A stretch of DNA of 49,593 nucleotides, from the NCBI GenBank assembly GCA_017881795.1, contig JADGQM010000001.1, positions 1 to 49,593 of the forward strand. Reading direction: 5' to 3'. Positions 1 to 49,593 of the stretch are shown piece after piece. A program made the translations under genes and the position numbers. Each line of letters starts with the position of its first letter. Within the stretch, counting starts at the first letter, position 1. Under the pieces are notes generated by a model. The model was not told the DNA's origin and ran no database searches. It worked only from the letters and a program-made list of their open reading frames with translations. The DNA comes from Syntrophobacteraceae bacterium. GTDB taxonomy: Bacteria > Desulfobacterota > Syntrophobacteria > Syntrophobacterales > Syntrophobacteraceae.

Positions 1-20
1 CTACCTTGCGCCGTAAAAAT

Positions 21-76
21 CCCTCAATCCCTCAATCCCTCAATCCCTCAATTCCTCAATTCCTCAATTCCTCAAT
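21..76. repeat. Perfect tandem octamer array: CCCTCAAT x4 then TCCTCAAT x3. Degenerate copies continue to about 183.
   Basis: Direct reading gives CCCTCAAT units at 21-28, 29-36, 37-44 and 45-52, and TCCTCAAT units at 53-60, 61-68 and 69-76. Related ccctcaaa, cctctcaat and ttcgcaattcaac lie between 126 and 183. Confidence 0.95.
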
Positions 77-321
77 TCAACTTGGGTAAAAAACGTAATC
101 AGGCGTGCACGAATCGTAACTTTGATCCCTCAAAAACCTTCCTCTCAATCCATCTCCACCCTGAAAGCCTTCGCAATTCAACCACATAACAGATTGGAAC
201 GTTAGTTGCTTAGGGGGGATAGCGGAGGCCATAGTCAAAATTGGCTTCGCGCCTGGAACATTGTGGCGAAATGGCTTCCTGTGAGGTTGGCAAACATCCT
301 TTTCAAAACGGGAGAACGAAG

Positions 322-2712
322 ATGGGAAAGATCGGGAAATGCTTCCTTCCAACATTTCTTCTGCTGCTTATGACGGCATCGTCCGGCTTGGCTCAGGTTC
401 GCACCGGAGTATCAGCGGAAGGGATCCTGGTCGGACGTATTGCGCACATAGAGGGCCAATTGCTGCGGTACGTGCCGGAAGCAAAGGACTGGGTGGCCAC
501 GGTCAAGGATGTGCCCTTCGGATTGAATGACTCCCTCTATTCTGAGGCAACGGCCAAAGCGGAATTGATCATGCCCAATAATACCTGGATGAGGATCGGG
601 GGCAGCACCCAGATCCAGTTGATCACGCTCCGGATGGACGTAACCGAGGTTGACGTAGCTTCCGGCATGGCACGGCTCTACAACCGGAGCAGCAGCGGTG
701 TGATCAAGGCGACAAGCCCTTTCGGTTATGTCGTGGCGCCCGCGGGAACGATATTTGATCTTTATGTGGGAGATCAGTCTCTTGAAGTAATTTCCCTCAA
801 AGGGAAAGTCGATTTCATCCTTAATCGCGACCAAAGTCGTTACGAAGTGACCGCCGGCTCTTCTTCCATCGTTTCCGACGGCCAGCAGGTGACGTCAGGG
901 CAGGGCAATGTTGACGCTGAGTGGGATGACTGGAATGCGGAACGAGACCGGCTCTGGATGCAAAGGACGGAAGTAAAAGGAGACTCGGTGCGATACCTCC
1001 CATCCAATTTGCGTGATGATTCCTACCTGCTCGATGAAAATGGCAGATGGGAACGGGTCTATTACGAGGGAGGATATCGTTATTTTTGGCGTCCCGTCAA
1101 TGTCGCGGTCGGATGGGCGCCCTATACGATGGGGAGATGGACGGTGTATTACGGGGACAATTGCTGGGTTCCCTATGAACCTTTCGGATACGTGACCCAT
1201 CACTATGGAAACTGGGTGTTCGTGGGCAGCTCCAATTGCTGGTACTGGGCGCCGCCGGTGGTGAGCGTCGGCGTGAGTGTCGGCCCGTTCCTTCCCATTC
1301 CCTTCGGGTGGTATCCGGGAAGAGTGGGTTGGATTTACTCGGGACTCAATGTCGGCTGGGTTCCACTGGCTCCCTCCGAACCCTATTACGGTCACCGTCA
1401 GTGGGGGCCGAGCACAGTGATTGTCAATAACATTAACATCAACACAATCAACATCAACCGATACCAATATATCAACCGCGCAGTGGTGATTAACCAAAAC
1501 AATTTCTACAATGTGAATAACTACCAGAACGTGAGAATCACTAATATCAATAAGAATATCATCATCAACAACTATCGAGCAGCTCCGGTCATCAACAACA
1601 CGATTATTCGTAATTTCAACGATATCCACCAGAGATACGACTTCACCAATATTAAAGCGGAACATAAGCCTCATGATATCGTGATGAGCAGAATTGCGCA
1701 AAATGACAAGCTTGCCCAACAAGCAAGAGGCCTGGACGCCCATGTCATTGAGCGGAATGCGGCCGCCATCCAGGCTGCTAAACCGGTGCAGGACATAAGG
1801 ATAGAAGCGCCTAAGATAACCGACAAACTCGTCCGAGGGAATGAAGCGAGCAGACCTCAGACCGACCTGCAGCTCCAGCAAAGAGAATTGAAAGCGAGAT
1901 CCAAGCCCCCTTCCGAAATCGTGACCGGGCGAGGCCCGTCGCTCGAGGGTCAGCCAGGCCTGGACAGCCCACGCGTTCAGCCTGGCGAAGCCGCTCGGAA
2001 CCGAATGCCAACCGGTCAAGGACAGCGAGTGAGACCACTGAAACCCGGACAGGAAATGGTGACGCCGGGACCCAAACTGCTTTCACCATCGGGCCAAGAC
2101 GGCCAAACAGTCAGGCCCCCCAGGCCCGGCAGTGAGGTGCAACCCGTCGAACCGGGACAGGTAAAAACGGTTCCCGGTGATACGCGGAGGGTCAGGCCAC
2201 CCGCACCACAGCAAGCTATCCGGCCACCCCAGGGCGGACCGGTTGGGCAGCCGGCTGAGCAAGGTCAGGGGGTGAAACGATCGAGACCCGGGGGAGACTT
2301 TCGACCCGGGGAAGCGGGACAGGCGCAATCACCGCTCAACGACACTCGTAGAACACGGCCCCCAGCACTCCAGCAAGACCTTCGGCAGCCTCAGGGAGGG
2401 CTCCCCAGGCAACAAGGTAATCAAGATCAGCACGTCAAACCACAAATGCCGCCCAAGGATGTCAAGAGCGGTGAGCCAGGACAGATCAGATCTCCAAACA
2501 ATACGCAGCAGAGGCTGCAGCCCCCTGGAGGAGGACAAGAGCCGAGGCAACAGGCGCCACGACAAATAAAGCCGCCCGCGGAAGAGCGCAAGCATTCGGT
2601 GACTCCCCAGGAATCGTCGCGCCCAGGTGGCGTCGGCGAACCGCCCGGGCCCCGGCAGCAGATGAATGAACAGCGGTCCCCTGTTCCTAGGCAACACAGC
2701 GCCGGGCTATAG
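322..2712 (+). CDS. Secreted FecR-domain protein with a W/Y/G-rich region, an Asn/Ile-rich segment and a long Pro/Gln/Gly/Arg-rich repetitive tail
   Basis: The ATG at 322 follows GGGAG (311-315), and MGKIGKCFLPTFLLLLMTASSGLAQV looks like a Sec signal peptide. The FecR-like block is GRIAHIEGQLLRY...SLKGKVDF. The remainder is low complexity. The ORF-track start at 241 is probably an upstream extension. Confidence 0.75.
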   Translation: MGKIGKCFLPTFLLLLMTASSGLAQVRTGVSAEGILVGRIAHIEGQLLRYVPEAKDWVATVKDVPFGLNDSLYSEATAKAELIMPNNTWMRIGGSTQIQLITLRMDVTEVDVASGMARLYNRSSSGVIKATSPFGYVVAPAGTIFDLYVGDQSLEVISLKGKVDFILNRDQSRYEVTAGSSSIVSDGQQVTSGQGNVDAEWDDWNAERDRLWMQRTEVKGDSVRYLPSNLRDDSYLLDENGRWERVYYEGGYRYFWRPVNVAVGWAPYTMGRWTVYYGDNCWVPYEPFGYVTHHYGNWVFVGSSNCWYWAPPVVSVGVSVGPFLPIPFGWYPGRVGWIYSGLNVGWVPLAPSEPYYGHRQWGPSTVIVNNININTININRYQYINRAVVINQNNFYNVNNYQNVRITNINKNIIINNYRAAPVINNTIIRNFNDIHQRYDFTNIKAEHKPHDIVMSRIAQNDKLAQQARGLDAHVIERNAAAIQAAKPVQDIRIEAPKITDKLVRGNEASRPQTDLQLQQRELKARSKPPSEIVTGRGPSLEGQPGLDSPRVQPGEAARNRMPTGQGQRVRPLKPGQEMVTPGPKLLSPSGQDGQTVRPPRPGSEVQPVEPGQVKTVPGDTRRVRPPAPQQAIRPPQGGPVGQPAEQGQGVKRSRPGGDFRPGEAGQAQSPLNDTRRTRPPALQQDLRQPQGGLPRQQGNQDQHVKPQMPPKDVKSGEPGQIRSPNNTQQRLQPPGGGQEPRQQAPRQIKPPAEERKHSVTPQESSRPGGVGEPPGPRQQMNEQRSPVPRQHSAGL

Positions 2713-2820
2713 CCACCCCGTGAGAAAACTCTTCCTTGTCCCCGATGGATCAAGTATAAAAAGGAGAATTGGTTCAATAACAGTGGGTGGTGTAGGTCAG
2801 GGAAATAAGAGGGCGGAATT

Positions 2821-5631
2821 ATGAAAGTGCGTTATCTCCTGTCGAGCGGTGCTATCTTTCTCGCGGTTATAATCTTCCTGCTGGCGTCTTCACAGCTCAC
2901 GAGAGCAAATGTTAGCGCCGAAAAAACTGCGTATCTCCATGAACAATATGGAAAAATCCCTCTCTCGTTTGTCCGGAACCAAGGGCAGACGGACAGCAAA
3001 GTGCGGTTCTACGAAAGCTCAGGTGGGCATGAAACGTTTTTCACTGATGAGGGCGTAGTTTTTGCCATCACCCCGACTCATGAAGGGCTGCTTCAGGAAC
3101 CTTCCGCGTCCCTGGAGAAAGCGCAGCCTCAACCACCGGAAAATTCTCATTTAGTAAAGCTTACTCCCCTTGGCATGACGCGCAGCGTTCAAATCTCGGC
3201 CGAGGAAGCGCTGCCCGGCAAGGTCAATTATTTTATTGGCGACGATCCTGAAAAGTGGCGGTCGGATGTCCCGACGTTTCGTTCCGTTGTCTACCGGGAG
3301 GCCTATCCCGGTGTTGATTTCAAATTCTATGGAAACAACCAGCATCTCGAGTACGACATTATCGTCAAGCCTGGTGGAGACCCGTCCCAGGTGAAACTGC
3401 AATACACCGGGATTGAGCATCTGGAAATCACCGACAAAGGAGATCTGGCCATTCAGGTGACCACGGGCCTGACCCTTACTCAAAGGGCGCCGGTGGTCTA
3501 TCAGGTGATCGATGGTAAGCGCGTCGAACTGGTGGGCAAATTTTGCGTCAAGTTTTGCGGCCAAGAAGCTAATCTACCCACAGTCTCCCGTTCGGAGAGT
3601 GAAGGGTCAGCCGAGGCCATCCGGTCCCATCCATCAACAGTGCCCGGGGACGCTTCCATCGTTGGCTTTGAAGTCGCTTCTTACGACAAGAGATATCCGT
3701 TAGTCATTGACCCCATTTTGATTTATTCCAGTTTCCTCGGTGGAACCGCCAGCGATTACGGTTATGCCCTTGCTGTGGATGCTTCCCATAGCGTTTATCT
3801 GACAGGTCATACCCTTTCCCTCGATTTTCCGACTAAGGAGCCGTACCATGGCCCTTATAAGGTACCCTATCCCAAGGTTTTCATCACGAAGCTCAATGCA
3901 GCAGGAGACGCCCTGGTCTATTCAACCTACCTCGGCGGGAACGGGTATGACTATGGCTACGGCATTGCCCTGGATTCGACGGGAAACGCCTATGTGGCGG
4001 GTTACACGAATTCAACCAATTTCCCCAGGAAAAATGCCTATCAGAAGGCAAAAGCCGGAGAGTATGATGCCTTCGTGACGAAGCTTAACCCCGATGGAAA
4101 TGCTCTGGTCTATTCAACATACCTCGGCGGGAGTGGAAAGGATGGCGCCGCCGCCATCGCTGTCGACTCTGCCGGTAATGCCTGCATAACCGGGAAAACT
4201 GAGTCGAAGAACTTTCCTCTGGTGAAACCCTTTCAGCCTGTTTTCGCCGGCGGAGAATCCGATGCTTTTGTTGTCAAGCTCGACAGTACCGGAAAAGCTC
4301 TGATTTACTCCACCTATCTGGGGGGAGGTGACCGCGATGCGGGCTCCGCTATTGCCCTGGATTCATCCGGGAGCGTCTATATAACAGGAGTAACCCGGTC
4401 CACGAATTTTCTTCTGGAAAATCCATTCCAGAGTGCGAAGCTGGGCCCTGAGGACGCTTTCGTGCTGAAACTGAACCCGGCAGGCGACGCCCTGGACTAT
4501 TCAACTTATCTTGGAGGAACCGATGCGGATGACGGCAGAGGGATTGCGGTCGACACCTCCGGCAGCGCCTATGTCACGGGCGCCACACGCTCGAACGACT
4601 TTCCTCTGATGAATCCGGTGCCGGGCGGGGACCACAATTCAGGGCTCTACGACGCTTTTATAACCAAGTTCACACCGGCCGGTAATGCCCTCATCTACTC
4701 CACCTATCTTGGGGGCAACGGGACCGACTACGGCTCCGGTATTGCTGTCGATGCTGCTTTCAACGCTTCGGTATCAGGCGCTACCACTTCTGATGATTTC
4801 CCACTGGTGCAAGCCTTTCAGAGTCTCCATCTGGGAGTGTGGGACGCCTTCGCAGCCAAGCTTGGTGCTGCGGGAAATACCTTAGCCTACTCGAGTTATC
4901 TGGGTGGCTCTAAAGACGATTATGCCCGAGGCATTGTGGTCGATTCAGATGGCTATGCCTATGTTACCGGATGGACGCATTCCGATGACTTTCTCGTCAC
5001 GCCGGCTGCACTCCAACCCACAAAAGCCGGGGCATGGGACGCATTTGTGACCAAAATCAACAACACCAACTTTATCCCTCCAGTTGCCCGGTTCTCAGCA
5101 ATACCGCAGCGGGGAGTGGCGCCACTAACCGCCAAGTTTACGAACTCCTCGACCGGAAACATTTCCAAATGGGAGTGGAATTTTGGGGATAACCAGACCT
5201 CTTCCAAGCGAAATCCTAATCACGTCTATGCCAACCCCGGCAATTACACCGTTTCGCTGACCGTTACCGGGCCCGGTGGAAAGAGTACTAAGGTCCGGGC
5301 AAACTACATTTCCGCAGAGCTTCCACCAAGCATCAGCGTGGTGACACCGAACGGCGGCGAGATCTGGCCGCAGGGCAGCACCCAAACGATTGCGTGGTCC
5401 TATACGGGTAGTCCAGGGTCCGTCGTGAGGATCGAACTACTCTCGAACGGCAAGCCGGTAAGCACGCTCAGCGCCGCCAGCCCCATCGGCAAGGACGGAG
5501 CCGGGTCCCATGCATGGAAGATTCCCTTATCAAGGGCGCCGGGAGATAAGTACAAGATCTCGTTGAGTACAGACAAAGACCTTATTGACGTGAGCGACGG
5601 CAATTTCACGATCAGCGGGATCGGTCAATAG
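2821..5631 (+). CDS. Secreted SBBP (beta-propeller) repeat protein with a PKD domain and a C-terminal Ser/Thr-rich Kre9/KNH-like domain
   Basis: It has an N-terminal signal/anchor (LSSGAIFLAVIIFLLASS). Seven repeats follow the pattern YS(T/S)(Y/F)LGG...D.G.GIAVD..G..YVTG.T.S.DFP. The PKD-like block is FSAIPQRGVAPLTAKFTNSS...WNFGDN...HVYANPGNYTVSLTVTG. Confidence 0.85.
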   Translation: MKVRYLLSSGAIFLAVIIFLLASSQLTRANVSAEKTAYLHEQYGKIPLSFVRNQGQTDSKVRFYESSGGHETFFTDEGVVFAITPTHEGLLQEPSASLEKAQPQPPENSHLVKLTPLGMTRSVQISAEEALPGKVNYFIGDDPEKWRSDVPTFRSVVYREAYPGVDFKFYGNNQHLEYDIIVKPGGDPSQVKLQYTGIEHLEITDKGDLAIQVTTGLTLTQRAPVVYQVIDGKRVELVGKFCVKFCGQEANLPTVSRSESEGSAEAIRSHPSTVPGDASIVGFEVASYDKRYPLVIDPILIYSSFLGGTASDYGYALAVDASHSVYLTGHTLSLDFPTKEPYHGPYKVPYPKVFITKLNAAGDALVYSTYLGGNGYDYGYGIALDSTGNAYVAGYTNSTNFPRKNAYQKAKAGEYDAFVTKLNPDGNALVYSTYLGGSGKDGAAAIAVDSAGNACITGKTESKNFPLVKPFQPVFAGGESDAFVVKLDSTGKALIYSTYLGGGDRDAGSAIALDSSGSVYITGVTRSTNFLLENPFQSAKLGPEDAFVLKLNPAGDALDYSTYLGGTDADDGRGIAVDTSGSAYVTGATRSNDFPLMNPVPGGDHNSGLYDAFITKFTPAGNALIYSTYLGGNGTDYGSGIAVDAAFNASVSGATTSDDFPLVQAFQSLHLGVWDAFAAKLGAAGNTLAYSSYLGGSKDDYARGIVVDSDGYAYVTGWTHSDDFLVTPAALQPTKAGAWDAFVTKINNTNFIPPVARFSAIPQRGVAPLTAKFTNSSTGNISKWEWNFGDNQTSSKRNPNHVYANPGNYTVSLTVTGPGGKSTKVRANYISAELPPSISVVTPNGGEIWPQGSTQTIAWSYTGSPGSVVRIELLSNGKPVSTLSAASPIGKDGAGSHAWKIPLSRAPGDKYKISLSTDKDLIDVSDGNFTISGIGQ

Positions 5632-5633
5632 CC

Positions 5634-5661
5634 GGCTTTCATCCTCGTACGAGGCAAAGCC
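5634..5661. terminator. Imperfect hairpin between convergent genes; possible bidirectional terminator
   Basis: In ggctttcatcctcgtacgaggcaaagcc, ggcttt pairs with aaagcc and cctcg with cgagg. There is no clear U-tract. Confidence 0.35.
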
Positions 5662-5674
5662 TCACTGCAGTCAT

Positions 5675-6802
5675 TCATGTCCCTTTTGGGAATCCAGGGA
5701 TATGTTCGAGCTCGTGACGCGCAAAAAGCGTCAGAGGAATGGCCAGAATCAGCCCGGGGATCCCCAGCAGCACCTCGAAAAAGATGAGCGCCGCCAAAGA
5801 AATGGTCATTGGCAGTCGCACAATTCCGCCAATGATCTTTGAATTCAAGAAGTACTCCAGCTTGTGAATAACGATAAGCAGGATCAAACAGACCCCGGCG
5901 CCCCATAGGCCGATTGAGACAAAGGCAGTGATAACGAGCACGCTGTTGGACACGAGGTTGCCCACAATGGGAAAAAGACCGCAAAGAAAAACGATAGAAA
6001 TCATTATGTACGGATGCCGGAGGCCAAGCGCGATGATTACGACTGAGGATATGACCGTGTTGATGGCAGAAATGATGAATTGGCCTCCCATCACGCGCCT
6101 GAAGTAGAGGTAGAAGATTCGCAGCCTCACTTCCGTGAAGCGGTATAGAAAACTCATCAGACTGCCTGGCTGGCGGTCAAAAACGTGAGTGATCCGCTCC
6201 ATGTCATGGTAGAGAAAAACGTTGATAACCAGTGCGAATATCAGTTGAATGAAGCCCTTATATAGGGGCGGAAGGTTGTCTACCAGGTATCGCAAAAAGC
6301 CTGTACTCGCTTGTATAAGCGCCCCTCGTATTTCGTTGATATCCACATACTGAGTAAGGTTCCACACCTGGCTTGCTCGCTTTATTTCCTTTACGGTTTG
6401 CGTCTGTAACTGATTCGCCAAATCCGGCAGTGTTCTGGCGATACCGGGTAAAACCTTGTACGCAAGCACGACAATAAGCGAGACCACCACGACATATAAC
6501 AGCGAAAACAGAAGCACTCTCGGCACGAGTGGCACGTAGCGGCGCACGTCGTTGGTCATGAAATCCGAGATGAGGTAAAGGAAGAGAAAGGACATAATAA
6601 ACATCATGAGGTGAGACAACGTGAAAGCGATGGCGAGACCCATCAGAAAAGCATAACCGACCAGATGCGGATGTCTCTGAACCAGCGTATCCTGCCGATT
6701 TTCCAACAGCGGTTCAAGTTCCGACCGGCATCTGATATTGTCTGTCAGCGCGTCCAGGATATCCTTTTCGCTCTCAAGCCCGCTTTCAGCCTTCTGTTCC
6801 AT
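5675..6802 (-). CDS. AI-2E family transporter (PerM/UPF0118-like permease)
   Basis: It is a multi-pass membrane protein of about 375 aa. The C-terminal half (GLFPIVGNLVSNSVLV...LGIPGLILAIPL) is typical of the AI-2E family. Confidence 0.75.
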   Translation of the reverse strand: MEQKAESGLESEKDILDALTDNIRCRSELEPLLENRQDTLVQRHPHLVGYAFLMGLAIAFTLSHLMMFIMSFLFLYLISDFMTNDVRRYVPLVPRVLLFSLLYVVVVSLIVVLAYKVLPGIARTLPDLANQLQTQTVKEIKRASQVWNLTQYVDINEIRGALIQASTGFLRYLVDNLPPLYKGFIQLIFALVINVFLYHDMERITHVFDRQPGSLMSFLYRFTEVRLRIFYLYFRRVMGGQFIISAINTVISSVVIIALGLRHPYIMISIVFLCGLFPIVGNLVSNSVLVITAFVSIGLWGAGVCLILLIVIHKLEYFLNSKIIGGIVRLPMTISLAALIFFEVLLGIPGLILAIPLTLFARHELEHIPGFPKGT

Positions 6803-7029
6803 AGTCCCGAAAACTCTCCCTTGCGCAATCCTTATAATCGATCCTCAAACATTCTCCCATCATGAATCGACTGTTTTAGACCAGGGAAAAACCTTCCGAA
6901 TATACAAAGGAAGAGTTTTTCGACGGCTTGGTCTATACTTCCCGGAGATGCCCAATCGGTGGTAGGAGTAACCACGATGCGGTGTAGGCAAAGGGGACGA
7001 GGTCGCAAAACCAATTGTGGAGGTGGAAT

Positions 7030-7494
7030 GTGAAGATATGGGTAGATGCGGATGCCTGTCCGGGCGCGATCAAGGAACTGATCATCCGCGCGGCCAGACG
7101 ACTCAAAATCCCCACGGTTTTTGTCGCCAACAAGTACATCAGCCTGCCCGATTCGGCTCATGTTTCAACGGTCCGTGTCGGCATGGGGCCGGAAGTGGTC
7201 GATGCCTACCTGGCGCAATACACCGAGGCGGGTGATTTTGCCATCACTCAGGATATTCCCCTGGCATCTGTTCTCGTCCCCAAGGGAGTGACCGTTATCG
7301 GCCCCCGCGGCGAACTCTACACGGAAGATAACATCCGGGAACGACTCTCCATTCGGAATTTCATGCAGGACATCCGGGAAGCCGGGGGAATCACGCCCGG
7401 CCCCAGGCAGTTCGGCCAGAAAGAAAAACAGCGCTTTTCAGATACCTTCGACAGGGAACTGACTAAGTGCCTGAAGCGCTGCATCCTCGCCTGA
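7030..7494 (+). CDS. yaiI: YaiI/YqxD family protein (UPF0178, DUF188)
   Basis: KIWVDADACPGAIKELIIRAA...VFVAN is the family N-terminal signature. The GTG at 7030 lies 6 nt after GGAGG (7019-7023). The ORF-track TTG at 7015 is an alternative start. Confidence 0.8.
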   Translation: MKIWVDADACPGAIKELIIRAARRLKIPTVFVANKYISLPDSAHVSTVRVGMGPEVVDAYLAQYTEAGDFAITQDIPLASVLVPKGVTVIGPRGELYTEDNIRERLSIRNFMQDIREAGGITPGPRQFGQKEKQRFSDTFDRELTKCLKRCILA

Positions 7495-7520
7495 AAATTT
7501 TCTTCCCCGCTTTGGAGCCG

Positions 7521-8885
7521 TCAGACCAACCTGCGTCCACCCGATCTTCCGTCACGGTATTCCACGGTTACCTCTGTAGCCCTTTTTGGCGCACTACGCC
7601 TGCCGCTTCCGGTATACTTTCCGGAGCCCCCGGTCTCCTTGTAGCTGAAGGAGCGGCGTGAGGATCTGCCGTTCTTATGAGGGCTTTCGTTTGCACCCGG
7701 GAACGCCGCAAGACTGTTGCTCCGTCCGCTGCTCAGCCGGTGCAGCGGATACCTCGGCTCCAGGCCGGAAATGACTGACATGGTTAGTGCTTTCCCAATG
7801 TAGCGTTCAATGCGGTCGAGATAAGAGAGCTCACTTTGTGAGGCAAAGGAAATGGCGATGCCTGATTCCCCGTTCCGGCCGGTCCGCCCGATGCGGTTGA
7901 CATAATCTTCGGCGGAGCGCGGCAGATCGAAATTAATCACGTGGCTGATCCCCATGATGTCAAGGCCGCGCGCGGCAACGTCCGTAGCCACCAGGAGCCT
8001 GATCTTGCCGCGGTGCATGTTCACCATCGTACGGTTGCGGGCGTTTTGAGTCATGTCCCCATGGAGGGCTGCCGCGGCGTATCCCTGCCTGTTGAGATCA
8101 CGGGCGAGGCTGTCGGCGTCGCGCCTGGTAGCGGAAAAGATGATCGCCTTCGTCACGGCGCTCTCCGCGCAGAGGTGCTGCAGCAGGCGGTTTTTGTGCT
8201 GAACGTTGTCTGCCACGTGCAGGCGCTGTTCGATGGTATCAAGAGTGATCGTGCCGGGCGCCACCCGGATCCGTTCAGGATCTGTCATAAGCCGTTGCGC
8301 CAGTTTGGTCGTGGCATCCCCCATGGTCGCCGCAAACAAGAGGGTCTGGCAACCATCCGGAACAGCGGAGGAAATCCGCTCCACGTCCTCGATGAAACCC
8401 ATATCGAGCATGCGGTCGGCTTCATCCAGGACGAACATCTCCACGTGGGACAGATCGATCAGTCTGCGGCCCATGTGGTCGAGTAACCTTCCGGGCGTCG
8501 CGATGATCATTTCCGGCGACTGGGAAAGCGCCCTTATCTGCTCACCAAAGGGCATGCCGCCGAAAATGGCAACACTCTTCACCCGCAGATATTTGCCATA
8601 GATGCGGGTGGCCTGGGTGATCTGGTCGGCCAGTTCGCGGGTGGGAGTGAGCACCAGCACGCGCGGACCACGTTTACGGTCCGAGGGGTCTGCCGATAAC
8701 CGCTGGAGCGCGGGCAGCACGAAAGCAGCGGTCTTGCCGGTCCCGGTCTGCGCGGAGGCGAGGATGTCGCGTCCGGCGAGGGCCTTGGGAATGGCTTCGG
8801 CCTGGACCTGCGTCGGCTTGTGGTGGCCGCATTGAGCAAGGGCCTTAAGAATGGGTGGAATCAATTGCAGTTCTTCAAAAGACAT
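7521..8885 (-). CDS. DEAD-box ATP-dependent RNA helicase (RhlE-like) with an Arg/Gly/Ser-rich C-terminal tail
   Basis: Motifs present are AQTGTGKTAAF, PTRELA, DEAD, SAT and HGDM..RGLD. The start MSFEELQL at 8885 fits the usual position of the Q-motif. The ORF-track start at 8933 is less likely. Confidence 0.93.
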   Translation of the reverse strand: MSFEELQLIPPILKALAQCGHHKPTQVQAEAIPKALAGRDILASAQTGTGKTAAFVLPALQRLSADPSDRKRGPRVLVLTPTRELADQITQATRIYGKYLRVKSVAIFGGMPFGEQIRALSQSPEMIIATPGRLLDHMGRRLIDLSHVEMFVLDEADRMLDMGFIEDVERISSAVPDGCQTLLFAATMGDATTKLAQRLMTDPERIRVAPGTITLDTIEQRLHVADNVQHKNRLLQHLCAESAVTKAIIFSATRRDADSLARDLNRQGYAAAALHGDMTQNARNRTMVNMHRGKIRLLVATDVAARGLDIMGISHVINFDLPRSAEDYVNRIGRTGRNGESGIAISFASQSELSYLDRIERYIGKALTMSVISGLEPRYPLHRLSSGRSNSLAAFPGANESPHKNGRSSRRSFSYKETGGSGKYTGSGRRSAPKRATEVTVEYRDGRSGGRRLV

Positions 8886-9259
8886 ATAAAGTGAAATCCT
8901 TATCATTTCTGAATCCGAACCGGGCGGCTTCACCGGGTCACGAGACCCTGCTCGATGCCGGCCTAAAACCGCACGCCCGAACCCCGCCGCAAAAGGCGCA
9001 GCAACAGGCGGCCCAAACCAGAAACGCCGTTAAAGGTTGAAACTATCAGACTGCAGGAGGAAAAGCGCACCGCGAAGGCGCTTGCGACTGCAGCACATAT
9101 GAGACGACTGGCCTGAAACATCGTCGCCAACCAAACGTGCTGCCGCAAAAGAAAAGCTTGCTTATGGGGTCAGTGATCGATGATGCCTAATGGCAGGGAA
9201 AAACGAAAGCGATCCGTAAAACCATTCCTTACCAAGGTCTCAAACAACTTTAAGAAAGT

Positions 9260-9288
9260 ACTATAATCTCCTGAATGCAAGATGACAA
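9260..9288 (-). promoter_or_regulatory. Sigma70-like promoter facing the DEAD-box helicase gene
   Basis: On the minus strand: TTGTCA (9288-9283), a 17-nt spacer, then TATAGT (9265-9260). This predicts a leader of about 365 nt before the ATG at 8885. Confidence 0.5.
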
Positions 9289-9419
9289 GGTGTTTTTTTC
9301 AGGAGCATCCCCTTCGTGCCAGCGGACAACGCCGATCCAACAAAAACTGACGGTGGGTCCGGCCTGGCAGAGGCAAGCTCAATCAGCATCTTGGAGATCA
9401 AGCATACTCATGTGCAGAA

Positions 9420-11207
9420 TTATCTACCCCGTGCTTTGCGAAGTCTTATGGATTTCGGGGTCACTTCCACCAGTTCCTCATCGCTGATGTATTCCATGGC
9501 CTGTTCGAGGGTGAATTGGCGTGGCGGGATGAGGCGTAAGGCTTCATCGGTTCCGGAGGCGCGGATGTTGGTGAGCTTTTTTTCCTTGGTGATATTGACC
9601 CAGAGGTCATCCGACCGCGAGTTCTCGCCAACGATCATGCCGGTATAGACGGGATCACCGGGGTTGACGAAGATAGTGCCGCGCGGCTGGAGATGAAATA
9701 TGGCATAGGCCACGGCCCTCCCTTCGCGGTCGGAGATCAGCACCCCATTGGGCCGGCCGGCGATCTCTCCTGCATAAGGCCGGTGGCCGATGAGCAGCGT
9801 GTTCAAGATCCCTGTGCCGCGGGTGTCGGTCAAAAACTGGCTGCGAAAACCAATCAGACCGCGGGAAGTAATTTCAAATTCCAGGCGCACACGCCCGAAA
9901 CCGTTGTTGACCATCTTGGTCATCTGACCGCGGCGACCGCTCAGCATTTCCGTAACAATTCCGACGAACTTCTCCGGAACGTCGATCACAGCAAGCTCCA
10001 TGGGCTCACAAACCTGCCCCTCGACTTCCCGGGTGATGATTTTCGGGTTCGAAAGGGACACTTCAAAGCCCTCCCGCCGCATCGTTTCCACCAGCACCGC
10101 CAGTTGCAGTTCTCCCCTGGCGCTCACCCGGTAGGAATCCCGATTCTCGGCCTGCTCGACCCGGAGGCTCACGTTGTAGAGGAGCTCCTTGTCCAAGCGC
10201 TCCTTGATGTGTCGCGAGGTCAAAAATCGGCCTCCATCTTTGCCCGCCAGGGGAGAGGTGTTGACGGAGAAGACCATCGACATGGTCGGTTCTTCAACGG
10301 TGATGACGGGCAAAGCCCGCGGGTCAGCCAGGTCGCCCAGGGTATCGCCGATAAAAATGTCCTCCACTCCTGCCACAGCCGCTATGTCGCCGGCATGGAC
10401 CACGTCCCGTTCCACCCGATCGAGCCCTTCGTAGGTGTACACCACGCTGAGAGAGGCTTTGCGCGGTGGGGCATCGGCCTTGAGGAGCGCCACCGCCTGA
10501 TTATAGCGCAATTCACCATTAACGACCTTGCCGACGGCGATTCTGCCGACGTAGTCGCTGTGCTGCAGGTTGGTGACCAAAAACTGAAGCGGCGATTCAG
10601 GATCGTATGAGGGTGCGGGAATGGAGGCGAGGATGGCCTCAAACAGCGGGACCAGATCCCTGCCCTGCCCCTCGGGCTCAGTAAGAGCGATTCCGGCCTT
10701 GGCATTCGTGTAGAGCACGGGGAAATCGAGCTGCTCTTCGGTCGCATCCAGATCGATAAAAAGATCGTAAACTTCGTCCAGGACCTCTTGGATGCGCCGG
10801 TCAGGCCGGTCGATTTTGTTGATCACCACGATGGGAGGCAGTCCGCGCGCCAGCGCCTTGCCGAGCACAAACCGTGTCTGCGGAAGCGGGCCTTCGGTGG
10901 CATCCACCAGGAGCATGACGCCGTCAACCATGTTGAGCGTGCGCTCCACCTCACCACCAAAATCGGCATGACCCGGGGTATCCACAATGTTAATTTTCAC
11001 CCCCCGGTAGACGATCGCAGTGTTCTTTGCCATGATGGTGATGCCTTTTTCCCGTTCGAGATCGAGGCTGTCCATCACCCGTTCGGCGACCTGAGCATTG
11101 TCGCGAAAGATTCCGCTCTGCCAAAGCATGGCATCCACCAGCGTGGTCTTGCCGTGATCAACGTGGGCAATAATGGCCACATTGCGCAAATCCTGCCGTA
11201 TATGCAT
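9420..11207 (-). CDS. typA: Translational GTPase TypA/BipA
   Basis: The N-terminus is [17 protein letters not shown] and [14 protein letters not shown]. Length (595 aa) and overall collinearity fit BipA. Confidence 0.97.
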
Positions 11208-11277
11208 ATCAATCCTAAAAAATGCTATTGTCGGACAAACTCCCTGGACATTTTACAGCGACGCTGCATGAAGCCGG

Positions 11278-11475
11278 CTATCGGAAATATTCGATGTTCC
11301 CCTGGTCGTCCTTGCGGTAGGCTAGTCGACAGCTAATACATTCGGGCGCACCAAAGCCCGGGTCAATCATTAATTCACAGATCACCTCGCTGCCATCCGC
11401 ATTCCAGTCAACGCATAGCGGAATGAATCCCTTCTCCTTCAACATTTCCCAATGGTTTATTCCCACTTTAGGCAT
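11278..11475 (-). CDS. Hypothetical small protein (65 aa, four Cys)
   Basis: A strong SD (AAAGGAGAATTA) precedes the ATG at 11475. The gene is co-directional with typA and 70 nt upstream of it. I do not recognise a family. Confidence 0.5.
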   Translation of the reverse strand: MPKVGINHWEMLKEKGFIPLCVDWNADGSEVICELMIDPGFGAPECISCRLAYRKDDQGNIEYFR

Positions 11476-11697
11476 TAATTCTCCTTTTTCTTCCTCACAA
11501 CGTTTCTTAAAGGTCGCAAGACCATCGCATGGACCTCACAGAAAGGTCACTGAGCACTTTGCATTCTGTGCACTGAAGGCTGTCGTTTGGACCTTTCACG
11601 TTTTCGTTTATACCCAAGATAAGGAGGTTCATTGACATCCCTGTCACCTAAGGAACTGTCCAAAAACCACCTGCTCTCATTTCAGCCTTTTTTCAAA

Positions 11698-11755
11698 CCA
11701 CGAAGGACACGAAGAGCACGAAGGAATCACTTCGTGCTCTTCGTGTCCTTCGTGG
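11698..11755. repeat. Perfect palindromic hairpin (25-bp stem, 8-nt loop) made of three CACGAAG units and their complements
   Basis: The left arm ccacgaaggacacgaagagcacgaa (11698-11722) is the exact reverse complement of 11731-11755. The loop is ggaatcac. Confidence 0.95.
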
Positions 11756-11953
11756 TAAAAGAATGCCCTTTATTTTTGGACGGCCCCTAACTGGACCCTC
11801 CTCAACATCATCCTCCGGGCCTTCTTTTGCCTTATTTCAGAGACTCGGCCCAAGATGATAACAAAAGTCTCCGCTTCCGACAATGGACCACATGTCATGA
11901 CAAAGCCCATCCCATTCAAAATAATAGATTTCCGTTTCTTCTCTTTTGGCTGG

Positions 11954-12325
11954 CTACATCTGATCGTTCTTCTTATTTTTTCTTGATCGTGTTTTCTTCC
12001 CTGCCATATCTCCCTCACCAGCCTCTGATTCGGCAGCCGCTGCCTTTTCTCGCTTTCTCTGTTCCATGAATTGGATCAGCTTTTCAGGCAAGCCCCTTTT
12101 CTTCGGCGCTTCTTCAGCCGGTGGTTTTGACGATGCTCTGAGAACGGTGACGGTTTCGCCACCGATACCCCAATTGTCGGTTTCCACCTCATCGATCACG
12201 ACAACCGTTGTTTGTGGATTCTTCCCGAGGACATCGGCCAAAAGCTGCGTGACACCCTGGATGAGCAGGGCTTTCTGATCTGAGGTGGCACCCTCTTTGG
12301 TGATTTTGATATTCACATACGGCAT
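11954..12325 (-). CDS. 4-oxalocrotonate tautomerase family protein with a charged Lys/Glu/Ala-rich C-terminal extension of about 55 aa
   Basis: MPYVNIKITKEGAT..QK..LI.GVT.LL...LGKNP.TT.VVIDEV.TDNWGIGGE is the 4-OT fold signature with Pro1. The tail ...KKRGLPEKLIQFMEQRKREKAAAAESE...KKTRSRKNKKNDQM is additional. Confidence 0.8.
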   Translation of the reverse strand: MPYVNIKITKEGATSDQKALLIQGVTQLLADVLGKNPQTTVVVIDEVETDNWGIGGETVTVLRASSKPPAEEAPKKRGLPEKLIQFMEQRKREKAAAAESEAGEGDMAGKKTRSRKNKKNDQM

Positions 12326-12469
12326 GGCAATTCACCTCTTCATTCCGGGGATGACCTGTCTCGGCTGTTAAGTTGTTCTGGGCCCTGGGGGGATTTTATA
12401 CTTTTGCCTGCGGCTCATCTTTCGCTGAGGGACACGGACGACTTATATCCACAACATACCACAAAAGTC

Positions 12470-12496
12470 TTCGGGCCGGATAAAAACCGGCCCGAA
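12470..12496 (-). terminator. Rho-independent-type terminator for the minus-strand small transcription unit
   Basis: The 10-bp GC-rich stem pairs ttcgggccgg with ccggcccgaa around a 7-nt loop. On the minus strand it is followed by gacTTTTgtg. Confidence 0.55.
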
Positions 12497-12533
12497 AAAT
12501 AAAATCAATGAGAAGTGTCTTGGTGCAGTCACC

Positions 12534-12662
12534 TTAGGAAAGGTAATCCTCAGCAACATGACGGCCTTCCAAAAGGATTACCACTTCCTCCAGTTCTTCT
12601 TTTTCTTTGAGAGTTACTGAATCGACAGCTTCTTTTTCTCGTTCTCTGCGCAAGCAGTTCAT
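12534..12662 (-). CDS. Candidate small ORF (42 aa, highly charged; 46 aa if started at 12674)
   Basis: The ATG at 12662 lies 4 nt after GGAGGG. The peptide is MNCLRREREKEAVDSVTLKEKEELEEVVILLEGRHVAEDYLS. It has its own promoter and terminator. It falls below the ORF-track size cutoff, so coding status is unproven. Confidence 0.3.
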   Translation of the reverse strand: MNCLRREREKEAVDSVTLKEKEELEEVVILLEGRHVAEDYLS

Positions 12663-12730
12663 ATCGCCCTCCATATATCTTTATCATGCTCCGGTTTAAG
12701 TTCATGTATAAGTAGCATCATTGTATTGGT

Positions 12731-12758
12731 AATTTAAGCCACAAAACACGTATGTCAA
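12731..12758 (-). promoter_or_regulatory. Sigma70-like promoter in the AT-rich gap
   Basis: On the minus strand: TTGACA (12758-12753), a 16-nt spacer, then TAAATT (12736-12731). Confidence 0.5.
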
Positions 12759-12972
12759 GGGCAGCCAGTGCTATATGCTAAGGATCGATACAAAAAACTA
12801 TAAATCACTCTCATTGCACTGGACAATCTAAATTCTATCCTTATAGTTTTTCCACTTTATCAAAGAGGCGGGTTTCGAGGAGGAAGGAGGAGGATAGTAA
12901 TAATTGTGATCGCTCTTATATCGCCTCTTTGAGAGTTAATATATTTCGGCCATGACATCTCGGATGAGACGC

Positions 12973-13803
12973 TTACTTCGTTGCGAAAGCCCGCTCAAAT
13001 GGACCGATAAACCTTTGCTCTCGCGACCGATCCACAATGGCAAAAATAACCTGTCGGTAGGCTCCCTTGAAATTTTGTTCAAGTGCCTTTAGGAACAACG
13101 CAGCGATTTCGTGGCCGTCGTTACCGAATGCTCCACAGCCCCATGCTCCAAGAACGATGGCATCGTGGCCATGTTTCACCCCAATGGATAGCACCTTGAG
13201 GATGCGCAGCCACATAGCGGGACCAATCTCACCCTTCCTCTCAAGGACCATCTTCGTGGCATTTACTGCCGGGCACGTGATGATTCCCACCGTGTAAGGT
13301 TCGTCGAGAAGGCTACCGTCATCTGCGCGAAAAACCGGTACATCGGGGGAATAGATTGCGTAATTCGTGTAAAGCGGGTCACGGTGTGAGCGGTGAAACG
13401 CATACATGGCATTGTCTTTGATACAGGCATAAAGTACGGACGATCTGGCCAGGTACTCCTCCTGTGCTCTGGCGCCACCGAGAAAGCCACCGCCCGGATG
13501 GATCGCCGAAGCGAAGTTGAGTACTGCCGGTCGACACTCTTCGGCGATCAGACGGCGTGCAGCCTCAAGAGTTGTCATGTTTTGGACCGAAATCGTTGTT
13601 TGATGGCACCCCCTCGCGGAGTCCTCAAAGGGCTGGCCAGGGGGATAAGAGATCGTTTCATCGACTGATCGTCTTACCATCTGTGCGATTCTCACGACTC
13701 GCCCCGAAGGCGCCAGGTATTCTCCTGACTTGGTGATTTCGACTGCCTGGCGGCCGTACTCAGCAGCCAACTCGCGGGATATTTTGTTTCTGAAACTGCT
13801 CAT
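12973..13803 (-). CDS. Bacterial-type poly(ADP-ribose) glycohydrolase-like macrodomain protein (TIGR02452/DUF2263 family)
   Basis: The PARG signature GGG-X7-QEE is present (HPGGGFLGGARAQEEYL), together with LNFAS and ITCPAVN blocks. The ATG at 13803 is preceded by GGAGA. The ORF-track start at 13872 is a TTG. Confidence 0.8.
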   Translation of the reverse strand: MSSFRNKISRELAAEYGRQAVEITKSGEYLAPSGRVVRIAQMVRRSVDETISYPPGQPFEDSARGCHQTTISVQNMTTLEAARRLIAEECRPAVLNFASAIHPGGGFLGGARAQEEYLARSSVLYACIKDNAMYAFHRSHRDPLYTNYAIYSPDVPVFRADDGSLLDEPYTVGIITCPAVNATKMVLERKGEIGPAMWLRILKVLSIGVKHGHDAIVLGAWGCGAFGNDGHEIAALFLKALEQNFKGAYRQVIFAIVDRSREQRFIGPFERAFATK

Positions 13804-13907
13804 TGCTTGTCTCCGGATATCCGCTGAAGTAGTATACTTCCCTTGTCGCTTTATGGAATCTACCAAATCCAAAAGGGTCTTGCACTTTCGTTTTTGAGGA
13901 ATGACTG

Positions 13908-14192
13908 ATGACTGTCACCAAAGCCCACATCATTGAAAATCTCTTCTCCAAAAATTTGTTCACAAAAACCGAATCAGCCCACATCATCGAAACCCTATTC
14001 GAACTGATTAAGCAATCGCTTCAAAATGGTGAAGATGTGATGATTAGCGGGTTTGGGAAGTTCTCTGTGAAAGAAAAACAGCAGCGGAGAGGCAGGAATC
14101 CCCAAAGTGGTGAGCCGATGACTGTCTCTCCTCGACGAGTGGTCACGTTCCACTACTCAGCAGTTTTGAAAGAGAAGATGAATCAAGCATAA
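13908..14192 (+). CDS. ihfA: HU/IHF family DNA-binding protein, IHF-alpha-like
   Basis: GFGKFSVKEKQQRRGRNPQSGEPMTVSPRRVVTF is the beta-arm signature. Size is 94 aa, and GAGGA lies 7 nt upstream of the ATG. Confidence 0.85.
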   Translation: MTVTKAHIIENLFSKNLFTKTESAHIIETLFELIKQSLQNGEDVMISGFGKFSVKEKQQRRGRNPQSGEPMTVSPRRVVTFHYSAVLKEKMNQA

Positions 14193-14316
14193 CTTTGAGG
14201 CAGGTTTGTCAGGCTTTGAATACGTGGGGATTGGGAAATTCAATGTCGCCACCATGCGGCATACTGAACACCGGTCTTCCAGTCGATCAAGCCTTGCCAG
14301 TATTCCCTGAGCAATT

Positions 14317-14628
14317 TCAGAGCGTTTTGGAGGGGTCTCTATCTTCCCGCCCATGCCAGACCCTAACAATGAGGATGTAATCGTCGGTAACTGTGTAGCG
14401 CATCCAGTAACCGGCCTGCCCGAAGGGGATAAATAAATCTCTCAGGTGGGGCCGGTCAATGTCCAACACGGGGCGACCAATCTTGGGAAGCTCCTGTAGT
14501 TTGTGTGCGGCTTCACGAATCCGTTTCGCTGCCCGTTGAGCCGCATCCGGGTTATGAACGCGGATAAAATCACGTAGGCGGGCTAAATCCGACAGGGCTT
14601 CGGGAAGCCATTTCAGGGAACGGGACAC
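14317..14628 (-). CDS. RelE/ParE family toxin
   Basis: ParE-like sequence: LPEALSDLARLRDFI...A.RAAKRI.EA...L...P.IGRP... and the C-terminal ILIVRVWHGRE. The GTG at 14628 lies 4 nt after GGGGGAGGG and overlaps the antitoxin's 3' end by 16 nt. Confidence 0.8.
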   Translation of the reverse strand: MSRSLKWLPEALSDLARLRDFIRVHNPDAAQRAAKRIREAAHKLQELPKIGRPVLDIDRPHLRDLFIPFGQAGYWMRYTVTDDYILIVRVWHGREDRDPSKTL

Positions 14629-14885
14629 TTGCCCTCCCCCTCTGTTCCCCATGTCTCGAGCCACGCCTCAACCGCTTCATGGCTGACCGCCTCGCCGGTT
14701 GCTTCAAAGCGGGCCCAGCGTTCCAAGGTATCCTGCCGGATGTGTTCAGCTTCCTCTTCGCGCTCAAGAAATTGCTGGATAGCTTCCTTCATCAGCCAAT
14801 GCGGTGATCGTCGTCGGGCTTCGCCCAGAACTTTCAGTCGGTTGTAGGTTTTCTCGTCCAGTTTTACGGCTTTGCTTGTCATCAA
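14613..14885 (-). CDS. Ribbon-helix-helix (CopG/ParD-like) antitoxin
   Basis: The N-terminus KAVKLDEKTYNRLKVLGEARRRSPHWLMKEAIQQFLEREE is an RHH pattern. The gene sits immediately upstream of the ParE-like gene and overlaps it. Confidence 0.8.
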   Translation of the reverse strand: MMTSKAVKLDEKTYNRLKVLGEARRRSPHWLMKEAIQQFLEREEEAEHIRQDTLERWARFEATGEAVSHEAVEAWLETWGTEGEGKCPVP

Positions 14886-14906
14886 TCACCCCTGTGAGTA
14901 GTGCTA

Positions 14907-14946
14907 AGTAATACTAATTCATACCACTGATCGCTAGCCTTCTCAA
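14907..14946 (-). promoter_or_regulatory. Promoter plus palindromic operator candidate for the toxin-antitoxin operon
   Basis: On the minus strand: TTGAGA (14946-14941), a 17-nt spacer, then TATGAA (14923-14918). The palindrome AGTATTACT (14915-14907) lies just downstream. Confidence 0.45.
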
Positions 14947-15142
14947 GTTTCTTTTTCCTAATTAGCCGGTTTTTTGGGCATTCATAGGCACTGACAGGCG
15001 AAAGCAATAACCGAATTTGGTTAGGGCAAGGTAAGAAGGAGACTTGCTGTAAAGCCGATTCTTGCTCATCTTCGGGGTCCAATTTGTGTAACCAGCCGAA
15101 GATGAGCAGTTTGCACCGGGAAACCTAGTCACGGTGCGCTAA

Positions 15143-15496
15143 TGGTGGAGGCGGCGGGAGTTGAACCCGCGTCCGAAAGCATTCCACTCAGGTTCCTACA
15201 TGCTTATCCCGTATTTTGATTTTCACCCTGAAAGGCTCCCACGGGCAGGATCCCGCCAGGATTAGCCCGCTTAATTTCATCCCCGGTCGCACAGGCAACT
15301 GACCAGGAACCATCTCACTGAGTCGACGCCCCGTTAGCCCCGTGAGAAGTGACTAAAAGGACGGTAGCCGCCTATGCGGCTACGGCGTACGCGTAATCGT
15401 CTGCGTTTGTCTTTAGACCCTGTCCGTTTTACGAGCAGGCAGGACCTCGGCATGCAACCTAAGCTTCTTTACCCCCGTCGAACCCGTTTCGCCCCC
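15143..15496 (-). ncRNA. ssrA: tmRNA (SsrA)
   Basis: The minus strand begins GGGGGCGAAACGGGTTCGACGGGGG and ends GGACGCGGGTTCAACTCCCGCCGCCTCCACCA. The tag reading frame GCA GAC GAT TAC GCG TAC GCC GTA GCC GCA TAG (15404-15372) encodes ADDYAYAVAA. Confidence 0.97.
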
Positions 15497-15526
15497 TTTC
15501 TTGAAATATTAAACTCTTCAAGGTTG

Positions 15527-15554
15527 ATTTTAGCCTCTCGCATTGAAAAGTCAA
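15527..15554 (-). promoter_or_regulatory. Sigma70-like promoter candidate for ssrA
   Basis: On the minus strand: TTGACT (15554-15549), a 16-nt spacer, then TAAAAT (15532-15527). This leaves a short leader before the mature 5' end. Confidence 0.5.
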
Positions 15555-15797
15555 GCACGGCGCCGCGGTGTCGGAAATTCCGAGGGGCGGGAATTTGACT
15601 CCCCTCTCAGAAGCGAAAAAATTACGAGAAATCTCCTGCGCGTCCAGGGCCACCTTGCACATCACCACTTGTCCTGCTATTTTCGTTTGGTCCCGGTATC
15701 CGCAGCGGATGCCGGAGGTTCGGGAGTAATGAGAAAATCAGCAGAAATGGTGGAAGGCTATGATTCCGGGTTCTTCGGGCCGTGAGGTCCACGCGTG

Positions 15798-18700
15798 ATG
15801 GCAAGGTGGAGAAAAATAGTCTTATGGTTTGCCGGTATCGTCTCACTATTATTAATCCTGCTCTTGTCTTTTAACTTCATCCTTATCCGAAGCAGCCTTT
15901 CTGAAATTCTGAAAGCAAAGCTGCTCGCGAAAGTCTACGAAAACAGTGCATGCCAGGCCGATTTTGAAAAACTCGACATCTTCCTCTTTCCGACGCCGCA
16001 CGCGGTTGCCTCTGGCGTGATGATCGGGGTTCCTGGAAGGCTTTCCGGGACGGTAAAGTCGTTGACAATCGTTCCCAGAATCCTGCCGCTCTTTGCTGGT
16101 CGTGTAGAATTGGCAAAACTTCGGCTCAGCTCACTCCAGATGGAAATCACCATTCCCGATGTTGCTGAACCCGACCATCCTCCCGAGACGCCCCCGGCAA
16201 TGCTTGGAGAAGAACTCCTGGGAAGCAACGCTACTACTCAACCCTCGGGCCCCAGCACTCGGGGCTCTTCCCTGACCAACGCGTGGCAGGCCCAACCCCT
16301 CTCCCTGTCGCACCCTGAGGCAAGTCTGCTGCCGGTTTTGGCATTGCTGACCGAAAAAGCGCCAGGACTGCACCTCCAAATTGAGCAAGGGAGCCTTGAC
16401 ATCGTTAACAAAACGCGGCCCCTGATTGTATTACGGGAGCTTTCTGCTGCCATTTCGCTTCCCCCCAGCCACCTTAGCGCAAAGATCGAATGCAAGTCCG
16501 ATCAATGGGAAAAGCTCGCAATAGATGGCTGGTTTGATCCCAGAGCGTCGAGAAGCAAGGGCCGCATCATTGTGGATCATTTCCGATCTCAGGAGCTCGG
16601 CGCCTATCTCCCCTCCACCATGCCAAAGCCTGTGGATGAATCACCGATTGACCTGGATCTCTCGTTCGCGAGCGAAGGTCCCGGGGTTCTCAGCGCTGCT
16701 TTTCAAGCCTCCAGTCCATCACTGACACTCCAAGCGGGACACGGAAAGTCCCTTATCAGTAAGCTATTGCTTGAAGGCACGCTGCAAATGGCGGCTGGTA
16801 AACTCGAAATGAACATATCCGGACTCCATGCCGAAAATCCACAGCTCAGCCTCACCGGTCAGTTCTTGCTCCGCCCGGAAATCCCTGAGACCAGCTACCA
16901 CTTCGAAGGCCGAAATATCGACGCAGCATCGGTGCGTGAAGCAGCGCTGACCCTTGCCGGAGAAAACCAGGATGTGCAGGATGTCTTTGAAATCATACGA
17001 GGAGGTAAAGTCCCACAGGTGATTTTTGAGGCGCGAGGGGCATCCGTCGCAGATCTGCAGAAGGCCGAGAACCTCTTCGTAAATGGTAGTCTTCAGGAAG
17101 GTGAGGTATTCATACCCGAGGTCAAGTTGAGGGTGAATGACGTTTTTGGGAATGTTGTCATCTCCCATGGCATCCTCGAAGGGAAAAACCTTCAGGGCAG
17201 AACCGACGGCTCGACAGGCCGCAAGGGATCGTTGACGGTGGCTCTGACCGATGATAATGGCCCTTTCCACCTGGATATCGAGATCGATGCTGACCTTTCA
17301 CAACTCCCCCCGGTTCTCACGCGTGTGGTGACTGATGAAGCATTCTTGAGAGAGCTCGCGCGCGTGCGAAAGCTCTCCGGCAGAGCCAAGGGAAGACTGA
17401 TTCTGGGTGAGACTCTGAACGCGGTTGAAACCAGGGTCGAGGTCGACGAATGCAGCCTAAAAGGTCGCTACCAGCCCTTTCCTTTTCCTCTGGAGATCAA
17501 AGCCGGCGCACTCCTTTACGAAGGTTCCACCCTCGCTGTAAGATCTCTCCAGGGTCGCGTCGGCAAATCCGAGTTGTTTGATGTCTCGGGTTCTTTGAAT
17601 TGGGGCCAAGGGCTTGATCTCGAACTGGCATCTTCCACCAAAGCGCGGGTCTCCCTGGATGAGTTTTTCCCGTGGTTGATGACCCTTCCGGGGGCAGGCA
17701 ACAATCGCTGGAACGTTCAATCCCTGGGAGGGACCCTCTGGATCGACTCACTGGCTTTCAGTGGGCTCCTCTCGCGTCCCGGCGACTGGCGCTTTATGGC
17801 GAATTGTCGGATTGAAGAACTGGCGGCCGGTTCGAGTCTCCTCCCTGATGCACTGCACGTCAAGACGGGAGTGATTGTTGCAAACCCGCAAAGCCTGGAG
17901 GTTGCAAACTGTAACTTGACGTGTCTCGACGCCTCGTTGGACGCCTCCGGCCAGGTTACCGGGTATATGACAGAACCGCAAGCTGCTGATTTCACCTTTC
18001 GCGGCGAGATCGGAGCGCAAGCCAGTGAATGGCTATCAAACCTCTTTCACCTGCCACGTGACCTCCGCGTGCGCCCTCCCCTCTCCACTTCACAGACCCA
18101 TGTTATCTGGGCAAGAAAGGCGCCTACCCGCCTTTCCAGCGTTTTTCGCGTAAACGAAGGACCGGAAGTCACAATGGATGCAATCCTGGGAGCACAAGAA
18201 CTCTCCATAAATTCGTTGACCATTGCGGATCAAGAATCCAAGGCCACGCTCTCCCTCAGCATCCAGGAAGGCGCCTTTGGCATTGGCTTCAAGGGGAATT
18301 TGCGTAGCGGGACCATGGACCGACTTTTTATCAAGAACCAGCTATTCGGCGGATCGCTGACCGGAGATCTGACCGTTCAGGTTATTCCAAACCGACTGCC
18401 AAACTCAACGGCCACCGGAAAGCTCACGGTCAAGGACCTTTGGTACTCCCCGGAACAAGGAAAACCCTTAACCCTCCAGGACGCCTCGCTCGAAGCAAGC
18501 GGAAGCTCACTGGAGCTTAAAACAGCCACATTCCGCGTGCTGGATACGCTAATTGAGCTCAAGGGAAAAGCCGGTGTCGTGGAAGACCAGGTGCGTCTCG
18601 ATCTCGATCTTTTTGCCGACGGAATCGACTGGAGCCAATTGCAAGAAATCTATTCCCTGGAAAAGCTGGGAGGCGGATCTCCGGAAAGGACAGCCGATCG

Positions 18701-19544
18701 TGGAGTGATCCTTCGCGAGATGCCGGTTAGGGGGAATTTGAGAGTTCATGCCGGCTCCTTCACCTATGACGCCTACACATGGAAACCGCTTCAAGCCAAT
18801 CTCACCTTTGCCCAAGATGGGATCAACCTCGAAGTGAAAGAAGCCAGGCTTTGCACCATTCCAACACCGGCCTCGATGATTCCATCAGCTCAAGGTCCCG
18901 TTCTCATGATCAACCTGGATGCCAGGAATCTGGATTTAGACCCCACCCTTTCATGCCTTTGGGACAAAAAGGGGGTCCTCACCGGCTCTTTCGATCTGCA
19001 AGGAGAGATAACGGCAAAGGTGCAGCAAGAGAACATGAGTGAAACCCTGAAGGGCAGTCTGAACTTTGTCGCCCGCGATGGCCGGGTTTATCGATCAACC
19101 GTTTTGGCCAAGATTTTTGATCTCCTTAATTTCACCGAAGTCTATCGAGGAAGGCTTCCCGACCTGGCTCATGAAGGATGCGCTTACGACTCCATCAGGG
19201 CAACGGCAACTTTGAAAAACGGTAAGCTTCTGCTGAATGATGTCATTTTTGACGGCCGCTGCGCCAAGATGGTCGGGACGGGAGAGGTTGACCTGGCGAG
19301 CCAAAAGGTGAAATTCACAGTCCTGGTGTCACCGCTTAAAACCGTGGACACGGTAGTCCGCAATATTCCGCTGGTTGGCAGCCTCTTGGGCGGCTCCCTG
19401 GTCTCGATTCCAGTTAAGGTTACCGGCGACCTAAACGATCCCACCGTCGTCCCTCTTTCGCCTTCAGCGGTCGGCTCCGGATTGCTCGGCACCATGAAAC
19501 GGGTTTTTCGGCTCCCGTTCACGCTGACTCAGCCCCTAAAATAG
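15798..19544 (+). CDS. AsmA/YhdP-like large envelope-spanning protein
   Basis: It has one N-terminal TM helix (IVLWFAGIVSLLLILLLSF) followed by about 1200 aa of predicted beta-rich sequence. The C-terminal block LLNFTEVY...GKLLLNDVIFDG...M.G.GEVDL....V.F.V.V.PL..VD.VV..IPL.G is AsmA_2/YhdP-like. Confidence 0.75.
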   Translation: MARWRKIVLWFAGIVSLLLILLLSFNFILIRSSLSEILKAKLLAKVYENSACQADFEKLDIFLFPTPHAVASGVMIGVPGRLSGTVKSLTIVPRILPLFAGRVELAKLRLSSLQMEITIPDVAEPDHPPETPPAMLGEELLGSNATTQPSGPSTRGSSLTNAWQAQPLSLSHPEASLLPVLALLTEKAPGLHLQIEQGSLDIVNKTRPLIVLRELSAAISLPPSHLSAKIECKSDQWEKLAIDGWFDPRASRSKGRIIVDHFRSQELGAYLPSTMPKPVDESPIDLDLSFASEGPGVLSAAFQASSPSLTLQAGHGKSLISKLLLEGTLQMAAGKLEMNISGLHAENPQLSLTGQFLLRPEIPETSYHFEGRNIDAASVREAALTLAGENQDVQDVFEIIRGGKVPQVIFEARGASVADLQKAENLFVNGSLQEGEVFIPEVKLRVNDVFGNVVISHGILEGKNLQGRTDGSTGRKGSLTVALTDDNGPFHLDIEIDADLSQLPPVLTRVVTDEAFLRELARVRKLSGRAKGRLILGETLNAVETRVEVDECSLKGRYQPFPFPLEIKAGALLYEGSTLAVRSLQGRVGKSELFDVSGSLNWGQGLDLELASSTKARVSLDEFFPWLMTLPGAGNNRWNVQSLGGTLWIDSLAFSGLLSRPGDWRFMANCRIEELAAGSSLLPDALHVKTGVIVANPQSLEVANCNLTCLDASLDASGQVTGYMTEPQAADFTFRGEIGAQASEWLSNLFHLPRDLRVRPPLSTSQTHVIWARKAPTRLSSVFRVNEGPEVTMDAILGAQELSINSLTIADQESKATLSLSIQEGAFGIGFKGNLRSGTMDRLFIKNQLFGGSLTGDLTVQVIPNRLPNSTATGKLTVKDLWYSPEQGKPLTLQDASLEASGSSLELKTATFRVLDTLIELKGKAGVVEDQVRLDLDLFADGIDWSQLQEIYSLEKLGGGSPERTADRGVILREMPVRGNLRVHAGSFTYDAYTWKPLQANLTFAQDGINLEVKEARLCTIPTPASMIPSAQGPVLMINLDARNLDLDPTLSCLWDKKGVLTGSFDLQGEITAKVQQENMSETLKGSLNFVARDGRVYRSTVLAKIFDLLNFTEVYRGRLPDLAHEGCAYDSIRATATLKNGKLLLNDVIFDGRCAKMVGTGEVDLASQKVKFTVLVSPLKTVDTVVRNIPLVGSLLGGSLVSIPVKVTGDLNDPTVVPLSPSAVGSGLLGTMKRVFRLPFTLTQPLK

Positions 19545-19634
19545 AATTTGAATGAGCAAGAGACACGGTCGGATCGCCGAAGCTTGGTCTTCCTGATTAG
19601 GCCGCAGGCAAGAAAATACTTATCCGTGATATCC

Positions 19635-19667
19635 AGACCGACTCGGTTATTGAAACCGAGTCGGTCT
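19635..19667. other. Perfect 14-bp stem hairpin with a 5-nt loop
   Basis: agaccgactcggtt (19635-19648) and aaccgagtcggtct (19654-19667) are exact reverse complements. No U-tract follows on the plus strand. Confidence 0.9.
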
Positions 19668-19764
19668 CCCATCTTGGACGATTATTCATTGCCATGCGCC
19701 TTATTCCAAGCGATACCGAACACCATGCATTATCTTAGGTGAAATTTCTGAAGATTGGGCGCCA

Positions 19765-21957
19765 ATGGAGAGCATACGTTTTCGCATCAAGGGAATGTGC
19801 TGCGGCGAAGAGATGGCGCTGCTCAAGAGTGTGGTCGGACCGCTTGTCGGTGGCGAATCCCATCTCTCGTTCGACCTGCTAAGCGGCAAGATGACCATTC
19901 TGGCATCACCCGACAGGGTTGACGACGAGGCAATCAAAGCGGCAGTTGCCGGCACGGGTATGGAAGCCGTGTCGTGGGGCGACGCTTGTGGCGCGGGGCC
20001 CTGCCCGGTTCAAGAGGGCTGGTGGCAGCGCCACGGCAGGGCATACGCCTGTATTGCGAGCGCCCTGTTGATTCTGCTTGGGTTTGCAGCGGACGGTTAC
20101 CATCGGGAGAGTTTCATCGAAGCCCTTGTTCCAGGCGTTGAACACAGAGCGGATGCCTCTCCTGACGTCATCCTGATCTATCTGGGTGCGGTCGTTGCGG
20201 GAGGCTGGTTCATTTTTCCCCGGGCCTTATTTGCACTGCGAAAACTCAGGCCGGATATGAACCTGCTGATGGTCGTTGCCGCCTGTGGAGCCATGGCTCT
20301 TGGCCAGTGGCTCGAGGCCGCGTCCGTAACCTTCCTCTTTGCACTCGCCCTGTTGCTTGAATCCTGGAGCGTTGGTCGCGCTCGTTCGGCGATTAAGGCT
20401 TTGGTTGACATTTCTCCCACCACGGCGCGGTTTATTTGTCCCACGGACGGAGATCTGGAAGAAAAACCCATTGAAGAGGTGCCCGTCGGCGTCACGGTCC
20501 TGGTTCGACCCGGAGAAAAGGTCCCTTTGGACGGCATCGTTACGAAGGGCGCCACCTCGGTTGACCAGGCGCCGATTACGGGAGAATCTTTGCCCGTTTC
20601 AAAACAGGTTGGGGATGAGGTCTACGCGGGCACAATCAATGGTGAGGGAGCATTTGAATTCCGCACCACCAGGCCGGCTGCTGACACTACCCTGGCCCGC
20701 ATCATCCACATGGTCGAAGAGGCCCAATCCCGCCGCGCCCCCGTGGAGCAGTGGGTGGAAACCTTTGCCCGATATTACACTCCGGCCATGATGATGCTCT
20801 CGTTGCTGGTAGCTGTCGTGCCGCCTCTCGTTTTTGGCGGAGAATGGAAGTCCTGGCTCTACCAGGCGCTCGTTATTCTGGTCATCGCCTGTCCCTGTTC
20901 ATTGGTGATCTCAACCCCGGTAAGCATCGTCGCGGGCCTTACTACGGCAGCACGCCGGGGCGTTCTCATTAAGGGCGGGGCCTATCTTGAAGCGCCGGCT
21001 CATCTAAGAGGCATCGCCTTCGACAAGACGGGGACCCTCACCTACGGCCAGCCATTGGTCCAGACCATCATCCCCATGGATGATCATACCGTCGAAAAAC
21101 TGCTGACCCGCGCCGCGTCGCTCGAGTCTCACAGCACCCACCCCCTTGCCCGGGCTATTTTGTCGGCGGCTGAGTCAAGAGGGCTCGAAGTCGCCCCGGC
21201 AGACCACTTCACCCTCCTTCCGGGGCAAGGAGCACTCGGCGTCATTGAAAACAAGACTTACTGGGTTGGCAGCCATCGCCTGCTGGAACAATGGAACCAT
21301 GAGAGCGCGGAGCTCCATGCTACGGCCAGTTCGCTCGAAGACGCGGGGCACTCGCTGGTGATCATGTGGTGTGAAGATCATGTGTGTGGCCTGATGAGCG
21401 TTGCAGATAGCGTGCGCTCGGAGGCGCCATCGGTAATCAAGTCCCTGAAAGGCCTTGGTATCCATAGAATCGTGATGCTTACCGGTGACAATCAGCGCAC
21501 CGCTGAACAGGTCGCCGGTCTGGTGGGAATTGAGGAATACTACGCCGAATTGCTCCCGGAAGACAAAGTGCGAGTGGTGACGGAGATGAAAGAAAGTCTT
21601 GGGTGCATGGCCATGGTTGGCGACGGGGTGAACGACGCGCCGGCGATGGCGTCAGCGAGCGTCAGCATCGCCATGGGGGCGATGGGTTCGGATGCGGCAA
21701 TCGAGACCGCTGACATCGCGCTGATGTCCGATGATCTCTCGAAGCTCCCCTGGCTGGTCCGTCATTCTCGCAGAACTCTCGGCATCATCAAACAGAACAT
21801 CGTTTTTTCACTGGTGGTGAAGGGGGCCTTCATTGGCCTGGCGTTCGCCGGCATCGCCACCCTGTGGGGCGCTATCGCCGCCGATATGGGAGCATCCCTG
21901 CTGGTGATCTTCAATGGCTTGAGGCTGTTGTCTTCAGCGCGTGCTTCTTCGGAATAA
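19765..21957 (+). CDS. Heavy-metal translocating P1B-type ATPase, Zn/Cd/Pb-type signature
   Basis: It has an HMA-like N-domain (FRIKGMCCGEE) and a TM CPC motif (IACPCSLVIS), plus FDKTGTLT, GDGVNDAP, N-x7-K (NIVFSLVVK) and ADMG in the last two TM helices. Confidence 0.92.
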   Translation: MESIRFRIKGMCCGEEMALLKSVVGPLVGGESHLSFDLLSGKMTILASPDRVDDEAIKAAVAGTGMEAVSWGDACGAGPCPVQEGWWQRHGRAYACIASALLILLGFAADGYHRESFIEALVPGVEHRADASPDVILIYLGAVVAGGWFIFPRALFALRKLRPDMNLLMVVAACGAMALGQWLEAASVTFLFALALLLESWSVGRARSAIKALVDISPTTARFICPTDGDLEEKPIEEVPVGVTVLVRPGEKVPLDGIVTKGATSVDQAPITGESLPVSKQVGDEVYAGTINGEGAFEFRTTRPAADTTLARIIHMVEEAQSRRAPVEQWVETFARYYTPAMMMLSLLVAVVPPLVFGGEWKSWLYQALVILVIACPCSLVISTPVSIVAGLTTAARRGVLIKGGAYLEAPAHLRGIAFDKTGTLTYGQPLVQTIIPMDDHTVEKLLTRAASLESHSTHPLARAILSAAESRGLEVAPADHFTLLPGQGALGVIENKTYWVGSHRLLEQWNHESAELHATASSLEDAGHSLVIMWCEDHVCGLMSVADSVRSEAPSVIKSLKGLGIHRIVMLTGDNQRTAEQVAGLVGIEEYYAELLPEDKVRVVTEMKESLGCMAMVGDGVNDAPAMASASVSIAMGAMGSDAAIETADIALMSDDLSKLPWLVRHSRRTLGIIKQNIVFSLVVKGAFIGLAFAGIATLWGAIAADMGASLLVIFNGLRLLSSARASSE

Positions 21958-21985
21958 AGGAATCAGCTCATCAGATCAAAAGAAA

Positions 21986-23065
21986 TCATTCCTCGGCTGC
22001 CAGTTCGCTCTCGATCAGCTCCGCTTTGATCAGAGACAGCTCAGGATCGCTCTCCTGAAGCCGTTTCAAGCCCTGGCGATAGGCCTTCAGAGCGCTTTTG
22101 GTCTGGAGCTTTTGTTCTCCAAGATCTTTCGGGAGACGGTTCCTGGCCCACCTTGAAAGCACTTGTAGTTTGACCTCCAGTTCCATGGCCGGATGGTTGG
22201 TCACAAAGTCGACCAGGGCTGACCACTCGAGGGCGGAAGGCCCGCCCCACTGCTGTGCCAGTGCAAACAGACGATAACACATCAGGGCCGCTTCGCGCTC
22301 TTCTTCAGTCTGAAAATGACGGCCGCTGTAGACCCTCATCGCTTCTCTTCCCACCTGGCTGGTGAAGGCAAGATAGAACCAGCGGAGAAGATAGAAATAG
22401 CTCTCACGGCTGATTTCCTTCCCCGCCCAGTACAGCGGGTTGGCGAGATTCTTCAGGTTGAGCGCCCATCGGGCAATCCGGTACAGGTGCGGATTTCTCT
22501 TCAGAAGCTGCAGCACGGGATGGTCGTTGATTTTCCGATAGAGCTGGTAGTATCGCTGATAATCGCTCAACTTGCGATTGCCCAGGTACTTGAACGGGAT
22601 AACCACCCCCAACCGGCTCAACCTGGCGCTCACCCGCCGGACCAATTGGAGCAACTCGGTCAGGGAAGCTTCATACTGGGGGACCGCCGTTGCGGGATGG
22701 TAAGCCGCAGCGACGGATGTGACGATGCGAACGGCGCGCTGACTGAGGGCTTCAATGCTCAGCAGCAGTTCCGAATCCGGAATTTGCCAGACCTCACTTC
22801 GGAAACTTTTGATGAGATCCAAAGCCTGATGGTCTTTTTGATCGTATGGCGGAAGGACATCCAGATCGGCCTCATCCTCGTATTCCGCTTCCAGAAGCCG
22901 CTTCCATTTTCGTCTGAGCCACCATCGCACCGTGAGAAGGACAAGCAGGGTAACCAGCGTGGTAAGCAGGAAGAAAGCACTGATCCAATGCTGCTCAAAT
23001 AATTCGACAAAGGTTTGCCATCCCAGGTGGGTATTCATAACGGTGACCGGGGCAAAACCTGTCAA
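21986..23065 (-). CDS. Hypothetical membrane-anchored helical protein
   Basis: It has one N-terminal TM helix (ISAFFLLTTLVTLLVLLTV) and then about 300 aa of charged helical sequence with no family I recognise. The start is uncertain: TTG at 23065 overlaps the upstream stop, and an ATG lies at 23038. Confidence 0.55.
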   Translation of the reverse strand: MTGFAPVTVMNTHLGWQTFVELFEQHWISAFFLLTTLVTLLVLLTVRWWLRRKWKRLLEAEYEDEADLDVLPPYDQKDHQALDLIKSFRSEVWQIPDSELLLSIEALSQRAVRIVTSVAAAYHPATAVPQYEASLTELLQLVRRVSARLSRLGVVIPFKYLGNRKLSDYQRYYQLYRKINDHPVLQLLKRNPHLYRIARWALNLKNLANPLYWAGKEISRESYFYLLRWFYLAFTSQVGREAMRVYSGRHFQTEEEREAALMCYRLFALAQQWGGPSALEWSALVDFVTNHPAMELEVKLQVLSRWARNRLPKDLGEQKLQTKSALKAYRQGLKRLQESDPELSLIKAELIESELAAEE

Positions 23066-24234
23066 AACGGGACAGTCTGCCCGCCTCTTTCTCCGGTCAT
23101 ATGATCAGTACTCTCCTGCAGCTTTCCTTCCATCCAGCTCTTGAGGCGCGGGAGGGTGTCCGCTTCCCAGGCAGGACTCAAGCGTTTGTCGAGGAACAAT
23201 CCGTACAGCGTGTTCAAAGCGGACGAAACTTCTTCCAGAAAGTACATTTTCTCCAGGAACTTTCCTTCAGCGTCTTCATTGTCAAAATCCGGAAGTTGCT
23301 TGGGAGTCTTGAGACCCTTAACAGCCCAGAGAAAACTGTCCAAGGTCAGAAAGTATTCGTTATCCTGAATTCTCAGAAATAATTGCAGTTCGTCAACAAG
23401 CTTTCCCTGCTGAAGGGCCGTCCGCGCTTCATGGAGCGCGTTGGCCTGAGTGGTGCAAATCACCCGCTCTTTGCCGTCCGCCGGAAGGGTAAGAACCAGA
23501 CGTTCGCCAAGACTGACTTCAGCCTGGCGACCTTCGGTAAGCTTTATCGCACCATTTGCATTTTCTGTGAGGAACCAGAGCCAGGTTAAAAATTCATATC
23601 CCAGAGGCCGGCCATCATACATGGCCTGAGGAGAGCGGACGGAAACCATGGAAGTCAAAGCATCCTTCTGGCGCCCGTCCAGGGGCACGAGATTCAGTGC
23701 CCAGTGGACGTGATAAAGGGGGACCGGATACGTGTGGAAGTGTTTCTCAAAATGAGTCAGGAACGCATCGATCATTTTCGTACCCGTAGTACCCACGATC
23801 AGCCACTTTGCGACCGGGTTCCAAACCACTTCACAGCCAGAAGGTTTAGGCATCATCTGGTTCATCAACCAGTTTTGCACGTTTTCCTGGAGCTCCTGAC
23901 GCTCTTGCCGGGAAGGCCACCTGCCGTTGTTCTTGCTCCGATAATCCTCAACGTTGCGTCTGATGTATTGCTTTCTTATAATGGCAGGGACGGTTCGCTG
24001 GTCAACACGGAACTGAAAAGCGATATACTCACCCTTGTGGTAGGAAGCATCGGCAAAGGATGAATCAAAGAGGTCATCCCAGGAGACGAATCCCAGCGCT
24101 TGCTCCTGGCCCTCTTCGAGGTCTTTAAAGCTTCCCGCTCGCAGGTTCTCATCGATATAGCCCCAGAAATCCTCACTGACCACCTCGGGCACATGGAATC
24201 GGACAAAGGTTGCAGAAGCAGACTGAATGCCCAT
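23062..24234 (-). CDS. rdgC: RdgC-like recombination-associated protein
   Basis: It is collinear with the RdgC family. Matching blocks are GFVSWDD..., RTVPAIIRKQYI, and the 'Lxxr.fsk.s...vvwdp..g.lvv...s.k..d.fl..l.k' block (PSRQERQELQENVQNWLMNQMMPKPSGCEVVWNPVAKWLIVGTTGTKMIDAFLTHFEKHF). The ATG at 24234 follows GAGGTGA. Confidence 0.65.
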   Translation of the reverse strand: MGIQSASATFVRFHVPEVVSEDFWGYIDENLRAGSFKDLEEGQEQALGFVSWDDLFDSSFADASYHKGEYIAFQFRVDQRTVPAIIRKQYIRRNVEDYRSKNNGRWPSRQERQELQENVQNWLMNQMMPKPSGCEVVWNPVAKWLIVGTTGTKMIDAFLTHFEKHFHTYPVPLYHVHWALNLVPLDGRQKDALTSMVSVRSPQAMYDGRPLGYEFLTWLWFLTENANGAIKLTEGRQAEVSLGERLVLTLPADGKERVICTTQANALHEARTALQQGKLVDELQLFLRIQDNEYFLTLDSFLWAVKGLKTPKQLPDFDNEDAEGKFLEKMYFLEEVSSALNTLYGLFLDKRLSPAWEADTLPRLKSWMEGKLQESTDHMTGERGGQTVPF

Positions 24235-24261
24235 CAAAACTCACCTCTATAGTATTGATCT

Positions 24262-24402
24262 CTAACGTACAGTCGCCTTCATCCGTTTGGCGGGATGCAT
24301 GTGCGACTCCTGTTCCTTGCGGAGTAGCTTCTTCTTTTTCTCTTTTCGACGACGGCGGCGATCCAACTCTTTTTTTCTCTCAATCTTTTTGTGCTTTGCC
24401 AT
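24262..24402 (-). CDS. Small ultra-basic protein (46 aa, 22 Lys/Arg)
   Basis: AGGAGG lies 10 nt upstream of the ATG at 24402. The sequence is MAKHKKIERKKELDRRRRRKEKKKKLLRKEQESHMHPAKRMKATVR. It ends 27 nt before the rdgC-like start. Confidence 0.5.
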   Translation of the reverse strand: MAKHKKIERKKELDRRRRRKEKKKKLLRKEQESHMHPAKRMKATVR

Positions 24403-24529
24403 AAGACAGGCTCCTCCTGGTAATCGGTTCATAATGAAATAAGAAAGCCGGAAACAAACCAGCCACTCCTCTAATGAAAACAACTGCGGCAGTCAACGAC
24501 AAAAGCTCTCATCTGCTTCATATCACCGT

Positions 24530-24985
24530 TCAGAACTTCACCGTTCTGACAATCATTTCATATTCCTGGATTTCTTCCGGGGTCATCTCCCGGCGGAGCA
24601 GCTTGCGGTTGACCAGAATCGGGCATTTCTGATGGAGCGCCAAAGCCACCGCATCACTGGGACGGCTATCGAAAGTAACCTCTTTCCCTTGAATGCTGGC
24701 ATAGACTGTTGCGTAATAAGTGTTCTCCTGCATTTCGTGGATTTCAATACGGTCAAAAACCACCCCTGCATCATTCAGCATGGAGAGATACAAATCATGA
24801 GTCAGGGGCCGCTTTGGCTCCACGAGTCCCTTTTCCTTGGCGATTGCAGTGATCTCAGCATCCCCGACGAACATTAGAAAGTACTGAGAATCCTCTTCGG
24901 ATTCCTTTAAAATCACCATATTGCCTTGAATACGGTCGGTCTTGATCAAGACTTCTTTGGTTTCCACAAAATCCTTTGAGCTCAT
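24530..24985 (-). CDS. Bifunctional nuclease (BFN/DUF151) family protein
   Basis: Blocks typical of DUF151: ...FLMFVGDAEITAIA....G...KRPLTHDL....L...G.....I.I.......YYA.V........V.FDSRPSDAVALAL...CPI.V. Confidence 0.8.
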   Translation of the reverse strand: MSSKDFVETKEVLIKTDRIQGNMVILKESEEDSQYFLMFVGDAEITAIAKEKGLVEPKRPLTHDLYLSMLNDAGVVFDRIEIHEMQENTYYATVYASIQGKEVTFDSRPSDAVALALHQKCPILVNRKLLRREMTPEEIQEYEMIVRTVKF

Positions 24986-25098
24986 CCTCGCCTCCTGTAG
25001 ATTAACCGGATCTATGATACGCCCACGAAATGTAATTTAAGGCATTTTTTCAAGAAGTCAGCACTTTCAAAATAGTCGTGAATCGTGAAGATACAAGC

Positions 25099-26595
25099 TC
25101 ATGACTCCGTTGAAGCGCCGACGCGCCAGCGGGTTCCCTGCGGAGTATCTTCAAGAAGAATTCTCTTCTTTTCGAGCTCGTTTCTGATGCGATCACTCTC
25201 CGCAAAATTCTTTTCCAGCCTTGCCTGGTGACGAAGCTCGATGAGGCGGGACACCTCCTCTTCCGTCATACCGGTCGAGTGAATCTTGAGTTTCCGCTGT
25301 TCCTCGAAAAAGACCTCGGGGTCTCTGGTGAGGAGGCCCAAGACCTTGGAATACTCCTGTAACGTTGCGGCTGCCCTTTGCGCCAGGATGGCACTGGCGC
25401 CCTTAAGCCTTTTCTGGCCGAACTGGTCGAGAAACCGCTGCAGGCGCCGCTGCAAAGTGAAGCAATGGCCTATTGCCAGCGCCGTGTTGAAATCATTATC
25501 CATCGCGTCTTTAAAGGCTTCCGGGAGGGCTAACATGAGATCGTAGAGCTCAGGGTCCTGCTTCTGAAGCGCGGGGTCCGCCACTTGGATATCGGTGGTC
25601 ACCGGAGCGCGCTCTTTTATGACGGCCAGTGTCCCGTATAGCTTCTCTACACCTCTCTCGGCCTCGGCGACGTTCTCATCAGTGAAATCCACCGGGCTAC
25701 GATAATGTTTGCTCAGCACAAACAGGCGCAAAGCCTCGGAGTGGACCTCTTTGAGAAAGTCCCGGATAATGAAGAAATTCCCCAGGGATTTTGACATCTT
25801 TTGGTTGTTGATATTGACGAATCCATTATGCAGCCAGTAGCGGACAAACGGGACCTCGAAAGCCGCCTCACTCTGAGCAATTTCGTTCTCATGGTGCGGA
25901 AATATCAGATCTTTGCCGCCGCCGTGAATATCGAACGTCTCCCCCAGGTAGCACCTGCCCATGGCGGAACATTCGATGTGCCAACCGGGCCGCCCGGGGC
26001 CCCAGGGACTGTCCCACACCGGTTCCCCCGGTTTGCTTCCTTTCCAGAGTACAAAGTCCAACGGATTCCGCTTGTTGACATCGACCTCCACCCGTGCTCC
26101 TGCCACCATCTCTTCGAGCGAGCGTCCGGACAACTTCCCATATCCATTGAAACGCTCCACTTCAAAATAGACATCGGCGCCGGACTGGTACGCAATCCCT
26201 TTCGCCATCAACTTCTCTATGATTTCGATCATGGTCGAGATATGATCGGTTGCCAGCGGTTCAGCATTCGGGCGCAAGATGTCAAGGGCATCCATATCCT
26301 CATGGAAGGCTGCAATAAAGCGTTCGGCAACAGCGCGATAATCGGCCCCCAGCTCGTTGGCGCGACGAATAATCTTGTCGTCGATGTCGGTGAAATTTCT
26401 GACGTAAGTTACCTCATAACCAAGATGCAGGAGGTATCGGTAGATGACGTCAAAAACGATGGCCGATCGAGCATGCCCGATATGACAGAAATCATACACC
26501 GTGATGCCGCAGACATAGAATCTGACCTTTCCCGGCTGCAGGGGTATGAACTCTTCTTTTCGCTTTGTCAGGGTATTGTAAACTCGCAATCCCAT
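25099..26595 (-). CDS. cysS: Cysteine--tRNA ligase
   Basis: It has the HIGH-type motif (CGITVYDFCHIGHARS) and KMSKS (KMSKSLGN). Size is 498 aa. Confidence 0.97.
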   Translation of the reverse strand: MGLRVYNTLTKRKEEFIPLQPGKVRFYVCGITVYDFCHIGHARSAIVFDVIYRYLLHLGYEVTYVRNFTDIDDKIIRRANELGADYRAVAERFIAAFHEDMDALDILRPNAEPLATDHISTMIEIIEKLMAKGIAYQSGADVYFEVERFNGYGKLSGRSLEEMVAGARVEVDVNKRNPLDFVLWKGSKPGEPVWDSPWGPGRPGWHIECSAMGRCYLGETFDIHGGGKDLIFPHHENEIAQSEAAFEVPFVRYWLHNGFVNINNQKMSKSLGNFFIIRDFLKEVHSEALRLFVLSKHYRSPVDFTDENVAEAERGVEKLYGTLAVIKERAPVTTDIQVADPALQKQDPELYDLMLALPEAFKDAMDNDFNTALAIGHCFTLQRRLQRFLDQFGQKRLKGASAILAQRAAATLQEYSKVLGLLTRDPEVFFEEQRKLKIHSTGMTEEEVSRLIELRHQARLEKNFAESDRIRNELEKKRILLEDTPQGTRWRVGASTES

Positions 26596-26793
26596 GAGTT
26601 ACGATCTCCACCTGTGCTCGATTATTATTACAAACGTGAGTCCCGCCTTCTGACTCCAGTCTTCTGATTTTCGCTACAGTATCCACCATCAGGCGCTAAG
26701 CATCAAGTGTCCTGTTCGACCACTCAGAATGAGAGCACCCGAGCATTCCCGACGGGCAGCCGGGCGATGGTCTAATTGCTCCCCTCTTACCGC

Positions 26794-27312
26794 CTAACTT
26801 CCTGTTTTCTCTGCGACCTCTGCGTCTCTGCGGTGAGTACTTATGTCCCTCAAGAGCACCACCGCATAAGCCGCAACCCCTTCTTCCCTTCCCGTGAATC
26901 CCAGTCGCTCCGTGGTTGTCGCTTTCACGTTAATACATGACTGCAAGATGTTGGTGGCGTTAGAGATATTTTCCACCATTTGATGAATGTGAGGGGCAAG
27001 CCGGGGTTTTTGCAGCACGAGAGTGGTGTCGATATTCTCGACTTCAAAGCCACGTTCCCTGACCAGAACCACCGTTCGCCGGAGAAGGACGAGGCTGGAT
27101 ATGCCTTTATAAGAGGAGTCCGAATCCGGGAAATGACGCCCGATATCCCCCAGTGCAGCGGCCCCCAGAAGCGCGTCACAGATCGCATGAAGGAGTACAT
27201 CCGCATCGGAATGCCCGAGCAGCCCATGCGTATGGGGAATCTCCACCCCGCCCAAAACCAGGGGACGATTTTCGTCAAAGGCATGAACATCGCACCCGAA
27301 ACCTATGCGCAT
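26794..27312 (-). CDS. ispF: 2-C-methyl-D-erythritol 2,4-cyclodiphosphate synthase
   Basis: [12 protein letters not shown]......[41 protein letters not shown] is the IspF signature. Confidence 0.96.
26809..26832. repeat. Three tandem CTCTGCG units (8-9 nt period) inside the 3' end of ispF
   Basis: ctctgcg occurs at 26809-15, 26818-24 and 26826-32. On the coding strand the units are translated as HRRDAEVAE in the IspF C-terminal tail. Confidence 0.9.
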
Positions 27313-28184
27313 CGTTTGATTCCAGAATCCGCTACGGGAGGGACGGAAAGGTGACGTTTTTCAACAGTGGGATCACTCGGTCTTCTCGTCTGGCTCAAAA
27401 TCCAACTCCCCCAGGATAAATCCTCCGGCGTCGTGACCTTGATATTTGACCGCTCCCCGCGGACAACAGCAACAGGCAAGCCGAGACGCTCCACAAGAAC
27501 AGCATCATCAGTGCCCAGGCACTCCTGCCTCCGCGCTTCCAGGTAAGCGGTCATGACAATATCCTTGCGAAACACTTGCGGCGTCTGAACGAACCAGATT
27601 TCCTCCCGCGGCAGAGTCTCCAGCACGACCTGCCCCCTCACCCGTTTTATGGTATCCGTGGCCGGCAAGGCGGCGATTGCGGCCCCCGTCTTCTGAGCAG
27701 TCTTCCAGGTATTTTTGATGAGCTCAATGGAAGCGAAAGGCCTCACTCCGTCATGGATAAGGACCCACTCGCATTCCGAAGGCAATGCTTGCAGAGCGTT
27801 AAAGACGCTGTCCTGACGTTCCGTGCCACCAATAATGGAGGTGACGAACCTGCAAATGCCGCCATTCGCTCGATCCGTTGATGACTCATGGGTGAGTCCT
27901 TTATCCGAGAAAGCTTGGCAGGCATCCTGGAATTGTCCTGTTGACAGGTAACGGAATTTATCGGGATCAATGCTGCAGTATTCGCGTAAGAGATCTTCGG
28001 TTGCGGTCAAGAAATCTTCCTGGACCACCACCAGGATTCCTGTAAGAAAATCAGCCATGGAGAGGGTCTCAAGGGTATGGATCAAGATGGGCCTTCCGGC
28101 CAGTTCCAGAAATTGCTTTGGTTTGGCGGTCCCCATCCGCAGGCCACGCCCGGCAGCGGGAACAATGGCGCAGGTTTTGGGCAT
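27303..28184 (-). CDS. ispD: 2-C-methyl-D-erythritol 4-phosphate cytidylyltransferase, with an internal insertion
   Basis: Signature blocks are [13 protein letters not shown]...PKQFL.L.G.P.L.HTL, GG.ERQDSV.N.L and IHDGVRPF. It overlaps the ispF start by 10 nt. Confidence 0.93.
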
Positions 28185-28221
28185 GATGAAACGACCCCGA
28201 GCAAAAGAGTGAAAAAAGAAA

Positions 28222-28608
<387 letters not shown>

Positions 28609-28805
28609 TTCACCGAAATTCCGTGTATCAGCACCAGACACATGGTGCGTGCCTGAGGTAATCGGACACTATCCCCGGCATTCAGTCAATGGAGCACATA
28701 ACAAAGCTGGGGTCAGTTTGCAAGGTTTGAATGCCAGCGAAAGAAATTCGCACGACCGTGCAAGTTGGTTATGCCCTAAGTACAGCTCCGCGCAATAAAA
28801 CGACC

Positions 28806-28884
28806 GTCATCCTGACACGTCATTCCGGTGACAACCGGAATCCAGAAAAACTGCCTGGATACCGGCTTTCGCCGGTATGACAAG
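28806..28884. repeat. REP-like palindromic element of the type that yields spurious 'IPAKAGIQ / LDS..R.ND' ORFs
   Basis: Two hairpins are present: attccgg/ccggaat (28822-28 with 28835-41) and ataccgg/ccggtat (28859-65 with 28872-78). ORF 28807..29007 translates it as VIPAKAGIQAVFLDSGCHRNDV. Confidence 0.7.
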
Positions 28885-28949
28885 CTGAATCCGGACACCC
28901 ATCTCTGCGCTACCGTACTGAGCAACCCTGGCGATAATCCAGGCAAGAG

Positions 28950-29669
28950 CTATTGGCCCCGCGTGTTGATGGCTTCTTCTGCCTGCTCGGTCAGCTGATT
29001 GAGGCAATTTTCAAGATTGAGGCGTGCGACTTCGAGTTGGGCTGATGATATGTCTCTCTCAATCCACATCAGTGGTCCAAAGGCCACAACGATATGCGAA
29101 AAGGGTTTCGCCAGCACCGTCCGATCCCAACTGCGGAACCGCCAGCACGGATCGGCCGCCATGCTGATCGGCATCAAAGGGGCCCCGGAATAGCGAGCGA
29201 GAAGGAGGATGCCTTTCTGGGCAACGCGTGGCGGCCCCTGTGAGCCATCGGCAATGAAGCCTCCTCCTCGAGCCCCCGCAATGTGCGAGATAAGCTGCTT
29301 CAAAGCGGTGCTTCCGCCTTTGCCGGGAGAACCTCGAAAGCACTGGTATCCTAGCTTTTCCACAACACGCGCAGCCCATTCCCCGTCGCGACTGCGGCTC
29401 ACCATCACCAGAGCCCGGTGGTCTCGGAAGCGATAGATCACCGTCGGGAAAGCAAAATGCCAGGTGGTTATCAACACCGGACCGTTATACCGATAAGCAG
29501 CCTCTTCATGTTCCCTGCCAAGAATGGTAAACTTACAGGTACGGTGAAGCAGTCGGAAGAAATTGGCAATCAACGGGGGGAGGAAGGGAAACCGGTCCGG
29601 ATGCAATCCTCGATGAGGGTCTTGGTTGTTTTCCATTTGTTCTTCTCGCGATGCAATTATCGTAGGCAC
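28950..29669 (-). CDS. DUF374 / lysophospholipid acyltransferase-like protein
   Basis: ...LITTWH..F......R......MVS.S.DGE..A......G....RGS...GG..AL......I......G.ADG..GP......G...LA..SG.P..P resembles DUF374. The start is uncertain: GTG at 29669 or ATG at 29636. Confidence 0.6.
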   Translation of the reverse strand: MPTIIASREEQMENNQDPHRGLHPDRFPFLPPLIANFFRLLHRTCKFTILGREHEEAAYRYNGPVLITTWHFAFPTVIYRFRDHRALVMVSRSRDGEWAARVVEKLGYQCFRGSPGKGGSTALKQLISHIAGARGGGFIADGSQGPPRVAQKGILLLARYSGAPLMPISMAADPCWRFRSWDRTVLAKPFSHIVVAFGPLMWIERDISSAQLEVARLNLENCLNQLTEQAEEAINTRGQ

Positions 29670-29695
29670 TCTACATTACCCCACAGGGATGCACG

Positions 29696-30265
29696 GTGAA
29701 AGAAAAGACCAGCATTGCACTCGTTGGTTTTCGCGCTTCGGGCAAAAGCCTGGTGGGAAAGCTCCTGGCCCAAGAGTTGAACCTTTCCTTTGTCGACATG
29801 GACGAACGCCTGGTGGCTTCATTTGGTCAAAGTGTTGCCCAATGGGTTCAGGCTCACGGCTGGGCATCCTTTCGCAAGGCGGAATCAGAGCTTCTGCAAC
29901 AACTTTGCCAGGAGCAAGAACTCATTGTGGCTACTGGCGGAGGAGTGGTTTTGAGCGCCCCCAACCGCAAGCTGCTCAAGAACCATTTTCTCGTCATCTG
30001 GCTCAAGGCTTCACCCGAAACAACCTATTTGCGAATGCTGGACGATCCCAGTACCGATACAAACCGTCCCGCCTTTACCTCTCTGCCGTTACGCGAAGAG
30101 ATCCAACAAATGCTCACTGAACGTTCAGATTTTTATCAGGAGGCAGCCCATATCATTCTCGAAACCGACGCTGCCCTCCCCGAAAAGCTGGTTTCAGAAA
30201 TAAAATGCCGGCTCCTGCAATACCAGGAGGCCACTGACAGCAACGTTGATGGCACTAAAAGGTAA
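29696..30265 (+). CDS. aroK: Shikimate kinase
   Basis: It has a P-loop (IALVGFRASGKSLVGKLLA), FVDMD, ATGGG, and is the typical size. The start is a GTG. Confidence 0.9.
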   Translation: MKEKTSIALVGFRASGKSLVGKLLAQELNLSFVDMDERLVASFGQSVAQWVQAHGWASFRKAESELLQQLCQEQELIVATGGGVVLSAPNRKLLKNHFLVIWLKASPETTYLRMLDDPSTDTNRPAFTSLPLREEIQQMLTERSDFYQEAAHIILETDAALPEKLVSEIKCRLLQYQEATDSNVDGTKR

Positions 30266-30617
30266 ACACCTTATAGTCAGGACTTGTCATCATGTTTACC
30301 AGTTCGGTAGCCGTGGAGATCTTGGCCCCTTGAATCAATTCATCAGGCGAAATGAGACGCTTATCCGCGCAGGCCTTGCAGACGTGAATGGGGCATTTTT
30401 GGGCAACCAGCTTATCCAACATATCCTTCATATGTTCCCCGGTGGTGGACCGTATGCCCTCTGCCATACCCATCTGGGCCCAATGGATCGCATCGTCTAT
30501 CAAAAAAATTTCCACAGGGTGTCCCTGTTCCGCGGCGATCGCAGCAAATTGCATGGCTCTGGTGGCGCCGCCGGCCTTCTCAAAACCCTTGGACAACAGA
30601 AAAAGAAACTTTTGCAT
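30255..30617 (-). CDS. DsrE/DsrF-like family protein
   Basis: At about 120 aa, MQKFLFLLSKG......A.R....A..A...GH.V..FL.DD...W and C.AC fit the DsrE fold family. The ATG at 30617 follows GGATGAGG. Confidence 0.6.
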   Translation of the reverse strand: MQKFLFLLSKGFEKAGGATRAMQFAAIAAEQGHPVEIFLIDDAIHWAQMGMAEGIRSTTGEHMKDMLDKLVAQKCPIHVCKACADKRLISPDELIQGAKISTATELVNMMTSPDYKVFTF

Positions 30618-30636
30618 AACCTCATCCTTTATTAAT

Positions 30637-31407
30637 TTAAAGTTCCAATTCATCCCCAGGTTCCGGGATGATCACGTGGAGGTCGTTGACTCCTCTGAGC
30701 ACCTCCAAGATCTCCGTATAGCGATCTTTTCTCTCATCCCGTTGCACATGCACAAGCGCCAGCATAGCGGCGCCCGCCTCGCGCGCAAAGTCGATGCACT
30801 GCCGCACCGTACCATGTCCTGGGGTGAGAGGATCCAACCGAAAGGCCTCATGGACAGCGAGACTGCAGTCCCGGGCCAAGGATAGCGTTTCCGGGCTAAA
30901 GAGCCCATCCCCACTGTAAAAAATGGAGTGTTTTCCGTCCTCAATTCTCACCGCCAAGTTCCGCTGCCCATGAATGCTTTGCGCAGCGCTCCAATCAAGT
31001 CCGACGATGCGCACCCTCTGATCTGGCTCAATTTCGTGAAACACGACCGAATACGTGAGTTTTGGGAAAAAGCCAGGGTAGGCCAGTTCCATGGTCTGGG
31101 TTATAATCCTTTCGACGCCAACCTGGCTCACAATCGCCAGCGGCCTGCTTCGTTTCATTTCCCAAAATCTCAGGAGCAGCGCCGGCACCCCAAAGAAATG
31201 GTCGCCATGGAAGTGGGAAATCCAGAGCGCATCCAGATCTTCAGGGTTGCTTGTCTGTTGCCAGTAGAATGAAGGAACGGTAAATCCGCAATCCAGCATG
31301 ACCGATTTGTGCTGGTTTTCCACCTCCGTCTGGACCCAAACGGAGGTGTTCGGCGCCCTTTCGTCACAGGCTTCACCCACACCAAGAAAAACCACCTTCA
31401 TTGGCAT
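30637..31407 (-). CDS. MBL-fold metallo-hydrolase (RNase Z/BN-like)
   Basis: VVFLGVGEA, LDCG and the HxHxDH motif (ISHFHGDH) are present. Size is 256 aa. Confidence 0.8.
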   Translation of the reverse strand: MPMKVVFLGVGEACDERAPNTSVWVQTEVENQHKSVMLDCGFTVPSFYWQQTSNPEDLDALWISHFHGDHFFGVPALLLRFWEMKRSRPLAIVSQVGVERIITQTMELAYPGFFPKLTYSVVFHEIEPDQRVRIVGLDWSAAQSIHGQRNLAVRIEDGKHSIFYSGDGLFSPETLSLARDCSLAVHEAFRLDPLTPGHGTVRQCIDFAREAGAAMLALVHVQRDERKDRYTEILEVLRGVNDLHVIIPEPGDELEL

Positions 31408-31660
31408 TCTCCTCTGTTTCTCCGGGTCTCCTCGCCAGCAGTATACCGTAGTCGCATTCCAATTAGCGTTTGATGATACGATGATCCGCCCTGAAGCGCA
31501 ATAACGGATAGCGTTGATTAATCCGTCAGAGCTTCTTCAGGGATTGAGAAAAGTTGCAGGAGGTGGTAAACGACTTCCGATGCTTAAGTTCCTCATTGCT
31601 GCCAGTTGGCTTTCATGGGGGGCCTGGCTTGATGGTACTGGAAAACCAAGGGAGGAACAG

Positions 31661-34591
31661 ATGACGATCATCGAGGGCTTTGAACGGCTTCGGACTCAGG
31701 ATATTCAAGAGTTGCGGACGCAGGCGCAGCTTTTTCGGCACTTGAAAACCGGCGCGGAATTGCTATCTCTTATCAATGACGACGACAACAAGGTTTTCGG
31801 GATCACCTTTCGGACGCCGCCCAAGGATTCGACCGGCGTGGCTCACATTTTGGAGCACTCGGTTCTGTGCGGTTCCCGCAAGTACCCGGTTAAGGAACCT
31901 TTCGTCGAGCTCTTGAAGGGCTCCCTCAAGACCTTTCTCAATGCTTTCACTTATCCCGATAAGACCTGCTACCCAATAGCCAGTCAAAACGCTCAGGACT
32001 TTTACAATCTGATTGATGTCTATCTTGATGCGGTCTTTTACCCGAGGATTTCCCCATTCATCTGTCAGCAGGAAGGGTGGCACCTGGAACTGGATGATCC
32101 GGAAGGAGCCCTCATTTATAAGGGCGTGGTTTTCAATGAAATGAAAGGGGCCTACTCTTCTCCGGACAACGTGCTCTCAGAATACTCGCAGCGGTCACTG
32201 TTTCCCGACAGCACCTATGGACTGGATTCGGGAGGCGACCCGAAACACATCATCGAGCTCACCTTCGAGCAATTCAAAGCCTTTCACCAGAGGTGTTACC
32301 ATCCCTCCAATGCACGCCTTTACTTTTACGGGAATGACGATCCGCAACGGCGATTGCAGTTGGTGAATGAGTACCTCGAGGATTTCGATCGCCAGCCCGT
32401 TGATTCGGCTATCGTTCTGCAGCCGCCCTTCGACAGCCCAACGCGCATCGTCCGAACCTACGCATCAGCTGATACCGACGGTGGTGAGGGTAAGGCGGTT
32501 CGCCGGGGCATGCTGACCATGAATTGGCTCCTTACTGAAACCACTGACCCCGTGTTGAACTTTGCTCTTCACGTGCTGAAATACATCTTGCTCGGCATGC
32601 CGGGCTCCCCCTTGCGCAAGGCGCTCATCGACTCGGGCCTCGGAGATGACCTTGCCGGGGTCGGAATGGAGAGCGAACTTCGTCAAATTTACTTCTCCAC
32701 CGGGCTGAAGGGTATCCAGACAGAACATGCAGAACGCATTGAGGAGCTCATCCTGAAAACCATGGAAAACCTTACCACCCAAGGCATCGATCCGCAAACC
32801 ACGGAAGCCGCCATGAACACCATCGAATTCCACCTCCGCGAAAACAATACCGGGAGCTTCCCGCGCGGACTCAATTTAATGCTGCGAGCGTTGACCACCT
32901 GGTTATATGACTCCGATCCGCTGGCCTTGTTGGCCTTCGAAGCACCCCTTGAGACTCTGAAATCGCGCCTGGCCTCGGACTCCAGATTCTTTGAAAGCAT
33001 GATCACGCGCTTTTTCCTTGAAAATCCTCATCGGGCCACCCTTATTCTGAAGCCTGATCCTGCTCTCGCTAGCAAGGAAGAAACGGCCGAACGGGAGCAA
33101 CTCAAGGCCATTAGAGAGTCCCTTCAGCCCGCTCAGTTGGGCGAGGTCATAGCCAATACCCGTGAGCTCAAACGGTTGCAGGAGCTCCCTGACCCGCCGG
33201 AGGCTCTCGAAGCGATACCGACTCTCAAAATTGCCGATCTGGATCGAACCAATAAGCTCATTCCGCAAGCGCTTCTTGAAACAGAGCGAGTCAAGACCCT
33301 CTATCATGACATCTTTACCAACGGAATCGTCTACCTGGATGTGGGACTCAACCTCCACTCTCTCAAACAGGAACACCTGCCCTATGTATCGCTCTTTGGC
33401 CGGGCGCTTGTTGAAATTGGCACGGAAAAGGAGGACTTTGTCGCCCTTACCCAACGTATCAGCCGAAAAACCGGAGGCATTCGTCCGGAAGTCTTTAGCT
33501 CAGCCTCGAAAGCCGATGAGAGGGGGGCGTTGTGGTTGTTTTTGAGAGGGAAGAGCATGCTGCCGCAAGTGCAAGATCTCTTGGACATCTTGCAGGATGT
33601 CCTTCTCACCGTGCGCATCACCGATCGCGAACGCTTCAGCCAGATGGTGCTTGAAGAAAAGGCAAGGCAGGAACAGAAGCTGGTTCCGAGTGGCCATCAG
33701 ATCATTAACCTGCGCCTCAGGTCGCATTTCAACGAGGCCGACTGGGCTGCCGAACAAATAGGCGGAGTGAGCTATCTCTTGTTTCTGCGCGAACTCGCCC
33801 GCAAGGTGGAAGAAGATTGGCCGGGAGTGCTTGCCATCCTCGAGGAGGTCCGCCAGATTCTCGTCAGACGGGAAAACATGCTCCTTAATGTAACTGTGGA
33901 CGAGGCCGGCTGGGCTCAGTCTGAATCAAGGGTCGCGGCATTCCTTGGCGGCCTGCCCTCAGCACCGGTCGAAAACCAAACCTGGTCGCCGAACTATTCG
34001 CCTCTATTTGAAGGCCTGATCATCCCGACCCAGGTAAACTACGTCGGAAAGGGGGCAAATCTCTACAACCTGGGCTATCGGTTCCACGGTTCTGCTCAGG
34101 TTATTTCCTCCTACCTTCGGACGTCCTGGTTGTGGGAGCGAGTGCGGGTCCAAGGAGGAGCGTACGGCGCTTTTTCCATGTTTGACCGGGTCTCCGGAAC
34201 CATGACCTTCGTCTCCTACAGAGATCCGAACTTGCTCAAGACGCTTGATAATTTTGATGGTTCCGTCGATTTTCTGCGCACCGCTGATCTCAGCCATAGC
34301 GAGCTCACGAAGGCTATCATCGGCGCCATCGGTCATATCGATGCTTATCTCCTCCCCGATGCCAAAGGCTTTGTTGCCATGCTGCGCTATCTCACCGGCG
34401 ACACCGAGGAGGACCGGCAGAGATTGCGCGAGGAGGTGCTGTCAACCAGTGCTGCCGACTTCAAAACCTTTGCTGAGGTGTTGGACCAGTTCAGGGCGGA
34501 GGGCATAGTCAAGGTGCTTGGCTCGCAGAGCGCCATTGATGAAGCCAGTGTCAATAAGCCCGGCTGGTTGAGCACCTTCAAGGTACTTTGA
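31661..34591 (+). CDS. Insulinase-family (M16C, PreP-like) metallopeptidase
   Basis: It has the HxxEH motif (HILEHSVLCGSRKYP), NAFTYPD.T.YP and a length of about 975 aa. The ATG at 31661 follows AGGGAGG. The ORF-track start at 31514 is probably an extension. Confidence 0.9.
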   Translation: MTIIEGFERLRTQDIQELRTQAQLFRHLKTGAELLSLINDDDNKVFGITFRTPPKDSTGVAHILEHSVLCGSRKYPVKEPFVELLKGSLKTFLNAFTYPDKTCYPIASQNAQDFYNLIDVYLDAVFYPRISPFICQQEGWHLELDDPEGALIYKGVVFNEMKGAYSSPDNVLSEYSQRSLFPDSTYGLDSGGDPKHIIELTFEQFKAFHQRCYHPSNARLYFYGNDDPQRRLQLVNEYLEDFDRQPVDSAIVLQPPFDSPTRIVRTYASADTDGGEGKAVRRGMLTMNWLLTETTDPVLNFALHVLKYILLGMPGSPLRKALIDSGLGDDLAGVGMESELRQIYFSTGLKGIQTEHAERIEELILKTMENLTTQGIDPQTTEAAMNTIEFHLRENNTGSFPRGLNLMLRALTTWLYDSDPLALLAFEAPLETLKSRLASDSRFFESMITRFFLENPHRATLILKPDPALASKEETAEREQLKAIRESLQPAQLGEVIANTRELKRLQELPDPPEALEAIPTLKIADLDRTNKLIPQALLETERVKTLYHDIFTNGIVYLDVGLNLHSLKQEHLPYVSLFGRALVEIGTEKEDFVALTQRISRKTGGIRPEVFSSASKADERGALWLFLRGKSMLPQVQDLLDILQDVLLTVRITDRERFSQMVLEEKARQEQKLVPSGHQIINLRLRSHFNEADWAAEQIGGVSYLLFLRELARKVEEDWPGVLAILEEVRQILVRRENMLLNVTVDEAGWAQSESRVAAFLGGLPSAPVENQTWSPNYSPLFEGLIIPTQVNYVGKGANLYNLGYRFHGSAQVISSYLRTSWLWERVRVQGGAYGAFSMFDRVSGTMTFVSYRDPNLLKTLDNFDGSVDFLRTADLSHSELTKAIIGAIGHIDAYLLPDAKGFVAMLRYLTGDTEEDRQRLREEVLSTSAADFKTFAEVLDQFRAEGIVKVLGSQSAIDEASVNKPGWLSTFKVL

Positions 34592-34668
34592 GAGATACCG
34601 ATTTACTTACAGGTTTTGGTGGTACGTCCCTGGGACGGTTTCATTGAGATAAATGACAGGAGGGTTCT

Positions 34669-35625
34669 GTGAACATACTGGTTACGGGTGGTGCTGGTTA
34701 CATTGGCTCACATACGGCCAAGTTGCTCAAAAAAACGGGACACACACCCATCGTTTTTGACAATCTTTCGAATGGCTGGGCAGAATGGGTGAAATTCGGA
34801 CCGTTCGTCTTTGGGGACATCCGGAATGAAGAGGCTCTTTATCAGGCTCTGTATGAATTCAAGGTGGATGCGGTGATTCACTTCGCGGCCAAAGCTTATG
34901 TCGAAGAATCGACAAGGCTGCCCGAAGAATACTTCGACAACAACGTCTGTGGGACGGTCGCTTTGCTCAAGGCAATGAAAAGGGCTGGCGCCAGGCATCT
35001 GGTCTTTTCCAGCTCTTGTGCAACCTATGGCAATGCGAAGACTCCAACCATTCGTGAAGACCATCAGCACGAGCCAACCAATCCGTACGGCCTTTCCAAA
35101 TGGCAGTGTGAGCAGGTGGTAGCCACCGTCGCCCCGGTCATCGGATTACATTTCGCTGCCCTGCGGTATTTCAATGTTATCGGCAACGACCCCGAAGGCG
35201 AGGTTTATGAAAAACACGAACCCGAGACTCACGTCTTGCCCAATCTGATTCGAGCGGCGGAGACCGGGGGCACATTCACCCTTTTCGGGACCGACCACCC
35301 CACTCCCGATGGAACTGCGATCAGGGATTACGTCTATGTCATGGACCTCGCTCTGGCACACATCCGGGCCCTCGACGTTATCGCCTCTCAGGAGTGCCTG
35401 ATTTCCAATGTAGGCCGAGGGCAAGGAGTTTCGGTGCGAGAACTGGTCACAACTGTAGAGGAGGCTGTTGGCGCCAAAGTCAACGTGGTGGAAAAACCTA
35501 TCCGCCCCGGAGACCCGCCGGAACTGGTGGCCGATAATACCTTCCTAAAAACTTGGTTCAAACACGACTTCAAAACCGTGAAGGATGTGGTCGCAGGCCT
35601 TGCCGGCGCTAAACGCTCAGGGTAG
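34669..35625 (+). CDS. galE: UDP-glucose 4-epimerase
   Basis: ILVTGGAGYIGSH, the YxxxK motif (YGLSKWQCE), RYFNV.G and DGT.IRDY.V.DLA..H are present. The start is a GTG. Confidence 0.92.
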   Translation: MNILVTGGAGYIGSHTAKLLKKTGHTPIVFDNLSNGWAEWVKFGPFVFGDIRNEEALYQALYEFKVDAVIHFAAKAYVEESTRLPEEYFDNNVCGTVALLKAMKRAGARHLVFSSSCATYGNAKTPTIREDHQHEPTNPYGLSKWQCEQVVATVAPVIGLHFAALRYFNVIGNDPEGEVYEKHEPETHVLPNLIRAAETGGTFTLFGTDHPTPDGTAIRDYVYVMDLALAHIRALDVIASQECLISNVGRGQGVSVRELVTTVEEAVGAKVNVVEKPIRPGDPPELVADNTFLKTWFKHDFKTVKDVVAGLAGAKRSG

Positions 35626-35660
35626 AGGGGGGGATTGCCCTGCCCTCAAGACCAGGTGGA

Positions 35661-38195
35661 CTATTGCTTGATTGGTTTATCTCGATCCTCAGCCGGTCTT
35701 ATGTCCCAGCGGAGCCCATCGGAAGTCGCCTGGATGGCCCCCTGAAAGTCTGTCCGGAAGGCTGGGATACCGCGTTTTGCGCACTCTGCCAGCGCGGTGG
35801 CTGATGGGAACCCAAACAAATTATCATAGCCGCACGAAAAAATAACGGTCTGTGGATGAAGGTATTCAAAGAGAAAGGGAGGATTCGACTGCGCACTACC
35901 GTGATGAGGGGAAACCAGGAGCAATTGCTCAGGAGGCGTCTGGCCTTGAAATAGAGCAAGTCCTATTGATTGATCAATATCCCCTGGGAGAATGAGCGCA
36001 GTGCGACCAAAGTTGATTTGAAGCATCAGCGACACATTGTTCAGATTCCGTCCATCCCATTTGGTTTGAACATAGGATGGGGCTGGGTGAATAACTCTGA
36101 CCTCGCAACCGTCAATGGTGTGCCGGCCGAAAATCTCCCCAAGCTGCTTGACTGGAATCTTCCGTTTGGCGGCAATAATGGCAAGTTCGCTCGGAACCTG
36201 AGAGTTTTCCGTCAACCCGCTTTCCCAAAGACAGCCGACATCAAAATGAGAGAGCACAAAGCGCAGCCCATTCCGATGATCGGGGTGGTCGTGTGAAAGC
36301 ACCACGTAATCGAGTTTGCGAATTCCTGAATACCATAGAAAAGGCGCGAGGACAGCCCGTCCGATATCAAATGCTTCATTGTAGAACCCTCCCCCATCGA
36401 CCAACATGGTCTTCCCTCCTGGAAATTGCACCAGCGTCGAGCTCCCCTGACCCACATCAAGCGCCATGACACGCAGCGTCCCAAGTTCATCCGAGCGAGG
36501 AAGAGCCTGCTGGATGACGCTTATGGTCGAGCCGAAAAATACCAGCACGGTGATGCCAACGGCCTTGCTTCGCCAGCGCCATGGGCAGAGCAGGAGAGTC
36601 AGCCCGGCATAGAACAACACCAGGAAGAGGACGGAGACGGACCCCACCCAGAAGTAGCTCCACGAGAGGTGACTGAACCATTTCAGCAGAGCTTGAAAGA
36701 CCTCCAAGAAGAAACCTCCAAGCTTTAAGAGCGGTAGGGCAAGCTTGTCGCTGAATGCAAAAATTCCCAGACTGGCCAAGCCGGGCGGCAGAACAAAAAA
36801 CCCGGTGAGCGGCACGAGCACAATGTTAGCAAGGAAGCCTGCCAGAGAGATCCCCTGGAAATAATAGGCAGTGAGGGGAAGCACCATGATGTTTACGGCG
36901 ATGGACAGCCAAAAGGCTTCCTCAAAGGGTGCAATCAGCTTTCCCGGCAATTTGTTCCGAGTGAATGCCGGATGGACGGAGGTGAGGTGAAAGCGTTCCA
37001 ACTTTGGGTAGAGACTGAAGATGGCAAACATACAGACGAAGGTTAGCTGAAACGAAATCTGCCAGAGGCTGTTGGGATCAGCAAGAAGAATGACCAGGGC
37101 CGATGCTGCGAGAACCGAAAAGGGGTCGGCGGCAATATACCAGTATGCTGCGCCGAAACAAATGGTGAGCATCACCATGGAACGCCAGATGGGAGGGACC
37201 GAAAAGCCGGCGATGAGGGCATAGGTCGCAGCGGCCAAAAGCGCCGGCCACACGGCGATGCGCTGGTCATCGATGCGGCGCAGCACAAAAGGGCACAGCA
37301 TCCGCAAGAGTCGCTTCACGATCCAGAACACCAGGAGGGCGACCAGTCCCATGTGCAGACCGGAGATGGAAAGGAGGTGAGTGACTCCCGCTCGGTTAAG
37401 GTCTTCCCGCCATGAATCGGAAAGGAGATTTTGGTAACCGAGAAGCAGTCCTGCGTAAAATGCTGCCACATCAGGAGGAAGATTGCCCTGGATCCAGAGC
37501 AACGCCCGTTGTCGGAAACGCTCCAGACCGCTTCTTGCCTTCTGCAAAACGGACCAGGGATAAGAGGTGGAGGCGCCAGCCAATTTCACCATAAAGCGGT
37601 CGTCAGCGACATATGCCCGAGCGTTGATTCCACGCTCCGCCTGGCTGCGAACGTAATCGTAGCCGCCGGGGTTGTTGAAATTATGAAGGCGCTTGAGGCT
37701 CAAACGCAGGGCGACCATGTCACCGGGAAACCATTCTGTGGGCACACTGCGAGTCTTGCCGAGAGTAAGAAGAACACCCCCTGCGACGGGGATGCTCCGA
37801 CCTTCAACCACCGCCGCATGGAGCTGCACAGAGAGTCGGATCTTGTCCGGATAAAAATCCAGAGGCGAGCTCACTTCTCCAAGGAAGAGAGTCTGGGAAG
37901 AGTCAATAAAGGGCTCAAGACTCGGCGGTGCGGGCAGATCGGGTCGCGCCAGTCGTCCCGCAAGAAAACCAAGGGCGCAAAACACCACCAGAGGGACCAC
38001 GGGAGATCGCCACGAAATGCTTTGAGAAAACAGTCCGAGCAGGAACAAGGCCAGCAGTAAAAAGACGCCTGCCGTTGCCCAGACCATTGGAACAGCCCAG
38101 GGGCAGCAATGTTCAGCTGCAATCCCGGTCACGAAGGCGATGACCAGCCATGAAAAAGGACGTGGCCAGCGGAAATAAAGGACCGAGTGTCTCAT
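35661..38195 (-). CDS. comEC: DNA internalization-related competence protein ComEC/Rec2
   Basis: The N-terminal OB/DUF4131 region and the polytopic competence domain (THLLSISGLHMG) are followed by a C-terminal MBL domain (LDVGQG....V......M.VDGG, LSHDH.DH). Confidence 0.92.
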   Translation of the reverse strand: MRHSVLYFRWPRPFSWLVIAFVTGIAAEHCCPWAVPMVWATAGVFLLLALFLLGLFSQSISWRSPVVPLVVFCALGFLAGRLARPDLPAPPSLEPFIDSSQTLFLGEVSSPLDFYPDKIRLSVQLHAAVVEGRSIPVAGGVLLTLGKTRSVPTEWFPGDMVALRLSLKRLHNFNNPGGYDYVRSQAERGINARAYVADDRFMVKLAGASTSYPWSVLQKARSGLERFRQRALLWIQGNLPPDVAAFYAGLLLGYQNLLSDSWREDLNRAGVTHLLSISGLHMGLVALLVFWIVKRLLRMLCPFVLRRIDDQRIAVWPALLAAATYALIAGFSVPPIWRSMVMLTICFGAAYWYIAADPFSVLAASALVILLADPNSLWQISFQLTFVCMFAIFSLYPKLERFHLTSVHPAFTRNKLPGKLIAPFEEAFWLSIAVNIMVLPLTAYYFQGISLAGFLANIVLVPLTGFFVLPPGLASLGIFAFSDKLALPLLKLGGFFLEVFQALLKWFSHLSWSYFWVGSVSVLFLVLFYAGLTLLLCPWRWRSKAVGITVLVFFGSTISVIQQALPRSDELGTLRVMALDVGQGSSTLVQFPGGKTMLVDGGGFYNEAFDIGRAVLAPFLWYSGIRKLDYVVLSHDHPDHRNGLRFVLSHFDVGCLWESGLTENSQVPSELAIIAAKRKIPVKQLGEIFGRHTIDGCEVRVIHPAPSYVQTKWDGRNLNNVSLMLQINFGRTALILPGDIDQSIGLALFQGQTPPEQLLLVSPHHGSAQSNPPFLFEYLHPQTVIFSCGYDNLFGFPSATALAECAKRGIPAFRTDFQGAIQATSDGLRWDIRPAEDRDKPIKQ

Positions 38196-38207
38196 CAGCC
38201 AGGTAGA

Positions 38208-38257
38208 GTGGTCAGTAGTAATGGCCAGTGGTCAGTGATCAGTTATCAGTGATCACC
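38208..38257. repeat. Heptamer array NNNCAGT
   Basis: The units are ggccagt, ggtcagt, gatcagt, tatcagt and gatcacc. CAGT recurs at 38226, 38233, 38240 and 38247 with an exact 7-nt period, and an extra gtggtcagt lies at 38208-16. Confidence 0.9.
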
Positions 38258-38316
38258 AAAAGAGCTAAGGTGACCTGAACGTGGGGCGGGCTTTCCAGCC
38301 TGCCAGGTGCGTCAGC

Positions 38317-38337
38317 GGCCAGTGCCCAGTGCTCAGT
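38317..38337. repeat. Heptamer array: ggccagt, gcccagt, gctcagt
   Basis: Three consecutive 7-nt units end in CAGT. An imperfect hairpin ggcgggct/agcctgcc lies just upstream (38285-38304). Confidence 0.9.
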
Positions 38338-38402
38338 ATTGGAGCCACCATGACCTTTGATGTCCGCTTCCACTGTTGAATGGGTTAGCTCGACGAGGAC
38401 CA

Positions 38403-39653
38403 TCAGGTTTTTTCACGCCAGACTTTGGCGCCAATTGCCGCGAGCTTTTTTTCAATGGTTTCGTAGCCCCGGTCCAAGTGATAGATCCGGTGGATTTCCG
38501 TGACCCCCTCTGCCGCTAAGGCAGCAAGCACCAACGACGCCGAGGCGCGGAGATCGGTCGCCATGACTTGGGCTCCAGACAGTCTCCTCACTCCTCGCAC
38601 CACCGCAGTTCGCCCTTCCAGCTCAATCTCCGCTCCCAGACGTTTGAGTTCCAGAACATGCATAAAACGGTTCTCAAAGATCTGTTCGGTGATGAGGCTC
38701 ACGCCATCGCCGAGCGCCATGAGCGCCATAAATTGAGCCTGCATGTCGGTGGGAAAAGCCGGGTACGGTCGCGTCTTTACGTCTACACTCCTGATTTTCG
38801 AAACCCGCCTCACCTCTAGAGAATCCTGCCCAGCCTCAATCGCCAAACCCGCTTGTGCCAAGTGCTGAATCACCGCATCCAGGTGGTCAGGGCGGCAGCC
38901 TCTCAGCTTGAGATGCCCGTTGGTAATCCCGGCAGCAGCCAGGTAGGTTCCTGTTTCAATACGATCGGGTATCACGGTAAAGTCGCTGGGAGTGAGCTCC
39001 CTTACGCCATCAATCTTGATTTCAGTGGTTCCCGCGCCTTCGATCCGAGCACCCATTTTGTTCAAATATTCGGCGAGAGCAACGACTTCCGGTTCCTGAG
39101 CCGCATTCTGAAGCACGGTTACACCGTCTGCCAGAGTAGCGGCCATCATGAGATTCTCGGTCCCCGTGACCGTCACTTGATCAAAGCTGATCACCGCTCC
39201 TCGCAATCTTGACGCGCTCGCGATGACATAGCCATGGTCCAGTTCGATGTCCACACCCATCTGTTGCAGTCCTCTCAGGTGCAGATTAATCGGGCGAGCA
39301 CCAATGGCACAGCCGCCCGGCAGGGATACACGCGCTTTTCGATACCGGGCGAGAAGAGGGCCCAAGACCAGTACGGATGCTCTCATGGTCTTGACCAGTT
39401 CATAGGGCGCCTCAAACGTACGGATGTCTGAGGTATCGAGCTCGAACCGATCTCCCTGTTCAGAAACCGCTCCCATGTTGGATAGCAGGACCTGCATGGT
39501 GCGGATGTCGCGAAGCCTGGGGACGTTGGCGAAGGTGTGCTTGCCACTGGCGAGCAGTGACGCAGCCATGAGGGGGAGCGCAGCATTCTTAGCCCCACTT
39601 ATCGACACCTGCCCTTTAAGACTGACACCACCTTCGATCACCAGTTTGTCCAT
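38403..39653 (-). CDS. murA: UDP-N-acetylglucosamine 1-carboxyvinyltransferase
   Basis: [22 protein letters not shown] and the active-site region [11 protein letters not shown] are present. Size is 416 aa. Confidence 0.97.
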
Positions 39654-39677
39654 TTCTCACCTGCCACATATATAAGT

Positions 39678-39698
39678 GCTGAGTCCTGAGTGCCGAGT
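39678..39698. repeat. Heptamer array: gctgagt, cctgagt, gccgagt
   Basis: Three consecutive 7-nt units end in GAGT, 25 nt upstream of the murA start. Confidence 0.9.
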
Positions 39699-39749
39699 TC
39701 TGGCCCAGGAGTCAACAGCCAGAGGTTGAACCTAACATCCCCAAAACCT

Positions 39750-39777
39750 ATCAACCATCAACCATCAACCACGAACC
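39750..39777. repeat. Heptamer array ATCAACC x3 plus ACGAACC, overlapping the prmC stop
   Basis: Units lie at 39750-56, 57-63, 64-70 and 71-77. On the minus strand this reads GGTTGAT x3, giving TGA in all three frames (39767-65, 39760-58, 39753-51). Confidence 0.95.
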
Positions 39778-40634
39778 TTTTGAATGTGCAGGATGCGCAG
39801 GATTCCGGAATAATCCCGAATGAATTCAAAGCGACCCATCAAGGAATCCCCACTAAGTTCTGCGCGCATAATTTCTGCCTGTCCGGCCCCAATCTCCAAC
39901 AACAGCGATCCGCCCTCTTTCAGGTAAGCCGACGCGTCGCCAATAATCCGCCGAATTACCGCAAGCCCCTGGGGGCCTGCCAGGAGGGCGGCTTTTGGTT
40001 CGTATCTTATTATTTCCGGAGCAAGTTGAGGTAATTCTTTTTCACCCACATACGGTGGGTTGCTAATGATCACATCGAATGGTGGGCTGGAAGAAGAAAA
40101 GCCGCGAAACAAATCGGTCGCGACAAAAGCGATGCGATCATCGACACCATGACGAGAGGCGTTACGCCTGGCTACCAGAAGGGCCGCGCAGGATGTGTCG
40201 GTGGCAATCACCCTAACAGCACGGCATTCGTGGGTGAGGGCAATGGCGATGGCTCCCGAGCCCGTGCCCAGATCAAGCACTCGTTTCGAGGAGTCTTTTA
40301 CGAGCTCGAGCGCCTTTTCGACGAGCAATTCCGTTTCCGGCCGCGGAATCAGGACGGCCGGAGTGACCTCAAGTTCCAAAGACCAGAATTCCTGTTTTCC
40401 GGTTATATATGGGGTGGGTTCGCGTGCCGCTCGGCGACGGATTGAATCCCGATATGCGGCCAATTCGTCGGGGGCGAGAGGACGATCGAAATTGAGGTAG
40501 AGTTGGATACGTTCCAGTCCAAGCACATGAGCAAGCAGCACTTCAGCACTGGCGCGCGGTTGGTCAATCTCCTTAAGGCCAAAGTACTCCGTGGTCCACT
40601 GGAGCACCTTGAGAACCGTCCATCTCTCTTCCAT
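39765..40634 (-). CDS. prmC: Peptide chain release factor N5-glutamine methyltransferase
   Basis: The SAM motif (VLDLGTGSGAIA) and NPPY (IISNPPYV) are present, and the gene lies directly downstream of prfA. Confidence 0.93.
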   Translation of the reverse strand: MEERWTVLKVLQWTTEYFGLKEIDQPRASAEVLLAHVLGLERIQLYLNFDRPLAPDELAAYRDSIRRRAAREPTPYITGKQEFWSLELEVTPAVLIPRPETELLVEKALELVKDSSKRVLDLGTGSGAIAIALTHECRAVRVIATDTSCAALLVARRNASRHGVDDRIAFVATDLFRGFSSSSPPFDVIISNPPYVGEKELPQLAPEIIRYEPKAALLAGPQGLAVIRRIIGDASAYLKEGGSLLLEIGAGQAEIMRAELSGDSLMGRFEFIRDYSGILRILHIQKVRG

Positions 40635-40650
40635 TCCTCAATTCCGCAAT
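40635..40650. repeat. Two octamers, TCCTCAAT and TCCGCAAT, abutting the prmC start codon
   Basis: The first unit is identical to the 53-76 unit. The second matches the tccgcaat reading of the 46728-46750 array. On the minus strand the sequence reads ATTGCGGAATTGAGGA-ATG. Confidence 0.85.
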
Positions 40651-40701
40651 ACGAGTGGCTTTAACCAGAAGGCTTCTGATTGTTCGGCGGTGGATGGACG
40701 A

Positions 40702-41778
40702 CTAGCCCAGCCGCAAACCCTTCAAGGCTTCTGCCTGAAAATGCGTGGTCAAAGGGTCGATAATATCGTCGAGAGTGCCGCCGTCAAGAATGGCATCCAA
40801 TTTATAGAGGGTGAGGTTGATCCGGTGGTCGGAAACTCGGTTTTGGGGGAAATTGTACGTGCGGATGCGCTCGCTCCGGTCTCCGGTGCCGACCTGACTC
40901 TTTCGTTCCTGAGCGATTTTCGCCTCTTGCTCGCTTTGCATCTGATCCAGCAAGCGAGCGCGAAGCACCTTCAGAGCCTTGGCTTTGTTCTTGTGCTGTG
41001 ACTTTTCATCCTGGCAGATCACCACCAGCCCGCTAGGGACATGAGTGATGCGCACGGCGGAATCAGTGGTGTTCACGCTTTGTCCGCCTGGTCCGGAGGA
41101 CCGGAACACGTCCACACGCAGTTCGTTGGGATCGATGTAAACGTCCACCTCTTCGGCTTCGGGAAGAACGGCCACCGTCACGGCCGAGGTATGGATTCTC
41201 CCCTGGCTCTCTGTCACCGGCACGCGCTGGACCCGGTGCGCCCCCCGCTCGTATTTCAGCCGGCTGTAGGCTCCCTTGCCGTTAATCTCGGCGACGATTT
41301 CCTTTAAACCGCCGATGCCGGTCGGATGGGCATCCAAAATTTCGACCTTCCACCGACGAAGTTCAGCGTAGCGTGAATACATCCGGAAGAGGTCAGCGAC
41401 AAAAAGCGCCGCTTCCTCACCTCCTGTACCAGCCCGGATTTCAAGGATGACGCTTTTGTCGTCTTTGGGGTCCTTGGGAGCAAGCATGAGCTTGAGTTCT
41501 GTCTCGCATGCATCCAGTTCTTTCCGCTGCCGGGCGACCTCATGCTTGAAAAGCTCTCGCATTTCCGGATCATCTTCCGCCTCAAGCAGTTCCTGATTTT
41601 CCTGGACTTGCCGGCTTAACCTCTTGAATTGCCGGTAGGTCTCGACAACGGGGGAGATTTCGGCATGCTCTCTGGTAACCTTCTGGTATTCCTTTTGATT
41701 AGCCAGAATTTCTGCGTTGCTGAGCTCTTCCTCAAGCTGGTGATATCTTTCCTCAACACTTTTCAGACGATTGAACAT
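40702..41778 (-). CDS. prfA: Peptide chain release factor 1
   Basis: The GGQ motif ([19 protein letters not shown]) and an RF1-type PxT tripeptide (PVT) are present. Size is 358 aa. Confidence 0.97.
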
Positions 41779-41864
41779 AACCGTATCGGCCTGCCCTCAA
41801 TTGCACAGGGCTACACAAAAAAATAATAAATTCTGTGGAATGGGGATTGTCCAGAGTTCCGACG

Positions 41865-42080
41865 CTAAGCCTCTTTGGTCTGGAATTTTTCGTATTTCCT
41901 GCGAAATCTCTCAATGCGACCAGCAGAATCCACCAACTTTTGTTTGCCCGTGTAAAAGGGATGGCAGTTGGAACAAATTTCAACCCGGATCTCTTGCTTT
42001 GTTGATCCAGTCGGAATTTCGTTGCCACAGGCGCACCGGATAACGGTCTGACGATACGCGGGATGGATATTCTCTTTCAT
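41865..42080 (-). CDS. rpmE: 50S ribosomal protein L31
   Basis: MKENIHP.Y......C.CG.......T.......[13 protein letters not shown] matches L31. AGGAGG lies upstream of the ATG at 42080. The ORF-track start at 42137 is an extension. Confidence 0.93.
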
Positions 42081-42243
42081 TGGTTCTGTTCCTCCTTCTT
42101 TTCCTTGAGCCATTTTGAATTTGTTATTATACACCACCTTCCATTTTGCTCAAGTATTTTTAGAAGGAAATGTAGGCTCAGGACACGGCGCCGGGCTCCC
42201 AGGGCCTTGTTTTCGTACCCCTGAACTGCAAACTCTTTCTGGT

Positions 42244-43572
42244 CTAGCGGTTCATGGAGGCGAGAAAATCCGCGTTGCCTTTAGTGCCCTGCATTTTGTC
42301 GAGCAAAAATTCCATGGCATCGATCGGATTCAGCGGAGAAAGCAGTTTTCTAAGAATCCAGATGCGGTTGAGATCATCTGATGGAATCAACAACTCCTCT
42401 TTACGCGTGCCGGACTTGTTAATATCAATAGCCGGAAAGATGCGGCGATCGGCAAGCTTGCGGTCAAGCACAATTTCCATATTGCCAGTGCCCTTGAATT
42501 CCTCAAAGATTACCTCATCCATGCGACTGCCCGTGTCAATCAACGCCGTGGCAATAATGGTCAGGCTGCCGCCCTGTTCGACGTTGCGCGCAGCGCCAAA
42601 AAAGCGTTTCGGGCGGTGCAGTGCATTCGAGTCCAAGCCGCCGGAGAGGATCTTCCCACTCGGAGGCACCACCGAGTTATAGGCTCGGGCGAGGCGCGTG
42701 ATGCTGTCGAGGAGGATGATTACATCCCGTTTATGTTCCACCAGCCGTTTGGCTTTTTCGCTTACCATCTCCGCCACCTGCACGTGACGCTGGGGCGGCT
42801 CGTCAAAGGTGGAGCTCACTACTTCGGCCCGCACGTTCCGTTGCATATCGGTGACTTCTTCGGGTCTCTCATCGATCAGCAAAACAATGAGGTAAGCCTC
42901 CTTATGGTTAACCGAGATGGCATTGGCAATATTTTGAAGCAGCATGGTCTTGCCGGTGCGAGGCTGAGCGACGATCAGGCCGCGCTGGCCGAAACCGATA
43001 GGGGTCAAGAGATCCATCACCCTGGTGGAAAGATTATCGGCAATGCTTTCCAGCCTGACGCGTCGATCCGGATAGAGGGGAGTAAGGTTGTCAAAGAGTA
43101 TTTTATCTCGAGCTACCTCAGGATCTTCATAATTAACCGCTTCCACCTTTAAGAGCGCGAAGTAGCGTTCATTGTCTTTGGGTGGGCGAATCTGCCCGGA
43201 GATGCTGTCCCCGGTTCGCAGACTGAAGCGCCGGATCTGTGAGGGCGAGACGTATATGTCATCCGGACCCGGGAGATAGTTATAGTTCTGGCTTCGGAGA
43301 AAGCCGAATCCGTCAGGCAGGATCTCCAGGACTCCTTCTCCATAAATCAGACCGCTCATTTCCGCCTGAGCCTGGAGCAGAGAGAAGATCAGTTCCTGCT
43401 TTCGCATCGCACTGGCTCCTTCAATGTTGAGGGCCTTGGCGATGGTCATCAACTCCCTGATGTTCTTACTTTTCAACTCCACAAGGTTCATTTCGTTGCG
43501 GGGTTGTTCAGCATTTTCCAGGTCTTTGGCTTGCTTCTGAGTGTCCTGGGTGTTTTGCGTAGCTTGAGGCAT
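42244..43572 (-). CDS. rho: Transcription termination factor Rho
   Basis: The N-terminal domain [20 protein letters not shown], the RNA-binding domain, the Walker A motif ([10 protein letters not shown]) and Q/R loops are all present. The start is ambiguous: GTG 43611, ATG 43587, ATG 43572 (GGAG upstream) or ATG 43491. Confidence 0.95.
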
Positions 43573-43839
43573 ATCCGTCCACTCCATGGATAGTAAATTG
43601 TCAATCGTCACGAACCTGTTCTTCGGGCATGATGCGTCTCACACTGGCAAGATGATTTTGAGGAAGCGGCATTTCCGGGGAATGGGTGCTAGTCTCAATA
43701 ATTTTTGTCTGCCAGACGTTCTTCCTGGTATTTTGTCGAGGTTACTCTCGGAGCAGAGCTCACCTACTCCGACGAGGCAAGTTCAACTCTAAAGAAGTTT
43801 TTTCGTTTGTCAACACATTTATCTCATTAAAATACTCTA

Positions 43840-44613
43840 CTAGAAACCTATGCGAGTCCAGATGCTGGGCTTCTTAGCCCCTTCGGCCAGACGCTGCTCG
43901 GACGTCGCCACCATCTTTTTAATCTCCTCTTCATAGCCCAGGTCCCTGACCGCTTGAGGGAAATTGCGATTGATCAATTCCAGCCGATCTTTCGCCGCGT
44001 AAAATTCCCCCATAATGTAATAGAGTCGCCCGACATGAAACTCATGGGCAACTATGCGCTTTTGACATTCAAAGAACTGTTTCTTCGCTTTCAGAGTGTA
44101 CTCGGACTGCGGATAAGCCTGAATCAAGCGCTGAAAAGATTCCATCGCCAACCGCGTTTCTTCCTGGTCCCGGTCAACGGTGGTAAAAGATAAGAAATGG
44201 CACATCCCAATTTGATAGAGCACATAGGGGATCACTTCATTTCGCGGATGGAGTCGCGCGAACTCCTCGTACGCTATGGCCGCATCAGCATAATCCTTAT
44301 TGTAAAAGTGGGCATCGCCAAGCTTGAGTTCCGCCAGAATTGCATACTTGCTGTAAGGATAGCGCTCTTTCAGTTGCTGAAACGCTTTGATCGCATCTTC
44401 ATAATCTTTTTTCTGCATCTTCTGCGTGCCTTCGATTACAAGCTGCTCGGCACTTTTCTCAAGGGCCGAGGAGGAACCCTTGCCGAAGGTGTCTCCGAAG
44501 TAAAATTTTACCAAATAGGAATCACAGCCGCAGATTCCCAGCATGAAGATGGGCAGAAGTAAAACAACAAAATGCCGAAAAAGGTTTACCAACGGTCTAG
44601 AAGCAAAGCGCAT
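43840..44613 (-). CDS. bamD: Outer membrane protein assembly factor BamD (TPR lipoprotein)
   Basis: A signal peptide with a lipobox-like ICGC is followed by the TPR-rich YfiO pattern (YPYSKYA..A.L.LGDA.Y....Y..A...YE.F..L.P.). Confidence 0.85.
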   Translation of the reverse strand: MRFASRPLVNLFRHFVVLLLPIFMLGICGCDSYLVKFYFGDTFGKGSSSALEKSAEQLVIEGTQKMQKKDYEDAIKAFQQLKERYPYSKYAILAELKLGDAHFYNKDYADAAIAYEEFARLHPRNEVIPYVLYQIGMCHFLSFTTVDRDQEETRLAMESFQRLIQAYPQSEYTLKAKKQFFECQKRIVAHEFHVGRLYYIMGEFYAAKDRLELINRNFPQAVRDLGYEEEIKKMVATSEQRLAEGAKKPSIWTRIGF

Positions 44614-44702
44614 AATGGTTCCTGTTATTGCAAGGGGGAGCTGGAATCTCCTATGTTCCTTCGAGGAGACTCAAGCAGAACCATCTCAGGTCATGCCGGT
44701 TC

Positions 44703-45035
44703 TTAGCCAACTGCTTTGTCGACGGCAGCAGTGATCTGGGACTTGGCTACGGCGCCGGTGATTTGTTCGCTTACACTCCCATTCTTGAAAAGGATCAGGG
44801 TCGGGATCGCGCGAATGCCGTAACGGGAAGGCGTCTTGGGATTGTCATCGACGTTGCACTTTGCCACTTTGAGCTTGCCTGCATAGTCTCCGGACAGCTC
44901 ATCAATGACGGGAGCGATCGCTCTGCAGGGCCCGCACCACGGCGCCCAAAAATCCACCAGAACGGGTACTTCCGACTGCAGAACTTCCTGCTCAAACGTG
45001 CTGTCGCTAATTTCAATGATGTTTTTTCCTGCCAT
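44703..45035 (-). CDS. trxA: Thioredoxin
   Basis: VLVDFWAPWCGPCR and AIPTLILFKNG are present. Size is 110 aa. Confidence 0.97.
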   Translation of the reverse strand: MAGKNIIEISDSTFEQEVLQSEVPVLVDFWAPWCGPCRAIAPVIDELSGDYAGKLKVAKCNVDDNPKTPSRYGIRAIPTLILFKNGSVSEQITGAVAKSQITAAVDKAVG

Positions 45036-45057
45036 CAGAACCGCTCCTCTCTTCGCT

Positions 45058-45069
45058 ACACACGTGTGT
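45058..45069. promoter_or_regulatory. Perfect 12-bp palindrome ACACACGTGTGT in the trxA/radA divergent region
   Basis: Direct reading. It lies 23 nt upstream of the trxA ATG. Its function is unknown. Confidence 0.4.
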
Positions 45070-45221
45070 TTTTCAAGTATCCTGGGAACTTGCCGTTTGC
45101 TCTGAAAACCCGTTTCAGGATATATACAATCGGCCTGATTTTGTCAATCAAACATCAATTCCCTGCAACCTGGAACTCCAACTGCGAGGGAAAAACGGAA
45201 ATAGAACTGTGGAGGAAACTC

Positions 45222-46583
45222 ATGTCGAATAAGAAAACCATCTTCCGGTGCCAGCAATGTGGTTACGTAAGCCCAAAGTGGCTGGGGCGCTGTCCGGACT
45301 GTCAGAGCTGGCAAGGCCTCGTGGAAGAAATGGCGATAAAGAAATCTTCCCGAGGGGCGAGCTTATCATCGAGGGCCCAACCGCTCGCGCTTGCCGATAT
45401 TCCTTTTGAATCGGAAGACCGCCTCCAGAGTGGCATCGGGGAATGGGACCGGGTGCTCGGCGGCGGGCTCATGCCCGGGTCTATCGTTTTGCTGGCGGGC
45501 GATCCCGGGATCGGCAAGTCTACCCTGCTCCTGCAGGCCATGGCACAACTCGCTCAAACTCGACGGGTGCTCTACGTATCCGGTGAAGAAAGCCCGCAGC
45601 AGCTTAAGCTGAGGGCTCTGCGGCTGAAAATCGAAGCCCCGAACCTCTATATTTTTTCCGAGAATTCGCTCGAAGCTCTGCTGGAAGTCATCGAAGAGAA
45701 GCCCCCGGAGATTGTCGCGGTGGACTCCATCCAAACCTTCCACTCCCGACAGCTCGATCTTGCTCCCGGTTCCATCACCCAGGTCCGGGAATGTACGGCA
45801 CGGCTGATGCGGGAAGCCAAGGAAAGAAATATCGGAATCTTTCTCATCGGCCATGTCACCAAAGAAGGCTCTATTGCCGGGCCCCGCGCCCTCGAACATC
45901 TTGTGGACACGGTGATTTACCTCGAAGGCGATCGCACGCATACATTTCGCCTTCTGCGCGCGGTGAAAAACCGTTATGGCTCAACCAATGAGGTAGGAGT
46001 TTTCGAAATGAAGGAACTGGGACTGGAAGAGGTCCCCAATCCTTCGCAGCTCTTGCTTGCGGAACGCCCCAAAGGGGTGGCCGGTTCCGTCGTGGCCTGC
46101 TCCGTGGAAGGGACGCGCCCGCTTCTAGTGGAGCTTCAAGCCCTGGTGAGCACCACCGGCTGGATGCAGCCGCGACGGACGAGCATGGGGGTGGACAGCA
46201 ATCGGCTGTCACTCCTCCTGGCCGTCCTGGAAAAGAAGCTGGGGTTTAACTTTGCCCAGCATGATGTCTTCGTGAATGTTGCCGGGGGAGTTCGCCTGCT
46301 CGAACCGGCGGTCGATCTCGCCATGACCACAGCTCTGGTAAGCACTTACCTGGATCGGCCGGTGCCGCCGGACCTGGTGATCTGGGGAGAGGTGGGCCTG
46401 GCTGGTGAAGTCCGCGGTGTGGGACACACCGCGATCCGGGCCATGGAAGCAAGCAAAATGGGGTTCTCCAAGTATCTCATGCCGAAGAGCAATGCCGATC
46501 GCTTGTCCCAGGAACTGGCGGGAGACTGCATAGGGGTGCGGTCGTTGCAGGAAGTGCTGGAGATTGTATTCAATAAAGGCTGA
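45222..46583 (+). CDS. radA: DNA repair protein RadA/Sms
   Basis: The zinc ribbon (FRCQQCGYVSPKWLGRCPDCQSW), Walker A (GDPGIGKSTLLLQ), KNRYG motif and Lon-like C-domain are present. The ATG at 45222 follows GGAGGA. The ORF-track start at 44628 runs antisense through trxA. Confidence 0.96.
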   Translation: MSNKKTIFRCQQCGYVSPKWLGRCPDCQSWQGLVEEMAIKKSSRGASLSSRAQPLALADIPFESEDRLQSGIGEWDRVLGGGLMPGSIVLLAGDPGIGKSTLLLQAMAQLAQTRRVLYVSGEESPQQLKLRALRLKIEAPNLYIFSENSLEALLEVIEEKPPEIVAVDSIQTFHSRQLDLAPGSITQVRECTARLMREAKERNIGIFLIGHVTKEGSIAGPRALEHLVDTVIYLEGDRTHTFRLLRAVKNRYGSTNEVGVFEMKELGLEEVPNPSQLLLAERPKGVAGSVVACSVEGTRPLLVELQALVSTTGWMQPRRTSMGVDSNRLSLLLAVLEKKLGFNFAQHDVFVNVAGGVRLLEPAVDLAMTTALVSTYLDRPVPPDLVIWGEVGLAGEVRGVGHTAIRAMEASKMGFSKYLMPKSNADRLSQELAGDCIGVRSLQEVLEIVFNKG

Positions 46584-46625
46584 GAAACTGCCTGAAAATA
46601 TCCTTGTGATTGGTGTTTACCAGGC

Positions 46626-46647
46626 GAGCAGGCTCGCAAGCCTGCTC
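46626..46647. terminator. Hairpin with a 9-bp stem and CGCA tetraloop downstream of radA
   Basis: gagcaggct-cgca-agcctgctc. There is no U-tract on either strand. Confidence 0.35.
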
Positions 46648-46699
46648 TACAACCAAGCCCGCCTTCCGGCAACCCAGGTTCTTGAAGCTGCCACCTGAT

Positions 46700-46755
46700 G
46701 TCCGCAACCCCACATCCAAAATCCCACATCCGCAATCCGCAATCCGCAATCTCTC
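46700..46755. repeat. Heptamer array built on ATCCGCA
   Basis: The units are accccac, atccaaa, atcccac, atccgca x3 and atctctc, with an exact 7-nt period from 46707 to 46755. A tgtccgca precedes them. Confidence 0.93.
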
Positions 46756-46819
46756 AAAACCGGTCCACTAAGTCACACGAAGATTAACGAAGACACACGA
46801 ACTGAATTCACTGTCCTCC

Positions 46820-46884
46820 ATTCGCAATCCGACATCCGCACATCCGCACATCCGAAATCCGACATCCGACATCCGCAATCACCT
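46820..46884. repeat. 7/8-mer array built on ATCCGNC, abutting the mtnA stop codon
   Basis: The units are attcgca, atccgac, atccgcac x2, atccgaa, atccgac x2, atccgca and atcacct. Confidence 0.93.
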
Positions 46885-47933
46885 CAGTCTTCCAGGACCT
46901 TCCTGATGGCCTTGCTATAGGGCTTATTGACAAGTCCCTTCTCGGTGATAATCCCCGTGATGAGGCTATGGGGGGTCACATCGAAGGCGGGGTTTAAGGC
47001 TTGGGCGCCGCCAGGAGCCACAGGTCGGCCATGGAAATGAGTGACCTCGCGAGGGTCACGCTGTTCGATGGGTATGGCCTCTCCATCGGAGATTGTGGGG
47101 TCGATGGTCGATCTCGGGGCGGCAATGTAGAAAGGAATTTTATGATGGTGCGCGAGCACGGCGATCATGTAGGTTCCAATTTTATTCGCGGTGTCTCCAT
47201 TGGCGGCAATACGATCTGCTCCCACCACGACCACGTCCACTTTTTTCTGGCACATCAGGCTGCCGACGGAATTATCGGTGATTAGAGTAACGGGGATGCC
47301 GGCGCGCATCAGTTCATAGACCGTGAGGCGGCATCCTTGAAGGAACGGACGGGTTTCACAAGAGTATACTTGAATGGAAGGATCGACATCATAAGCCGCA
47401 CGGATGACTCCGAGCGCCGTGCCATAGTCGGCCGTTGCAAGCGCACCGGCATTGCAGTAGGTGAGGATGCGTGCGCCGCGAGGAATGATTTTTCGTCCGT
47501 AGGATCCGATGGCTTGATTGTCAACAATGTCTTTGTTCAGGATGGTATCTGCCATCCCCCGGATGTTCGCCTCTAACTCAGCGACGGTTGCGTTCGGATT
47601 TTCCCCGAGAACTGCACAAACTCTCTCAACCGCCCAGCTCAAATTCCTGCCTGTGGGGCGGGCGCGCTTCACTTTTTCGCAAAGGGCAGAAAACTTCCTC
47701 TTGAAGGTCTTCGGATCGGAAGTGCTCAGGTTGCGCGCTCCCAGGGCAAGAGCCATGGCTCCAGCAACCCCTATGGCTGGCGCCCCGCGGATGGCCATAG
47801 TGCTAATGGCCGAAATTACCTGATTGGGGTTCGTGCATCTGAGGGTCCGTTCCCGATGGGGAAGGACTCTTTGATCCAGGATCATCACGGCATCACCATC
47901 CCAGTAGATTGGCGGCAACCATTTTTCCGGCAT
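46884..47933 (-). CDS. mtnA: S-methyl-5-thioribose-1-phosphate isomerase (eIF-2B alpha/beta/delta family)
   Basis: ILDQ..LP, IRGAPAIGVAGA, the CNAGALAT-type motif (YCNAGALATADYGTALGV), GADRIAANGDTANKIGTY and a length of 349 aa all fit. Confidence 0.92.
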   Translation of the reverse strand: MPEKWLPPIYWDGDAVMILDQRVLPHRERTLRCTNPNQVISAISTMAIRGAPAIGVAGAMALALGARNLSTSDPKTFKRKFSALCEKVKRARPTGRNLSWAVERVCAVLGENPNATVAELEANIRGMADTILNKDIVDNQAIGSYGRKIIPRGARILTYCNAGALATADYGTALGVIRAAYDVDPSIQVYSCETRPFLQGCRLTVYELMRAGIPVTLITDNSVGSLMCQKKVDVVVVGADRIAANGDTANKIGTYMIAVLAHHHKIPFYIAAPRSTIDPTISDGEAIPIEQRDPREVTHFHGRPVAPGGAQALNPAFDVTPHSLITGIITEKGLVNKPYSKAIRKVLED

Positions 47934-47990
47934 GTTTGTTTCCTTCTTAATTCATCCACTGAATGAACACGAAAAGCCAGGAAAGCGGCT

Positions 47991-49439
47991 TCAAGGCAGT
48001 TGGTTCCACGACGACGACAATTTCTTCCGCAGGATGTCATTCACCAGTTGCGGGTTGGCCTTGCCTTTCGTTTTTCTCATGATCTGCCCGACAAAGAAGC
48101 CGAGCAATTTCTCGTTGCCCGCTTTGTAACGTTCAACCTCGGTGAGGTTTTCCGCGAGAACCTCGTCGACCACCTTTTCAATGGCGCCTTCGTCCTTTAC
48201 TTGAACCAGTCCGTTTTCCTCAACAATCGCCCGGGCTCGTTTACCAGTGGCGTACATTTGTTCGAAAACGGACTTGGCGATCTTGCCACTTACCGTTCCG
48301 CTATCGATCAGATGGAGCAGCTCTGCAAGATTATCAGGCGCCACCGGGCAGGCCTCGATGTCGCGATCATCTCGTTTGAGCTCTCGCATGAGCTCGGACA
48401 TGATCCAGTTGCTGACCGTTTTCGGCTGAGGAAAAGCGCCAACGGCTGCTTCGAAGTAGTTGGCGAGGGCTTTGGACGACGTCAGCACCTCGCCGTCGTA
48501 AGTCGGCAGGCCGTAGTCGCGGATGAAGCGTTCTCGCTTCGCGTCGGGAAGTTCCGGGAGCTTCGCTCTGACCGCTTCAACCCAGTCGTTTGCGACCACG
48601 ATGGGCACCAGATCGGGATCCGGAAAATAGCGATAATCGTGAGCCTCTTCTTTGCCGCGCATGCTTAGCGTGACGTTGCGGTTGGCATCCCAGAGTCGCG
48701 TTTCCTGAATGACCGGTTCGCCTCGCTCGAGCAAAGCCGTTTGCCTCCGGATTTCAAATTCGAGAGCCCGCTGAACGTTCCGAAAAGAGTTCATATTTTT
48801 AAGTTCCGTCTTCACCCCGAGGGGCTCAGTTCCAAGGGGCCGCAGGGAAATATTGGCATCGCACCGCATACTCCCTTCTTCCATGTTGCCATCACAGATC
48901 TCAAGATATCGCAGGACCTCTCGCAACGTCCTCAAGTAGGCGGCAGCCTCCTCGGGCGTCTGGATGTCCGGTTCACTGACGATCTCCAGGAGCGGCACTC
49001 CCGTTCGGTTGAAGTCAACATAGCTGACGGGTTGAAATTCATCATGAACGAGCTTTCCGGCATCTTCTTCCATATGAATCCGATGAATCCGGATACGCCT
49101 GACCGTGACTTCCGTTGCTACGTCGACCCAACCGTTCCGCGCCAGCGGAAATTCGTACTGGGAAATCTGGTAGCCCTTGGGAAGGTCGGGGTAGAAGTAG
49201 TTCTTCCTGGCGAACTGGCTGTAGGGAGCGATGGTGCAGTGAGTGGCCAGAGCCATCTTCATGGCAAATTCAACAACTTGTTGATTGAGCACGGGAAGCA
49301 CTCCCGGCATGCCCAGGCAGACCGGACACGTGTGAGTATTCGGGCTGGCCCCAAATGTGGTGGTACAGCCACAGAAAATCTTGCTGTCAGTCAAAAGCTG
49401 AGCATGTATTTCTAATCCGATAACCGGTTCAAACCGCAT
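47991..49439 (-). CDS. gatB: Asp-tRNA(Asn)/Glu-tRNA(Gln) amidotransferase subunit B
   Basis: [26 protein letters not shown] and the C-terminal GatB/YqeY domain ([17 protein letters not shown]) are present. Confidence 0.97.
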
Positions 49440-49593
49440 CTCCGACTCTCTTTTCTCGGCGCAATCACCATTTCAGGGCAGGAAAGATTCCTCAAAAGGT
49501 CTTGGGGCCTTCAGGCGCCGGTCGTGGCTGCGCAAAAAAGCCTGCCGCAGCCGGGATAGCCTTCCAGCAGGCTATTGAAAAACCATCAAAGGG

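Follow-up and report, generated by a model that had tools for sequence, protein, structure and literature searches.

Heptanucleotide-dominated intergenic long simple sequence repeats (LSSRs) have already been described in many prokaryotic genomes (Mrazek 2007, as related in PMC4679880 and PMC4692102; the '7n3' class of PMC4060949), and their period spectrum is dominated by 7, as far as the introduction of PMC4679880 and Tables 2-3 of PMC4060949 go. In the 2014 survey, the delta-proteobacterial 7n3 median was 'normal' (PMC4060949). We found no report of LSSRs in Syntrophobacterales or Desulfacinum in the searchable literature; given this and the 'normal' median, the arrays studied here are a lineage-specific enrichment that earlier work did not single out. 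For the cyanobacterial STRR heptamers, the units of Mazel et al. 1990 are said to be CCCCAGT (STRR1), TTGGTCA (STRR2) and CAACAGT (STRR3).

We analysed a window of 49,593 nt, the whole stretch of DNA under study, in which a first-pass annotation had noticed a family of perfect tandem arrays that no ordinary feature type would explain. As described in the sources above, such a type exists, and the arrays belong to this known heptanucleotide LSSR/STRR class, here in a sulfate-reducer-related lineage. The host, rightly judged not to be a cyanobacterium, belongs to the Syntrophobacterales (Thermodesulfobacteriota). Syntrophobacteraceae MAGs and Desulfacinum are closest to it (prfA 74-76% identity), and with Desulfacinum it shares the gene order gatB-mtnA-radA...rho-prfA-prmC-murA-comEC.

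TRF and reading of the sequence placed the arrays essentially where they had been noticed (Table 1). Perfect repeats are limited to 21-76, 39750-70 and 46728-48, the others being degenerate with 72-90% matches, and the three copies of CTCTGCG are present but, being spaced, do not form a strict tandem. The murA-comEC spacer holds two arrays with a short hairpin in between, and a GATC-centred hairpin lies inside the first of them. The word CACGAAG is common to the 10-nt repeat at 46766-46801 and to a 9-mer hairpin at 11697-11756. We ruled out the hairpin at 46626-46647 as a canonical intrinsic terminator since it has no T-run.

Table 1. Repeat arrays and neighbouring features of the window, with units as read on the plus strand
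Positions	Feature and units	Minus- or gene-sense strand	Location	TRF call
18-76	octamer array, 4 x CCCTCAAT then 3 x TCCTCAAT; also written AATCCCTC x4 then AATTCCTC x3	GAGGGATT/GAGGAATT (minus)	165 nt upstream of DUF6600 gene 241-2712 (+)	period 8, 7.4 copies, 98% matches, score 97
26809-26832	CTCTGCG x3, gaps of 2 nt and 1 nt		ispF 3' end (minus)	score 36
38205-38257	degenerate heptads NNNCAGT	TCACTGA TAACTGA TCACTGA CCACTGG ... (gene-sense, minus)	murA-comEC spacer	38226-55, period 7, 4.3 copies, score 46
38317-38337	GCCAGTG CCCAGTG CTCAGTA; weak alone	ACTGAGC ACTGGGC ACTGGCC (sense)	murA-comEC spacer	score 31
39675-39702	NNNGAGT, 3-4 heptads	ACTCGGC ACTCAGG ACTCAGC (sense)	prmC-murA spacer	period 7 score 35, or period 14 score 42
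39745-39778	ATCAACC x3.7; G content 3%	GGTTGAT (sense)	contains prmC stop 39765-67	scores 45-47
40635-40650	octamer doublet TCCTCAAT TCCGCAAT, one mismatch, two units	ATTGCGGA ATTGAGGA (sense)	adjoins prmC ATG	no call
46626-46647	9-bp hairpin GAGCAGGCT-CGCA-AGCCTGCTC (+), context only		between radA stop and arrays	
46700-46755	heptamers, ATCCGCA / ATCCCAC / ATCCAAA types; 14-nt higher-order period	TGCGGAT... (mtnA-sense)	mtnA-radA spacer	46701-51, period 14 score 65, or period 7 score 49
46766-46801	10-nt repeat x3.6, CACGAAGACA-like		between both heptamer arrays of this spacer	score 37
46820-46884	mixed heptamer/octamer: ATCCGAC, ATCCGCAC, ATCCGAA	GGAUGU-rich (mtnA-sense)	directly adjoins mtnA stop 46884-86	46827-75, period 7, 6.7 copies, score 73

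As a chance baseline, we counted TRF arrays with a period of 6-9 in 100 dinucleotide-preserving shuffles. The window has 12 such arrays versus a mean of 0.71 (maximum 3) per shuffle, a frequency above composition expectation. Of the nine 7-8-nt arrays, eight lie between genes, while intergenic DNA makes up 12.9% of the window (P ~6e-7, our own binomial estimate). Taken singly, the arrays at 26809-32, 38317-37 and 39675-702 and the doublet at 40635-50 are near noise level, and the TRF scores of the weak arrays (31-42) stand against a shuffle maximum of 45, as they would for chance matches or assembly artefacts. The overall excess and the strong intergenic concentration argue against chance. Artefact is contradicted by the same kind of array in Desulfacinum isolate genomes and by an independent Logan contig (L082), which equals window 39742-40722 exactly, including the doublet; this contig ends at the edge of the array 39745-78. 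For the strong arrays, chance and artefact are effectively refuted by these observations, and overall we consider their probability negligible. The doublet, first listed as an array, does have two units, but they differ by one mismatch, and by our own estimate chance alone would put ~0.7 doublets of this kind into the intergenic DNA; we give it credence solely on the ground that its two units match, in equal orientation, those of the arrays at 53-76 and 46728-50. The single units listed at 6824-48 and 35631-49 are no more frequent than chance; coding DNA contains exact copies of TCCTCAAT and near-matches to it throughout.

The ninth 7-8-nt array is the 3' tail of ispF: the Pfam domain of the protein ends at residue 154 of 172 and the 18-aa tail beyond is partly array-encoded. 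By this tail and by the coordinates of the prmC and mtnA stops, the noticed contacts of arrays with minus-strand stop codons are real. Upstream of a start codon, the array 38205-38257 ends ~10-14 nt before the comEC ATG (38195). None of the divergent promoter spacers of the window holds an array, and the genes beside arrays are housekeeping, not contingency genes.

Units next to each other resemble one another more than non-adjacent units do (4/2000 permutations), unit variants stand in blocks (4+3 at 21-76), and higher-order periods of 14 nt (46701-51) and 21 nt (L004 2804-66) were observed. Equivalent arrays occupy the same syntenic spacers of two Desulfacinum genomes; there, their units and copy numbers differ, and they stand in either orientation relative to the flanking genes. 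These two genomes are ~94% identical and differ mainly at the arrays, where their alignment breaks; of their 16 indels measuring 4 nt or more, 9 fall within arrays or close to them, mostly as whole unit multiples (7, 7, 8, 28, 28 and 32 nt). The slipped-strand hypervariability that had been suggested is thus supported by proxy, length variation being known from Desulfacinum only, as our search for a close strain of the window organism found none. Together, the likeness of adjacent units, the 14- and 21-nt periods and the unit-multiple indels argue for amplification in place, and by comparison point to slippage as the source of both the origin and the turnover of the arrays.

Between genera, the turnover of units is complete: orthologous spacers of the window and Desulfacinum share no more 6-mers than non-orthologous ones. 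We counted 3-5.6 arrays per 10 kb in Desulfacinum and two other Syntrophobacterales loci versus a background of 0.25 in other loci; the peat Syntrophobacteraceae, which are closer relatives, have almost no arrays, and some loci of Acidobacteriota, Bacillota and Myxococcota are array-rich too. In the window and its relatives, the period spectrum peaks at 7, then 8.

With a probability of about 60%, we propose that the arrays are non-coding LSSRs of 7-nt and some 8-nt units, of the same class as STRRs, remodelled in place. They would arise and be constantly remodelled through slipped-strand mispairing or unequal exchange, units duplicating beside themselves, at times as two- or three-unit blocks, and growth would halt at selected sequence such as start codons, stop codons and promoters. 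Growth of this kind would explain the filled co-directional and convergent spacers, the stop-codon contacts and the IspF tail. Upkeep of the arrays would need no sequence-specific function, their main effect probably being that of a variable-length, largely unstructured spacer or UTR, and the restricted repertoire (GGAT, ACTG/ACTC) may represent seeds that slip well or are tolerated. For a slippage step of 7-8 nt, the polymerase-footprint idea of Mrazek is no more than a hypothesis.

Unit sharing between distant loci, also claimed from the start, held up: 20 array pairs, in a set that takes in the Desulfacinum loci too, are within one mismatch versus 5.1 expected, and none of the 500 shuffles gave as many as 20. 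One 8-mer family occurs at three window loci, all in one orientation; at least 8 different units are found within the 49.6 kb, and the cores GGAT and ACTG/ACTC are common to units above chance, with 8 GGAT-phased heptads in the fetched DNA versus 0-2 for scrambled cores. Unit sharing, the GGAT excess and the one-orientation family argue against slippage from random seeds alone, which predicts none of them. The units are also slightly less self-complementary than letter-shuffled ones (-5.6 vs -6.8 kcal/mol, Wilcoxon P=0.0035), which could reflect selection or mechanism.

Identical or near-identical units at distant loci in one orientation would also fit a mobile or copy-paste process, the arrays being footprints or targets of tiny dispersed elements, or arising by template switching. 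For the cyanobacterial SDRs that lie within heptamer repeats, such small dispersed elements were reportedly proposed (by Elhai in 2008). Moreover, Desulfacinum arrays flank a conserved CCCCCC-TTTGGAAAA-GGGGGG hairpin element, which occurs both between mtnA and radA and within the comEC ORF; inverted array pairs and the window's perfect 27-bp hairpin of 9-mers (11697-11756) are signs of duplication with strand switching. However, this element is absent from the window, whose arrays lack terminal inverted repeats, target-site duplications and any nearby transposase or RAYT-like gene, and block structure and unit-multiple indels are simpler under local slippage; we consider such spread very unlikely.

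In a window-wide scan, the top three plus-strand C>G 80-nt tracts were 1-80, 46691-770 and 46815-894, with values of 0.33-0.36 versus a window mean of 0.013 (sd 0.093). They correspond, in this order, to the arrays 18-76, 46700-46755 and 46820-46884, whose plus-strand RNAs have folding energies of 0, -2.9 (z -0.16) and -1.2 kcal/mol (z +1.7), no better than shuffles. The three arrays are thus C-rich and G-poor on the plus strand, as had been noted, and the CAGT/GAGT arrays are C-rich on neither strand, likewise in line with the first observation. No other tracts of the window are as rut-like as its three strongest arrays, which speaks against a slippage-only view and hints at function.

Such an unstructured C-rich strand might be a selected Rho-loading (rut) platform, which would halt read-through at convergent junctions, such as radA into mtnA, and antisense transcription over the minus-strand prfA-prmC-murA-comEC cluster. 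With a single YC in each 7-nt unit, the dimers of every other unit lie 14 nt apart, joined by a 12-nt linker, and the proposed range for Rho primary-binding-site spacing is 9-13 nt (PMC6144790). Directly downstream of radA, 47 radA-sense YC dimers stand in 46690-46884, a stretch devoid of intrinsic terminators; the window has a gene for Rho itself (42244-43611), and the mtnA-radA spacer is likewise G-rich on the mtnA-sense strand in Desulfacinum. Against this, besides the CAGT/GAGT arrays, most arrays measure 20-35 nt, far short of the ~60-80 nt Rho footprint, the rut-like strand is antisense in operon-internal spacers, Desulfacinum arrays have both orientations, and C>G tracts are common and poor termination predictors even in E. 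coli (PMC6144790). Selection for Rho loading appears unlikely to us.

The mtnA-sense strand offers another possibility, in which arrays are multivalent platforms for an RNA- or ssDNA-binding protein, or G-quadruplexes, that would regulate translation or stability of adjacent genes. In the ~190 nt after the mtnA stop there are ~15 GGAU, many of them GGAUGU, and the GGAT core is over-represented among phased heptads. A CsrA-like protein recognizing repeated GGA/GGAUGU would be a candidate, and we take these GGAUGU motifs to match the 3' half of the CsrA SELEX consensus. CsrA sites are normally in hairpin loops, whereas the array tracts fold no better than shuffles. Cold-shock or S1-type proteins have been proposed for TAACTGA repeats, which are reported at upstream-of-start positions (PMC4679880) like that of the ACTGA-type array before comEC; the doublet adjoins the prmC start. 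For G-quadruplexes, the minus strand has a four-tract GGG motif at 21-47, which we liken to the G4-forming GGGAATC repeats with their preference for four units (PMC4692102), but GGG tracts are in one array only. The window contains no linked csrA, csp or further binder candidate, at least 8 units in 49.6 kb and complete turnover between genera are hard to fit to one specific protein, and comparable Xanthomonas repeats showed no regulatory effect in the study of Rehm et al. (PMC4692102). Regulation through such platforms is, in our estimate, very unlikely.

The resemblance to STRRs noticed at first is correct: both are heptamer tandem arrays in non-coding DNA, with several unit families per genome and a common CAGT/ACTG core, and the window CCCAGTG is one mismatch from the rotation CCCAGTC of what is reportedly the STRR1 unit. 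They differ in that the host is not a heterocystous cyanobacterium, canonical STRR units are absent as such and octamers are mixed in. LSSRs of 5-11-nt units (Mrazek, Guo & Shah 2007; '7n3' of Huang & Mrazek 2014), as far as these sources were seen to go, also form over-long head-to-tail arrays of 7-nt and fewer 8-nt units; they too are intergenic, with many units per genome, a patchy phylogeny, no link to virulence or contingency and a proposed slippage origin.

The intergenic GGGAATC repeats of Xanthomonas and GGGGA(C/T)T repeats of Nostoc (Rehm et al. 2015, PMC4692102) have GGAT/GGGAT in common with the window units, are missing from divergent spacers (discussion of the same paper) and fill the same spacers in related genomes with varying length and sequence; one window array has exactly four GGG tracts, as in these G-rich repeats. 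However, most window units have GG only and are not G4-competent, the GGG unit is an octamer, GAGGGATT, and several unrelated units co-occur. The array 38205-57 is similar in orientation and position before comEC to the TAACTGA repeats of marine Beggiatoaceae, some Cyanobacteria and Bacteroidetes (MacGregor 2015, PMC4679880), but it is degenerate with one exact TAACTGA, and many units coexist in the window, whereas in a Beggiatoaceae genome one heptamer prevails and its near-variants scarcely form repeats (PMC4679880). Finally, multicopy elements of Geobacter metallireducens, from the former 'Deltaproteobacteria', are likewise short tandems of hepta- or octanucleotides, four or five in a row, scattered over intergenic and, in part, intragenic sites (Aklujkar et al. 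2009, PMC2700814), but they have a fixed copy number (4-5 units, 16-49 members) and conserved flanks or paired sites, while the window arrays lack conserved flanks and vary in both unit and copy number.

We observed tandem repeats called by Tandem Repeats Finder (TRF) at essentially all of the positions where the first-pass annotation had placed arrays, and reading of the sequence agrees with these calls. The units, each also read in the sequence, are arranged head to tail with periods of 7 and 8 nt and in 2.7-7.4 copies. The same annotation had described the arrays as perfect, which holds for three blocks only and not for the rest, and had counted scattered single units as family members, although these occur at chance level; its observation is real, if somewhat overstated. 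In 100 dinucleotide-preserving shuffles we obtained a mean of 0.71 arrays of period 6-9 (maximum 3) and a top TRF score of 45, against 12 arrays and a score of 97 in the window. The period spectrum peaks at 7, followed by 8, in the window and in its relatives, and the array density in the window is roughly one per 5-6 kb.

Exact-protein look-ups for close strains of the window organism returned only two short Logan contigs, both of SRR13451248. Since one of them (L082), an independent contig, is identical to the window over 39742-40722, the window sequence is not an assembly artefact; its end coincides with the border of the ATCAACC array. The other (L001) overlaps it by 30 nt, stops about 40 nt short of the 40635-50 doublet, covers no array and carries three synonymous SNPs, a difference that suggests more than one strain in the sample. 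The nearest relatives in the metagenome scan have a PrmC identity of only 61-66%.

Coordinates of arrays, hairpins and associated features in the window and in comparison loci
Feature	Location	Strand	Details
Array	18-76		4 x CCCTCAAT, then 3 x TCCTCAAT; TRF score 97
Array (weak)	26809-32		CTCTGCG x3, spacers of 1-2 nt; TRF score 36
Array	38226-55		CAGT heptads; TRF score 46
Array (weak)	38317-37		CAGT heptads x3; TRF score 31
Array (weak)	39675-702		three to four GAGT heptads; TRF scores 35-42
Array	39745-78		ATCAACC; TRF scores 45-47
Doublet	40635-50		two units only
Array	46701-51		period 14, TRF score 65 (49 at period 7)
10-mer array	46766-46801		contains CACGAAG
Array	46827-75		ATCCGAC / ATCCGCAC / ATCCGAA; TRF score 73
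Hairpin	11697-11756		perfect, 27 bp
Tautomerase gene	11954-12325	-
ParE-family toxin gene	14317-14664	-	adjoins tmRNA
tmRNA	15143-15496	-	tag peptide ADDYAYAVAA
RNase P RNA	28224-28602	-	bacterial class A
rho	42244-43611	-
radA ORF	44628-46583	+	651 aa from TTG start
Thioredoxin gene	44703-45035	-	on the strand opposite the radA ORF
CCCCCC-TTTGGAAAA-GGGGGG element	L004 2745-2790, 14105-14135; L005 2900-2945, 13950-13985		Desulfacinum
comEC frame with arrays	L004 14100-14650; L005 13865-14140		stop-free
Reverse-complement array pairs	L030 10694-10715/10765-10784; L006 1508-1536/1576-1609; L036 9451-77/9963-93

By Pfam, Rfam and ARAGORN the region is ordinary housekeeping DNA, its protein genes including cysS, ispF, ispD, typA, a DEAD-box helicase, HU, a ParE toxin, a P-type ATPase, aroK, a PreP-type peptidase, comEC, murA, prmC, prfA, rho, bamD, thioredoxin, radA, mtnA and gatB; these searches found in the window neither mobile-element or CRISPR genes nor a candidate gene for a repeat-binding protein. 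In our gene map, eight of the nine arrays of 7-8 nt are intergenic, though intergenic DNA makes up 12.9% of the window, and the ninth lies within the final 40 nt of ispF. Besides this 3' end and a site upstream of a DUF6600 gene, arrays are held by the co-directional spacers comEC-murA, murA-prmC and prmC-prfA and by one convergent spacer, radA-mtnA; no divergent (promoter) spacer of the window gene map holds one. Array boundaries touch those of genes: the prmC stop codon sits within the ATCAACC array, an array begins directly after the mtnA stop, and the 18-aa tail of IspF beyond its domain is in part array-encoded. At gene starts, the octamer doublet adjoins the prmC ATG, and the comEC ATG lies about 10-14 nt beyond the end of an ACTGA-type array on the sense strand. 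We also noted, in window 1-17, a TAA in frame 2 at 14-16, two bases ahead of the octamer array; this codon may terminate a plus-strand gene, and the array would then adjoin one more stop. The radA ORF is over-extended, homology and Pfam domains starting near residue 195.

The closest genomes come from Syntrophobacteraceae MAGs and from Desulfacinum; identity is 74-76% for PrfA and 88-90% for Rho, so that, judged by these proteins, the host is a member of Syntrophobacterales and not a cyanobacterium. With gene positions in the GC-rich relatives anchored by tblastn, the order gatB-mtnA-radA...rho-prfA-prmC-murA-comEC is kept in L004 (Desulfacinum sp.) and L005 (D. infernum), which carry 3.8-4.8 arrays of 7-8 nt per 10 kb. 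Two other Syntrophobacterales loci (L006 and L007) have 2.9-5.6 arrays per 10 kb; peat Syntrophobacteraceae (L002, L003, L083-L091) and L008 have almost none, and the remaining loci fetched with prfA have 0.25. Several loci of unrelated phyla (L029, L030, L036 and L080 of Acidobacteriota, L022 and L063 of Bacillota, L069 of Myxococcales, and L010) hold 1.4-3.3 arrays of 7 nt per 10 kb, often directly beside prfA, and their unit repertoire is lineage-specific, as with GTCGTTA/TAGTCGT in Acidobacteriota. Desulfacinum and the window have array-bearing sites in common downstream of mtnA and prfA, upstream of murA, and upstream of or within comEC, in which the units differ. By 6-mer sharing, orthologous spacers of the two are no more alike than non-orthologous ones, and homology of the arrays there is not claimed, the permutation test being non-significant (11/24 and 15/24 permutations). 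By eye, some cores had looked conserved, namely GGAT after mtnA, ACTG/ACTC before comEC and ATTG octamers after prfA.

L004 and L005 are about 94% identical and their alignment is interrupted at arrays. Of the 16 indels of 4 nt or more between them, nine fall in or near arrays and six of these nine are whole-unit changes (7, 7, 8, 28, 28 and 32 nt), a length variation seen between homologous arrays of two Desulfacinum genomes. Within arrays, adjacent units are more similar than non-adjacent ones (4/2000 permutations), and higher-order periods occur, of 14 nt at 46701-51 and as (CCTTACG CCTTACG ACTGACG)n in L004. On the simplest reading of these data, we are dealing with non-coding microsatellites whose step is 7-8 nt. 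They would be lengthened and shortened in place through slippage or unequal exchange, selection on coding and promoter sequence would set their boundaries, and their abundance would be restricted to certain lineages.

In every array of the window, the G-rich or ACTG strand coincides with the minus strand, on which most genes are encoded; this strand is also the richer in G and is sense for most neighbouring genes. Read on the minus strand, the units form two groups, one containing GGAT (TGCGGAT, GTCGGAT, GAGGGATT and ATTGAGGA) and the other made of ACTG or ACTC plus three variable bases. In Desulfacinum both orientations are present, and no single orientation rule, by replication or transcription, was established from the arrays of the window and Desulfacinum. 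Across arrays and genomes, 20 array pairs have units within one mismatch compared with 5.1 expected, a number reached in 0 of 500 shuffles. In addition, the 1.88 Mb of fetched DNA contain eight GGAT-phased heptads, compared with 0-2 for scrambled cores, one octamer family is found at three window loci in a single orientation, and the self-complementarity of array units is slightly below that of letter-shuffled ones (P=0.0035). Together these properties leave room for selection or biased seeding.

The most concrete functional rival to the microsatellite reading is that the C-rich strand is a Rho-loading (rut) site. Indeed, the strongest C>G 80-nt plus-strand tracts in the window are three arrays (1-80, 46691-770 and 46815-894), with a (C-G)/80 of 0.33-0.36 against a mean of 0.013 (sd 0.093), and their RNA folds (0, -2.9 and -1.2 kcal/mol) are no better than those of shuffles. 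All three have the attributes of rut sites on the plus strand: C over G, poor in G, unstructured, about 60-80 nt or more in length and with spaced YC dimers. The radA-proximal arrays make up a G-poor tract of 195 nt with 47 YC dimers, in radA sense orientation and with no intrinsic terminator. In an array of 7-nt units, the linker from one YC to the next but one measures 12 nt, inside the 9-13-nt range published for the Rho primary site (PMC6144790). Rho itself is encoded within the window, with Rho_N, Rho_RNA_bind and ATPase domains and about 44 residues ahead of the first (Rho_N) Pfam match. However, the CAGT and GAGT arrays are not C-rich and do not qualify as rut sites, most arrays are far below the Rho footprint length, and the double orientation in Desulfacinum also argues against this reading.

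G4-forming GGGAATC/GGGGAYT repeats are approached at one place only, the minus strand of 21-47 (GGGATTGAGGGATTGAGGGATTGAGGG), where four GGG tracts with short loops make a putative G4; the other GGAT arrays have GG only. Against protein-binding or G4 elements stand the many unrelated units and the complete unit turnover between genera. A more ambitious proposal, to which we give little credence, is that the arrays are a selected, strand-oriented device. Its structure-free C-rich strand would load Rho and so insulate, in a modular way and with tunable length, against transcription from convergent or antisense directions, and its G-rich GGAU strand would be a 3'/5' UTR module for protein binding. 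The GGAT/ACTG cores, met in cyanobacteria, Xanthomonas and Syntrophobacterales alike, would in that case owe their recurrence to recognition by conserved machinery and not to mutation bias.

The hairpin at 11697-11756 (RNA MFE -55.2 kcal/mol, z -14.5) is found downstream of the tautomerase gene, at a distance of about 200 nt, and shares its CACGAAG with the 10-mer array; its arms are three tandem 9-mers each (CACGAAGGA CACGAAGAG CACGAAGGA and the reverse complement) and thus amount to two short arrays in inverted arrangement. Array pairs with reverse-complement units, such as AAGTCAG and TGACTTC, were also observed in L030, L006 and L036, where they could form long hairpins or bracket genes. 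In both Desulfacinum loci a CCCCCC...GGGGGG hairpin element is conserved, with heptamer arrays on either side, once in the mtnA-radA spacer and a second time within comEC, and the array-hairpin-array composite resembles small dispersed repeats embedded in heptamer arrays. A mobile-element origin of the arrays finds some support in this array-flanked element, but the window is without element boundaries. The Desulfacinum comEC frame runs stop-free through heptamer arrays and hairpin elements. Since, moreover, the insert encodes 7-aa repeats (e.g. HSSLFTD) and is longer in L004 than in L005 by 300 nt, a multiple of 3, the comEC arrays may be translated as a hypervariable ComEC loop.

To our knowledge, heptanucleotide arrays are the only simple-repeat class repeatedly over-represented in free-living prokaryotes; after more than 30 years, their 7-nt step still lacks an established explanation, and they have no established function. 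Syntrophobacterales/Desulfacinum is a new lineage for them and, because its arrays are dense, its housekeeping cluster conserved and its relatives cultivable for comparison, the slippage, Rho-loading and protein-binding hypotheses become testable in an anaerobe. The arrays also disrupt short-read assemblies, displace stop codons, and give rise in annotation to spurious ORFs and C-terminal tails. The finding alone overturns nothing and will not surprise a specialist of bacterial repeats; it is a usable test bed.

In the first pass, the arrays were claimed to fit none of the ordinary feature types. CRISPR arrays, with repeats of 23-47 nt and unique spacers of similar length, are ruled out, the units being of 7-8 nt and contiguous. 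REP/BIME palindromes (20-40 nt, imperfect) are likewise ruled out, as we have direct repeats with C-rich strands of MFE about 0 and no Rfam matches, and no intrinsic terminator or known RNA family fits. Phase-variation SSRs, which switch frame or spacing from the 5' coding or promoter regions of surface or virulence genes, are ruled out because the arrays lie at 3' ends or between housekeeping genes (ispF, prfA, prmC, murA, comEC, radA and mtnA) and in no divergent promoter spacer. The claim fails, however, on heptanucleotide-dominated long simple sequence repeats (LSSRs), a class already described (Mrazek 2007, according to PMC4679880 and PMC4692102) and appearing as '7n3' in PMC4060949. The window arrays are members of this class: they have head-to-tail units of 5-11 nt in excess over composition, with a predominance of heptanucleotides, and those whose unit length is not divisible by three keep to non-coding DNA (8/9 arrays intergenic). 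Its classic example is the cyanobacterial short tandemly repeated repetitive (STRR) heptamers, with the canonical units CCCCAGT, TTGGTCA and CAACAGT.

The resemblance to STRRs noted earlier is borne out by TRF and the gene map, STRRs and the window arrays alike being tandem heptanucleotides in non-coding DNA. Unlike in STRRs, no canonical unit is repeated in the window and the host is not a (heterocystous) cyanobacterium; the nearest unit, CCCAGTG (38324-30), is one mismatch from a rotation of STRR1. As with TAACTGA repeats, an array lies in forward orientation just upstream of a start codon (the comEC ATG), but exact direct repeats of TAACTGA are absent in the window, where one exact unit stands amid TCACTGA units in a degenerate array. 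In the G-rich repeats of Xanthomonas and Nostoc, divergent spacers are avoided, related genomes fill the same spacers with repeats of varying length and sequence, and the genes beside them show no prominent functional class (PMC4692102). The window arrays closely parallel these repeats in showing no neighbour class, in avoiding divergent spacers and in occupying the same spacers as those of their relatives.
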